A stretch of 63,623 nucleotides of DNA, counting the filler, from Stramenopiles sp. TOSAG23-6 (lineage: Eukaryota), in NCBI GenBank assembly GCA_900128565.1. It is 9 parts of 9 records of this genome, joined end to end, with 100 filler letters (N's around TTAATTAATTAA, not from the genome) between each part and the next. Parts side by side here need not be neighbours in the genome. Positions count along the whole stretch, not along the records: positions 1 to 9,804 come from LT636349.1; 8 more parts are not named here. One strand, given 5' to 3'. Made by a program: the position numbers and the translations under genes. The notes under the pieces are model-generated. The model was not told where the DNA came from and searched no databases. It saw only the letters and a program-made list of their open reading frames with translations. This document shows positions 1-63,623 of the stretch, one piece after another (position 1 is the first letter of the stretch; each line of letters opens with the position of its first letter).

Positions 1-55
1 TTTCGTACCTAACAAATTTAAGTTTTTTTTTTTGAAATATTTTTCCAAAATACAT
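1..55 (+). mobile_element. Introner-like intron, 3' part (ends ...AATACAT)
   Basis: CGTACCTAAC core, GAAATATTTT and AATACAT, followed by an in-frame PWWP exon at 56. Confidence 0.75.
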
Positions 56-427
56 CAACGTACTGGACGTTTGGTTTGGGTTAAAGTAGATGGTTTCCCG
101 GATTGGCCTGCGGAGATTTGCTTTGATATTTCAGAAAAGAAAGCGAATGCACATTTTGATTTATCGCTTGTTGTGTTTTTTGGCGATGAGGAATCTACAG
201 AGTTTCTTCATTCTCCAGAGGAAGATTTATCTCATTTTATTGGGAATGAAAATGATCCGTCTATATTACCTATTGGATGCCCTGAACGTGATGATGCGTA
301 TGAAACTGCTCTAAAGGCTGCATTGACAAGGAAGTTAGTTCTAGAAAATGAGCATGGCCCGAGGCATTCATTTCGTGCGAGAAAGAAACATGCAGTGACA
401 CCAGGTAATGCTCAAATAGTAGTATAA
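56..427 (+). CDS. PWWP-domain protein, last exon (5' truncated)
   Basis: LVWVKVDGFPDWPAEI...VVFFGD matches the PWWP pattern. Confidence 0.75.
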   Translation, partial: QRTGRLVWVKVDGFPDWPAEICFDISEKKANAHFDLSLVVFFGDEESTEFLHSPEEDLSHFIGNENDPSILPIGCPERDDAYETALKAALTRKLVLENEHGPRHSFRARKKHAVTPGNAQIVV

Positions 428-548
428 AAAAGTGACTTGACTGCAACTAAATTTTTGTGCTTTACAATTTAAAATTTTGATGTTTGTTTGCATATTCTCA
501 TAGTAAATGACACGGATTATATTTATCTTTATAGTTTATGTAGTACTT

Positions 549-1130
549 TTATCTTTGTACACCCATCATGTTTTTCTCTTCTAGAACTGACGCTGCAAAC
601 GTCGCTGGTGTCGCTGCTTTGAGGAAATTGTCTCCAGCGAAATGAGCAAATTTTGGGCAGTCAAGTGCCTTATCTGTACAAACAACATCCGCGCCAATCG
701 CATTTTTCAACGCCGTCATAAAATCTATCTCGCCGCTAAAATCTGCTTCGGGTCTAATATAACCGCACACAACTAGTCGTATTTCTTCACCATAAAAATC
801 TTCGGCAAATTCGTGCAATAAATAAGGTTCGACCACTTTATGTTGAGTTGCTTCAGTACCTTTAAAAGTTGGATTATGTCCGACACTTATAGCTGCTTTA
901 TATATACAAAGATCACTGTTAACATTTCCTACAGATGCCCAGCCACAATAAATTCCTGTATCCATTTTCTGAAGAGTAGAATACACCGCGGCTGAATTGT
1001 CTAGATTTGCAGTCGGCCAACCTAATTCTTTCGAACCCCGTTGGAAACCTTTTGCAACCGTTGAACAAAACCGAATCGGTGGGTCCACGAGACTGACTGT
1101 TCTATTTGCTACTGATTTGGTTGAAGCCAT
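549..1130 (-). CDS. RFK: Riboflavin kinase
   Basis: GFQRGSKELGWPTANL, SVGHNPTF, EPYLLHEF..DFYGE, GYIRPE motifs; ATG at 1130. Confidence 0.93.
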   Translation of the reverse strand: MASTKSVANRTVSLVDPPIRFCSTVAKGFQRGSKELGWPTANLDNSAAVYSTLQKMDTGIYCGWASVGNVNSDLCIYKAAISVGHNPTFKGTEATQHKVVEPYLLHEFAEDFYGEEIRLVVCGYIRPEADFSGEIDFMTALKNAIGADVVCTDKALDCPKFAHFAGDNFLKAATPATFAASVLEEKNMMGVQR

Positions 1131-1493
1131 GACGTAAACGATAAACAATATTATGTCTTGTTGACGCCTCAATGTAATGTATAATTTATAGGATAGAGTG
1201 GCAATTTGCAAAATTGTGTCGGTATTTGTATTTTATAGTATGTGTTTCAGGTTTCAGCGAAAAAGACGAAGACGAAGACGAAGCAAAGCAGTCAAAGACG
1301 TCAAACATTTTATTATTAATAGGGTTGGGTTAGGGTTTGCAATTTAAATTGGGCAAAATTAAAATTTCATAAAATTTTCAAATTTTTCGAAACCTCCGAC
1401 TCCGAGTTCACATCCTTTTGCCGAGGAGTAGTCTACTATATATACATTACGACTCACCTGTCAGAGCGCGTCTGAGTAAGAATACATTATACT

Positions 1494-2501
1494 ATGTCGG
1501 AAAGTGACGCACAAAATACTAATCTTGTAGATGAGGCAAAAGTTTCGAAGTCTGATAATTACACTGGTAATAGATCTTCACCCGTCGCAGAATCCGTAGT
1601 CGACAACGTTAAAAGTGAGGATTGTGAGGTATCTGTCGGAGACTCAACCAAAGAAGATATCGACAGAAAAAATGCAATGCTTTATCAACAGACTAGTTTA
1701 GAAATGTTTTTGCAGAAAAATCCTGATAGAGAATTGCTTCTTGAATGGAGAGACGACAAGTCAGGAATATGGAAATTAATATCGATCGTGACATATGCAT
1801 ACCTGCTTTTTTCACCTATCTTACCTTTACTTCCACAAATGGAAAGGAAATTTTTTATAGTACTCATTTGGATATTCATTACCATGCTTGTATGGTTTAA
1901 AATTGAGTACGATAATTACGCTGAAATTTGGTGGATTTGTTTCGCCAGAGGCATTATTGTCGAATTTCCCGATACTGATACATGGAAGGGTTATTTGGTG
2001 ACAAAACCTATAATCATAGCAGTGTTGACTATGTTCACCTTTGGAGTTGTGGCATTTCTAGGTCTTACATACAACAACGATGCGAATAGTTGGAAAGACT
2101 TCCATGTGTATGAGACCTCGTTTTTTCAAATTTTGTCAGCGTCGTTTGTGTTTGTTCTTACAAAAAATGTTGTCTGCTTGGAAGATTGTCAACACTTACT
2201 CTCAATCAACCGTGCACTGAAATATTTGAAAGATCCATATTTGCTAACAAATAAAGGCTTTAAAAGCGTACATATAACTCAAATACAGAAATATGTATTT
2301 GATATACAAAGTAGACATTTTGTACGAAACCTACCAAATTTTTTACATAGCCATTCAAATCAAGAAATGCAGATTAAAAAATTTAGCTGGAATCATATTC
2401 ATAGATTAAGTCACAAACCTGTACAAGCTAATACGTTGAAGATTGGAGGAGGAATGAGGCTACTAGTATTTTTCCGGACAAAAAAAAATCTTGATGAATA
2501 A
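1494..2501 (+). CDS. Multi-pass membrane protein of unknown function
   Basis: 335-aa intronless ORF with about four hydrophobic segments. Confidence 0.65.
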   Translation: MSESDAQNTNLVDEAKVSKSDNYTGNRSSPVAESVVDNVKSEDCEVSVGDSTKEDIDRKNAMLYQQTSLEMFLQKNPDRELLLEWRDDKSGIWKLISIVTYAYLLFSPILPLLPQMERKFFIVLIWIFITMLVWFKIEYDNYAEIWWICFARGIIVEFPDTDTWKGYLVTKPIIIAVLTMFTFGVVAFLGLTYNNDANSWKDFHVYETSFFQILSASFVFVLTKNVVCLEDCQHLLSINRALKYLKDPYLLTNKGFKSVHITQIQKYVFDIQSRHFVRNLPNFLHSHSNQEMQIKKFSWNHIHRLSHKPVQANTLKIGGGMRLLVFFRTKKNLDE

Positions 2502-2562
2502 AAAACTTGTAAAATACTTTTCCGGACAAAAAAAAATCTTGATGAATAAAAAACTTGTAAAA
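2469..2562. repeat. 48-bp-period tandem duplication spanning the stop codon of the 1494..2501 gene
   Basis: TTTCCGGACAAAAAAAAATCTTGATGAATAAAAAACTTGTAAAA occurs at 2471 and again at 2519. Confidence 0.85.
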
Positions 2563-2678
2563 AACTTCCAATATAAATTATACTTTACTAAAAACTACGT
2601 ACTATGCATAACCATACTAGAGTTATGAAATAATACTAAAATAGGTGGGGGCTGGAATCTATATAATATATAGTAGCA

Positions 2679-3440
2679 TTATTTTGTTTGATACCCTCTA
2701 CCAGTGTGTGATCTAGGATTCTGAAATAATTCAGAAAGCTCTTCTAAGGAAACATTTTTTCTAAACATCTGAGTTTTACCTAATCTAGGATGGTCCAAGC
2801 AGGTTTTTACAGTCCCCGTCATGTATTTTGGAAAAATATTTCCCAAAAAAAAAACTAAAATTTGTAAGGTACAAAATTACGTATGAAAAAAACATTGAAA
2901 TTGAAAAAAAAATAAAACATACGTATAATAAATCTCGAACTTACAAAAACCATCGTTTGTGTCACCTTCAAAAGCAACAACTCGTGATTGAGGATTAAAT
3001 GCAACTTCATCGAGACCATATATAGCAGCATAGTGGCGAACGTCATCTAAATCCAAACCAGAAGATTGTAAGTCATTTATGATATGCCTCAAAAATCGTT
3101 CATACCTTTGAGCATTTTGTAAACCACAAACACCACGTGTGCCATTAGGAACCCTATAAGAACCAACAACGTTTTTCCATCCCTTGCATCTCAGAATTTT
3201 TACCTGGCATGGAAATCTCCCCCCCCAAGCAACATGTGACCAAGTAGCCGCTTCGCTATCAGCGATGAAAGGACCACAAAGTATCTTACTTTCAACGTTA
3301 TATAATAGCAATGGGAATCCCGGGGAAATGCGATTGGAACGACACGAATCTGAAAAACTCCCTTCTCTTGCTCCGAAAAGTCCTCTATTGTAACACTCCT
3401 CTTGTGTTTCATTATTACAGCAAAAAATATATGCTGCCAT
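2679..3440 (-). CDS. DCD-domain protein with a C-terminal YYTTGT..HPR..G.TQ.FR domain; exons 3440-2923 and 2820-2679
   Basis: YIFCCNNETQEEC..GLFG and FPCQV are DCD-like; splicing gives EIYYTTGTVKTCLDHPRLGKTQMFRKNV..NPRSHTGRGY. Confidence 0.7.
2821..2922 (-). mobile_element. Introner-like intron, GT-AT, 102 nt
   Basis: AC|GTATGT...TTTTGTACCTTAC...AATACAT|G; contains an in-frame stop; removal restores YYTTGT. Confidence 0.85.
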
Positions 3441-3648
3441 TATCACGGGGATATTATAGACTAAAAGGTAAACTTTTATTATATTTAGCGGTAGTCTTCC
3501 CCGAGGGATGCAATAATAACAATGATGATGGCGAAGTTGGCCAACTGCGCACTGGATGAATTTTCGAATTTTAAATTCGTCGTCGATGTCGGCCAAGACA
3601 ACCTGGGCTAGTCAAGTAATTGTAGGTAGCTAGCTGTCATAGAGGCTA

Positions 3649-4515
3649 ATGCGTGTACGAGTTATTTTCCCGGGCAATGAAGCATTGGCTTTATCTCTAG
3701 ATAGTAATCTAGAATGCTCTATGTCACACTTGAAAGCTGCAATTTACTCAAAATTAGATACTAAAGGCACGACTGTGATTTCTCTTTTCCATGACGGCAA
3801 ACAACTTGACGACGCCAAAGAAACATTTGCCTCTCAAGGGATTTCCGGGGGAAATGGATTAATTGTAGTTGTAGCTGTGATGCAGAAAAACGATATTGAA
3901 ATGTCTACTCGTTCTAAACACTCTTCGGACGAGCCTATTAATGTCGAAAGTTGTTCTTCTCCTGTTTCTGCTCCAATATCAACAAATGTGAAGTCACTAA
4001 TTGACTTAGGTTTCTCAACAACGTTAGCTACCCGGGCTCTAGAGATGTGTGACGAAGATGTCAGTCAGGCTGCAAACCTATTATTCTCAGGAAGTATCAG
4101 TGATATTCATGCAACACATTCGAGCCTTGGTACTAAAACTAGTGCTAATGAAACCAATAAAAAGTCGAATAATAAGTTAGCTTGGCTTCGATTTGATCCC
4201 CGCTTTTCCCGTCTGCTTAAAACATACAAAACTGATCCTTTTTGTGTTGGCGAAGTTCTGCATGATATTGGTGAATCACAGCCAGACCTATTGCAACTCA
4301 TAAATACAAATCCAAAAGAATTTATTGAATTAGTTAACGAAAGTACTAACACTAGCCCTAACCCTATACGTGAGGAAACGGTACCAGTAAACAAAAAATA
4401 CCGAAAACGAAAAAGAAAAGAAAATAGCAAAGATGATGGTATATCCAAGTCCGTAAAACAGGATGTAGTGTTTGATTTGTGCGAATCTTCTGATGAAAAT
4501 GAGCTGTACATGTAA
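3649..4515 (+). CDS. UBL-UBA-XPC-binding/STI1 protein (RAD23-like)
   Basis: N-terminal ubiquitin-like domain, UBA (LIDLGFS..ATRAL..AANLL) and QPDLLQLINTNPKEFIELV. Confidence 0.75.
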   Translation: MRVRVIFPGNEALALSLDSNLECSMSHLKAAIYSKLDTKGTTVISLFHDGKQLDDAKETFASQGISGGNGLIVVVAVMQKNDIEMSTRSKHSSDEPINVESCSSPVSAPISTNVKSLIDLGFSTTLATRALEMCDEDVSQAANLLFSGSISDIHATHSSLGTKTSANETNKKSNNKLAWLRFDPRFSRLLKTYKTDPFCVGEVLHDIGESQPDLLQLINTNPKEFIELVNESTNTSPNPIREETVPVNKKYRKRKRKENSKDDGISKSVKQDVVFDLCESSDENELYM

Positions 4516-4784
4516 AGTAGAACTTTGAAAACTTTCATTTTAGAGGTTATCAATTTATAATTGGGGTTTTTTTCGTACGAAATTTTGTGCCTAACCAAAA
4601 AACAAATCCGTCTTCCCTAATAATTTAGAAAACTATATATGTACAGTTTTAAAGAAAAACTATCCCTTGCCACATATCATCATTTTATAATATAAATGCT
4701 ATAAATGTGAAAATAATATAAATAGTTCTAGAATATTACCTATAAGCATATTGAAAAGTCAACTGCTTTTCAATATCTTTCTTA

Positions 4785-5141
4785 TTATCCAAAGAAATCA
4801 CCAAAGTGATTTGACTTTGGACGGTTTGCTTTGGTTTTAGCCAAACTTTCCATTTCATTTTTTGTAACTGGTTCAAGTATCATTTGATGCATTGGTACAA
4901 CAGCAAGAAGCTCAAGTCTATTACATTCTCTACATATATTCGAAGTCATAGGGGTACCGCAAATATCGCAAACTCCACCGGTATCAGTAAAAGAAAGTGG
5001 GATGGCTTTTTTATCTACAGTGTGTTGCAGAATTGCCTGAGACGCAATAGAAAAACCTCTTCTTGAACAAGAATAATCACATTTTCTTGAGCTGCAACTA
5101 ATAGGTCGAGTAAATGTTTGTTGAATCTTTGTGCGAAACAT
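4785..5141 (-). CDS. Small hypothetical protein with a CxxC..CxxC motif
   Basis: ATG-initiated 118-aa ORF containing CDIC..CREC, divergent from the CCP gene. Confidence 0.45.
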   Translation of the reverse strand: MFRTKIQQTFTRPISCSSRKCDYSCSRRGFSIASQAILQHTVDKKAIPLSFTDTGGVCDICGTPMTSNICRECNRLELLAVVPMHQMILEPVTKNEMESLAKTKANRPKSNHFGDFFG

Positions 5142-5324
5142 TTTAAATAATGAGAAAACTTTATCCCAGAGAATCTCAGGTACTAAGTCTTGAAGAAATC
5201 ACTAAAATGAAGCGTTAAGAACTGAATATATTTTTTTCTGTTAAACGTGGAGGAACTTCTACGTAACTGCCTCACAAAAATACGTCTTTCCGTGGACTTC
5301 GCCGTCATCTCCGTAATTTTGCAG

Positions 5325-8323
5325 ATGGCAAATTGGAGGCAATTCTCCCCAGGGGGGTTCAAAGCCACGACTTCCCTTCCCGCGTCCTTTTTATCAGATG
5401 CTAAGCCAGTTCGTCGCAATATACCGAGAAAAATAAGTGGTCCACCAACTAGTCAAGGAAATTCACCCAAAATCAAACAAAAGAAACATCACTCACGGTT
5501 AAATATTGGCAGTGCTGATTCAGCTTTGAGAGAATCATGTCATGATTCATTACCACCCCGTAATACTGTTTCAAAGCCATACACTTCTTCCCCTAGGCCT
5601 AGAAGGAAAACACCAGTCATACCTCCTCGCAACGCACCCCCTTTGCAACTATATAGTTTTCTTACTCGCACAGAAAAACTCGCAACTGATGAAGTCGAGC
5701 CCCCAAAGACAGGTATAGATGCAGATTTTATATGGCCACCCCCAAAACATATTAATATAGTTCCTCCAAAACAAGAACCATTAATGGAGGCCCCACAAAA
5801 TCTCCTTGCCTCAATCTTAAAAAAAGAAACTTTTCGCGTTGTTCAACCTGAAAAACTCATCAATGAAGTTGTCTATGACTCAACTGATGTTTCTCCGTCA
5901 AACAGTCAAAAACGACATAAATTTAATAGTAGCTTTAATAGAACTCCGGGGAAGGCAAAACAAAATAGTGTTTCCCCATGGTATACCCCAAAAGGATCAG
6001 ATGATTCTGTGCTCGTCTTCGAGTCTCGCTTTGAAAGTGGAAATCTCCGACGTGCCATCCAAGTGTATGAAAATGAGTACGATCTTATATTAAAACCAGA
6101 TTTTAATACAAGAGGACATACACAATGGTATTATTTTTCTGTATCCAATACACGGCATGGAAGAGCATACAAATTTAATATCATTAATTTAGTTAAAAAT
6201 GATTCATTGTATGTTTTATTTTTTTTCAAATTAGATTTTTTTTTCGTACGAAATTTTGTACCTAACGATTTTTTTTGTGAAATATTTTTTCACAATACTT
6301 GTATAATTGGGGAATGAGGCCATGTATTTTTTTCATCATGATTTTTTTTGTTTTTTTTTATAGGAAATTATGTACCTAACAAAAAACATCAATTTTTTTG
6401 AAATATTTTCCAAAAATACATTGATGTACTCAGTAAAAGATTCTGAAAATTCTAGTTATTCAAGCCCAACACAAAGTGAGCAAAGGATAGGATGGAAGCG
6501 ATGTGGTCGAGATATTTGTTATTACCAAAATGGTATGTCCAGAAAATCTGGGTCTTTTTTTACGTGTACCTTTACGACAGAATTTCCACATTCTAATGAT
6601 ACGGTCTATGTATGTTTTATTTTTTTAATTTCGAATTTATTTTTTTCATACGAAAGTTTGTACCTAACGATTTTTTTTGAAATATTTTTTCAAAATACAT
6701 TTAGCATACTGTTATCCTTATACTTACACCGACCTCCGTAGATACTTACAAAAATTAGAGTCAGATCCCATGAGAAGCAAAACTTTTCTTCGGCGATCGT
6801 TGTGTACTACACTTGCAGGTAACACGTGTGATTTAATTACTATAACCACATTCGGTTCCGATGCAGAGTCAATGAAGTCTCGTAAAGGTGTTGTTGTAAC
6901 TGCGAGAGTCCATCCTGGTGAATCTAATGCTAGCTGGATGATGAAAGGATTTTTAGATTATCTCACAGGAAATTCGTTGGATGCTAGAATTTTACGGGAT
7001 AATTTTATATTTAAAATAATTCCAATGTTAAATCCTGATGGAGTTATTGTTGGTAATTATCGATGTTCACTCGCCGGTATTGATTTAAATCGTATTTATA
7101 TGGTTCCCTCTAGAAAGCTCCATCCTACAATATTTTATACAAAACAAATGATTAAACGATTTACTCAAGATCGAGAAGTAGTTCTCTCGGTGGATTTGCA
7201 TGGACACTCCAAGAAGATGAATGTTTTCATGTATGGTTGTCAAAATAACAACGATCCACATTTAAAGGACCGGGAGAAAATATTTCCAAGAATGTTATGG
7301 AAAAATTCTTCGATATTTTCATTTCGGGATTGTAATTTCAAAGTTCAGAAGGCAAAGGCCTCAACCGCACGAGTTGTTATTGCAAAAGAACTTGGACTAA
7401 TCAATAGTTACACGATGGAGGCAACATTTGCGGGCGCAAATTTTGGGCGTCTTAAAGGTTGTCATTTTTCTACAAGAGATTTAGAATCTATGGGTCATTG
7501 TTTCTGTGATACAATTCTAGATTATTGTGATCCCGACCAGACTAAGGTAAAACTGACCATGAAAGAACTTCGCATGATGTGTCGTACCTCATCTAGAGTG
7601 ACAGATGATGATAGTGATTGTGGGTCTGATTCGAATGATAATGTTGAATGGGTCAAGTCAGAAATAGGTCAAAAAATCAAAAAGAAATCAAAATCACACA
7701 AGAGAAAAATCCGCAAAAATGGTAAAGCTAAAAAAGTTCTGTCTGCAAGGAAGCATCACAAGGAATCTACGAATACTTCAGAAATTAAGCCAAGGATTGC
7801 TTCACCAAAATTATCGCGCCGTAGGCCGCGCAATCATGCACAAATGAAGAAACGAGCAATTCAATACAATAAAACTCAAGATAATACTTATGAAGATGCA
7901 GCTGTAGCTGCGGCGGCCGATCTGATGAAAAATAGTACAGGTATAGTGAATAATGTCTGGGAGGCATTTAAATCTGGTAGACGTCCTTTAAATAGAGGTA
8001 AGCGTCCTCCTGTATCATTAGCGTCAGATACAAGTAAAGATCAAACGGAATCCCGAAGTATCTTGAAGGTAAGCAAGTTAAAGCAACGTAGAAAGAATAG
8101 GAGAAAAGGTAAAAAAGGATTGTTCAAACAAGGTGGCAGTAGCCGGAGTGATAGATCGGACGATAGGAGTTGGGAAGATGAACAAAGCGCTGAGCTGTCC
8201 GGCAATGTCACGAAAAGTTTTATACAGATTGGGACAAATGGAAGATCTAAAAATTCTCCGAGCCCGATGGATATAGGTATGGGTGTTCTAGAAACCTCAG
8301 AATGTCTTCCATATATACTATGA
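5325..8323 (+). CDS. Cytosolic carboxypeptidase (M14D, CCP/Nna1/AGBL family); exons 5325-6208, 6301-6323, 6422-6609, 6701-8323
   Basis: FESRFESGNL, TQWYYF, spliced DSLYNWGMRPLMYS and DTVYLAYCYPYTY, ARVHPGE, MLNPDGV, GIDLNR, DLHGHS, SYTME. Confidence 0.93.
6209..6300 (+). mobile_element. Introner-like intron, GT-TT, 92 nt
   Basis: TT|GTATGT...CGTACGAAATTTTGTACCTAAC...AATACTT|G; TT on both sides. Confidence 0.8.
6324..6421 (+). mobile_element. Introner-like intron, GT-AT, 98 nt
   Basis: AT|GTATTT...TGTACCTAAC...AATACAT|TG; restores RPLMYS. Confidence 0.85.
6610..6700 (+). mobile_element. Introner-like intron, GT-AT, 91 nt
   Basis: AT|GTATGT...TGTACCTAAC...AATACAT|TTA; restores YLAYCYPYTY; the next AG (6704) is out of frame. 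Confidence 0.88.
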
Positions 8324-8518
8324 TATACTATGAAAAAAATAAATTTAAAAATCCGATGACATTATGAAAAAAATAAATTTTAAAAAATCCGATAAATTTA
8401 GCAAAAAAAACACTGAATCTTTTATTATACTTGATATCACTGCCTTTCACGTTTCAGATATAAAACTTTATCAGTACATTAAAACTAATACATATAAATA
8501 GTCCATCCACAACTAGTG

Positions 8519-8615
8519 TTGTACGCATTGTGAGATTCCGTACCATTTTTTCGTACGTAAAAAAAATTGAAAATTAGGTACAAAACAATGATACGGAATC
8601 TCACAATGCGTACAA
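8519..8615. mobile_element. Intergenic MITE-like inverted-repeat element sharing the intron core motifs
   Basis: Perfect 24-bp IR TTGTACGCATTGTGAGATTCCGTA (8519-8542) / TACGGAATCTCACAATGCGTACAA (8592-8615); the loop contains TTTTCGTACG and TTAGGTACAAAA. Confidence 0.7.
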
Positions 8616-8647
8616 ACCCTAACCCTAACGAATGATTTTACATATTC

Positions 8648-9579
8648 TTAGACTTTAGACAATTCTGTATCAACTAATTCATTTGATTTTATATCATTTG
8701 TGCCTGGAGATTCTTTCGATACAGTTTTTATGACATTGTGAGTTCCTTCTTTTTCCTTGGGTAAAATTTCTTCTTGCTTTTCACAGGTTGAACCACTAGG
8801 GTTAGGGTTAGGATTAGATGCTAGAGTAGTATTGGTGTCACTTAAGGACAGGGCTCCGCTTGGTTTGGCTGATTTATTCAACGCACTTGAATTTGATGAT
8901 ATAGGATTCGTTGATGTGCTATCTTTACTAGAGGTTGAATCAGTGGTATTATTACTATTTGATCCAACACCGGGTGTAGATTCATCTCGAAAGGGTGGCC
9001 AATTAGAAGAGTTCCGGGCATGCATTGTGAGAAAATATTTCATTTTTTTTGTTAGGTACAAATTTTACTATGAAAAAATATATACGAAATTGAGAAAAAT
9101 GAAAACGTACATGTATCGGCACTAATCTCTCATTCAGGCTAGGTTCCAGTTTATATTCTGTTGGTGTAAAGTTAAACAGCGGCGGAAGTGGGGTGCCGTC
9201 GTGTAATGTGGTTCCGGGGACTCGTAATTCATCAAAAAATGGATGCAAGCATGTATTTTGAAAAATATTTCAAAAAAAAAGATTAAATTTGTTAGGTACA
9301 AAATTTTTTGAAAAAAAAAATTCGATTTTTTTGTAAAAAAAAAATAAAACATACATGCTCGAATGGGTGTCAAACGACTTTTGGGTTCATATTTCAATAA
9401 CTCATCAATAAACTGAATTGCTTCATCAGGAACTTTTTCGTACTTAAACACTTTAGACCAAGAACAAGATTCAATTTTAGGAAACTGAAAATCAGTGTAA
9501 TTTGGGTTCATTTCGCGAATTTGCTTCCTAGTTGGAGTACCTAACACTTTAATAATTTCAACCAATTGATCGACTCCAC
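8648..9579 (-). CDS. GSK3: Glycogen synthase kinase 3, 3' part; exons 9579-9355, 9250-9111, 9019-8648
   Basis: [33 protein letters not shown], spliced [22 protein letters not shown], spliced LVPIHAR. Confidence 0.92.
9020..9110 (-). mobile_element. Introner-like intron, GT-AT, 91 nt
   Basis: AT|GTACGT...TGTACCTAAC...AATGCAT|GCC; restores PIHAR. Confidence 0.85.
9251..9354 (-). mobile_element. Introner-like intron, GT-AT, 104 nt
   Basis: AT|GTATGT...TGTACCTAAC...AATACAT|GC; restores ACLHPFF. Confidence 0.88.
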
Positions 9580-9804
9580 ATGTATTGTAAAAAAGATTAC
9601 ATTCGAAATTTGTTAGGTACAAAATTTCGTACGAAAAAAAAAAATTGAAATTCATAATGAAACCGTTGTCGAGAAAAAAATATATAAGGAACGTGGACTT
9701 ACTCGACATGTACGTTTTTTGGTCAAATCATGAAATTTTTTTTAATTTTTTTTCGTACGAAATTTTGTACCTAACCAAAAAAAAAAAAAAAAAAAAAAAA
9801 AAAA

Positions 9805-9904
9805 NNNNNNNNNNNNNNNNNNNNNNNNNNNNNNNNNNNNNNNNNNNNTTAATTAATTAANNNNNNNNNNNNNNNNNNNNNNNNNNNNNNNNNNNNNNNN
9901 NNNN
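9805..9904. other. Artificial contig linker N-TTAATTAATTAA-N (also about 19708-19807, 29605-29704, 39495-39594, 49358-49457, 59219-59318, 60688-60787, 62157-62256)
   Basis: Identical 100-nt spacers, each carrying stops in all six frames. Confidence 0.97.
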
Positions 9905-22800: not shown

Positions 22801-25800
22801 GGTCGTTATGCTTCGGTCACGAAATCGGAGGCAGCGCTCGAGACTGTACAAATATTTATTGAAAAGGCCACACGACATCCAATACTTCGTTTAGGCGCTG
22901 GTCGATTTGTAAAGGACAACTCTTCAACGATTCTTTCTAAAAAGAAAGAAGATGCACAGTACGCTACGGTATTCGCACTTCATCCCGAGATATTAGGTAA
23001 CGTGTCACTGGGCCAGCTATAACTCGAGGTAAAAATGCCAATGGATGTGACCGAAATGTACCTGTTTCTGAGACCGTTTCACAAAAGTTTGGTTTGCGAC
23101 AATTCACTGTACGTTTGCCTCGTGATCTGTCATATGAAATATCGGTCAATGTCAAGGATATGATTTCTTGGGAAGCAATTCTTCATGGCACATTCTCTAA
23201 AGTATTTGCAGCAGATAGNNNNNNNNNNNNNNNNNNNNNNNNNNNNNNNNNNNNNNNNNNNNNNNNNNNNNNNNNNNNNNNNNNNNNNNNNNNNNNNNNN
23301 NNNNNNNNNNNNNNNNNNNNNNNNNNNNNNNNNNNNNNATCAAAGTCGAAGGTTTGGCAAAGGATTCAGGATCAAGGCAATATAAGGAAGGTTCTGCCTT
23401 TAGCCAGGCTGGAGGTTCAGCTGCAGGTATTGTAGTAAGCCATAAAGCCGACGCAACAGATGCTATACTTTTTGTAACCACAGAAGATCAAGTGAAGTCT
23501 ACGGCTAATGGTGGAGGTGCATTGACGATGATAACTGTAGATGGTGAAAGTGTTGCAGCTGGCACACCAACTGCAATAAAGAATCATCAATCCCAACGAG
23601 CTGCTATCGTTGGCACGCCACCTGATGTTGTCGTCTCCATTGAAAACGGCGACTCATTCTTAAAGTCTCCAACAAAAAGCAAAGATTCAAAAGGCGTTGA
23701 AAATAGCATTGGCTCTCCTTCATCAGTTCTCAATTCCTCTGGAGAAGCCACTGTTATTCGCTCAGTGGAAAAAGATGAGAAAGCCATAGCCATTCAAATC
23801 ATGGTGAAGAAAGGAAAATTCACGAATTTAGTTCCTTTCTATATCGATAATGCTAAAGTTGGTCGTGCTGAAAGATTGAGTGGCGAACCAAAATATACTA
23901 CTCACCAAGGTAATGTTGGAACGTATTTAAATTCTTTACCAGCTATTCCTGTCGCGGCTGATGATTTAGAACCAGAAATGGAGTTTATGTTTAGAAAGAA
24001 GGCTACATTAAAAACAGCAATACAGGTTGCGAGTGAAGCTAATTCTTTACGCGAGTGTACTAGAATTGATTTTAGTAAATTGTACGGTGTCAAAATGGTT
24101 AGTGATAAAAACCCCGCAACTGGTAAGAAAATGAATTCGATATTGTTTACAATATCTGCTTTTGAAGCATATGCTACTGAAGACAATGGCAAGGAAGTCC
24201 AAGAAATTGCAGGTGGTTTGCCGAAACTCCTCTATGTACCCGGTACGATTCACACGAATGATAATATGGCATTTTCGACGGAGTCCAGATTTTCAATCAG
24301 TGGCGGTATTTACGATGAATCAAAATCATCTCATACTTCTACAATGTGTACAAGCGCAACTGGCTGCGTATTATCAAACATTCTAGCACATGCTTGCGGT
24401 GTAGTGGGAACAAAACCAGAAGAAGCTGGGATGGTAACTCAGCCTGCAGATTGTCAAATCGCTGGACAAACTTTGGAAGGAACTTTTTATCAAGGACTCA
24501 TTTCTCGATTGTCTGATCCCGAACGGTATAAACCATTCAGTAAGCGTATGGAATTTTTCTTCACGCCATCTACTGATGATCTACCGACAATGATTCAAGT
24601 GAATGCTTTGAAGACTGATACATCCGGTGTAGATGTTGTTGTTGAAGGTGATGTTCCCCTCACACGAAATCAGGCCATTAAGCTCCCAGAGTACGTGCCA
24701 TTTGTCATTATTAGAGATCCACCAGGTGATGGATCGTTCACTACCTGGCGCAAGGATACCACAATGTCTGTTAATGTAGAGGTCGGTTTTGGCAAAGCTC
24801 AACAAGAAAGTCATGAAATGAATTTAGGATTTGGTGCTGCCGAGAGTATCAGAGCGGACGCTGATGGCGATATTTCACCAGTAGCAATGGGCTTTGGAGG
24901 AATCGGTGCTGTACTCGGTCTTGAAATTAACGTATTTGATTATAGAATGATGGGAGGTTGGCATTACATGGATGCTGGTCAACCGGGTACCTATGCATCA
25001 GACGTCGATCGGGTCATGCATTCGGGCATGGAAGTTCAATTTACAGCGTCAACCGAATACAGTACGTCACCAAATGCTGGTGGAGGTGTATTTCAGGATT
25101 TGATCGTTATGCCGAGCTTGTCTATTTTGACAATGACTGCATTGCCAATTCGATTTCGCGATGACGACGTATTTTGTAATGGTGATGCAACCTGTCTTGG
25201 AAAGCCTAATAGTCAGTGTGAAGGTTTTGCAGCGTCGGAAATAAGCACGTGGTCTCTAATTGGCGATGTCACAAGTGAAGCGGCTGTAAAGAAGAAACTG
25301 GATGATTATGAAGCTGATATGGATCTTTTTGACGGGAAAGAACCACATGGAGATATTATGGGAAATAGTCTGACATCATTGAAGCTGAGAAATTATGCAG
25401 TAGCCGCAATTAAGGATGATACGTGGAACGCAATTACGGTTCATACTGTGTATGATATTATTCGAACTCGTATTCCACAATTGCAAGACCGCTGCTTGGA
25501 AGAATGGAACGATCTCCGTTGTAATTTTGCTGACCAAGGCGATGTTGATCTAAGTAAATTTGTCACAGGTTGTGGAGGAACGAAATGCGCGGGATCAAGA
25601 TACTTTGATGATTTACTTCTACATTTCAAGCATTATGACGCTACTTTAAAAAGGAATTGGTGTAAAATACCGGTTTGCAAAGATGATAAAGGACAGGACA
25701 AACTGTGTGGTTTAACAGGTAGTGTCAAAGGCGATTCGTGTAAGAATGTATCGATCAAAAAGACATATACTCCAGCAATGAAAGCCGCAAATGAAGATAA

Positions 25801-27787
25801 TACTGATGCAACTCGAGCTCAAGCTCGTTTAATGGCAACATTGGATGCTATTAAAGGATGGATAAGAGTGCTCAAGTTGAATGAAGAACTCAAGGAGAAA
25901 GCAAAGCCAGTTGGTGCTGAAGCGCTTGTTGCAAGTCCATTATTGCAAGGCGAGCAAGGTTTCTCTGCAAATCCTGATGCTCCAGGATTTTACGTTGGTG
26001 GCAATGAAGCTCTTGAACAGGCGCAAAATGGATTGGTGGGATCAAAATTGTCGGATCAATTAAGTGACGCAGCTGATGGAGCAAATCCCCATGCGGAGCT
26101 CAACCTTATGTTTGGATCACAATATTGTACTGGAGCTACAGACAAAGCCAGTTGCGACAAACATGCTTCTCATGGATGCTATTATCAGCGGTACTGTAGA
26201 GAAAATTGCTATATTCATTGCCAATTTAGTCCGAGCAGAAGAAACAATTATAAAACGTTTGAAGTTACTGCCGATACAAAGCCTCTTACTTCTGATGGTT
26301 ATGATGCAGACGATGTAGAGCATTGTGGTCACTTACCTAATCAGCAATACGCAAAGTACGCTGAGAAATGTTCTCAGGCAACCAAGTTCCATCCAAAGGG
26401 AGAAGCTTTGGACAGAATGATGCAACCAAATCATTTAGGATCTCCAGAGTACACTGAAAGGAAGAAAGCTTCATTCAGAGGAGGCAACATAGCAAATGTG
26501 GATCCACCAACAGTTGGCTCAACTAACGGTAATGTAATGGGGCTTGCTTCGAAGAGTGCTGCAAGTATTGTAGCATTCAGTGGGGGTGGGCAGGTAGCAA
26601 AATATTCATACACAAGTAAACAAACATCCGCTTTATCTCTTCAATTTCAACACCATCAGAAAGATGTTAAGGATAAATATATGACTGGTTACTGGAATAT
26701 ATTCTTGTTAAATATTGAGTCTGATGGTGATTGGAAAGATGCATTTCAAAAGCTAACGAGCAACACTCAGGCTGAGATGCGTTCTGAGGAAAGAGCCGTT
26801 GAAATTACATTAAGCGATAGTTCTATTGGTGATTATTTTGATGTCGAGATTATGAGAGATTCAATGTATGGGACGCCCACATTTGTCACGAGAGCGGGTC
26901 GATCAAAGTGTCCTCACGAGGCGGGTACAGATGCTCGTGAACAGTTTGATGTACAATTTCCAAGTGAATTAAATGAGCTGGATATCGTTGGTGATAAGTT
27001 ATCAAAGAAAGCTCGAAGTGTTGAACGTCAAAATGGCGCCGCCGATGGTGACTGTGCAAGTTTCTATCTAGAATTGATCAATGAAACACCATACAATGAT
27101 GACCTTGAACTNGTATTTGATTTAATTCCTCCCCTTGCTTCCAAATATGGCACGTATGATACAACGGGTCTAAGTCTAGAAAGTAAGATAATGACGACGT
27201 TCGGTACCCAAGACATGCCACTTCTCCTAAACGATCAAAGAAGGAAAGTGCGATTTGATATTTGCCCGACCGGTGACGAAAGAGATTTCGCTGCAAGAGA
27301 AAAACGTCTTGCTGGCGAATGTTCAGATGGAACGAAGAATACCGAAGTTGCATGCACTGGTACATGGGATGATGACAATGATGTAAATACAGATGAAATT
27401 CCTAGAGTTTGGACAGCTGGGGTTAAAGATGCTCTTGGAAATGATCATTCAGGTATGTTGTACTGTAACTTAATGGTCAGGGTATCATCGAAATGTGAAG
27501 ATCAATTGGGTAATTGGCAACAGATCCCGAAAGGGTACTTGTGGGATTCTAAAGAAATGACAGATGTTTGTTCTGCATCTGATCCTGTCGCCAAACGAAC
27601 TTTCCCTAAAACTGCTGGTTGTTGGTCAAAAGAACTTCCAGAGGTTCTTGATGGTAGTGCTGATATTTCTCGAGGTTTACAGTTTGGATCAGAAACTCCT
27701 CTACGAAGAGAGGTGTTAATCCCATGTTTAAGTTTCCATAAAACCAAGAATTTGTGTGAAACTTCTCCATGTGAAGGCATGCGATAG
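19808..27787 (+). CDS. Giant (>2500 aa) intronless extracellular-type protein with a PAN/apple-like domain and an RDPPG-motif region; broken by several frameshifts and an N gap
   Basis: Overlapping same-strand ORFs start at 19937, 20622, 21014, 21832, 23094 and 23354; CQAKC..NCFAWGF; IIRDPPGDGSF; FSGGG; GDYFDVEI..YGTPTF.T.AG.SKCPHE. Confidence 0.6.
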
Positions 27788-27916
27788 ATGATGTAGGACA
27801 CAATGCATCACACATGTTTTGAAATTGAAAATAAAATTATCCTTTATAATAATGCAAATGTTTATTTTATTTCTTTATTGCATCTGAGCTAAAACTATCT
27901 GGTGCTTTTGCAGGGT

Positions 27917-27991
27917 AAAAGAAAAGATTTTAAATATATATTGCAAGGCAAAAGAAAAGATTTTAAATATATATTGCAAGGCAAAAGAAAA
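27917..27991. repeat. 33-bp-period tandem repeat between convergent genes
   Basis: AAAAGAAAAGATTTTAAATATATATTGCAAGGC, two full copies plus a partial one. Confidence 0.8.
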
Positions 27992-28021
27992 GTTTGTGTG
28001 AAGTTATTTTATATATAAAAG

Positions 28022-28504
28022 TTACTGAAACTTTTCCAGATTTCTCATTTCATTACTTTGAGCAAAAACTTTCAGATGATCCATTACACTGTTATTTTCT
28101 AATTCCTTGGGTGGGGCATCTTTACCTGTAACATAATTAAAAATACTGATTGTTTCCTGGGCGAGAATTTTCTCATACTCGCCCATTTGTTCCAGTGACA
28201 TCGACGGCACGTATTTAGTAGCATAGTTACCCAACAATAAATCTACCTCTAACCACCCACGTTGTTTACTGCGATATATTAGCCGTTTGCGATGAGCAGC
28301 ATCAGGGGATATACCCTCAGGTGGAGTGCTGTGGGGTGGGAACTCGGTAGCCATGTTCTCGTAGTTGTACCGAAGCTCATGGTCACGTGCAGCAGCGTCT
28401 AACTTCTTTAAAGAAAGTTTAGCCAATTCTGGGGTGACCACGGTTGGTTTTTGGCTAGAAAATAAACGGACAGAAGTCCGAAACAATGCCGAACGCAATG
28501 ACAT
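28022..28504 (-). CDS. SDHAF2: Succinate dehydrogenase assembly factor 2 (Sdh5)
   Basis: RKRLIYRSKQRGWLEVDLLLG; N-terminus resembles a mitochondrial presequence. Confidence 0.92.
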   Translation of the reverse strand: MSLRSALFRTSVRLFSSQKPTVVTPELAKLSLKKLDAAARDHELRYNYENMATEFPPHSTPPEGISPDAAHRKRLIYRSKQRGWLEVDLLLGNYATKYVPSMSLEQMGEYEKILAQETISIFNYVTGKDAPPKELENNSVMDHLKVFAQSNEMRNLEKFQ

Positions 28505-28849
28505 AGAAATAATTTTGAGTAGTTGTGCAATGTCAACAAACAAATGAATTCGTACAAACTTCAAACGGCACACATACACCAAAAAACACAAAAGTGTTAT
28601 GAGGTGTACCGAAGTGTATAGTAGCTGTCATGACAATCATCATCACCTCTGAACTGAAGGCGGAGCAGGTTTGTTTTTCGTCTATCAGTTTTTTTTGGTG
28701 ACGTCATTTTTTGGCAGTTAAAATAATATAAGCGAGAAAGAAGAAAGATATCAAAAAATATTTAATATCTGTTGAAGAATAATACATATTGCTAAAAATC
28801 ATCATGTATCTACCGTAGCTTAGGTTTTCCGCCAAAGAGAGTCCCTTCG

Positions 28850-29552
28850 ATGGATACCTCAACTGAGATAGAAACAATACCTTCCTCGGTAGCTCTTGGT
28901 TCAATTCTTTCTCAGCAACTTATATCACAAAAAGGAGTAGATACACTAAAATATGGTGATATTGTCCTTTTTTACACTGATCAAGCAGCTAGAGGTCTGC
29001 TTCGTACTGAAGGTTTACGGAATACTCAATGTTACGTTGAGTCTATGGATAACATGAAAGTACCAACAAATTTCCGTGAATGCTTATTTAAGGTGCAACC
29101 GAGAATGAAATACGTTGCCTTTGAAGAACTTCAATCTGAACTTGCAAAGCCTGTGCATCACATTAGTACAAGAAAACGAATTGATTTAAAATATAAAGAG
29201 GATTTATGGCGTCGCGAAATTCGCTTCAATCGTCAAGAAGAAGCTACTAGACAGGGAGATATTGTGAAATATGGAGATGTAGTCCAGTTACTCCATTGTA
29301 AATCTGGAAAACTTATAACAATTCTTCCCAACACTGTTGCAGAAATTGAAACGTCCTGTTTAAAAGTGAGTCTTCAGGAACAAGGATCTCGATATTGTTG
29401 GTTTACGCTATCCCCTCGATATAAAGTTCGTCAGAAAGGCGATGCAATTGAAATATCCGATTTTATCCTCATGCACTGTCAACAACAACCACGTGACATG
29501 TTACACGCAAACGAGGCGACTGAAGTAAATCTTTCACACTCTATGACTTCAT
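28850..29552 (+). CDS. Inositol 1,4,5-trisphosphate/ryanodine receptor-family channel, N-terminal exon (truncated by a family intron starting at 29553)
   Basis: LKYGDIV, PTNFRECLFKV, VKYGDVVQLLHCKSGK, WFTLSPRYKVRQKGD. Confidence 0.85.
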
Positions 29553-30082
29553 GTACGTTTTATATGAATTTCTAATTTAATTTTTTTTTCATACGAAATT
29601 TCGTNNNNNNNNNNNNNNNNNNNNNNNNNNNNNNNNNNNNNNNNNNNNTTAATTAATTAANNNNNNNNNNNNNNNNNNNNNNNNNNNNNNNNNNNNNNNN
29701 NNNNATAGATATCAATGATTTGATTGATAGACATGGTGTGGCGTCACCTGATTTGACAAATGAATTAAACCGACTTTTTGATACAAAAGATTTAAATGAT
29801 TTTGACAATAGTACAACTATTTTAGCTCTGAACAAAGTTGACACGAGACCTGAATATAACAAACTTTGTGACAAACATTCAAATGCTTTACATATGAAAG
29901 ACCCAATGTTTAAGCCTCTGTAGGATATTTTATTCAAAAACATATTCATTACGATGTTTAACCATTTCATGTACAGATAACTCAAGGACAGGCATAGATA
30001 AGCTTGTAGAATGCATCTCAAGTGAAATAGTCAAGTTAACTGGTATAGAAAATATGAAAGAAAATTCGCTAACAAATGGTAG

Positions 30083-33000
30083 TCACTCCTCTGAAGCTCC
30101 ACCCATACAAATATAGCTTTCATGACCTTTACCAAAATTCTCGTGAATATAATCTCCACAATCACCACAAATAGGTTGTAAACGTACCACTAAGAGACGT
30201 TCAGCCATTGAACCAATTTTGGTGCGTAACTCTTCTGTAAAAGTCTTAGTTTGTAGATATTTAAGACGTGATTCTCGAATTTCTTCTTTTTCTTCCTCTT
30301 TTACCTCTGACATACCGAGCATTGTTGAAGTTGCTTGTTCTGAAAGTAAAGTAGATGATGGTAATATTTCAGGTAATATCGCATCACAGTCACTAGCAGT
30401 AGAAAATGATTTATCTCCAGTTATATGCGAAGTATCACTTGGTTGATCAATGCTTGTCTCCTCAGAAATCCGTGTAATGCGAGATTTTTTTCGTGGCGCT
30501 TCATCAGTTTTTGTAGTACTACTGCCAACTCTTATATTAGTAGTAGATAAAATTCGTTTTGCTTTGCGTTTTCCCTTGCTTCGCACAATACTATCTTTCT
30601 TTATCAATTCCAATGCCGATTGCAACCAAAAATGACCTGGTAAAAAAGGAGGATTGTGGTTAGGACGAAGAGGAACAAGTCCATCAAAATGATCTGCATA
30701 TAAACTCTGAACTTCAACAACACTTCCATCCTTCTGGGCACTCACAAGCATTGATGAATACCATTGACGCAATCTATCCCAACCAGGTGTACGTTGATCT
30801 CGCGGATGCCTATGAAAAATATAGTCAGTACCTCTAAGAGGTGGGCATGCCCAAATATGCATTGCAGAAAATCCACGTTCTTTCGCAGATGCTAAGTATT
30901 CAGTAAGTATCATTTGGTATAGAGGAGTTCGAAGCCATCTGGGTGACAAAAGATTTACTGAATCAATGTAATCTAAATAAACTACCCGACGATTTGGCTC
31001 TGGAGATTCTGATCCAAACTCATTAAAGTATGCTGCAAATAGTAATACATCAATTCCATCAATCTTTTGAAATACCAGAAGCGTTTTAGTACGACATGTA
31101 AATGACGAGGGTACAACATTAGTATTATAAATCTTCTTTTCACTATTTGCTTTCGATTCATTTTCTTGTGCTAAATACTGACGCTTCCGCAAGCTACTCA
31201 TAGATTCCATTATATCTCGAATTTCTTCAGATACTGGATTTTCATGATCTATATTGCATATAAGTTTTATCGTAATGGTATCTGAAAGTCCCTTTGATTC
31301 ATTTATTGACAATCCATTTTTAGCTCCCAAATCACAGATAAAATGAAGTAGTTTCTTATTTAAACGAGAAGCGATACCCCGGGATGCACCATACTCCGTA
31401 GACTCATCAGTTGGTAAATCATCTGCGATAAATCTTCTATACTTCTTATTACTTTTATCAACGCAAACTTTAGACAAATCAAAGAAAGTATTATCGTCCT
31501 TATAATTTGAATGCAGTACGACTTGATCATCATCGATGTCCATTTGTTTATTCACATTTTTTGATTTCTTTCGTGGAGTTTTTCGAATGGTAGGACTCAT
31601 TTTTTTAGTGTTTTTTGGATGTATTTTTTTAGGACTTGTTTTTTTGGGGGATGAGTCTTTGGAAGGTGATTTTCGTTTATTCGTTTTTTTAGATTTCTTT
31701 GGTGCTGATCCTTCATGTTCCTCTTTCATAATGTCGTTTTCTTCATCGCGGCTGTACTTTCTAGGAGGATTATACGGCGGGAAGTCACTTGAAGGTCTAC
31801 ATGATGGACATACAAACGTAAATAGACATTGTGGTTGTTGCACTGCTGATGTTTGAGAAGATTTTGACTCAATTGAAACATTTGAAGATGTGCGCTTCAG
31901 TTTATTATTTCTATATTTGGGGCCAAATGTATCAGAATTATCTAAATTAATTTTTGGTGATTTTTCTTCCATGCTTTTTAGTTTCTTTGTTTTTCTTCTG
32001 TAAGATTTTGATGTAATCTTTTTCTGGATATTGTCATCTATATTCATTGAATCAATTTGATTATCCTTTTGTAATTGAGTCCTGCTTGTGTTTTTTTTTG
32101 CTCTTTTCTTCGAAGTAGCTCCCCGTGACACTTTAGTTGCTATTTTAGGAGGAGGATCAGATGGGAAATATTGCTTTTGTACACCTTCCTTCCATGGATT
32201 AAATAAAACACAAGCTTGATGGTACCAATTCTTGCATATCGAACAATGTACCCAAGGTTCCGCATAGACATTATTATTCCGACGTTTACTATGAGGTGTT
32301 CCATCAGGAGATGACATACGCATTCTTGAATGACATTTCACGCACCATGTTTTATTCGTTGATAATTCCACGAAATAATATGCAGAACGAGCAACACGAC
32401 CACCGCATGGACCATCACAAGCAACAGAGGAATGCTCAAGGCGTAAACACTTCATATGACACAATGCACATGTCATTCCATCATGACAATGAGCACATGT
32501 GTGACGAAATGATCTTCTATATAACTGATTAAATTTAGCAGCAGCTTTGAAATATTCACTTTGGAATTGTGCAAGAAGATTTTCAGCTAGCTTATGCACA
32601 GGATGATACGCAGCATTATACAGCATTGCATTACTAAAAACTAATTCAACATCGGCTCTTAAAGCTAATAATGTAGAATACAAACCACGTTCCATTTTAG
32701 ATCGAATGGTACCTAAATCCATTGGACGCTCAATAACACTGGGGTAATCTGGAATATTTAACGCAACTGGGTCTACTGGTCTATTGAAAATGTCTCTGTT
32801 AAATTTCGAGTGATATAGGTTTAATAAAAGTGGCGCCATTGCATCTTTAATATGATCGCTATTAAGTCTATGTCGGTGTGATCTAGTCATATCAATACTT
32901 ATACCACCTAAACGAAAGTTTTCTGGAAGTATTGAATTACCTAAGTTACAGTGATGGATGATGTAACCTGGTAAAGCTACTGCAGCTTCGACTGCAATCC

Positions 33001-33559
33001 GTTGCTGAAGATCACTTCGACCATTGGCACTTGCGACAGAAGATACAACTGCTTTCACTTTCTCCCAAAGTGGACCGAAACCCCAACCAAGGCTTGCAGC
33101 AGAAGTAGAGCACTCAGCAGAGGAAGGAACACGACGACTATTTACAGTAGAAGATGTCCTACTAGAAGACACAATGCCAGATCCAACTTGCTCTTGATAA
33201 TGGTGGTAGTGATGGTGGTGTAAGTGAACATGAATAGAGCCTTCCGTGTGTGATCTTTGGTCGTCTTTCGATACTGCATCTCCAGAGTGGTGCCAAATAC
33301 CTGCAAAAGAAGCAATCTTGTCCAAAAGCTGTAATGTTGGATGGGTAGCACTGGTTTCTCTCTCACCTCTATTTTTCAAAGACGAAGAATTTTTAGTATT
33401 AACTTTTTTCGACACAGATGGAAGAGACATCTGACACGCCCGGACATATTGGCTATCAGCCTCTCCGCCTAAACACTTTGATACACACCAGCGCAGCTGT
33501 CTTGATAGCAAGGTCAGATCACTTTTCTCAGAATTTGAAATTGAACCTTCGTTTCCCAT
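30083..33559 (-). CDS. p300/CBP-like histone acetyltransferase (bromodomain, Cys-rich/PHD region, KAT11 HAT domain)
   Basis: FNRPVDP..IPDY..IERPMDLGTI, NAMLYN, FQKIDGIDVLLF, YLDYIDSV, HIWACPP..G.DYIFH.HP..Q.TP...LRQWY. Confidence 0.92.
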   Translation of the reverse strand: MGNEGSISNSEKSDLTLLSRQLRWCVSKCLGGEADSQYVRACQMSLPSVSKKVNTKNSSSLKNRGERETSATHPTLQLLDKIASFAGIWHHSGDAVSKDDQRSHTEGSIHVHLHHHHYHHYQEQVGSGIVSSSRTSSTVNSRRVPSSAECSTSAASLGWGFGPLWEKVKAVVSSVASANGRSDLQQRIAVEAAVALPGYIIHHCNLGNSILPENFRLGGISIDMTRSHRHRLNSDHIKDAMAPLLLNLYHSKFNRDIFNRPVDPVALNIPDYPSVIERPMDLGTIRSKMERGLYSTLLALRADVELVFSNAMLYNAAYHPVHKLAENLLAQFQSEYFKAAAKFNQLYRRSFRHTCAHCHDGMTCALCHMKCLRLEHSSVACDGPCGGRVARSAYYFVELSTNKTWCVKCHSRMRMSSPDGTPHSKRRNNNVYAEPWVHCSICKNWYHQACVLFNPWKEGVQKQYFPSDPPPKIATKVSRGATSKKRAKKNTSRTQLQKDNQIDSMNIDDNIQKKITSKSYRRKTKKLKSMEEKSPKINLDNSDTFGPKYRNNKLKRTSSNVSIESKSSQTSAVQQPQCLFTFVCPSCRPSSDFPPYNPPRKYSRDEENDIMKEEHEGSAPKKSKKTNKRKSPSKDSSPKKTSPKKIHPKNTKKMSPTIRKTPRKKSKNVNKQMDIDDDQVVLHSNYKDDNTFFDLSKVCVDKSNKKYRRFIADDLPTDESTEYGASRGIASRLNKKLLHFICDLGAKNGLSINESKGLSDTITIKLICNIDHENPVSEEIRDIMESMSSLRKRQYLAQENESKANSEKKIYNTNVVPSSFTCRTKTLLVFQKIDGIDVLLFAAYFNEFGSESPEPNRRVVYLDYIDSVNLLSPRWLRTPLYQMILTEYLASAKERGFSAMHIWACPPLRGTDYIFHRHPRDQRTPGWDRLRQWYSSMLVSAQKDGSVVEVQSLYADHFDGLVPLRPNHNPPFLPGHFWLQSALELIKKDSIVRSKGKRKAKRILSTTNIRVGSSTTKTDEAPRKKSRITRISEETSIDQPSDTSHITGDKSFSTASDCDAILPEILPSSTLLSEQATSTMLGMSEVKEEEKEEIRESRLKYLQTKTFTEELRTKIGSMAERLLVVRLQPICGDCGDYIHENFGKGHESYICMGGASEE

Positions 33560-34195
33560 ATCAAAATATTGATGAACAACAGAATCAAGGAACCAATTTA
33601 GTGATATCAGAGAGCATTACAGCATAACTTTAAATAGCAATCACAATGAATGTCCGTAATTGTGGCGGGGGGGGGTGAATCTCTATCAAAGTGACACGTG
33701 TAAAGGAGCAAGGAGGAGGAGAAGTGTGAAAGCGTCAAACATTGTTTTCAAGAAGACTGTTCGTTCGACGACGGTCAAGGCGCGCATTAGCAGCTTAGGG
33801 TTAGGGTTAATTCTTATAATACATCAACATCAAAAAAGTGGATTCGATTTTACCTCGATAAAACTCGATTTGATTCTCTCAGCTGAGATCTAAAAATCAA
33901 CAGAGTTAGGTCTTGAAATCTATCTTCAATTTAGATTATCGTTTCATCTTCTTCTGCTTTATCATTCAGTGACTTGACTACGCATAATATCATGGTAACA
34001 ATGTGTATTGTATCTCTAGTGTAAGTGCAACATTCTACTTCGTCAGTATTCTGAAACCTTCTTAATTTATATACAAAAGAAATCCGTAAGGGTACGTATC
34101 CTGGGTCAACGACATAGCACAGCACTTTCTAGATAGTCACTGTCCTTTGAAATCTACGCGATTGCAATTCTTGTAAAGGGTTGTGCAGAGTTTAG

Positions 34196-36384
34196 ATGAC
34201 GGTATTTTTAAAGAACAACAAGTTAAACGCATTTGTGAGTGCTTTTGCACCAGCAGTTCCACCAGTCGATGGTGCACGACTGCTGTCTATCTGTGAAAAT
34301 AATGGCAAAGAATTGGTAAGTTTTTATTGTTTATTTATTCTACATATTTCTTATTATGAAACATATTTCAATTGTAAAGGCATTTCGTCGTTGAAATGAA
34401 ACTCTGCTGACTTTGTATCCCTTTTCTTTATATCGCCTCTCTACAGATACATTGTTTTCCATCTGCTGGAACACGATTGCAACGGAATAAGCTTATTCGT
34501 GTTGTTATGCAGTGTGCAGAACATGGTGTGGCGCAAGTTCAAACAAAACGTGGTTCAACTTCAACTTTTTCACGAACGTCTTCATTAAGCCCTCAAACCG
34601 GAAACTCAGTACCTCCATCGAGACATTTATCAGTACCTACTAAAACCAGTTCACCAAAACTATTAGCATTACCTCTGGCAGATTCTCCTAATAAATTATT
34701 ATCTGGAAATCTTACGAGTGCATCCGTAGAATGGCCAAAAGTAAGTTCTACTCAGAGTTCTATGGAATGGCCTGCCAAATGGTCAACTAATTCATCCCAA
34801 AATAATTGGTCATCAAATAGCGGAGCTCCATTTCCTGATTCAATTCCACACTCAAATAGTACAAGTATATCGCAATCGTGGTCACAGCAACAAAATTCTG
34901 ATAGTAGTGCTCATACGTCTAATAACAGTGTTCATCGGATTATACCAAAATCGAAACAGACAATATTCACAAATCATCCTCCTCCTTCGCCAGTGTCTCC
35001 CAGAGTAAAGTCGGCCGCAGGTAACGCAGCTCTTAGAAAAATAAATAACGACCGATTTAATCTTGATAACTCCTCCGAAAAGTCCATTATAAGAAGTAAT
35101 GTTATTTTGTCGAGCGAAGAACTTACTAGTAGTAACTTGAGAAGAGATAGAAGTGTGTCAATTCACAAAAATAATGAAAAAATAACAACATCAATGTCTC
35201 GTACATCAAGTGTTGTAGCTGCTGCTGCCGGAGCTGCTAGTTTAAGAGCAATCAGAAGATCATCTACTGGATCTTCAAAAGGTTCAATAACATCAAATAA
35301 TGGTATCAATAGACTTCCATCGGGGAGATTTCTATTGGTTAGTTCAAAATCAAAAAACAAATTACGTTCAAAATCATTTGAATCACCAAGTAACTCTGGT
35401 CGTCGAAGGAGATCAAAATCATTTGATAAAAAGAGTGTTAACACACTCACTACAAATAATGACTATGAAAATGAATTAAATTCAATTGGTAATCAACCGC
35501 GTAGTGACATAAATTGTAAAAGATACACAGACCATCCTTTAAATAATCTAAAATTACATGGAAAAAGTAATAATTCAATAAATAATGTGAGACAACGACG
35601 AAATTCTTCACGATCATTACTTGGTAATGCCTTGGGCACTATCCAACGAAAAGGATCTCTATCGCCGATGAATGATGATGTTGTTTATGAAGTGAAATCT
35701 TTGTCAGCTTTAAATGGTTTTTTATCTGGAGATTCAAGTTTGAATGGAATCAAAAATCTGAATAACCACAACAGTAATAATTCAAATAATGATAAAACAG
35801 TTCATGGTGTAAAAGAAATGTATACAGGAAGAAAAGCATCACCTGTTTCAGTATTAAAAATGTTGAGTCCAGATTCTTCCGCGCGTTCATCGCGTTTAAA
35901 CTCATTAAGTGGTGCTTCTCTTGGTAGTAGCATCAGTAGAAAAAATTCTTATTCTACTCAGTACCAAAATGGTAGAAAAAATAGCCTCGATTCGATGATG
36001 AGACGAGATACTACTTCACCATCACTATTGCTTCGAGGTGGTTCATTTGGTGTGGGTATTGGCTCGATCGCTTCTCGTAGTTCCCCACCACCTAATTTAT
36101 CATCTAGTCTTGGAGCAGGTGCTTCATATGGTTTAAGAAATCCTCGAGCAATGAAAATGTCCGATGTTGTGATGGAATCTAGTAATCTTGGTAAAAGTAT
36201 TATGGGTCAATCAAATACGAATGAAAATAATGTGAGTGAACATAATGGAAATAGAGTAATCAATGAATTATTACAAGCACTTGCTGCTGAGCGAGCCAGA
36301 AATGAAACAAACAGACAAATAATAGAAAATCAGCAGCAAGAGATTTCATCGCTTACGTCAATAAACAAAGGGGTAAGTTTATAA
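34196..36384 (+). CDS. Ser/Asn-rich protein with a C-terminal coiled coil; exons 34196-34315 and 34447-36384
   Basis: A canonical intron joins the two ORFs in frame. Confidence 0.7.
34316..34446 (+). other. Ordinary canonical GT-AG intron (not in the repeat family)
   Basis: GTAAGT...GCTGAC branch...CTACAG. Confidence 0.8.
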
Positions 36385-36648
36385 TATTATAATGATATGT
36401 AATAAACAGTATATTTGAGATTGTGATAAAAAAATAAAGTAGAGTCACACTTTTACATCATAATGTACATTAGAAATATATGAAGTATCATTATTTACTA
36501 TTTCTTTCGGTGATTTAGCTTTCGAGGTTTCAAACACTTAGAATTTATCTTACTTTTTGTGTATTATATAAGTTTCAATATGAAAATATACCTTTTATTT
36601 TAAAATGTTCTTCACATTTTTTACTATAGCAAACCAGCAAACATTTCT

Positions 36649-37578
36649 TTATTTGTTAGCTTCAGTAACTCGTGTTTCAGTGCGAAATTCTTCTTTCAAT
36701 TCATAAGTTCCTTTATTCGGACCTTTTCTTGCATAGATACAAAGCTCTCGTAGAGCTTGCTTCAACTGAGATGTGCCAACATTGATATGAGTGCTATGTA
36801 TATCTTTCATCCGCCAGTGTGGTTGTTCCCCGAATAAACTAAATAACTCTTCCCGTAGACGCTCATCATCCATTCTCTCGCGCCTTTCTGTTTTCTTACC
36901 ACGGCCAAGAGTAATAAGATTTCCTAGACCCTTCTCTTCCAACTTCTTTACACGAGCAGCCTTTGCGTTTGCAGCTTTCATTTCTTTATTCCGTTGTTTC
37001 ATTTCTTTTCTCGACAATGCATCAGGATGTAGTTTTGTTGATATATTTGCTGCTGTGCGCCTCATTGTGACTTCTTTAGCATTGCGTCCTTGGTCACCAA
37101 CACCACCTAAACCTTCTGGATCGAAAAATTCAGCTGTCCGCTTTGCATTGATATATTGGTCCCGTTGACGTTTTCGCAACTGGCGCCGATATCCCAAATT
37201 ATGCTTAGGTCGCATGTACCCAGACTCTCGAACATATCCTTCAATCGAAACATTTGCAGTTAAAGTATCATTTCCCTTCACAGAAAAAACACGCATACCA
37301 GTGCAGTCTGCAGCAAACTCGAGGTTGTACTCACGAGGGGCATTTTGGCACAACCCTTCGGGCAGCGTCACGACGGTCTTTTTACCACCTTTTCCTTCAG
37401 TCAATACAGCAGTACCTAGTTCTGTCCCTTCACGAAGATTTGGATTACACCAAGCTTTCATCACAGCCTTTGGTAACTTGACGAGAAACATCATCCTTCC
37501 TTGACGTTCGATACTAAGTTCATCATGTTTACGTTTCAACCGTTGGTCAGAAAGTGAAGGCGATAACTTTTGAGACAT
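36649..37578 (-). CDS. GTF2F2: Transcription initiation factor IIF beta subunit (RAP30)
   Basis: FLVKLPK, LFSLF....HW.MKDI, LKQALREL..Y.RKGP.KGTYELKEEF. Confidence 0.85.
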   Translation of the reverse strand: MSQKLSPSLSDQRLKRKHDELSIERQGRMMFLVKLPKAVMKAWCNPNLREGTELGTAVLTEGKGGKKTVVTLPEGLCQNAPREYNLEFAADCTGMRVFSVKGNDTLTANVSIEGYVRESGYMRPKHNLGYRRQLRKRQRDQYINAKRTAEFFDPEGLGGVGDQGRNAKEVTMRRTAANISTKLHPDALSRKEMKQRNKEMKAANAKAARVKKLEEKGLGNLITLGRGKKTERRERMDDERLREELFSLFGEQPHWRMKDIHSTHINVGTSQLKQALRELCIYARKGPNKGTYELKEEFRTETRVTEANK

Positions 37579-37920
37579 AGCAAAGGCCACTGTATGTTAG
37601 AGTATGTAGTGCCTATATAAATATAGCTATATGCATTCCACAATATATTGTATAGAACCTTGGACTTCTCGACGTGTGGTTTTCTTCATAGAAACTTCGG
37701 GATCATTCTTGATAGATTCAACCATCACACACTTCGACTTCGAATTCGTTTTTGACAATTGATTTTTCATTTTTTCGTGTTTATAAATCCAATTAATCCA
37801 ATTAGTCAAAAATCTGTGGGCGAGTCAACGAAAACTAGCTAGTTTGTTAAACTAGACGACGAGAAGAAGACTCAAAATAGGTCTAATTCCTTTTGTGCTA
37901 AGTTACTGTTGAATTTGCAA

Positions 37921-38847
37921 ATGAAAGCACCAACGCCGAATGCAGTCCATGTAGCTGCCCAGCTTGATGGGTATTATACTCTTTTGGGGCTGAAAAAGAC
38001 TGCTGATGAATCATTAGTAAAAAAGGCGTACAAGCGAGCCAGTTTGCGTCACCATCCGGATAAAGTTGGTGGAGACACGAAGGCTTTCCAGATTTTAAAT
38101 AGAGCAAAACATGTTTTAAGTGATGCGACTTTACGAAGACGTTACGATTACTTTGGACTTGATGTAGAAGAAGGTACAAAAGTGTCTCCCACAGATGGTG
38201 ATATAGATAAAGGGGGCATGTTTTCTGAAGAATTAAGTGCCGTCGTTGCAGTTCTTTTAACGTGCGCTTTCCAAATATTCGTTGGTGCCATTTTTCTATT
38301 TTGTACACGATATTGGGTATTAGAGTCATGTGTTACCATTATGTTTTCCCTCTTTGCATTTTTGCTATTAGCTTCCAAAGATGATAATACAAAAAATTTA
38401 GAACTTCTGCCATTTGAACCTAGGGAGCTTATCTATTTAGCAATCGTGGGCTGGCTGATGTGGTCATATGGTCCTTCCTATTGGGTTTATACATTTTGTG
38501 AATCGTATCTTCTTGGCCATGTGCTTTTTTTGAAAAGTGTCGTTAGTTTTGTAGCTCAAACTCAAACTGGGCTGAGTAACAAAAATATATTTTCACAAAT
38601 TGCAGAACTATTTTTACGGTTTATTTTATTATGCATGGCATGGTGGAGTCACGGACGTCTCTACTATTACATTCTTTTTATTATATTATTAATAATTGCT
38701 GCACCTATCATGTTTTTGATATTTTCTTTTTCGGAAAGTCTAATAAATCATACTGTGGATATCAAATTAAAGAAAGTTGGAGAAAAAGTTCGAGCTATCA
38801 TAAAACAAAAAGAAGAAGAAATTAAGAAGTGGAAAAAAAAAAATTGA
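37921..38847 (+). CDS. DnaJ-domain multi-pass membrane protein
   Basis: YYTLLG..VKKAYKRASLRHHPDK..F..LNRA..VLSD...RRRYD followed by hydrophobic segments. Confidence 0.88.
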   Translation: MKAPTPNAVHVAAQLDGYYTLLGLKKTADESLVKKAYKRASLRHHPDKVGGDTKAFQILNRAKHVLSDATLRRRYDYFGLDVEEGTKVSPTDGDIDKGGMFSEELSAVVAVLLTCAFQIFVGAIFLFCTRYWVLESCVTIMFSLFAFLLLASKDDNTKNLELLPFEPRELIYLAIVGWLMWSYGPSYWVYTFCESYLLGHVLFLKSVVSFVAQTQTGLSNKNIFSQIAELFLRFILLCMAWWSHGRLYYYILFIILLIIAAPIMFLIFSFSESLINHTVDIKLKKVGEKVRAIIKQKEEEIKKWKKKN

Positions 38848-39188
38848 TTGTTTGTAACGCATTTTATCAATAAAAATTGTTTATATTCTGTGAGAGACCT
38901 ATATATAGGTATATATACTTTTGATTTTCTAAAGTAGAGGAAAAGTTCTTAGTCTAAACGTGTTTTGAAATTTTTTTTTTCCGTTTTTTTTTTTTTAACG
39001 TCACTTCGACTTCACAGTTACGACATTCCTATATTCCTACTACTACTATAAAGTAACTTGGTACTAAGCTTTAGGCTTTTACTACTAGCTAGTATCTAAG
39101 CCTTAGGAGGAAGGTACAATCACTATCAAGATAATCTGCAGTGCAGTGGGATTTATTTCCAAAAACTTCTTCTGAAATAGCTATTGTG

Positions 39189-39494
39189 ATGGATACTGAA
39201 AATATAACTAAAACGCCTCTATTATGCTTCATGTGTGGAAACATGTTTCAACCTAAGGACTTATCCGCGCATCACAGAGAATGTGCAAAACTTCAGGACG
39301 CTATAAATGAAAATTTACTTAGACAAAACATCCAACCATTTGTTCCGACATTAGCGCAAGTCAATGTGCTCAATTGTGTTCCAATCGATACGTTGGATCT
39401 TCCAACACTCAGAGAATACAATACGCTCGCAACGATGTGTTTTAAAGCCAAGAAAAAAGCCAGATCTAAAAGTAAGGAAGGAAAAGAACCTTCT
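39189..39494 (+). CDS. C2HC zinc-finger protein, 3' truncated
   Basis: CFMCGNMF..LSAHHREC. Confidence 0.6.
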
Positions 39495-39680
39495 NNNNNN
39501 NNNNNNNNNNNNNNNNNNNNNNNNNNNNNNNNNNNNNNTTAATTAATTAANNNNNNNNNNNNNNNNNNNNNNNNNNNNNNNNNNNNNNNNNNNNTTTCAA
39601 AAAAAAAAAACTAAAATTTGTTAGGTACAAAATTTCGTACGAAAAAAAATAAATTCGAAATTAAAAAAAATAAAACATAC

Positions 39681-41984
39681 ATGTTTCCCATGTCTATCTA
39701 CACCTTCTTCAAAAGCTGTTCTCTCTTGGGAAGTCCAAGTTAAACCGACATCTGAACGTCGAGTGTTTGGAATGACAGACCAAGATCGAAAAGATGTATC
39801 CTCAATATCTTCATCATCACTTGCCTTGATTTTTTTAAGAGTTGAACCGTCTCGACCTTTTCCATCACCAAAACATTCTTCTTCTTTATCTTTGACATTT
39901 AATTCTTTTATAGTGTTTTTTTTAATGTTACTCTCATTATCACTAGAATCTTTTCTATTTATAAGAGATGTTACATCTGAATTTGACTCAGATGGAGGCA
40001 TAACATCAACGCTAAGTGTATCAGACTTCTCCCCCTCTTCCTTTGTATTCATTTTATGCACAGATGATGAAGACTCTATAGGGTTAGGGCTAGAAGTATT
40101 TACTATTAATTTGGGTTCAATTACTTCACCACCATTTGCAGTATGACACCAATACGTATCACGATTTGTTGATTCTAAAGCTAACGTAATATTTTCTACT
40201 GAACATTCTGGAACATTCTTTCTCTTCACTTGGTAGCGCTTACCAATACGAGGCCACATGAACATGTATTTTGGAAAAATATTTGAAAAAAAAAAACTAA
40301 AATTTGTTAGGTACAAAATTTTTATAAAAAAAAAACTTCGAATTTGAAAAAAAAATAAAACATACATCTTACCATTGAGCACTTTCATTCCATCAGGGAG
40401 AACTACAGGCTTTATACTAGCTGGTGTTTCTGTACTTTTTTGATCATTCGTTTTCTGAGAATTAGGGTTGGGGGGAGCTACAAAATCTTTAACAGTATCA
40501 ACTATTTGTGAATTTGTACTATCTTCAGAACGAGTGCGACCTCGACTGTATTTTAGAAAAATATTTCAAAAAAAAAACTTAAAAAATTGTTAGGTACAAA
40601 ATTCCGTACGAAAACCAAAACAAAAATCAAAATTGAAAAAAAATAAAACATACATACCAACACGCCATCGTGGACTATTTGGCGACTCAGACTTTTCATT
40701 TTCAATATTTTTCTTTGAAGGTTTCGGAGTTTTCACTTTTTCCAAAAATATTGCACTCTTACTCTTACTATTTCTTCTTTTTTTTGTGTTTGTCTTTTTC
40801 TTAATTTTCTTCAACATACTGGTATTTCTTCGACCTAATCCACCTTTTGTTCCAGTATTCTTTTCAATTTGTTTCAACATATCAGTCAGATCTTGATCGT
40901 CATTTAAGGTATTTTTATTCAAAATTTCCCGCGCTCCCATCGGAAACGAACTTGGTGCTGCGGTCACTTCAATGTCATTTTTATAACCGAAATTTTGAAC
41001 CGTTTTATTTTTACCAACACCAAAGTACCGTGCACCTCTGTCATAGGCCATTGCTGCCAACCTATCGGAAGGGAAAACACCTAATTTTCTTTGTAATCCT
41101 TTTACTGTAATTCGAGCTAACCAACGATTTTTACCGAGACACATCACTCCTCTATATACAAGTTTAATTCTATTTTTTGTACCATCTTTGTTTTGTTTTT
41201 TTTGATGTTTATTATTTTTATCGTCTTTTTTGGGGTCTACTGTTGCTACACTATGTCTAATCTGCCTCTTTCGTTGTTTTTTTTCTATTTCTTCATAATT
41301 TGTTTCATTCTTAGATGAACGCGTTTTCTTTCTAGCGGGTTGAACTGCTTTAGTGTTTATATGATTAGCAGTTGCTTTAGTTTTTTTATTAATATTTTTT
41401 CTACTCGAAGGGACTGTTTGAGGAGCGTTAGGGTTAGGGACAACACCGACTTGTATATTATCTTTTGAAACAGCCTTCTGACTACTAATACTTTTTTGCT
41501 TTTCGCTGTTTTCAACATTAGCTGATATACTATCTAAAGCACTTCCATCATTTGCACTTTGTGAAGATGATAAAGCAAAAGGAAGCTTTGCACTACTAAG
41601 GGACGATGAGCGTATCTTAGCATCTTTTTCCTTTTGTTCCTTTTCATGCTCAGCCGCAGTCGCTGCAAGAAATGCCCGAAGTGCAGCAGGTCCCATGGCA
41701 TCACCTAAACTAGCTCGCCAACCACTAGTTGAATTTCTACCTCTTCTTCTTCGAGTGGAACCAGTTGAAGAAGTAGCTTGAAGTTTTGAACTTTTAGTAG
41801 ATCCCCTTGGCCGCCCCACTTTTTTATGAACGCTTTCCCTTCCGGTTTTCTTCACATTTTCATCATGATCACCAGAAGCCCCTGAAACCTTTTCAGTATC
41901 TCTATTACGACGTTTACTATTGTTTGGTGATGATGCAGGAGATGATTTAGATCCCGAACGGTTTGTTTTCCGCACTGCGTCCAT
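39681..41984 (-). CDS. AT-hook/AP2/ELM2-like/SANT transcription regulator, 3' truncated; exons 41984-40654, 40545-40366, 40263-39681
   Basis: GRPRG; YRGV...WLARI..LGVF....AAMAYDR (AP2); PRIGKRYQ (ELM2-like); WTSQERTAFEEGV..HGK (SANT). Confidence 0.8.
40264..40365 (-). mobile_element. Introner-like intron, GT-AT, 102 nt
   Basis: AT|GTATGT...TGTACCTAAC...AATACAT|G. Confidence 0.78.
40546..40653 (-). mobile_element. Introner-like intron, GT-AG variant, 108 nt
   Basis: AT|GTATGT...CGTACGGAATTTTGTACCTAAC...AATACAG|T; matches the family consensus except at the last base. Confidence 0.85.
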
Positions 41985-42445
41985 CTGAGAGTTTTTTCTT
42001 TTTCACAGTTGAACTGAAAGTTCCTCAAATACGAGGGGCGTGGGGGCTAAAGGCTTACACGTCCAAGCAATACACTATTAGTAACAATGTCCTAGACACT
42101 AAGTTGTAATTTGGTATAAGAAGAAACTTTGGCCTTGCCGTAAATGCTTCACAAGAAGCTACCAGTTAGTTTCCGCAATAGTGTTGCATTGGGAACAAGA
42201 AGCCGGGAGAACATCGATCTCGTGGATACGATCCTTCGATGAAATTTGTTACCCGGTAAGTAAGAAGCAAGCCCACGAAATCGGGTCAAAATTGAAACAC
42301 ATGAAAATTCAAATTCAAATTATTTCAAAATTTGAAATGAAAAAAATTCTTCAAAAACTATAATATATATGAATAACCTTGCTAATAGTACGAAACAATT
42401 AAGCAACTGTAGAGTATATTATCAGTCTTGAGCAACAAGAATTGC

Positions 42446-43920
42446 ATGAATAGTGAATTCAGTAAAGGCAAGAATGTTGTTATCAAAGCTGGAACAATAA
42501 TGGAAACCTCAAAAAACGGGGAAAATGTTTCAAAAAACATTGTGATGCCAACAAAAAATATACTAAATAGCCTAATACTACCACAGCCTACTCCTCAAAT
42601 AAAACCCACTACCGAAGAACTAAAATTACAGAGTATTTGTCGAGATCAAATTAGGGAGATTATATCGTTGAGATCAGAACAACGCCGCATGTGTGGAAAC
42701 ATAAAAGAACTAAATTCTGAACGAAATGAGTTACGAGAGACACTGCAGAAACAACAAACAAAGTTGGAAAAAAGTGCTGTAGAATTAGAGACTAAAGTTG
42801 GTTACTACAAAGATGAGGTTAGCCAACTTCAAACGCAATGTTTTGAATGTAGTGAAACAGTAGTGCATGAAGACCTTGATGATGCAATTTACCAGGAAAA
42901 TCGAGTAAATGAATTTGTCAGATTATTAGAATTACTGAAAGATCGTCGTGAAGCGTCTACGATAGAGGAAGATCATCATTTAATACTTGAAGATAAGCTA
43001 CATAAAAAAGTGACTGAAATATCAAATGAATATTCAAAAAAACTTGAAAATTCATGGGAAAACCGGGACTCTCTTCTCGCTGAATTAGAGAACAAAACGG
43101 TAGAAATCAACTCGCTTTCAAAGAGTAATTATAATTTAATTAAATCAATGGAGGATGAAATGTATAGTTTTGAAGAAACATTAGAAATGAAATACTCTAG
43201 AGAAAACAAAGTATATACAAAGGAAATAGAAAGCAAAATGGAATTCAACATGCGAGGAAACCAATTTGAAGTTATATCTGAGTTACATGATATTCAAAAT
43301 AAGTATCAACGTACGTTTTCAATTTCATAATTTTAATTAAAAAAAACATTTCATACCAAATTTTGTACCTAACGATTTTTTTTACTAAAAAAAAAAAATA
43401 TTTTTCAAGAATAGTAACATGTGAAGAACGAGATGAGATAAAATATGTTGCAACAGAAACAATCCGCCAAATGCATCATGATGTAAAAAATTTTGAGATA
43501 GATATTATTGAAAAATTAAAAAGACAAAAAAAAAAACATGAAATTCAACTTGCTGCAGCCATTTCTAATTTTAATTTGAAAGAGGAAAAGAATAAAATAA
43601 CACAAAGAAGTTGTATAGACGTTGATAAGAAAATAAGTAAAGAGTGTGATTTAAATGTAAGAAATATTTGTTTTAGAAAAAATGTTTCCTCTAAACATAG
43701 TTGTAATAGTCCTAATGAGAAAAGTCAATGCAGTGAGTATAAAATCGACGAACCTCTAGAAATTGGTGCAATCACAAATTACAAATTCGACGAACCTATA
43801 GAAAGGACTTCAAATATTGGAAGTCTTCAATGTGGTAATATAGATGATAATCGGAGGAATTATTCGCTTTGTAAAGCAATTGAGAAACTGCAAAATATAG
43901 CATTACTTGGTCCACTATAA
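42446..43920 (+). CDS. Coiled-coil protein; exons 42446-43310 and 43415-43920
   Basis: Heptad-rich ORFs joined by a family intron. Confidence 0.7.
43311..43414 (+). mobile_element. Introner-like intron, GT-AG variant, 104 nt
   Basis: AC|GTACGT...TGTACCTAAC...AAGAATAG|TA; in frame. Confidence 0.75.
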
Positions 43921-44107
43921 TTTTTTAAACTAAAGAAAACTTTTAAAAAAAAAAAACTTCGCAGCTGACTAGGTATTTTTGTTCAAATTTCGTGTACTTC
44001 ATATATTTCTAATCTAATATATGTAAAAGTGTGACCCCCACAAACAACAACGCTCCTTCAAAATAAAAGCTGTAATAATTTTGTTCCTAGCACAAAAGTT
44101 TGGTGCA

Positions 44108-45588
44108 ATGAAACGACTTTATCGAGTAGGTTCACAAGTTGAAGTATTCTATGATGGAAAATGGTTCACTGCAATTATTCAATCATATAAAAAGAAAGCA
44201 CCTTTAGTTCAATACGTAGTTGATGGTTCTAAAGAGCAACTATACCTCTCTGAAATTAATACCCGAATCAGACCTTTAGAAGTACAGAAAAATTCACGTA
44301 CAACCGCAATAAATGAAAAAAACAGACAAAGTGTGTCAAAAGCGAAACGTAAAAAGAGTAAAAGAAAGAATTCAGACGATAAAAGTGAAAATCATGCTCC
44401 CCCAAAGGACAACTCATCTGGTCTCTCTGAATACGAGTTACGACGATTAGCTCGCATTGAAGAAAATCGTAAAGTTTTGGTTAAGCTTGGTGTCGAATCT
44501 GCTCGCAATGCAATGGGTTTATCATCAAAGAAATCTGAAACGAAAACATCTCAACCGCGAAAAGTCTCTAAAAAAAGACAAAAACGTAAAATTGTGGGAC
44601 AGGAATCAACAGTGTCTATTCGTCGATCAAAGCGTCAACGTGGTATTAAAGCAGTCGGTATCAAGGATATCGATGAAAAGATTATCGCTCGTACTGATGC
44701 CAAAGATTGGGAAGAACAAGAAAAAGATCGAGTAAAGCAAAGTGAGATAGATGTACGTTTTCATCATTCAATTTCAAATTTATTTTTTTTCATACGAAAT
44801 TTTGTACGTAAAAACAATATTTTTTTAAAGTATCGACGTTTTCATCATTCAATTTCAAATTTATTCTTCTTGTGTATTAGATGGAAAAGCTTCAAAAACC
44901 AATTTCACATAAATCTCAAATGTAACATAATTTTTCACAATAAATCTTCTCAAACGCTGGAAAGCTGATAAACCTAAAAAGTTATCCGAAGCTGATTGTG
45001 CTATGTATATTTCCATCATTTATTTCTTACATTTATTTTTTCGTACGAAATTTTGTACCTAAAATGTTTTTTCACCCAACAGAAAAAAATATTTTTTCAC
45101 AATACATGAATATGTTTCTCATTCCTACAGGTGTCCCGGGTGTGAATGACCATACATTAAAATCCATTCAACCTGGTGTTAACTCGCATTTATGGGGCTT
45201 CTGTCAGGGGTTATATAGTAGAATATTTCTTCACATTCGCCCAGGGGATCTTTTGTTAATGACATCTAGTGGAACTGGAAAGTTTAACTTAGTTGCAAAA
45301 GTCAAGGATACAAAAGTCGTCACTCGTGAAGAAGCTGATCGCTATTGGTCAAGAATGAGCTTTTCAATGGGTGGTACATCAAAAAGAAATGTGGGATTTC
45401 CTTTACTTGTACTGCTAGAACCACCTGCTAAAATTGATTGGCCAAAAATGGAAGTCATGCGGCTCCTTGGGTACAATGATCATTTACAATCAAGTAGACG
45501 GATTCCACCCGATCGCAAAAACACCCCTGGCGCACAAGTCATTCTTCAACGTTGTTTGAGTGTTATAAAAAAGTCACCAAAGAAGTAA
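44108..45588 (+). CDS. Nuclear protein with a Tudor-like N-terminus and a possible EVE/PUA-like C-terminal domain; exons 44108-44752, 44946-45004, 45108-45588
   Basis: VGSQVEVFYDGKWFTAII..VQY..DGSKE; LSEYE.RRL.RIEENR..L..LG; WGF..IRPGDLLLM. Confidence 0.65.
44753..44945 (+). mobile_element. Introner-like intron, GT-AT, 193 nt, with an internal duplication of its 5' segment
   Basis: AT|GTACGT...CAATAAAT|CTT; using the AG at 44880 instead leads to a stop. Confidence 0.65.
45005..45107 (+). mobile_element. Introner-like intron, GT-AT, 103 nt
   Basis: AT|GTATAT...CGTACGAAATTTTGTACCTAA...AATACAT|G; the internal CAG at 45082 is out of frame. Confidence 0.75.
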
Positions 45589-45685
45589 ATACATTTTTTC
45601 AATGTAAATACCTGTGTAAAAGGGGTATAGAATTATATCCCATTTAAGTAATCCAAAAATAAACAATCAACATCCTTACTCACAG

Positions 45686-47953
45686 TCAATTGAACAAATA
45701 GTTTCCACCGCATTCGTCATATACAGCTCTATTGAGCCATTGACCAGGCTCTATTGACTGTTGTATTTGACCATCTATATTACTTAACGTATTTGAAACT
45801 GCCAACAAGCTTCCAAACCATGGCAGAGTTGCACGATTCAAAACTTCATCAGAATTTGTAATATTATCTTTGTGACTCCTCCTATAACATTTTAAAATGG
45901 AACATTTAGTACCACTTGTCATTGACGTAGTTACTTTCCCCATCTCGCGCTGCACTCTTCTTTCAATCCCAGGAAATGACAAACCTCCACCACCAAGAGC
46001 GATATGCCTTAGAAATATATCAGCGGCTTTTACATTACCTTTCATTATACTGTTTGTAGATACTATTGCTGATCGAACGGATCTGTTTTGTGTAGATGTA
46101 TATAAATCATGCAATTAGTTCGAAATTTCTTTGAATTCAATCATACCAAAAAAAATGTATGTGTAAAAAATGTATTTAAATTACCTCTCCAATAATTCTG
46201 ATACACCCATTAATTCTCCTGAAAAGTATAAATCATCAGGAGGATCATATTTACTTTCTATTTCATTAGGGGGTGAGGCAGTGTAGTTTATGCTACTACT
46301 TCTACCATTATTCTTTATTGATATTAAATAGGAATGAGGATCAAATAGAGCTTCACATATTGTATACCTTTCTTGTTCTAAAGAAACATTAATTTTGGTT
46401 CCATCAGGTAATTTTAGACCTGTGCTACTTTCATAGTTTAAACCTAATTTGTTCATTTCGTTTGGGGAAGGTTGCCACTTACTGCAAACAGGTCGCACAT
46501 AACAACCTTTTTCTTTTAGAGATTCAGCCGATGTGAAATCAAAAGACATATTTGAAATTTTCTCTCTTTGATCAATGGAAGTCATGTTTTGATGTTTATC
46601 AATAACTTTCCATTGCAATAATAAAGTAAGATCTCGACCTCCCCATGGTGAGCACAATCGAGACTGCTGTTGCCTCTGTTTCATTACATCTATAGAAATT
46701 CCATGACCAAATTGTAAAGGTTCTCTGAGTTTAATATTGCCATCTGCAGTAACGACATCTTGGGGCCACAATTGCGTACCGTCAAATATGTATTTTGGAA
46801 AAATATTTCAAAAAAAAAACTTAAAATTTGTTAGGTACAAAATTTACTATAAAAACAAATTCGAATTTGAAAAAAAAAAAACATGCATTGCTGTGGAATA
46901 TGTCATTGAATGCCCACATTCTACAGCGATTCCCGTAACACAACCATGGGCTCTTAGTATTGAAACAGAACTATTTTCAAACCTAATCATTGGTGTATTT
47001 AATTCTTCAAATGCAACTGTGGAGTACGCTTTACAAACCCTATTCCAATCAGTCACTCCTCTTTTTGCTAGAGTATTGAATGGGTTTATTGTAAAGCATA
47101 GAGGAGGACATCGACTACCTGGTGGTGCTCCTACAAAAATACTGTCAATCGAAGATTTTAAAGTTTTGGAAATATTATCAACACAATCNTGTTGAAAATA
47201 TATATCTTTGAGTGGTTTAGTATAAGTTTCCATTTCTAAATATTTTTCATTACTTGTTAGACTTAATGGTTCATCATCACACGAAAATCCTATTTTTGTT
47301 GTGTTTGAGCCAATATCCAAAACCAAACTATTGCCATCACGTCTATGATCAAATCTATATTGCTGTACCCAGGTGGGTAGATACTTTTGATGTGTTTTCG
47401 CCTTTTCATTTCTAACGTTCCAAATAGAAGTTTCTTCTATTTCAATATTGCTATCTTTACAATCTTTATATACTGAATTTATTTTACTTGTCATCTCTTC
47501 AAATCCTTCCCCCACGGTTATTATCCAAAGTGCTGCGTCATTTAAATCACACTCAACGTCCAATGCTCGAATTGCAAGCTTTTCAGAAAATCCCATCTGT
47601 ACAAGAAGTTTTACATTTTCCAAGTTTTGCTTATTATCTTCTCTCATATACTTTGAATGTTTCACTCTGGCTACAGAACTGTTGTCTTTGACTTCAGGAA
47701 TCATCCAAGGCATGCAATTTGAATCTTTCCAGCGACGTTCATACAACTTTTTCCATACTGGGTCCGAGAGGGATGCTGAAGATTCACGCTTCCCCAATGA
47801 TATACACGAGTATACAGACTTCATGGGTAAATACTCGAAAATTTGCATTATTACAAATATGGGTAGTCCTCCTTGCGGATGCCTCTGAATTATTCTAGTC
47901 GGTGCTTCCTCAGAGAAGGGAAGGATAGTATAGTTAGAGACAACGGCACCCAT
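45686..47953 (-). CDS. F-box + UBA + actin-related protein; exons 47953-46887, 46787-46185, 46082-45686
   Basis: LPIFVIMQIFEYL..D.VWK.LY..RW (F-box); LVQMGF..A.RAL (UBA); LVLDIGSNTTKIGF, FEELNTP, TGIAVECG, GGRDLT, LPDG, ERY..EALF.P, GGG..FPGIERRVQRE (actin fold). Confidence 0.85.
46083..46184 (-). other. Ordinary canonical GT-AG intron (not in the repeat family)
   Basis: AG|GTAATT...ACTAAT...AACAG|A; in frame. Confidence 0.75.
46788..46886 (-). mobile_element. Introner-like intron, GC-AT, 99 nt
   Basis: AT|GCATGT...TGTACCTAAC...AATACAT|A; restores actin-like STAIFDG; contains an in-frame stop. Confidence 0.82.
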
Positions 47954-48323
47954 ATTAATAATACTCCCTACCCTACAACATTATCCTTAATATTTTTAGT
48001 TTAGTTTAAGCTATCGAAGTGGTTGATACTATACGACTTAGACTGGTACGTTAATAAATTCTTGTCGCCGTTAGATTTTGAAGTTTTTGAAAACGACAGG
48101 AACATACCGAACATACCTGGAAGCTTAATATAATTTTCTCAAGTCATGGAAACATGTAATGGTGTATGAATGACCAACTTGGGAGTTTATAAAAATAAAC
48201 AGGCTTTCACGTTGAATGTTAATGATTAAGCATTACATTATAAATTTACATTATTATAGATTTTTCTTTATTATAAGTTTCATAGTGATAATCATTAATA
48301 TCTGATACAATATATAAAAGTAT

Positions 48324-49299
48324 CTATCTAACTGACCGATACGACAATGATACCTCTCGCAATTGATTCAGTTTTCGTTCTACTTCTGCGTTGAGTGCCT
48401 CCAATTCATCCCGAATATCAGCGTCATCTTCAAGCTCTTTCGGGATTCCAAGACTTGGTTGTGGAATACTTAAACATGGTATTTCATTTATATCATTATT
48501 CATTACATGTTTGTCTTGATAATCCCGTGCTTCAATCTTAGGTGAAGATAAAACTTGATTTGTTGCATCATATTTCTTGGGGTATATTTTTTCTACAACA
48601 TCATTTTCTATCTTTGATATCTGTAGTATACAGAATATGTCGAAGTTCGAAAATCGTTAGTTATTTGTAACGAAAATGCGTTTGATAAAAAAAAATGAAA
48701 TAAATAATAAAAATGTATGTAAAAATTAGGGTTAGGGTTATGAAGACATACATATAAAGAGTCAATAGGAAATTCATGATGCTCTTTTGAAAAGTTTTTT
48801 GGTGAAATTTCAGTATTATTGAGTTGCATTTTTGAAGGACTCTCATTGTCGTCATTACAAAAACTTGAAATTGGGCCGATATTTTCATCAGATGGTCCTG
48901 GAGAAAATTCTTGTTTTTCGTGTTTTTTATCAGAAATGGTCCATGACATTCCACCGGAATTATATCCAATTTGTTGCGATTCAAAACTTTGATGTCTTCT
49001 ATTTGATAAAGTATCGAGTTTATTCACTGATTTTCTTACAGATTTCAATGTATTGTGAAAAAATATATATATATATGTATTTTGTACAGAAAATTCGTTA
49101 GATATGGCTTTTTTTTTTCTTTTTTTTTTTTTGAAAAATTAAATTTAAAAATTAAATTTAAAAATTTAAAAATTCTTACAACTCATGATGAGAAAACGTA
49201 CATAAATCTCTACTTTTACTTTTCGTATTTTTCTCATACTCCAAATTGGTATTCAACATTGGAGCGTCTCCTCGTACTAATTTTTCTACTTTACGGACA
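48324..49299 (-). CDS. Hypothetical protein, 3' part; exons 49299-49202, 49047-48752, 48620-48324
   Basis: Continuous frame after removing introns 49048-49201 (GT-AT) and 48621-48751 (GT-AG). Confidence 0.6.
49048..49201 (-). mobile_element. Introner-like intron, GT-AT, 154 nt
   Basis: AT|GTACGT...ATCTAAC...CAATACAT|TG; in frame. Confidence 0.65.
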
Positions 49300-49457
49300 A
49301 TATATTGTGAAAAAATATTTTTTTTTTGTTTTTTTTTTTCGGTAAAAAAAAAATTGTNNNNNNNNNNNNNNNNNNNNNNNNNNNNNNNNNNNNNNNNNNN
49401 NTTAATTAATTAANNNNNNNNNNNNNNNNNNNNNNNNNNNNNNNNNNNNNNNNNNNN

Positions 49458-50775
49458 CTCTTGTGTGGAATCACCGCTCGGTAAATCCATATTTCTGTCT
49501 AGAATAAATGATGGAATTTGTGACTGCTGTGATGGAAGTGATGAAAAATCTACCATTGGGTGCATAAATGTGTGTAGTATCGAGCAATCTGAGTTGAATG
49601 CGAAGTATTCGGGACGTCTTTCTGGATGTCAAGCAAAGCTCAAACTATTAGAATTAACTCACTCCAAGCAAGTTTTCTATGAAAAGACACAGAGAGAGAC
49701 AATAGAAAAGCAATCGGAATTCAATAAACAGCTGAAATTGTTAAATTTGGAATTAAATAATCATAGAGCAATGCTGCAAGAGAGGAAACAACTACATGAA
49801 GAATTTCAGCTTAAAGGATCAGCTTATTTAGGTTTAGTACGTTGCTTGAAAAATAGTTCTCCAGATGAAACTTCCCACTGTTCTTTTTCTAATATAGAAA
49901 TATTGAATGTTATTAATCATATGGTTGACACAAATCCGACTGAAGTCAAACGTGTATCCGAAACTTTACTAAACTCGAATTCGATGAGGAGAATTTCAAC
50001 TGATAATAAAAATAAAGAAGATTGCTCTTGTAGTAGTATTGATTATGACACCTCATTTAATCTACAATTAATTTGGAGACAATTGTCCCAAAAACAAGAA
50101 ATTCCGTCAATTGAATACATAGAAAATCAAAAAAGAGAAATTGAGGATTCAAAAAATAAATTACAACGGATTCAACGGATGTCAGAGAAAGAGTATCTTT
50201 TAGATTTTGGTCCTGATCGTATTTGGTGGCCGTTACTCGGTAAATGCGTTGAAAAAAAAGAATATAGCGTATGTTTGATGAAATACGCAAAACAAGGTAA
50301 TGAAAGTTTAGGTAGATTTTCTGGCTGGGTCGATCCAACTGAGTCAATACCCAATGTTTGTTTTATTTTTTTTCAATTTAGAATTTATTTTTCGTACGAA
50401 AATTTGTACCTAACGATTTTTTTTTGAAATATTTTTCCGAAATACATGTAAGACAGGGATTTGCAAATACTTCTGTGACCAAGGATAGTCTCATTTATCA
50501 TCGCGGTCAGTTTTGGCGAAATAAAGGAGAAATTGTAGAACGTGTGTAAGTTTTATTTTTTTTCAAATTCGAGTTTTTTTTTTCGTACGAAATTTTGTAC
50601 CTAACGATTTGTTTTTTGAAATATTTTTCCAAAATACATGTACACACCAAATTTTCCATCAACAATGGTCATTGATGATATTCATCAAAATACATGCACA
50701 CGTTGCCGGAATCCAAAAGTAAGTGAAATAGTTATAAATGCGATAAGAGAACACGAAGAAAACCTTAAAAGATAA
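49458..50775 (+). CDS. Glucosidase II beta subunit (PRKCSH)-like protein, 5' truncated; exons up to 50355, 50448-50545, 50640-50775
   Basis: SRINDGICDCCDGSDE; DFGPD..W.PL.GKC...EYSVC....KQ....LGRF.GW. Confidence 0.75.
50356..50447 (+). mobile_element. Introner-like intron, GT-AT, 92 nt
   Basis: AT|GTTTGT...CGTACGAAAATTTGTACCTAAC...AATACAT|GTA. Confidence 0.78.
50546..50639 (+). mobile_element. Introner-like intron, GT-AT, 94 nt
   Basis: GT|GTAAGT...CGTACGAAATTTTGTACCTAAC...AATACAT|G. Confidence 0.75.
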
Positions 50776-50984
50776 AGAAAATAAACAAGTATAATTATTA
50801 AAACTTCCCGCATCATAATTTTAAGATATTTTTTGTTTATTTTGTTTTTTGTTAAATAAATCGTACTTGTTGTTTGTTTTCCTGTAATTTATCTGCAATG
50901 AGTTGTCCATGATGAAAATGAAGAAGTCATTCGAAGTTTGTTTGAGGCACTCTTTTTCTCTTGCAAATTGAAGAAAAAATCTCA

Positions 50985-51036
50985 CTTAGGTACGGAATTT
51001 GGTACAAAAAAAAAGAAAGAACATTCCGTACCTAAG
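50985..51036. repeat. Intergenic 14-bp inverted repeat built from the intron core motif
   Basis: CTTAGGTACGGAAT (50985-50998) / ATTCCGTACCTAAG (51023-51036). Confidence 0.75.
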
Positions 51037-51565
51037 CCGCAGAGTATAAAATTATTGAGCAAAATCACGCAAAATCGATGTGGGTCTTTAGACCGACAGT
51101 TTTGTGGGTGCTTGGATGGTACGTACGGAGATACAAACTATGCCTTGAAGACAATTTCATACAAAAATCCGTACTTAACAAATTTTAAAACACAACTTTA
51201 AAATAGGTAAATTTATAATAACTGAAACGTAACTTCCATACATAGACATTAAAACGTGAAACCCGGTAATAACTCATTGGCCCCAGGCCTTAAGGCTATG
51301 CGGGAAGAATAAATTTCAAATTGTTGTTACCCTTTTATAAATATGTTTTAAATAATACAAAAACAAATGGTAGAAGGAACATTTGTATACTTTTCAAATG
51401 AGTATACACGAAATATTAACAAAAATATCGATCGAATTTTCAAATGACTTTTCGTTTTCGAAACGCTGATTTTAGAATATTTTGAAAGTATATCAAGCAC
51501 AAGGAGATCCCGATATTTCTCACAGGAACGCCTCATTCGTAGGTGTATTATTAATATATCAGAGA

Positions 51566-54500
51566 ATGAATGATGTCGCTGTTTCGATGTGGCGTCTCTT
51601 CGATGAATGCCAAAAATCTTTTATACCACACTCAAAAGCACGCCACGTAATGCACAAGCTACTTTCTCGTCATCCTGTTGTTTTCACCAAAACGTTTCTC
51701 GTATTTGTAGATAAACTTTTGACTTGCTGGAAACGTGAGCCTGCTGTTGAAAGATTAGTATCATTCACAGTTGGATTTTTTAAAGGTCAAACACTTGTAC
51801 AAGATGATAAGTGTCAAGTAGAAAGCAAAGAAGGTGCAGAGGAAGCCTCTGCTGCCAAAGGTGAAACGACAACATTTACCAAAGCTGAGCAGGACTTTGC
51901 GGATAACTTACTTAAACATTTATTATTACGCGGTGATGCGTCAGGAAAAGCTCCACGTTTCCGCTCATGTATGATTATTGCTGGTTTGATGGAAAATTTC
52001 CCAGAAGAGTATGATATTGACGAAGAACTTTGGGACTCGCTGCAATCCGGAATGACCTCTCGCACAATGGACAAGATCACAGCTGTTCGAGTACATGCTG
52101 TCCACGCCCTAAAACGTCTTGCTGACCCTGAAGATCCAGAATGTCCAACTACGACTGTGTTTATTGATCTCTTAAGTCATGATAGCAGCAGTGCCGTACG
52201 TAAGGCAGTGCTGGCAGACATTGGAATTAGTCGAATAACACTGCCTCACATTTTAGCGCGAACACGCGACGTTAAATTTGATGTCCGAGCTCAAGCAATA
52301 CATATGATAGCGTCTAAAATATCTGTTGCTCTTCTTTCTATTGATCAGCGATTAAATTTGCTATATCAAGGACTTTATGATGCATCAGCTACTGTAAAGT
52401 CTGAAACCCTAGAGCTTTTATCTGGTGCTTGGCTGGATCAAGCTGGAGGAAGTATTATAAAATTACTAGAATTACTCGATATTGAAGAGTGTGAACAAAT
52501 GGCAGAACTAATTCTGTATCGCATATTTGTACAAGCTAGTGCAGCTGCTCCATCTCTAACTAACACGTCCAGCCAAAAAAATGAAAAAGCAAAAAAGACA
52601 ATCGCAATGCAAACAAAACTTCGAAAAGCTATAGCTTCTGTTCCAACTTTACAATATCAAAGTGATTTAATAGCTAGAGCCAAAGCGCGTGCATTGCGCC
52701 GCAAGAATCGAGTTCGTCTTCGTGCATTACAGATGAAAACGTCTGCTAATCTGGATAGTTATGCAATGTACGTTTTTAAAATTGAATGTAAAATATTTTT
52801 TTATACGAAAATTTGTACCTAACAAAAAAAATCAAAAAATATATATATATTTTCACAATACATGAGTGATACTGAAGAAAACGAATCTGATTCTGAAGAA
52901 GAAGAGGAAGAAGAATCTCTTGGAACTCATAGAATAAGTGAAGAAAGTTCTTTTTTCTGGCGTGTTCGATTTCAGTTTCTGTGGGCTCGAGGGGCAACTG
53001 GTCGCGAATCTGTCGATACGTCTCTTCCTGGAGGTGTCGAATTTTGTGGTCTTGTAAAACTTGAGCACCATCAGCATCCAGATGAACGATCCAATTTTGC
53101 ACTCAAACAACTCGCACGTATTGCTCGATATCTCGATTTAAAAGATGAAATTGGTCGACGTCACATTGTTGAACTTTTGCGTGGCTCGGCTGGTTTGTTG
53201 AGAGATTTGACAACTCAAGACGATATTGTTCCATTGCTACTTGATGCTGTTGTACCAGCGTATGAGACTGAGGCAGATTATGTGCGTTTTTTTTGTGAAA
53301 TAATATCTGATATTCTCGATCCCTTGACTGAAGAAGGTAAAGGTTTAAAATGTGATTTGTCAGAGCAAATTTCTGGACTTGAAGCTCAACTTTCAGGTTT
53401 GGCTTTGAGAGATGAAAATAAAGGTCGTTTATCTGCTGCTACTGAAGAAGAAGAAAAAGGTATTCGAGCAGCTGTTGATCGTCTACAAGCTCAACTAACT
53501 TCACTTAACCTTGCAGAAAATAAAGTAGAAAACGAGGATGACAATCAAATAGACGAAGAAAACATTGACGAATTTGATCCAGTTGAACGTAGATGGATCC
53601 GTTGTCTAGAAATTGCATCATACCTTCTCTCTAATACTAAACGAGGATTAAGTACTCCGGAACTTCGAGCGATGGATGAGACTTTGTTGATGCCTGCAGC
53701 TCTTAATCCAAACCCAATGGTGCGAGAAGCTGCTGCAAAAACAATTGGATTATTTTGTGCTCTTGATAAAGAAGTCGCCCGTCGTCATGCAATGCTTTTA
53801 TTCAAATTTGTTTCTTTAGATTATGGTCTTGTTCGAGTGGCAGCAACAAAGGCATTCTTCGACTTATTCATGATACATTCCGATTTTCTGTCAAATAATG
53901 ATGATAACAGTGATCATCATGATGAAAATGTAGAAGCTAACCCACCTACCGCAAAAGAAGTTTGTATTTTATTATTGAAATTTTTAACAAATCCTAGTGT
54001 CTCTGATGATGAAGAATTCGTAGCGACCTCGGAGTTAATGAGTGTTTGTGGTGAAGGTTTTTCTAAATTAATCTTAATGGGAAAACTGCCGATGTTTTGT
54101 GCCGATAGACCAATGGATAATGAAGTGACTGTGATTGCAGAACTGATTAAAGTTTGCTTCACTCAAAAATGTATCAATGATGATGACAACGATGTTCATG
54201 ATGAAGATGAACGAGTTATTCACAGAAAACGATTACTGCAATGCCTTGCTGTTTTTTTTCCTACTTTAGCTACATCATCAGAAACAGGTGCTCTGGCAAT
54301 TCGCCAAGCTATTTCGCCAAGTTTGTTTGCTATTGCATATATGTCTAATCTACCGGCGAAGACATCAACTGGAATTGTAACGGCAAGTGCCCAATACTTT
54401 GTACATTTACTTGATATGGTTGAAACTAATCGAAATTTCGCTGGAGCTATTTTAGTTGCAGAAGAACTCGCAATACATATTCTCTCAGTTCCACGTGAAT

Positions 54501-55270
54501 CATCCGGTGTCAAATATGCTAAACAATTTGCAAAAGCCATGTGTACTTTGTCCACGGGAATAGTTGCAGCTGTAAACTCTTTTGAAGAATCCAAATCTAA
54601 ATGTATGCGATCTCTTCTTGCTTCAGTTATTGATGAATGTACTACAGGTGGAAATACATCTCGAGAAGCTGGTATTCTCGGAAAAGTTGATAGTCGTGGT
54701 TTGATTAAACTTTCTGAAAAACTTGGTATTGTTTTGAATGACCAAATCGAAAGTGGTATAGAGGCTCAGGTGGATAACCAAGATAATTTAACTATGAACA
54801 CAAATATCGTACGTCGAAGAAAACATGTAGAAGCCTTAGTTGTTGCTTCAATGCGTCGTCATAGAGCTGCTACGTCTCAGTCAGGAAGTAATTCTGATGC
54901 TTCTATTACAAAAAAGCGTATCGTAAAAAGTGCACACAAAAAACAAAATACTGTATATGACAGTACTAGTGAGGAGGAGGAGGAGGATGACCAGAACATT
55001 TGTGTAAATGGAAATGGAGAAGATTCTGAGTATATTGATACTTCAAGAAAAGAAAATCAAAATGATCTTCCAAAACCCGAACAAAAACGCCGATTATCAT
55101 TACGAACTAGTAGCAAATCTGCAGCTGCCCGATTAGCTGCGACTGTAGACGCATTTGCAGAGCTTGATGCATTACTTGAGAGTAGTGATGATGATGATGA
55201 TGAAGCTTTTATCAGTGCGAATGAAGAAGAAAATGAAATTCTCGCAGAAGTAAGCAACAAAATTGCATGA
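51566..55270 (+). CDS. NCAPG: Condensin I HEAT subunit CAP-G (Ycg1/Cnd3); exons 51566-52767 and 52864-55270
   Basis: KREPAVERL, K..RFRSC, DK..AVRV.AV.AL.RL, DSSSAVRKAVL, RTRDV..VR, LDLKDEIGRR, EGFSKL, LLQCLAVFFP. Confidence 0.9.
52768..52863 (+). mobile_element. Introner-like intron, GT-AT, 96 nt
   Basis: AT|GTACGT...TGTACCTAAC...AATACAT|G; contains an in-frame stop. Confidence 0.82.
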
Positions 55271-55407
55271 TCATTGTATTCAAATTTATTATAATTATAC
55301 ATATATAAGGTGGAACGTATCAAATACATTCATAACATCGACAAGTCACTAACAATAAATGTTTTTACAACTATTTTTTTTTGTGACCTTGTCAAAATCT
55401 TTTCGCC

Positions 55408-57543
55408 CTAAATTTCCTCTCCTGTTTGGAACCTCACCGCTGCATCTATCTGCTGCAGTGCTGTCGCCTCTGAACGACCCGTCTTCCCTCGAAATAATGC
55501 CTGCAACTGTATGATGGCATACTCCTGCTGCTTTTGCAGAGCTTTTGACCTCGTCATATTTTCTTGTTTCGCTTCGATACCTGATACAAAATTTAGAAAA
55601 GAAACAAATTTATGCATTGTTTCTCTACTTTCCTTTTTGTTAACCACATTTTCCTTTAAATGATTCCACAATTTTGATCTTGCTTTAGTTTGAAGTGTTT
55701 CGTGTATTTCTAATTGTCTTCCAGGTTTGATATTCAAATACTTATCCAAGAGTTCATCAGCAATAGGAAATCGGCCTCTTGATGGAATGAATTTTTTGTG
55801 TTCATATGATTTTGCAATGATCAATGCAAGAACACCAAGTGAAAAAACATCATCTTTTACATCAAGCGTATTATCGCCGTTTTCTCTTGGGGCAAATGTG
55901 AACTTGGTCATACATATTGGAGACATTTTTTCTCTATTAGTACATCCAAAATCAGCTATTTTTATGATTTGTTTTTCCCCATCCATTCGGTATAATATAT
56001 TGTCACGTTTCAGATCAGAGTGTACTAACGCGTTTGCATTGATACTCAGAAGTCCATTCGCTACTGGTGTCAATACGTCAATTACCTGTGACTCACTTGG
56101 AGCTGTTTCGAATAATGATTTTAGTGTTCCGTCCATTTTTTCCATAATGATGAACAAATTCATTATACCATTGATCATCAATTCAACAACATCAAATATT
56201 TTCACGACAAAATCTGTATCAACTTTTCCTTCATTCATTAATCGAAACATTGTTTTGTAAATATATTTTTCATAAAAGTATTGTGATGTGTTTTCAGGGA
56301 CTTTCATGAACATCTTGTAAGTCTGTATAGCTCTCTTATAGTTCCTTCGAATACTTTCTCCACGCACACGCCTCAGTTCTTTTCGTTTCTGTTGAATAAC
56401 TCCTTGGTGCCCTAAATGTGAATAGTAATTCTTAACGTGTCGTATCGCATATGTCGTACCCTCTTCGCCATCCTTTGAATATTCATGGACTTCTGCAAAG
56501 CCACCAACACCAAGTTGAGAGATTTTTCGGTATACTGAGCCATTCAGTGTAATGACATTCTCTAGTTTTTCTAGATTTTGTATTTCAGAACTGACTAGTG
56601 AGCATGTTTTTGCAATATCCGATGATATTTCATCGTCTATTTGACCAAGAGATTTCATTTTCTCTATTGAAAAATTCATATCGAGATTGTATTTTATGAC
56701 TTGGAAACTTGTTTCATTATCTTCCAAATTGGAGCTTACATCATTTCCAGAGGCACTTACAACTACTGGTGTGACATATTCTTTCCAACGCTTCGTTATT
56801 TCTGCAGATTTTGCTTTGTACTTTTCTTTGACAAGTTTCGTGTTCTCTTCATTACATTTTTGGATAAACAATAAATAAACTTCATCTTGTACTCGCACAT
56901 CGACAACAATATCTGGATTCTCGGCTTTCTCCAAAAAGTATCTCAACTTTCCTTTAGAATTGTTTGTCATTTTTAAACTCCGGATTAAAAACATATCGCC
57001 ATCAAGATTATACAATTTGAAACCATTTTCACCTTCACTCATTAGATCTTGATACATATATCGATGCTCATTTTCACCATTTGTATCGATTAGAATAAAG
57101 TCAAAAATTCTTAGATTATCCATTGAGTTGCTTTTCTTGATAATATGTGTCATTACACGGTCACCCTTGTCAACTCTAGTGGCAAGACTATCAATAAAAC
57201 CTCCAGAAGATATTAAAGTAGATAATTTAGCCTGATCCGAATCCTTTTGTAATATAGTGACTAAGCTTTTTAAATCTCTGTTGTACTTTTGTATAAGTCC
57301 AGCATGAATGTTCTCGTAATATTCTTTGTATCTTTCACGTAATACTTTCTCCTCGTCATACTCGTCGCTCACTTTTTTTTCCTCGACCAACACGATAGAT
57401 TTTTGCTCCGCTTGAGGCAGGCGTTGCCGGCGTAGGTGGCTAATGTCTACTGGGCGCAGAGTCCCTCTAAGTGGTATACCACCGGCTGAAAAGCAAATAG
57501 CAAACAGTTGAAACAGAATGAGCAAATTTAATTGAGTTTTCAT
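55408..57543 (-). CDS. Protein kinase with an N-terminal signal peptide and a C-terminal IQ-like motif
   Basis: MKTQLNLLILFQLFAICFS; LGVGGFAEV; HSDLKRDNIL; IADFG; DVFSLG; IIQLQALFRG. Confidence 0.85.
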   Translation of the reverse strand: MKTQLNLLILFQLFAICFSAGGIPLRGTLRPVDISHLRRQRLPQAEQKSIVLVEEKKVSDEYDEEKVLRERYKEYYENIHAGLIQKYNRDLKSLVTILQKDSDQAKLSTLISSGGFIDSLATRVDKGDRVMTHIIKKSNSMDNLRIFDFILIDTNGENEHRYMYQDLMSEGENGFKLYNLDGDMFLIRSLKMTNNSKGKLRYFLEKAENPDIVVDVRVQDEVYLLFIQKCNEENTKLVKEKYKAKSAEITKRWKEYVTPVVVSASGNDVSSNLEDNETSFQVIKYNLDMNFSIEKMKSLGQIDDEISSDIAKTCSLVSSEIQNLEKLENVITLNGSVYRKISQLGVGGFAEVHEYSKDGEEGTTYAIRHVKNYYSHLGHQGVIQQKRKELRRVRGESIRRNYKRAIQTYKMFMKVPENTSQYFYEKYIYKTMFRLMNEGKVDTDFVVKIFDVVELMINGIMNLFIIMEKMDGTLKSLFETAPSESQVIDVLTPVANGLLSINANALVHSDLKRDNILYRMDGEKQIIKIADFGCTNREKMSPICMTKFTFAPRENGDNTLDVKDDVFSLGVLALIIAKSYEHKKFIPSRGRFPIADELLDKYLNIKPGRQLEIHETLQTKARSKLWNHLKENVVNKKESRETMHKFVSFLNFVSGIEAKQENMTRSKALQKQQEYAIIQLQALFRGKTGRSEATALQQIDAAVRFQTGEEI

Positions 57544-57988
57544 ACTTTTTTCAATTTTTCAACAGTTTTCTCTATAATGAGTCGAAAGTACTCGTATATC
57601 TACTGGTTGTGTCAAGATGCCGTAGTTGCAACGAGATGAGGTACTATTAATTAGAAGCAATGGCTGTACAACCGAAGAAGTAAAACTTTATTGCTTGACA
57701 AATTGTTGAAAAGTGAACAATTGTGAATAATGAATGAGTTACTGAATAAGAAAACTCTTGGAAGCTACTTAGATCACCTGATAGGTAGCATTTTTGATGT
57801 TTTTCTCGTTTTTTCGTGTATTAATCTACGTAACGTAACATCGGTTTGTCGGAAAACCACCGAAAACCACCGAACAATGCAAAAAATGGTGTGCCTTGCT
57901 GGCCATTAAATTTTGCCATCATTCGCATTCCCATTTGACTAAGTTGACTAGTCAAGTTCACATACACAGCGTCTTTCTCTTTTACAAA

Positions 57989-59218
57989 ATGAACGCACGG
58001 AACGCTTACAAACGAACTAAACATGAAGAAGAGGTCATGCAAAAAGTGCTTAGCGGGTTAGGTCCGGCGATTGAGATCACAAGCTATCTTTGCTTGAAAG
58101 ATCGACTCTCAGGGAGAGCTGTGTCAAATGATAAGCACAGACCTTGGATGGTTGGTGTTGATTGGGGTAATGCGACTTGTACTGAAACGGTGAAGCACAA
58201 TGGCTTTGAATTTTTACGGTGGTTAAGAAGTCAAAAACCACCTTGTCCGTGGGATGAAGAAACGTGTCGGTTTGCAGCTCAATGTGGTAACTTGGAAGTA
58301 TTGAAATGGGTGAGAAGTCAAAAACCACCTTGTCCGTGGGATGTAGATACGTGTCGGTTTGCAGCTTTAAGTGGTCACTTGGAAGTATTGAAATGGGTGA
58401 GAAGTCAAAATCCACCTTGTCCTTGGGATAAAGAAACGTGTCGGTTTGCAGCTCAATGTGGTCACATGGAAGTATTGAAATGGTTAAGAAGTCAGAATCC
58501 ACCTTGTCCGTGGGATGTAGATACGTGTCATTGGGCAGCTTTAGCTGGTCAGTTGGAAGTATTGAAATGGGTAAGAAGTCAAAATCCACCTTGTCCTTGG
58601 GATGAAGTTACGTGTTGGAGAGCAGCTGAAAAGGGTCACTATGAAGTATTGAAATGGGTAAGAAGTCAAAGACCACCTTGTCCATGGTGTGCAACTACGT
58701 GTTCGTCTGCAGCTTACAATGGTCACTTGGAAGTATTGAAATGGTTAAGAATTCAAAATCCACCTTGTCCTTGGGATGAAATTACATGTTCTTTCGCAGC
58801 TTACCATGGTCACTTGGAAGTATTGAAGTGGGTAAGAAGTCAAAATCCACCTTGTCCATGGAATGAAAGAACGTGTTATGATGCAGCTGGAAAAGGTCAC
58901 TTAAAAATATTGAAATGGTTAAGAAGTCAAAATCCACCTTGTCCTTGGGATGAACATACGTGTCGTTTAGCAGCTAAATATGGTCACTTAAAAGTATTGA
59001 AATGGGTAAGAAGTCAAAATCCACCTTGTCCATGGGATTGCAATTCATCCAATTTATGTGATGCGGCAGCTCGAAACAATCACTTAGAAGTATTGAAATG
59101 GATAAGAAGTCAAAATCCACCTTGTCATTGGAATGAAGATACATGTCGGGAAGCAGCTGAAAGTGGTCACTTAGAAGTATTGAAATGGTTAAGAAGTCAA
59201 AATCCACCTTGTCCTTGG
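57989..59218 (+). CDS. CPW-type ankyrin-like repeat protein, 3' truncated
   Basis: About 12 repeats of AA..GHLEVLKW.RSQNPPCPWD..TC. Confidence 0.88.
58200..59218 (+). repeat. 87-bp tandem repeat array (29-aa unit)
   Basis: GAAGTATTGAAATGG..AAGAAGTCAAAATCCACCTTGTCC recurs every 87 bp. Confidence 0.9.
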
Positions 59219-59318
59219 NNNNNNNNNNNNNNNNNNNNNNNNNNNNNNNNNNNNNNNNNNNNTTAATTAATTAANNNNNNNNNNNNNNNNNNNNNNNNNN
59301 NNNNNNNNNNNNNNNNNN

Positions 59319-60687
59319 TGTTTATTATTTTGATGTTCAGAAATATGTGCAGATACAACATATGCTGCATACAATTGAACAATTTGTTTCACTCTATTTT
59401 GACAAAAGTATAATACATTTCGAATTTCTATTGGTAATAAAGCATCTCGTTGTTGTGCATCATTTGAATTGAGACTTTGATTACCTATAACAAAGTTTGG
59501 TGCAATCATTCGAGAATGTTGTTCAATATTTTTTACTTTTTTTGAGTGAAACAATTTGAATAAATTTTGTATACTTTGACTCATTTTTGTACATTTTCGA
59601 GTATTTTGCTGAATATTAATCCTTTGTGTAGATATTTTACGTTCAATTTGATCAACATTTGATTGAAGATCTTTCACAAGGATAGAAGATTTTACCTTTT
59701 TTTGTTTATGTTGCTTTTCATTTTCATTCATATTTGTTTCTAAAGATAAAATGGCCTTTTGAATTTGTATGTTATCCAAATCTAATTTTTGTAATACTTC
59801 AAATTTAAGCATTTTATTTTGTTCAATTTCTAAAATACTTTGAACCAATTCATCAACAGTTTCAATACCAGTCGATTTGCTGATGTTTATCCACATATTT
59901 TTATGATGTTCAATCTTATTATCCATTATTGAAGTATCTGTATCTGTATCATATTTTGTAAAAAAATATTTTTTTTTTTTTTTTTGGTTAGGTTAGATTA
60001 GGTTAGGTATGAAATTTCGTAATAAAAAAAAAATAAAGAAAAATAAATGTTAAAAATGTTGAAAATGTACATTTGGTGCACATTGACTTTTTGTTGATTT
60101 GAGAGTTTTCACTGAACTTTTTTTTCCTTTCTTATTTTGTTTTGCTAATTTTCTTTTTATATCATTTTTCTCTTTTTCAATTTTTGCCTCATCTAAAATT
60201 TTCTGATCACGTCGGAGAGAATTTAACTCCATTTCTAATACTTTTTTTTGTGTAACAAAATGTTTCTGAATACTTTCAATTTTTCTCTCCGCAATGTCAC
60301 GTGCATTATACATTGAATGAAGAGAATATTTTGCATTTTCTAGAGATTTATTTGCAGCAATGACTTGTTTTTTTGAATCTTCAAAAGCATTATAATACAA
60401 CATTTTTTCTGTTCTGAGGTAATTGATTTGTTTTTTATACTCCTGAATTTTACTGATCATCATTGACAAAGTTTTTTTCTCATTTACTGTTCGACGTTCA
60501 CTGACATCTAATAAACGCTGTACATGTATTATGAAAAAATATTTTTTTTGTAATTTTTTTGTTAGGTACAAAATTTCGTACGAAAAAAAAATTTAGATAA
60601 AAAATTGAAAAAAAATAAAACGTATATGACGTCGTTCTCTTTCCTCTGCCCATGTACCAAGAGCATACCCTTTTTGTTGTACTGCAA
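59319..60687 (-). CDS. Coiled-coil protein resembling the outer dynein arm docking complex (CCDC63/CCDC114 family), partial; exons 60687-60626, 60523-60071, 59950-59319
   Basis: ISKSTGIETVDELVQSILEIEQN..F..L; INYLRTEK..Y...F. Confidence 0.6.
59951..60070 (-). mobile_element. Introner-like intron, GT-AT, 120 nt, with a reiterated branch motif
   Basis: AT|GTACAT...CATACCTAACCTAATCTAACCTAAC...AAAATAT|GAT. Confidence 0.7.
60524..60625 (-). mobile_element. Introner-like intron, AT-AT, 102 nt
   Basis: AT|ATACGT...CGTACGAAATTTTGTACCTAAC...AATACAT|GTA; joins ERRH to VQRL. Confidence 0.7.
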
Positions 60688-60923
60688 NNNNNNNNNNNNN
60701 NNNNNNNNNNNNNNNNNNNNNNNNNNNNNNNTTAATTAATTAANNNNNNNNNNNNNNNNNNNNNNNNNNNNNNNNNNNNNNNNNNNNTACAAAATTTCGT
60801 ATGAAAAAAAAAATATTTTTGAAAAAATATTTCAAAAAAAAATTCTAAAAAATTTGTTAGGTACAAAATTTTCAAAAAAAAAATAAATTCGATTTTTTTT
60901 GTAAAAAAATAACTAAAACTTAC

Positions 60924-61334
60924 ATAATCTCTATTAAATGATTCAACCGTCGGATAAGTTTCATTTTGTTGTTGATGTTGTATATTTTTGTTATGATGTT
61001 TATTACTTTTATTTGTAGTTGTTTTACATTGTAAAATTCCAGTCGCTGATTTTGGAACAAAACTGTTCTCTGTGTTTGACTGTGCATTTTGTTTTTTTTG
61101 TTTTTGTATTGTTTTTTTTAAACTATCTTCAGAATTTTTATATTTTTTGACAGTAGTTGATGATGATCTATGACCACCGATGGTACTGACAGATACAATT
61201 TCGGAGGTTTGAATGAGACTATCACGAGACACATTTGTAGTATTTTTAGTTTTAGGGTTTTTAGGGTTTTTAGCACCCATTACACGTATTCCTTGTGTAA
61301 TAAGTAATATGGTTAGTAAAGCATTTTTCATCAT
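60924..61334 (-). CDS. Predicted secreted protein, first exon (followed by a family intron starting at 60923)
   Basis: Signal-like MKNALLTILLITQG; AT|GTAAGT donor. Confidence 0.55.
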
Positions 61335-61444
61335 GTTGTTTAGTAAAGTCGTTTTAGTACTTGGAGAAACTTTACGCGCAACAACTCAAAAAGAATTTCT
61401 TTATTTTTCAATTGTTCTTTTATTATCACAGATATTGAATACGT

Positions 61445-62040
61445 ATGGATATATTTCAAGATGCAAAGTTCATGGCTTCATTACCCACAGGTCCACGTAT
61501 TCGAGATGATGACGAAGAGGACACATACACTGTAAGCCGGGAACGATCGAGCCGCTATGAACGTTTTGATAGACATAAACAGCGTTCTTCATCCTCAGGT
61601 AGTTATGACGCACGCGCTGCTAGAGGCCCAGATTCACGACAATATACGCGAGATAACATGTATCGTGGAACAAATGGTACATATGGACGTCATGAATCAC
61701 CACAAAGACTTGGCCCAGCCCCAACACGAGAGCAGCAAAGTATTGATGATGTACTTTTTGACGCCTTAGAAAACCCACGCGAGCGTATGAATGTATTACA
61801 GTTCGAAGACGCTATTGTCTCTTTTATGAATGATCGTATTGATCAAAGACTTGATTTTCTTGGTTTGACTTCATTTCATAGACTTTTAGTTCATCGCCTG
61901 GCGTTGCGATTTAGATTACAACGCGAAACCTTTGACAGAGTTGATTGTATTGGTGGTGATGAAAAATTTAGATCGTTTCAACTAGATCGAAGTCGCAATT
62001 ATTATGATAGTTTATGTTTATGTCTTTATAAGGATATGTA
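61445..62040 (+). CDS. R3H-domain protein (R3HDM/encore-like), 3' truncated at a family intron
   Basis: ALENPRER..VL.FE..I..F; LTSFHRLLVHRLALRFRL. Confidence 0.85.
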
Positions 62041-62256
62041 TAGTATGTTTTCATTATGAATTTCTAATTTATTTTTTTTTGAAAATTTTGTACCTAACAA
62101 TTTTTTTTTTTTTGAGTTTTTATTTCGATACGTTTTTCATTATGAATTTCAAATTTNNNNNNNNNNNNNNNNNNNNNNNNNNNNNNNNNNNNNNNNNNNN
62201 TTAATTAATTAANNNNNNNNNNNNNNNNNNNNNNNNNNNNNNNNNNNNNNNNNNNN

Positions 62257-63623
62257 ATAATCGAGACTGTAATAATCTCATAACAACCTTTCGTTGTAGT
62301 GCTACGTCATGATTTTCTTTTTCAATCATAGCATCAATAATACTACGCCAACACTGAAATGCTGAAAATAGTTTTGAATTCATCAAACGCAAAATGACCT
62401 TCCTTGCACGTAATTTGCGTTGTTCATTGAACTTCTGCTGCATTAGTTCAATCTTTAATGAATATGCATTACGTTGCCATGTGTTCAAAGCACAGAATAA
62501 TTTTTGTCGCCCCCAATGTTGAATACTACGACTCATGATATGCCTCGCTTTTTCTTTCTGTCGATCAAGCTCCTTGAGACGTTCAACAAAACATATCCAA
62601 GGAAGAAATGCAGACCATAATTGAGAACGCATTATCCTCATAACAACCTTTCGCTGTAATGCAATATCATGTTTTTCCTTTTCAATCATAGCATCAATAA
62701 TACTACGCCAACGCTGAAATGATGAGAATAATTTTGAATTCATCATACGCAGAATGACCTTCCTCGCCCGTAATTTGCATTGTTCATTGAACTTGTGCTG
62801 CATTGATTTTATGCTTAATGTATATGCATTACGTTGCCATGTGTTCCAAGCACAGAATATTCTTTGTTGCTCCCATCGTTGAATACCGCGACTCATTATG
62901 CGTCTCGCTTTTTGCTTTTCTCGACCAAGCTTCTTTAGATGTTCAACGTTACGTATCCATGGGAGAAATGCAGACCATAATCGAGATTGCAATAATCTCC
63001 TCACAATCTTGCGTTGTAATTGTCGTTCACATTGTTCTCTTGCAATAATGATATCAACAATGTTACGCCAATGTCGAACAGCATAATATAGTTTGGAATT
63101 CAGTAATCGTAAAATTACCTTTCGAGCGCGTACTTTACGCTGTTCATTGAACTTCTGTTGGATTAATTGAACATTCAGCGCATGTACATGGTTTCGCCAC
63201 GAGTTCCAACCACAAAATACTCTTTGTCTCTCCCATCGATGAATACCCAGCGTCATTATATGCCTGGCTTTTTCCTTCTGTCTATCAAGCTCCTTTAGAT
63301 TTTCAACATTGCATATCCATGGTAGAAATGCAGACCATAATTGTGAGTGAAATAATCTCATAACAACCTTTCGTTGAAGTGCTACGTCATGTTTTTCTTT
63401 TTCAATCATTGCATCAATGATACTACGCCAGCACTGGAATGCAGAACACAGCTGCGAATGTATCAAACGCAAAATGACCTTCCTTGATGATCGCACTTTA
63501 AGCTGTTCATTGAACTTGCGTTTAATAATTTCCATCTTTAATAAATTTGTATTACGTTGCCATGTATTCCAACCACAAAACAATCTTTGCCGCTCCCACC
63601 GCTGAATACCAAGACTCATAATG
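62257..63623 (-). CDS. Sfi1-like Trp-periodic repeat protein, internal fragment with 360-bp (120-aa) tandem units
   Basis: Recurring L..AF..W units; TAACAACCTTTCG at 62281, 62641 and 63361. Confidence 0.65.

Follow-up and report, generated by a model that had tools for sequence, protein, structure and literature searches.

A high-copy family of short, sense-oriented intron-like insertions with GT..AT ends in marine protist genes

The genes of this marine protist are peppered with a mobile element of ~100 bases that starts with GT and ends in an abnormal AT, and that would constitute a rare kind of intron. In the window analysed here, a stretch of 63,623 nucleotides composed of nine contig pieces joined by N spacers, these elements are confirmed to form one high-copy family of short intron-like insertions. 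The explanation given somewhat better than even chances is that they are introners that supply both a 5' splice site and a branch point themselves and are cut at the 3' side after a duplicated AT. A high-copy, non-autonomous mobile element would thereby act as a ready-made intron, opening directly with GTAYGT as the 5' splice site and bringing along a candidate branch-point box (GT)ACCTAAC 32–65 nt before its end, and a 3' block ATATTTTT-YCAMAATAC; insertion into coding DNA, with AT preferred, would leave AT on both sides (AT/GTAYGT...AATAC-AT/G), and loss of the element with one dinucleotide copy would restore the original mRNA exactly. Removal would probably occur in RNA and in the GT..AT register through the major spliceosome, with U1 and U6 pairing with GTAYGT and U2 with CCTAAC, and exons would be ligated after AT instead of AG, skipping AGs only 3–7 nt beyond. 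Exon ligation normally requires a G at the last intron position, where it contacts the G at +1.

Copy number and architecture of the element family

The core TACGAAATTTTGTACCTAAC is matched 29 times at ≤3 mismatches in the 63-kb window, against 0.01 expected, a number reached by none of 100 shuffled controls. Copies occur on seven of the nine contig pieces (pieces 4 and 9 carry none), in line with the at least seven contigs named in a first-pass annotation of this DNA, and share a layout of GTAYGT, poly-T, TACGAAATTTTGTACCTAAC and AATACAT over ~90–125 nt (Table 1). Curation retained 19 copies with both ends present (91–127 nt), spread over ~12 genes of different families; M, U, V, G and the contig-end copies were left out as truncated or ambiguous. 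The first dinucleotide is GT in 17 of these, GC in O and AT in T, giving GT or GC in 18/19, and the last is AT in 17, TT in B and AG in K; copies T (AT..AT) and B (GT..TT) depart from the register of the proposed mechanism. The first-pass annotation had counted 24 complete copies (20 AT, 1 TT, 3 AG), of which the AT majority stands and the totals become 17, 1 and 1, because truncated and ambiguous copies are excluded here and L offers both an AG and an AT end.

Alignment of the copies with 6-nt flanks gives a column identity of 0.3–0.5 in the outer flank and 0.8–0.9 between the opening ATGTA and the closing CAT, similarity among copies thus ending at the exon–intron boundaries. At the 5' end the consensus reads GTAYGTTTT, position 4 being T, C or A, and is followed by the putative branch box and the conserved 3' block. 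Copies with 64–78% identity to the consensus (S, L, N, E, R, C, H) retain GT, branch box and AT; three blocks persist in the diverged copies (the 5' end, the CGTACGAAATTTTGTACCTAAC box and ATATTTTT..AATACAT), their frames are still open, and the exons downstream remain open and conserved. Copy density reaches ~1 per 2 kb, essential genes for GSK3 and condensin included. U12-type introns have a 5' box RTATCCTT and a branch site TCCTTRAC within about 10–26 nt of the 3' end; assignment to this class was rejected on the 5' consensus GTAYGTTTT and on a branch box placed 32–65 nt from the end.

Table 1. Positions of element copies and related features in the window
Feature	Position	Strand	Description
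Partial copy, 3' part	1..55	+	cut by window start; ends ..AATACAT, then PWWP-domain ORF
Copy A	2821..2922	-	102 nt, GT..AT, AC before; DCD-domain gene
Copy B	6209..6300	+	92 nt, GT..TT, TT before; carboxypeptidase gene; exact empty site in run X3 DNA contig
Micro-exon	6301..6323	+	23 nt, between copies B and C
Copy C	6324..6421	+	98 nt, GTATTT..AT; present in X3 contig without B
Copy D	6610..6700	+	91 nt, GT..AT; AG 4 nt downstream (6703-6704) shifts frame
Copy E	9020..9110	-	91 nt, GT..GCAT; GSK3 gene, phase 0
Copy F	9251..9354	-	104 nt, GT..AT; GSK3 gene, phase 1
Copy G	9580..9685	-	3' end ..ATACAT before GSK3 exon; 5' end ill-defined, contig-end chimera
Copy H	16794..16908	+	115 nt, GTACAT..AT; low-complexity ORF
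Copy I	18356..18475	+	120 nt, GT..AT; AG at 18459 in frame too
Partial copy, 5' part	29553..29604	+	cut by contig end, AT before; IP3/ryanodine-receptor-like gene
Partial copy, 5' part	39610..39680	-	cut by contig start, AT before
Copy J	40264..40365	-	102 nt, GT..AT; AP2-domain gene
Copy K	40546..40653	-	108 nt, GT..AG; sole curated copy with canonical end
Copy L	43311..43420	+	GT..AT at 43420 (family-homologous) or AG at 43414; both in frame
Copy M	44753..44833	+	81 nt, GT..GTAT, then partial duplicate of own 5' part; uncertain boundaries
Copy N	45005..45107	+	103 nt, GTATAT..AT
Copy O	46788..46886	-	99 nt, GC..AT; divergent actin-fold gene
Copy W	49048..49201	-	diverged, GTACGT..ATACAT; candidate AT ends 49075 and 49048
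Copy P	50356..50447	+	92 nt, GTTTGT..AT; glucosidase II beta-like gene
Copy Q	50546..50639	+	94 nt, GTAAGT..AT, GT before
Copy R	52768..52863	+	96 nt, GT..AT; AG 3 nt downstream in frame too; condensin Cnd3/NCAPG gene
Copy S	59951..60070	-	120 nt, GTACAT..ATAT, 64% identity to consensus
Copy T	60524..60625	-	102 nt, ATACGT..AT, AT before; shifted by 2 gives AT..AC
Copy U	60811..60923	-	GTAAGT.., 3' end disturbed at contig end
Copy, 5' end GTATGT	62043..62133	+	cut or disturbed at contig end

Orientation, coding frames and alternative AG acceptors

Joining the flanks of an element leaves an open frame in the sense orientation in all 19 curated copies, with openness greater in sense than in antisense in 18 and one tie; a mechanical flank test, which left out seven contig-end matches, gave sense above antisense in 19 of 22 core matches. 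The earlier claim that every complete copy lies in sense is borne out to this extent, and the bias argues for removal that depends on orientation, i.e. at the RNA level. Junctions were assessed by homology for B, C, D and F, and by frame continuity alone for the other copies. When B, C and D are excised exactly, the resulting carboxypeptidase aligns with 17/17 homologues free of indels at all three junctions, and comparison with GSK3 structures likewise gave no indel: at copy F the first exon ends at residue 295 of GSK3 chain 7sxg_A and the second, counted from its second residue, starts at 298, the two residues between being the split codon and exon-2 residue 1, so that the numbering is continuous. 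At the conserved junctions, as these comparisons show, the coding sequence is restored through exact GT..AT removal only. The first-pass annotation had proposed an introner-like family whose GT..AT removal restores carboxypeptidase and GSK3 motifs, and both parts hold at these junctions; for its actin-fold junction (copy O) the homology comparison gave no confirmation, and for its WD40 claim the Pfam search gave no support. The carboxypeptidase gene carries three insertions (B, C, D).

Conventional splicing at cryptic AG sites, producing slightly altered proteins, is very unlikely. Copy K does end in AG, and an in-frame AG lies downstream of A, L, R and T at 36, 6, 3 and 6 nt, respectively; the closest database CDS model, P0121, also takes the next AG for F. 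P0121 is, however, an automatic model that mis-models these introns and reads straight through G and E. No AG occurs from branch box to 3' end in 11/18 copies, the first AG downstream shifts the frame in 11/18 (K excluded), and use of the next AG at B, C and F would remove 6, 4 and 10 residues, conserved in 17/17 carboxypeptidase homologues or in GSK3 chains. The AG sites previously listed at 6433, 6704 and 45082 were found at those positions with the effects described, and the accompanying argument that nearby AGs cannot replace the AT is supported at the conserved junctions B, C, D and F.

Flanking dinucleotide, register and insertion polymorphism

AT immediately precedes 15 of the 19 curated copies (background 9.4%), so that the ends form a 2-nt direct repeat and removal as GT-AT or as AT-AC yields the same mRNA; direct repeats overlapping both boundaries extend over 2–6 nt. 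Copy B has TT both before it and at its end and is the sole copy with a variant end whose preceding dinucleotide matches, and in three copies (A, L, Q) the preceding dinucleotide does not match. The dinucleotide at the end resembles a duplicated target, a reading to which the one covarying copy (B) lends about p = 0.05; a match in all copies cannot alone, as discussed for other introners, tell duplication from a preferred insertion site (PMC9860276).

An AT-AC spliceosomal intron, with its register moved left by two bases (ATGTAYGT...AATAC, with +1 an A and -1 a C), would give an identical mRNA at every site that has kept both flanking AT copies. As a terminal pair, AT-AC is the classical alternative, U2-dependent cases included, as described in PMC1557818; AC stands just before the terminal AT in 16/19 copies, AT precedes the majority, and copy T (ATACGT) becomes a regular AT..AC instead of AT..AT. 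This register is nonetheless improbable: it makes the ends aberrant in 6/19 copies (A, L, Q, B, E, S), compared with 2/19 (T, B) for GT-AT, a count that favours the GT-AT register, and its 5' consensus ATGTAT is a poor match to known 5' splice sites, whereas the GT register gives GTAYGT with a single variant at position 2, the well-tolerated GC of copy O.

Independent metagenome DNA (run X3) bears on both the mobility and the ends of the elements. Contig record 13 joins 6206 to 6299, an exact empty site for B, and retains C, whose depth equals that of its flanks; the single presence/absence polymorphism among the matches listed (1 of 1, at B) indicates that the elements are recent insertions. 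Record 14 shows 0 differences from the 3' end of copy D, so that the final T does not stem from a sequencing error in the source. The AT preceding 15/19 copies, the equivalence of GT-AT and AT-AC removal at the mRNA level, and the empty site of B are new relative to the first-pass annotation.

An exact empty site in DNA would also be expected from elimination at the DNA level, by precise somatic excision at a direct repeat as for ciliate internal eliminated sequences, and the short length of the elements, their AT richness and the dinucleotide repeat that flanks them within coding sequence would fit it too. Such elimination is hardly credible, since the contig without B retains C at flank depth, the bulk metagenome DNA of X3 contains copies A, C and D, the sense-only orientation would be unexpected, the repeat is AT and not TA, and long ORFs are read under the standard code. 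Identity with ciliate internal eliminated sequences, which are TA-bounded, orientation-free and absent from somatic DNA, was rejected on the AT repeat, the sense-only orientation and the presence of A, C and D in bulk DNA.

Route of removal and relation to known introns

Among the matches listed for Logan contigs of three RNA runs, no spliced junction was found. Two contigs of X8, an RNA library without polyA selection, are unspliced: record 26 (2867-3041) crosses from exon sequence and extends 56 nt into intron A, and record 31 (8799-9052) extends 33 nt into intron E, either as unspliced RNA or as carried-over DNA. When the summed depth of element bins is set against that of unique bins, the RNA runs and the DNA run give about equal values; the measure is a poor one. 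These contigs, the lack of a spliced one among the matches listed, the polymorphism of copy B and the presence of three insertions within one gene would also suit elements that are removed inefficiently or never, as recent insertions burdening or disabling genes and tolerated in a diploid or relaxed genome, exact 'restoration' then reflecting only a recent landing in intact genes. This is unlikely: neutral or harmful insertions should not be sense-only, the 64–78% identical copies keep GT, branch box and AT together with open, conserved exons, a density of ~1 copy per 2 kb extends to essential GSK3 and condensin genes, and A, C and D recur in independent X3 DNA. The earlier statements that most introns in this organism use an AT acceptor and that its spliceosome is modified are extrapolations from one 63-kb window.

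Removal in RNA without the usual splice-site chemistry, by paired ends (GUAU..AUAC plus U4/A4) that bring the exons together, has been proposed for the introner elements of Amoebophrya and for euglenid nonconventional introns. The GTAT start mirrors the ATAC ahead of the terminal AT, with T4 and A4 mirrored too, and direct repeats overlap both boundaries here; an architecture of direct plus inverted repeats is described for RNA-seq-supported non-canonical introns of Amoebophrya (PMC7789003). End pairing is, all the same, a doubtful route for the present family: terminal inverted repeats over 16 nt average 2.95 against 2.66 in controls, 44% of which reach that value, six of six copies fold no better than their shuffles (z -1.59 to +0.38), and near-perfect GTAYGT and CTAAC boxes are conserved in old copies, as spliceosomal recognition predicts.

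The proposed spliceosomal introner has precedents in the literature covered. Introners are transposon-derived intron families known from Micromonas pusilla, Aureococcus, Chrysochromulina and others, in which the element supplies one splice site and the target duplication provides its partner (PMC11282704, PMC9860276). The present family resembles those of Micromonas, Aureococcus and Chrysochromulina (hundreds to thousands of near-identical, short copies) in being non-autonomous and placed at unrelated positions, in supplying one of the two splice sites (the 5' one in this case, together with the putative branch point), in removal that restores the mRNA exactly, and in presence/absence polymorphism, reported there between isolates. 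It differs in that those published families splice at GY-AG, whereas a 3' AT is found here in 17/19 copies and AG in 1/19; in a repeat of 2 nt instead of 3–9 bp; and in terminal inverted repeats, present in DNA-transposon-type introners and not significant here.

Amoebophrya A25 and A120 offer a further parallel as marine protists with repeated introns that hold no transposase and whose direct repeats overlap the exon/intron boundaries, leaving the cut position ambiguous; inverted repeats of 8–20 nt form hairpins there, in contrast to the lack of a significant hairpin here, and preferred terminal dinucleotides are described as absent, in contrast to the uniform GT..AT of the present copies (PMC7789003). 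In the tunicates Fritillaria borealis and F. pellucida, a 3' AT is reported in 34% and 44% of introns, the U2-type spliceosome uses 3' AT acceptors, and duplication of U2AF with divergent subunits accompanies the phenomenon (PMC13326754); the non-canonical introns are MITE-derived and spliced by the U2-type machinery (PMC13326754, PMC11282704). The 3' AT, found on a genomic scale in Fritillaria, a transposon origin, removal by the U2-type machinery (proposed here), and a YAY triplet directly upstream of the 5' site and again at the intron's final three positions (here 11/19 and 17/19) are shared with the present family, whereas Fritillaria is an animal with mostly AG and highly diverse 5' ends, and the protist carries one homogeneous family with GT in 17/19, a strict yeast-like GTAYGT and a strict CTAAC. 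The novelty first attributed to the AT ends was accordingly overstated, genomic-scale 3' AT acceptors having been published for Fritillaria (PMC13326754) and non-canonical introners with direct repeats for Amoebophrya (PMC7789003). Rare animal GT-AT introns (the U2-type DGCR2 intron and seven U12-type cases) are splicing-competent and have the same terminal pair, which makes GT-AT chemically possible for both spliceosomes; they are described as single conserved oddities, whereas the elements here belong to a mobile family (PMC1557818).

Element family, boundaries and orientation

At three or fewer mismatches, the 20-base core of the element recurs 29 times in the window against an expectation of 0.01, confirming the introner-like family described in the first-pass annotation; copies are present on seven of the nine contig pieces, at a density of about one per 2 kb. 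Both ends were curated for 19 copies of 91–127 nt (copies are lettered individually), which begin with GT (17), GC (O) or AT (T) and end in AT (17), TT (B) or AG (K). Their alignment contains three conserved blocks with variable A/T-rich spacers between them: the 5′ end, (AT)GTAYGTTTT; a central box, TTTTTC(A/G)TACGAAATTTTGTACCTAAC; and a 3′ block, (G)AAATATTTTT-YCAMAATACAT. Identity to the majority consensus is 64–90%, and the oldest-looking copies (S 64%, L 68%, N 68%, E 74%, R 75%, C 77%) retain precisely these blocks. Elsewhere, a 17-mer scan of metagenome contigs returned 64 loci with the flanking consensus in 0/64, which are therefore chance matches, and a 20-mer of the element had no match in viral contigs and one in genome contigs (a Bacteroidales MAG), approximately the chance expectation.

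Positions of element copies and other features, counted along the whole stretch
Feature	Position	Strand	Context
Copy A	2821-2922	-	DCD-domain gene
Core-box fragment	4563-4605	+	3′ region of RAD23-like gene
Copy B	6209-6300	+	carboxypeptidase gene
Copy C	6324-6421	+	carboxypeptidase gene
Copy D	6610-6700	+	carboxypeptidase gene
Hairpin	8519-8615		between convergent carboxypeptidase and GSK3 genes
Copy E	9020-9110	-	GSK3 gene
Copy F	9251-9354	-	GSK3 gene
Copy G	9580-9685	-	GSK3 gene
Head-to-head copies	9686-9804		end of piece 1
Overlapping ORFs	19760-27787	+	piece 3
Copy K	40546-40653	-	
Copy M and partial duplicate	44753-44900	+	
Copy O	46788-46886	-	actin-fold gene
Copy Q	50546-50639	+	
Hairpin	50985-51036		intergenic
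Copy T	60524-60625	-	
TTAGGGTTAGGGTT unit	8615-8628	-	
TTAGGGTTAGGGTT unit	8796-8815	+	
TTAGGGTTAGGGTT unit	11939-11952	-	
TTAGGGTTAGGGTT unit	13050-13063	-	
TTAGGGTTAGGGTT unit	17132-17145	-	
TTAGGGTTAGGGTT unit	18682-18695	-	
TTAGGGTTAGGGTT unit	33795-33808	+	
TTAGGGTTAGGGTT unit	48726-48739	+	

After GT..AT removal the reading frame is open in the element's own orientation in all 19 curated copies, with openness greater in sense than in antisense in 18 and one tie. A mechanical test of the flanks of all 29 core matches gave the same direction in 19 of 22 testable cases, the remaining seven lying at contig ends; the three exceptions are a 3′-UTR fragment (4576), a copy at 13127 in AT-rich piece 2, and Q, near the end of its gene. 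Since insertion into DNA need not respect the transcript strand, this bias is the chief indirect reason to think that an element is tolerated only where it is taken out by a process that acts on RNA and depends on orientation; elimination of the elements from DNA is an explanation to which we attach hardly any credence.

The element is also bounded by a direct repeat, which the first-pass annotation overlooked. The dinucleotide before GT is AT in 15/19 copies (AC in two, TT in one, GT in one) against a background of 9.4% for AT, and the base following the intron is G in 12/19, giving the typical context nAT/GTAYGT...AATACAT/G, where slashes mark the cuts. With AT repeated at both ends, removal as GT..AT, TG..CA or AT..AC yields one and the same mRNA in these 15 copies. 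Copy B is the sole copy with an end other than A-T/G (..ACTT) and also the sole copy preceded by TT (approximately p = 0.05, from one case), as expected from target duplication; the dinucleotides preceding A, L and Q (AC, AC and GT) do not match their ends, and a match common to all copies cannot alone tell whether the dinucleotide was duplicated or the element simply prefers such sites and duplicates nothing (Gozashti et al., PMC9860276). With a single covarying copy, three mismatched copies and an ambiguous general match, a 2-nt target duplication is therefore graded as likely only.

The exceptions bear on the choice of register. Cutting as GT..AT leaves aberrant ends in 2/19 copies (T, AT..AT; B, GT..TT), with the GC of O a standard tolerated variant and K fully canonical, and gives a perfect GTAYGT 5′ consensus, favouring the register originally proposed; cutting as AT..AC leaves 6/19 aberrant (A, L, Q, B, E and S) and a 5′ consensus of ATGTAT. 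An AT-AC register would render copy T regular if both cuts slid two bases to the left, but on these counts it is improbable. Copy T nevertheless hints that a G1-to-A mutant of the GT..AT form could be rescued by such a slide, which is feasible because the repeat makes the product identical.

Some copies are irregularly arranged. Downstream of copy M comes a partial tandem duplicate of its 5′ part, with one frame open throughout; the region may represent a single long intron, a pair of introns, or an exonised fragment. Piece 1 ends in two head-to-head copies with a 24-nt exon-like piece between them, apparently an inverted chimera produced by assembly or single-cell amplification, and the 5′ end of intron G is consequently untrustworthy. 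The isolated core-box fragment (one mismatch, neither element end) is covered by a contig of an RNA library (run X6, record 20; records are contigs of a sequencing run matched to the window).

Exact removal, insertion polymorphism and RNA

The coding sequences require removal of exactly GT..AT. When the four exons of the carboxypeptidase model were joined by coordinates and aligned to 17 full-length homologues, junctions B, C and D carried zero insertions or deletions in 17/17, and the motifs RPLMYS and YLAYCYPYTY, cited in the first-pass annotation as restored by removal, span the junctions exactly; a micro-exon of 23 nt separates B from C. At GSK3 junction F, exon 1 matches PDB chain 7sxg_A up to residue 295 and exon 2, from its second residue onward, matches from 298, the residues between corresponding to the split codon and residue 1. 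At junction O, the GC..AT copy, PDB searches with both actin-fold exons returned no match, and the end of exon 1 has a weak Pfam match only (E 0.088, profile positions 115-157).

Use of a cryptic AG in place of the terminal AT would be accommodated in frame at A (36 nt downstream), L (6 nt), R (3 nt) and T (6 nt), and K itself ends in AG; however, the first downstream AG shifts the frame in 11/18 non-K copies (at distances of 4 nt in D and 5 nt in P, for example) and would remove six, four and ten conserved residues at B, C and F, respectively, rendering this explanation very unlikely. From the branch box to the 3′ end, 11/18 copies contain no AG.

In X3, an independent run of seawater DNA, every one of the 30 bins of piece 1 has coverage of ~6–9x with few differences. 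Record 13 of this run is collinear with 4733-6206 and resumes unbroken at 6299-6612, with exactly the 92 nt of B missing, one TT kept and C present in full; the elements are insertions, and B is polymorphic. Records 11 and 14 extend into A and D, respectively, the latter with zero differences over the last 27 nt of D and the next 375 nt, so that at D the final T, whose possible origin in systematic error had been raised at the outset, is not an error of the source assembly. Summed contig depth reaches ~1,000–23,000 in bins containing an element versus 3–18 in element-free bins; this is not a copy number, but fits the density of copies in the window.

RNA runs X6, X10 (polyA) and X8 (other) were compared as Logan contigs over 1-9770. 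Among the contig matches listed, exon-exon joints across any element are absent, and exons 6422-6609 and 9111-9250 have no RNA cover, which proves nothing either way; the GT-AT reading of the first-pass annotation therefore holds at the level of what the coding sequences demand, while removal itself is unseen in these matches. Two X8 contigs run from exon into element, record 26 (2867-3041) into intron A and record 31 (8799-9052) into intron E, and are unspliced RNA or carried-over DNA. They would accommodate poor or absent removal of the elements, an explanation opposed by the retention of the three blocks in old copies and by the sense-only bias, and which we regard as unlikely. A contig of X6 (record 21, depth 11.2; region 6701-6860) starts at 6705, directly after an AG 4 nt past the AT end of D; the X3 DNA contig at this end reaches 27 nt into the element, and the start of the X6 contig is not splice-site evidence.

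No transcript-derived protein of this species was found with carboxypeptidase exon 4 among proteins of similar length (best match 68% identity), no candidate with exon 3 under the same length restriction, and none with an exon of the AP2-domain gene among 1.84 billion representatives, where the similarity of this protein to relatives is confined to the AP2 domain (best 38–44%).

A proposed splicing route and its relation to known introns

We lean towards spliceosomal removal in the GT..AT register. The element would be an introner whose first base opens a strong 5′ splice site and which supplies a CTAAC branch box 32–65 nt before its end; the 3′ cut would fall after the duplicated AT, removing the element together with one copy of the repeat. 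Such a logic, in which one site is carried and the other recruited from the duplicated target, is known for introners (PMC11282704, PMC9860276), the target here presumably being AT rather than an AG-containing sequence. The wider proposition, that exon ligation after AU rather than AG is routine in a marine heterotrophic stramenopile, affecting thousands of GUAYGU/CUAAC introns and skipping AGs 3–7 nt downstream, appears to us evenly balanced.

A non-spliceosomal route in which the ends of the element pair is improbable, since the fold of 6/6 copies is no better than that of their dinucleotide shuffles (z +0.38 to -1.59), on which ground a hairpin intron was also rejected. The GTAT at the start does mirror the ATAC that precedes the last AT, with T4/A4 following, although a long terminal inverted repeat is unsupported (mean 16-nt complementarity 2.95 vs 2.66 for random internal 16-mers, 44% of which reach it), and the element is not clearly a MITE.

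Many transposon types have given rise to introners, which are widespread (PMC12130899), but curated families have GY-AG ends, in contrast to the AT 3′ end of 17/19 copies here. To call an AT acceptor unique is an overstatement: introns of Fritillaria fall mainly into AG/AC and AG/AT classes, with a 3′ AT in 34% (F. borealis) and 44% (F. pellucida), a YAY triplet preceding the 5′ site and again closing the intron, a U2-type spliceosome and duplicated U2AF (PMC13326754). The present family shares the 3′ AT and the YAY (11/19 upstream, 17/19 at the end), and differs in its strict GTAYGT and CTAAC, its single homogeneous family and its protist host. In Amoebophrya, >60% of introns are non-canonical, a subset with 3–5 nt direct repeats and 8–20 nt inverted repeats (PMC7789003), while GT-AT introns are otherwise described as rarities, in DGCR2 (U2 type) and seven U12-type cases (PMC1557818); U12-type identity was rejected for the present family, which fails U12 tests in the distance of the branch box from its end. 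Literature searches yielded neither a GT-AT intron family nor a description of unusual introns in MAST-type stramenopiles, although supplements may hold intron tables; the text of PMC5778133, in which ‘splic’ never occurs and ‘intron’ occurs twice, describes no unusual introns, and ‘intron’ is absent from the texts of PMC8163842 and PMC12614181.

If this wider proposition of routine ligation after AU is true, one mobile element would have made a genome-wide class of GT-AT introns, and a modified spliceosome would be implied, with altered second-step or 3′-site recognition (U2AF1, Slu7/Prp18 or Prp8) in a lineage so far unexamined. Confirmation from RNA would reveal a natural experiment on 3′ splice-site choice, in which AU replaces AG beside a conventional 5′ site and branch point, and would bring to three the independent lineages, fritillariid tunicates and Amoebophrya being the earlier two, that pair a transposon-derived intron burst with non-AG splicing, this family being the most uniform among them. 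With thousands of near-identical substrates and nearby AGs skipped, spliceosomal tolerance of new termini would then be directly testable.

Existing annotation and surrounding sequence

A 46-residue GSK3 exon, queried among longer proteins, has P0121 as its only match, the sole near-identical protein in a collection of 5.8 billion (100% identity over 78% of the exon); its source label, GSMAST32..., hints that the organism is a MAST-3-type marine stramenopile. P0121, the one CDS of the same species, is an automatic model, and comparison with 8990-9727(-) finds that it translates through introns G and E and, at F, keeps the GT and jumps to the next AG, losing ten conserved kinase residues and changing the residue of the junction codon. 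These introns are missed by existing annotation; P0121 is no evidence on splicing itself. Should ligation after AU prove routine in this lineage, published gene sets of such single-cell genomes would be systematically broken by unrecognised introns. A like bias may affect functional inferences, gene counts and ‘pseudogene’ calls for uncultured protist genomes. In a study of single-cell genomes of uncultured marine stramenopiles, a MAST-3 assembly is reported to show both ‘advanced pseudogenization’ of dynein genes and low gene counts (PMC5778133), calls that merit a second look if such MAST-3 assemblies carry the element.

The 63,623 bases of the window, in nine contig pieces joined by N44-TTAATTAATTAA-N44 spacers, are gene-dense eukaryotic DNA in the standard code with a GC content of 23–42%. 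Pfam identifies a PWWP protein, riboflavin kinase, a DCD-domain protein, a RAD23-like protein, an M14 cytosolic carboxypeptidase, a p300-type acetyltransferase, TFIIF-beta, a DnaJ protein, the condensin Cnd3 subunit, a glucosidase-II-beta-like protein, kinases, ankyrin proteins, an IP3/ryanodine-receptor fragment and a divergent actin-fold protein; the GSK3 gene was identified by comparison with PDB chains, and neither an Rfam family nor a tRNA was detected in the window. The GC-richer region of piece 3 (0.40–0.42) carries successive ORFs that overlap in differing frames, and one ORF of 1,482 residues without a Pfam match, and a search of the overlaps for introns outside the family found no intron-like AT-rich spacers; assembly-error frameshifts, a decaying giant gene or foreign DNA could each account for it. 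The first introner copy of this piece lies at 29553, with none before.

The telomere-type double unit TTAGGGTTAGGGTT occurs nine times at one mismatch or fewer against 0.01 expected, several sites lying just beyond gene ends (for example, ~20 nt past the GSK3 stop), and may be a terminator, a promoter box or mobile-element relics. Of two intergenic hairpins, each found at one locus within the window, the first has 42-nt arms (90% complementary) around a 13-nt loop, with inner arm ends TTTTCGTACGTAA / TTTTGTACCTAA that are both motifs of the introner core, and the second has 14-nt perfect arms (CTTAGGTACGGAAT); they may be kin to the introner's ancestor or share a common protein-binding motif.

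Follow-up and report, generated by a model that had tools for sequence, protein, structure and literature searches.

Bursts of intron gain are at present best explained by introners, few of which have been caught in a still polymorphic state. In some introner families the element brings the 5' splice site, and the duplicated target provides the 3' site, according to PMC9860276. The duplication that supplies the 3' site is 4 bp in a Chrysochromulina sp. family and 3 bp in Micromonas pusilla IE1, as these are presented in PMC9860276 and PMC11282704. The family described here resembles both, as portrayed in those sources: it is an abundant, short, non-autonomous repeat of a marine microbe, lies in sense orientation in exons, has its 5' site at its first base, and appears to be removed together with one flank copy, which leaves the mRNA unchanged. 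It differs in having an A-T rather than an A-G acceptor, a putative duplication of 2 bp and no clear terminal inverted repeat. Its flank pair is almost invariant and is therefore unproven as a duplication by the criterion of Gozashti et al., as worded in PMC9860276.

Non-canonical introns with other terminal bases are also known. Henriet et al. 2019, as given in PMC11282704, trace those of Fritillaria borealis and F. pellucida to MITEs. AT is the most frequent 3' end of these introns, and a Y-A-Y triplet before their 5' site reappears as the closing triplet of the intron (Soo et al. 2026, PMC13326754). The present family shares with these descriptions the predominance of non-AG acceptors, the Y-A-Y ends and a flank repeat interpreted as supplying the 3' site, but the main classes of Fritillaria introns are AG/AC and AG/AT and belong to many diverse animal families, whereas 21 of the 23 here begin with GT and form one family. 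Changes or duplications among the U1, U2, U5 and U6 snRNAs and the U2AF1/U2AF2 genes have been reported in Fritillaria. The introner elements of Amoebophrya, a parasitic dinoflagellate, carry inverted repeats of 8-20 nt that fold into a hairpin, and their direct repeats measure 3-5 nt (Farhat et al. 2021, PMC7789003). They are alike, as described there, in being repeated introns with non-canonical ends, short direct repeats over the exon-intron borders and no internal transposase; they have no fixed terminal dinucleotides, whereas the present copies have a fixed GT..AT, a 2-nt repeat and no hairpin. Spread by reverse splicing has been proposed for the introner-like elements of Ascomycetes (summary in PMC9860276). 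These too, as summarised, are repeated introns in sense orientation only, without terminal inverted repeats, and they are the model for insertion without a duplication; their ends are canonical and flank repeats are lacking, unlike in the present family with its flank pair, an empty site for a copy flanked by TT on both sides, and an antisense copy. AT-AC introns of the U12 type are described in the review PMC11282704.

Introners with an acceptor taken from a duplication and non-AG introns of the Fritillaria type are known already, and the present family is a variant of these. No GT-AT introner was found in the literature searched, in which Fritillaria and Amoebophrya are nearest; the supplementary lists of Gozashti et al. 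2022/2025, which give introner families genome by genome and extend to marine metagenome bins, may include the family. The best explanation, to which we assign a probability of about 0.55, is an active introner family, that is, a non-autonomous mobile element whose 2-bp target duplication supplies the acceptor. One family of short introns with AT and AG acceptors together provides a compact system for studying tolerance of a non-G last base, and it lets one ask whether insertion chemistry sets the splice site.

A family of repeated introns

The window, which is the whole stretch of 63,623 nt that was analysed, contains 23 complete introns of the family, 91-267 nt long and in different genes, as well as fragments. 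Both ends could be fixed for all 23 (intron 13 included), and across all copies 24 5' flanks and 22 3' ends are readable. The introns share one plan: a GTAYGT start, a branch-like TACCTAAC box 32-50 nt upstream of the intron end, a T-rich tract, and an end in ..ATAC+AT. Colons in the following list separate the exonic pair before the intron, the core, and the terminal pair of the intron; AT/AT indicates AT on both sides.

Copy 27, 1..55, plus strand: 3' part only, ..ATAC:AT, at the window start.
Intron 1, 2821..2922, minus strand: AC:GT..AC:AT, mismatched; gene with DCD domain; present in X2.
Intron 2, 6209..6300, plus strand: TT:GTATGT..CAATAC:TT, then GTAT; carboxypeptidase gene; absent from one X2 contig.
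Intron 3, 6324..6421, plus strand: AT:GTATTT..AAATAC:AT; carboxypeptidase gene; upstream exon 23 nt, YNWGMRP; present in X2.
Intron 4, 6610..6700, plus strand: AT:GTATGT..AAATAC:AT; carboxypeptidase gene; present in X2.
Intron 5, 9020..9110, minus strand: AT:GT..GC:AT; GSK3-like kinase gene.
Intron 6, 9251..9354, minus strand: AT:GT..AC:AT; same kinase gene as intron 5.
Copy 7, 9580..9702, minus strand: normal 3' end ..ATAC:AT, decayed 5' end; within a longer intron reaching the contig end.
Copy 29, 9710..9804, plus strand: sole antisense copy, upstream of copy 7 in the kinase gene; AT before; 3' end cut by the contig end.
Intron 22, 12825..12985, minus strand: TT:GT..AC:AT, mismatched; diverged.
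Intron 8, 16794..16908, plus strand: AT/AT.
Intron 28, 17857..18123, plus strand: GT:GT..AC:AT, mismatched; composite, with two branch-box units.
Intron 24, 18356..18459, plus strand: AT:GT..AT:AG.
Intron 31, 19030..19224, plus strand: AT/AT; diverged; internal tandem repeats.
Copy 9, 39595..39680, minus strand: 5' part, AT before; 3' part cut by a contig linker.
Intron 10, 40264..40365, minus strand: AT/AT; 102 nt, in frame and open if retained.
Intron 11, 40546..40653, minus strand: AT:GT..AC:AG, canonical GT-AG.
Intron 12, 43311..43414, plus strand: AC:GT..AT:AG; the most diverged, 64% to consensus; its frame needs removal of the core only.
Intron 13, 44753..44945, plus strand: AT:GT..AA:AT; internal duplicate of the 5' part.
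Intron 14, 45005..45107, plus strand: AT/AT.
Intron 15, 46788..46886, minus strand: AT:GC..AC:AT; actin-related gene.
Non-family GT-AG intron, 48621..48751, minus strand: unmatched by the family profile; AT before; contains CCCTAACCCTAA.
Intron 16, 49048..49201, minus strand: AT/AT; interior diverged.
Intron 17, 50356..50447, plus strand: AT/AT.
Intron 18, 50546..50639, plus strand: GT:GT..AC:AT, mismatched; top profile score of the family.
Intron 19, 52768..52863, plus strand: AT/AT; upstream of a condensin Cnd3 exon.
Intron 25, 59951..60070, minus strand: AT:GT..AT:AT; end without the usual AC.
Intron 20, 60524..60625, minus strand: AT:AT..AC:AT; sole copy with a core beginning in A.
Copy 21, 60788..60923, minus strand: 5' end, AT before; 3' end meets another copy and a linker.

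A family profile seeded with 12 copies has 32 hits at E ≤ 3.4e-4, the seed copies among them. If one mismatch is allowed, the sequence GTACCTAAC is found 44 times, where 6.62 are expected and 100 shuffles reach 14 at most. Seventeen full copies are 64-92% alike to their consensus, over the whole length and not in the splice signals alone, and long identical stretches recur among copies outside these signals. All 23 complete copies are in sense orientation. Within the kinase gene, the antisense copy 29 occupies a non-coding stretch; fragments and nested copies are also present, several of the fragments in non-coding sequence. That the intron copies of the window are an introner family, repeated and recently mobile, is confirmed. 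Old, immobile introns held alike by long rigid splice signals would be expected to show the strong conservation of the 5' site, branch box and 3' end that is seen here and in intron-poor eukaryotes. That reading is already contradicted by the whole-length likeness and by the fragments, nested copies and antisense copy, as well as by the thousands of metagenome contigs that match at ≥90%, the polymorphism of one copy, and the uninterrupted reading frames of relatives at three intron sites; we give it next to no weight.

Read-through translations of the element had no matches in the protein collection, in near or shorter length classes, and a scan of viral sequences with a 19-nt box had none. 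Scanning metagenomes with a 14-nt box, a pattern too short for the purpose, gave at least 119 loci, in none of which nhmmer finds the element.

When the unit is removed, the reading frame stays open over the joint in 21 of the 22 introns tested, the sole exception being intron 3 with its short upstream exon. The frame test and comparison with homologues indicate that the GTAYG..ATAC core is removed together with two further bases. One such gene, encoding a cytosolic carboxypeptidase, has three family introns within 6207-6700. When all three are taken out, the product reads ..NLVKNDS-L-YNWGMRP-L-MYS.. and ..DTVY-LAYCYPY.. and is colinear residue by residue with the 19 homologues examined; the metagenome-contig proteins P0003, P0006 and P0014 (63-68% identical) are uninterrupted at all three sites. 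The best matches are protist or metagenome proteins at 65-68%, with animal CCP2 at 42-58%, and the host looks like a protist by this comparison. No exon-exon joint was seen among the contigs listed for three RNA runs, over the parts that these cover; two records of RNA run X5, 10 (2867-3041) and 15 (8799-9052), are unspliced across an exon-intron border. The RNA runs lend no support to splicing, which is presumed for the family.

Intron ends and splice register

The initial intron pair is GT in 21 copies, GC in one and AT in one (n = 23), and the terminal pair is AT in 19, AG in three and TT in one, so that 20 of 23 acceptors are other than AG. The first-pass annotation had predicted non-AG acceptors, and in this it was right, the last two bases of the removed piece being those added to the core. 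Its description of GTAT..ATAC ends is too strict: of 24 5' ends, 10 start with GTAT and 8 with GTAC, and ATAC closes the core in 17 of 22 3' ends. Fourteen of 23 copies open with the hexamer GTATGT or GTACGT. The last triplet is Y-A-Y in 18 of 23 (CAT 17, TAT 1), and a Y-A-Y triplet precedes the intron in 12 of 23.

GT..AT(/AG) is the best-fitting register. Exceptions to GY..A[T/G] number 2 of 23 (introns 2 and 20), against 10 of 23 for AT..AC and 7 of 23 for TG..CA. First-A/last-C is a workable splice pair, and of the pairs other than GT-AG it is AT..AC whose splicing has long been established. U12 introns have the 5' box RTATCCTT and the branch box TCCTTAAC, 10-20 nt from the end. With both boundaries shifted leftward by two bases, these would be AT..AC introns removed by the minor (U12) or the major spliceosome. 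The 15 AT/AT copies would give identical mRNA in both registers, and intron 20 would start ATATAC..; 15 of 23 copies can be read as AT..AC, and they share with U12 AT-AC introns a long, rigid 5' box and branch box. Against this register stand its 10 failures compared with 2, a first hexamer that is a classical major-type 5' site in GTAYGT form, the absence of the U12 5' box, the position of the branch box at 32-50 nt, and the three copies that end in G and are plain GT-AG introns. We regard an AT..AC register as very unlikely. An Rfam search of the window had no matches, with no snRNA.

Transposon character

GTAT and ATAC occur together at the two ends of 8 of 20 copies, giving 4 nt, or 6 nt with the AT pair, and RNA folding of six copies yields z-scores of -2.0 to +0.2, with no fold signal. 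The ends are shorter than the terminal inverted repeats of TIR transposons or MITEs (about 6-10 nt or more), and an ATGTAT/ATACAT terminal inverted repeat, as previously proposed for these introns, is not borne out. The proposed search for a transposase-encoding element was carried out in the window, where no family of transposases, integrases or reverse transcriptases was recognised in the 30 ORF pieces scanned. Opposite-strand copies, AT-rich pairs of low identity and linkers make up the 25 longest inverted pairs, none of which forms terminal repeats around an ORF.

Three known types of element were considered and rejected. Tc1/mariner elements duplicate TA, the classical 2-bp case, and bear long terminal inverted repeats; a MITE derived from them does not fit, with the flank pair AT and not TA in 17 of 23 copies and no long inverted ends. 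Helitrons end in TC..CTRR, and a Helitron-like insertion between A and T is rejected in the absence of such ends. Eliminated sequences of the ciliate internal type are contradicted by introns 1, 3 and 4, which are present in DNA contigs of run X2 at flank depth.

Flanking pairs and the empty site at 6209

The exonic pair before the intron is AT in 17 of 23 copies, with AC, TT and GT twice each. The count of 17 agrees with the first-pass annotation, which had set it against 24 complete copies where 23 are counted here. Among all readable 5' flanks AT is found in 19 of 24; at a window AT frequency of 0.096 (binomial P = 1e-15) the enrichment is far beyond chance. Fifteen of 23 copies are AT/AT. 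The remaining eight have matching flanks in one case only, TT/TT, the other seven being AC/AT, GT/AT (twice), TT/AT, AT/AG (twice) and AC/AG. In shuffles of the 3' ends at least one non-AT match arises in 9% of trials (permutation P = 0.09, n = 22). The junctions of the mismatched copies lie outside conserved domains.

These counts bear on the suggestion that a duplicated AT supplies the acceptor. The same annotation had called for the upstream pair to be tabulated against the terminal pair and had named a lack of correlation in non-AT cases as evidence against its view. The tabulation, for this window, shows the AT excess and one match in eight non-AT/AT copies, which comes close to that outcome. 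It is softened because six of the seven mismatched copies, all except intron 12, are one base away from AT/AT and because copies are only 64-92% like the consensus. AT flanks themselves cannot tell a duplication from a site or splice-context preference, because AT is self-complementary and common to most copies; the same caveat is stated in the methods of Gozashti et al. 2022 (PMC9860276).

The same family could be spliced as GT..AT without any duplication, the mobile unit being the whole removed piece. It would be either an intron reinserted by reverse splicing and recombination or a DNA element with TG..CA ends inserted between A and T, and the upstream AT would be an insertion-site preference or the exonic part of a 5' splice-site consensus. 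Flanks that are near-universal among copies hold no locus-specific signal, a case called ambiguous in the text of PMC9860276. Seven of eight non-AT/AT copies are mismatched, and the top-scoring copy, intron 18, is among them (GT/AT), which counts against a duplication. The outer flank positions are somewhat more variable (-2 non-A in 3/24, +2 non-T in 3/22) than the inner ones (-1 in 2/24, +1 in 2/22). AT also precedes the non-family GT-AG intron, and G is the first downstream exon base in 14 of 23 copies; both accord with a preference for splice context or insertion site rather than with a duplication. The uniform sense orientation and the want of a transposase and of real terminal inverted repeats in the window point the same way, although selection in a gene-dense genome can account for the sense bias. 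The antisense copy and non-coding fragments fit insertion at the DNA level better than reverse splicing into mRNA, and the TT/TT copy at 6209, with a single TT at its empty site, would need an extra mutation in a seemingly young copy. We consider insertion without duplication unlikely, though by no means negligible. A longer duplication (ATG, ATGT) was rejected, as the downstream G, and the downstream GT in 6 of 22, lengthen the repeat in some copies only.

The TT:GTAT..ATAC:TT structure reported at 6209 was seen again, and the direct repeat is in fact 6 nt, TTGTAT. Record 5 of metagenome DNA run X2 (1791 nt, depth 8.8) joins 4733-6206 to 6299-6612 with no extra letters. It is without exactly 92 nt (6207-6298), retains intron 3, and has a single TT and no element. 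The empty site that the annotation had suggested looking for in related genomes or population reads thus exists, with TT in place of AT, and intron 2 is present or absent between populations. This is one empty site among the four copies assessable in X2; introns 1, 3 and 4 are present. X2 covers 30 of 30 bins, and unique stretches are mostly at depth 6-12, as for DNA. Differences from X2 number 40 listed and 16 unlisted over 9.8 kb, an estimated 0.5% of sites, roughly.

A TT/TT copy requires no mutation if the pair was duplicated and one mutation under any model without duplication, which favours duplication. The polymorphic copy is also the only one with equal non-AT flanks.

The difference at 6209 may instead be a loss in the X2 lineage, which would be compatible with either insertion model. 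The 6-nt TTGTAT, the longest direct repeat of all (the 21 other tabulated copies have ≤4 nt), could mediate a precise deletion, and the CTT acceptor of intron 2 is the poorest of the family, so that loss could be favoured. Replacement by spliced cDNA is the other route, but it would usually remove intron 3 as well, which lies 23 nt away and is kept. Also against a loss, intron 2 ranks second in score to the family profile, and the family is very abundant, with one of four sites differing between genomes about 0.5% apart. Loss is a possibility to be taken seriously, yet gain is the direction that we infer.

With the preferred reading, the element would be about 90-105 nt long, non-autonomous, and living as a spliceosomal intron. 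It would start with a 5' splice site of its own, GTAYGT, and bring a yeast-like branch box and T-rich tract that probably act as splice signals. Integration would take place at the DNA level, mostly at A-T, presumably via a 2-bp staggered cut, and the downstream copy of the duplicated pair would become the last two intron bases (..AC+AT). Splicing would take away the element and one copy of the pair without a scar. Since the duplicated pair would serve as the intron end, the host spliceosome would accept A-T besides A-G at the acceptor. The claim that the duplication supplies the acceptor gains from the TT/TT copy and its single-TT empty site and loses by the one match in eight and P = 0.09. 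A 2-bp target-site duplication is a plausible but unproven reading; as a general rule it would, like the DNA-level mechanism, be an extrapolation from these copies.

A broader proposition is tentative, and we hold it at somewhat below even odds: that an active family has replaced most introns of a free-living marine microbe, that its A-T acceptor is made on the spot by a 2-bp duplication, and that the major spliceosome accepts U for the last G, independently of Fritillaria. If this is true, new non-AT insertions such as the TT copy are natural splice-site mutants segregating in the population.

The 9.8-kb part is matched by 8460 X2 contigs, thousands of them at ≥90%. The seven longest of the X2 records listed, in 8 pieces, fall on unique sequence. 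Over the copies, X2 depth exceeds the unique depth by a factor of hundreds to thousands, a figure not to be taken as a copy number.

Family content and contig structure

The window is AT-rich (GC 0.23-0.42 per 2 kb) and contains tightly packed eukaryotic genes. Those recognised encode a cytosolic carboxypeptidase, a p300-type acetyltransferase, condensin Cnd3, a piece of a GSK3-like kinase, TFIIF-beta and the N-terminus of an IP3 receptor. Because each N block holds a linker, TTAATTAATTAA, which is a stop linker in six frames, the window is a series of separate contigs (~9.8 kb, later ~1.4 kb) and not a single molecule. Several contig ends carry element copies, as expected if assembly breaks at a repeat.

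Features of the window
9805-9904, 19708-19807, 29605-29704, 39495-39594, 49358-49457, 59219-59318, 60688-60787, 62157-62256: linkers, 44 N + TTAATTAATTAA + 44 N
19760-20689, 20607-21137, 21005-22000, 21790-23022, 23001-23435, 23219-27787, plus strand: overlapping ORFs
48621-48751, minus strand: GT-AG intron, 131 nt, without a family-profile match, with an ACTAAC-type branch box and AT before it
8618, 8802 (minus), 13053, 17135, 18679, 33795 (minus), 41428 (minus), 48726 (minus): telomere-like 11-mer CCTAACCCTAA

The repeated introns reported in the first-pass annotation were confirmed. The GTACCTAAC box occurs 44 times with at most one mismatch (6.62 expected), and searching the window with a profile of 12 copies gives 32 matches at E ≤ 3.4e-4, seeds included. 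Full copies (n = 17) are 64-92% similar to the majority consensus over their entire length, a likeness that marks them as repeats and not just as introns sharing signals. Both ends could be fixed for 23 introns of 91-267 nt. These begin with GTATGT (8), GTACGT (6) or near variants; in 18 copies the last TACCTAAC-type box lies 32-50 nt before the intron end, and in 18 of 23 the core, meaning the intron without its final pair, ends in AC. Every complete copy is in sense orientation to its own gene, and non-coding sequence holds one antisense copy (9710-9804) and several fragments. A weak antisense profile match (12209-12269, minus strand, E = 3.4e-4) within the coding ORF of a WW/zinc-ribbon protein may be due to chance or represent an exonised fragment.

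Predicted intron ends

In 21 of 22 introns the ORF stays open over the joint when the core plus two bases are removed; the lone exception has a 23-nt exon upstream. In a diverged copy (43311..43414, plus strand), which ends in AG, the frame needs removal of the core alone. The carboxypeptidase ORF is broken by three short AT-rich inserts (6209-6300, 6324..6421 and 6610..6700, plus strand), whose removal gives ..NLVKNDS-L-YNWGMRP-L-MYS.. and ..DTVY-LAYCYPY.. At these points the matching stretch is gap-free in the 19 homologues compared, and the exons on either side match human CCP5 structures. Three metagenome-contig proteins (P0003, P0006 and P0014; 63-68% identity) continue across each of the three sites; provided that these are simple ORF calls, the relatives behind them would lack introns there. 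One copy (40264-40365, minus strand) is 102 nt long and stop-free in frame, and its retention would add 34 residues instead of truncating the protein.

With AT/AT flanks (last two exon bases before the intron/last two intron bases), three splice registers give an identical mRNA. The pattern GY..A[T/G] is violated by 2 of 23 introns, namely the TT/TT copy at 6209-6300 and a copy whose core starts with AT (60524..60625, minus strand); AT..AC is violated by 10 and TG..CA by 7. The first register also places the cut directly before the classical GTAYGT. The fewest violations and this placement favor a GT..AT/AG reading, and the best reading of the sequences predicts GT..AT ends for 19 introns, GT..AG for 3 and GT..TT for 1. 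The predicted GT-AG intron at 48621-48751 shows that the organism splices AG acceptors too.

Metagenome runs, one of DNA (X2) and three of RNA (X5, X6 and X8), were aligned to positions 1-9804. Among the RNA matches listed, there is no exon-exon joint, and two contigs cross an exon-intron border unspliced. The excess of elements over exons in the RNA runs is about that in the DNA run; possible sources, which contigs cannot tell apart, are DNA carry-over, RNA left unspliced and introns that are stable after excision.

Flanking pairs and an empty site

AT ends the exon before 17 of the 23 introns (17 of 24 in the first-pass annotation), and among 24 readable 5' flanks it is found in 19, against an AT frequency of 0.096 (P = 1e-15). 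The flank pairs are AT/AT in 15 introns, TT/TT in 1 and mismatched in 7 (AC/AT, GT/AT twice, TT/AT, AT/AG twice, AC/AG). All mismatched copies except that at 43311..43414 are one substitution from AT/AT (6/7), and we estimate that decay would account for about this many changed flanks at the 8-36% divergence of copies from consensus. When 3' ends are shuffled among copies, at least one non-AT match arises in 9% of trials. Gozashti et al. 2022 (PMC9860276) treat a flank common to all copies of a family as ambiguous for duplication, and the window alone does not prove one.

An empty site, which the first-pass annotation proposed as a check, was found in the DNA run, X2. This run covers 30 of 30 bins, unique stretches mostly at depth 6-12, and includes genes of both strands, as expected of DNA. 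Its record 5 (1791 nt, depth 8.8) matches 4733-6206 and then 6299-6612 with zero letters between. Exactly the 92 nt of the TT/TT copy are missing from it, and the following intron, 23 nt further on, is present; the sequence at the empty allele is ..CA-TT-GT.., with a single TT. X2 contains the copies at 2821..2922 (minus strand), 6324..6421 and 6610..6700. Its single-base differences from the window (40 listed and 16 unlisted) indicate that it comes from a different strain or population and not from the same cell. The family has thus moved, or been lost here, very recently. A precise deletion could have occurred through the direct repeat TTGTAT of this copy, at 6 nt the longest among copies; loss by way of cDNA is less likely, given that the neighboring intron is kept.

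We favor, at a probability of roughly 55%, the following mechanism: a non-autonomous element that supplies GTAYGT, branch box and T-rich tract would insert in most cases at A-T, with cuts staggered by 2 bp, and splicing would start at its first base and run through the downstream copy of the flank. The main rival, which we consider less likely, involves no duplication: the entire GT..AT piece would move, either through reverse splicing or, with TG..CA ends, as an element placed between A and T. AT also precedes the GT-AG intron at 48621-48751, outside the family profile, and G starts the downstream exon in 14 of 23 cases, both of which look like splice context; however, in the polymorphic copy the next-to-last base is T instead of A, the same as in its own upstream flank. 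The original interpretation is supported in part: for the repeated introns and the predicted acceptor pair, and the empty site that it proposed to look for was found. Its duplicated target site agrees with the TT/TT copy and the single TT of the empty allele, but the seven mismatched copies and the shuffled matches leave it unproven.

Transposon marks and known introners

The inverted ends described earlier, GTAT/ATAC, are present in 8 of 20 copies but are only 4 nt long, or 6 nt counting the AT pair. RNA folding of six copies gave z-scores of -2.0 to +0.2, and no transposase-like family was found among 30 ORF pieces of the window. On the 9.8-kb stretch 8460 X2 contigs were placed; the longest 7 records listed (8 pieces) all match unique parts of it. 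Copies are covered hundreds to thousands of times as deeply as unique stretches, a ratio that does not measure copy number and to which other organisms may contribute.

The general idea is already known. PMC9860276 and the review PMC11282704 describe introners with their own 5' site and a 3' site co-opted from the duplication, and non-AG ends are traced to a flank repeat in Fritillaria (PMC13326754 and PMC11282704) and Amoebophrya (PMC7789003). The combination differs here: a GT 5' site of the classical type is paired with an A-T acceptor, a single family dominates, the flank pair spans 2 bp, and the best protein matches suggest a protist-like host. Among the papers searched, none was found on GT-AT introners.

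The successive long ORFs at 19760-27787 (plus strand) overlap one another in different frames, with no intron-like sequence at the overlaps; frameshifts by assembly errors in one giant PAN-domain gene, or another cause, could account for them. The carboxypeptidase and kinase genes, which are convergent, flank a perfect inverted repeat (8521-8613) of 19-22 nt around ~55 nt with an antisense introner-like branch box. It occurs once in the window and may represent either a terminator hairpin or a family relative with true inverted ends. CCTAACCCTAA occurs 8 times (0 expected): several are on the sense strand of long ORFs and read as N-P-N-P, one lies within the GT-AG intron, and one adjoins the inverted repeat.
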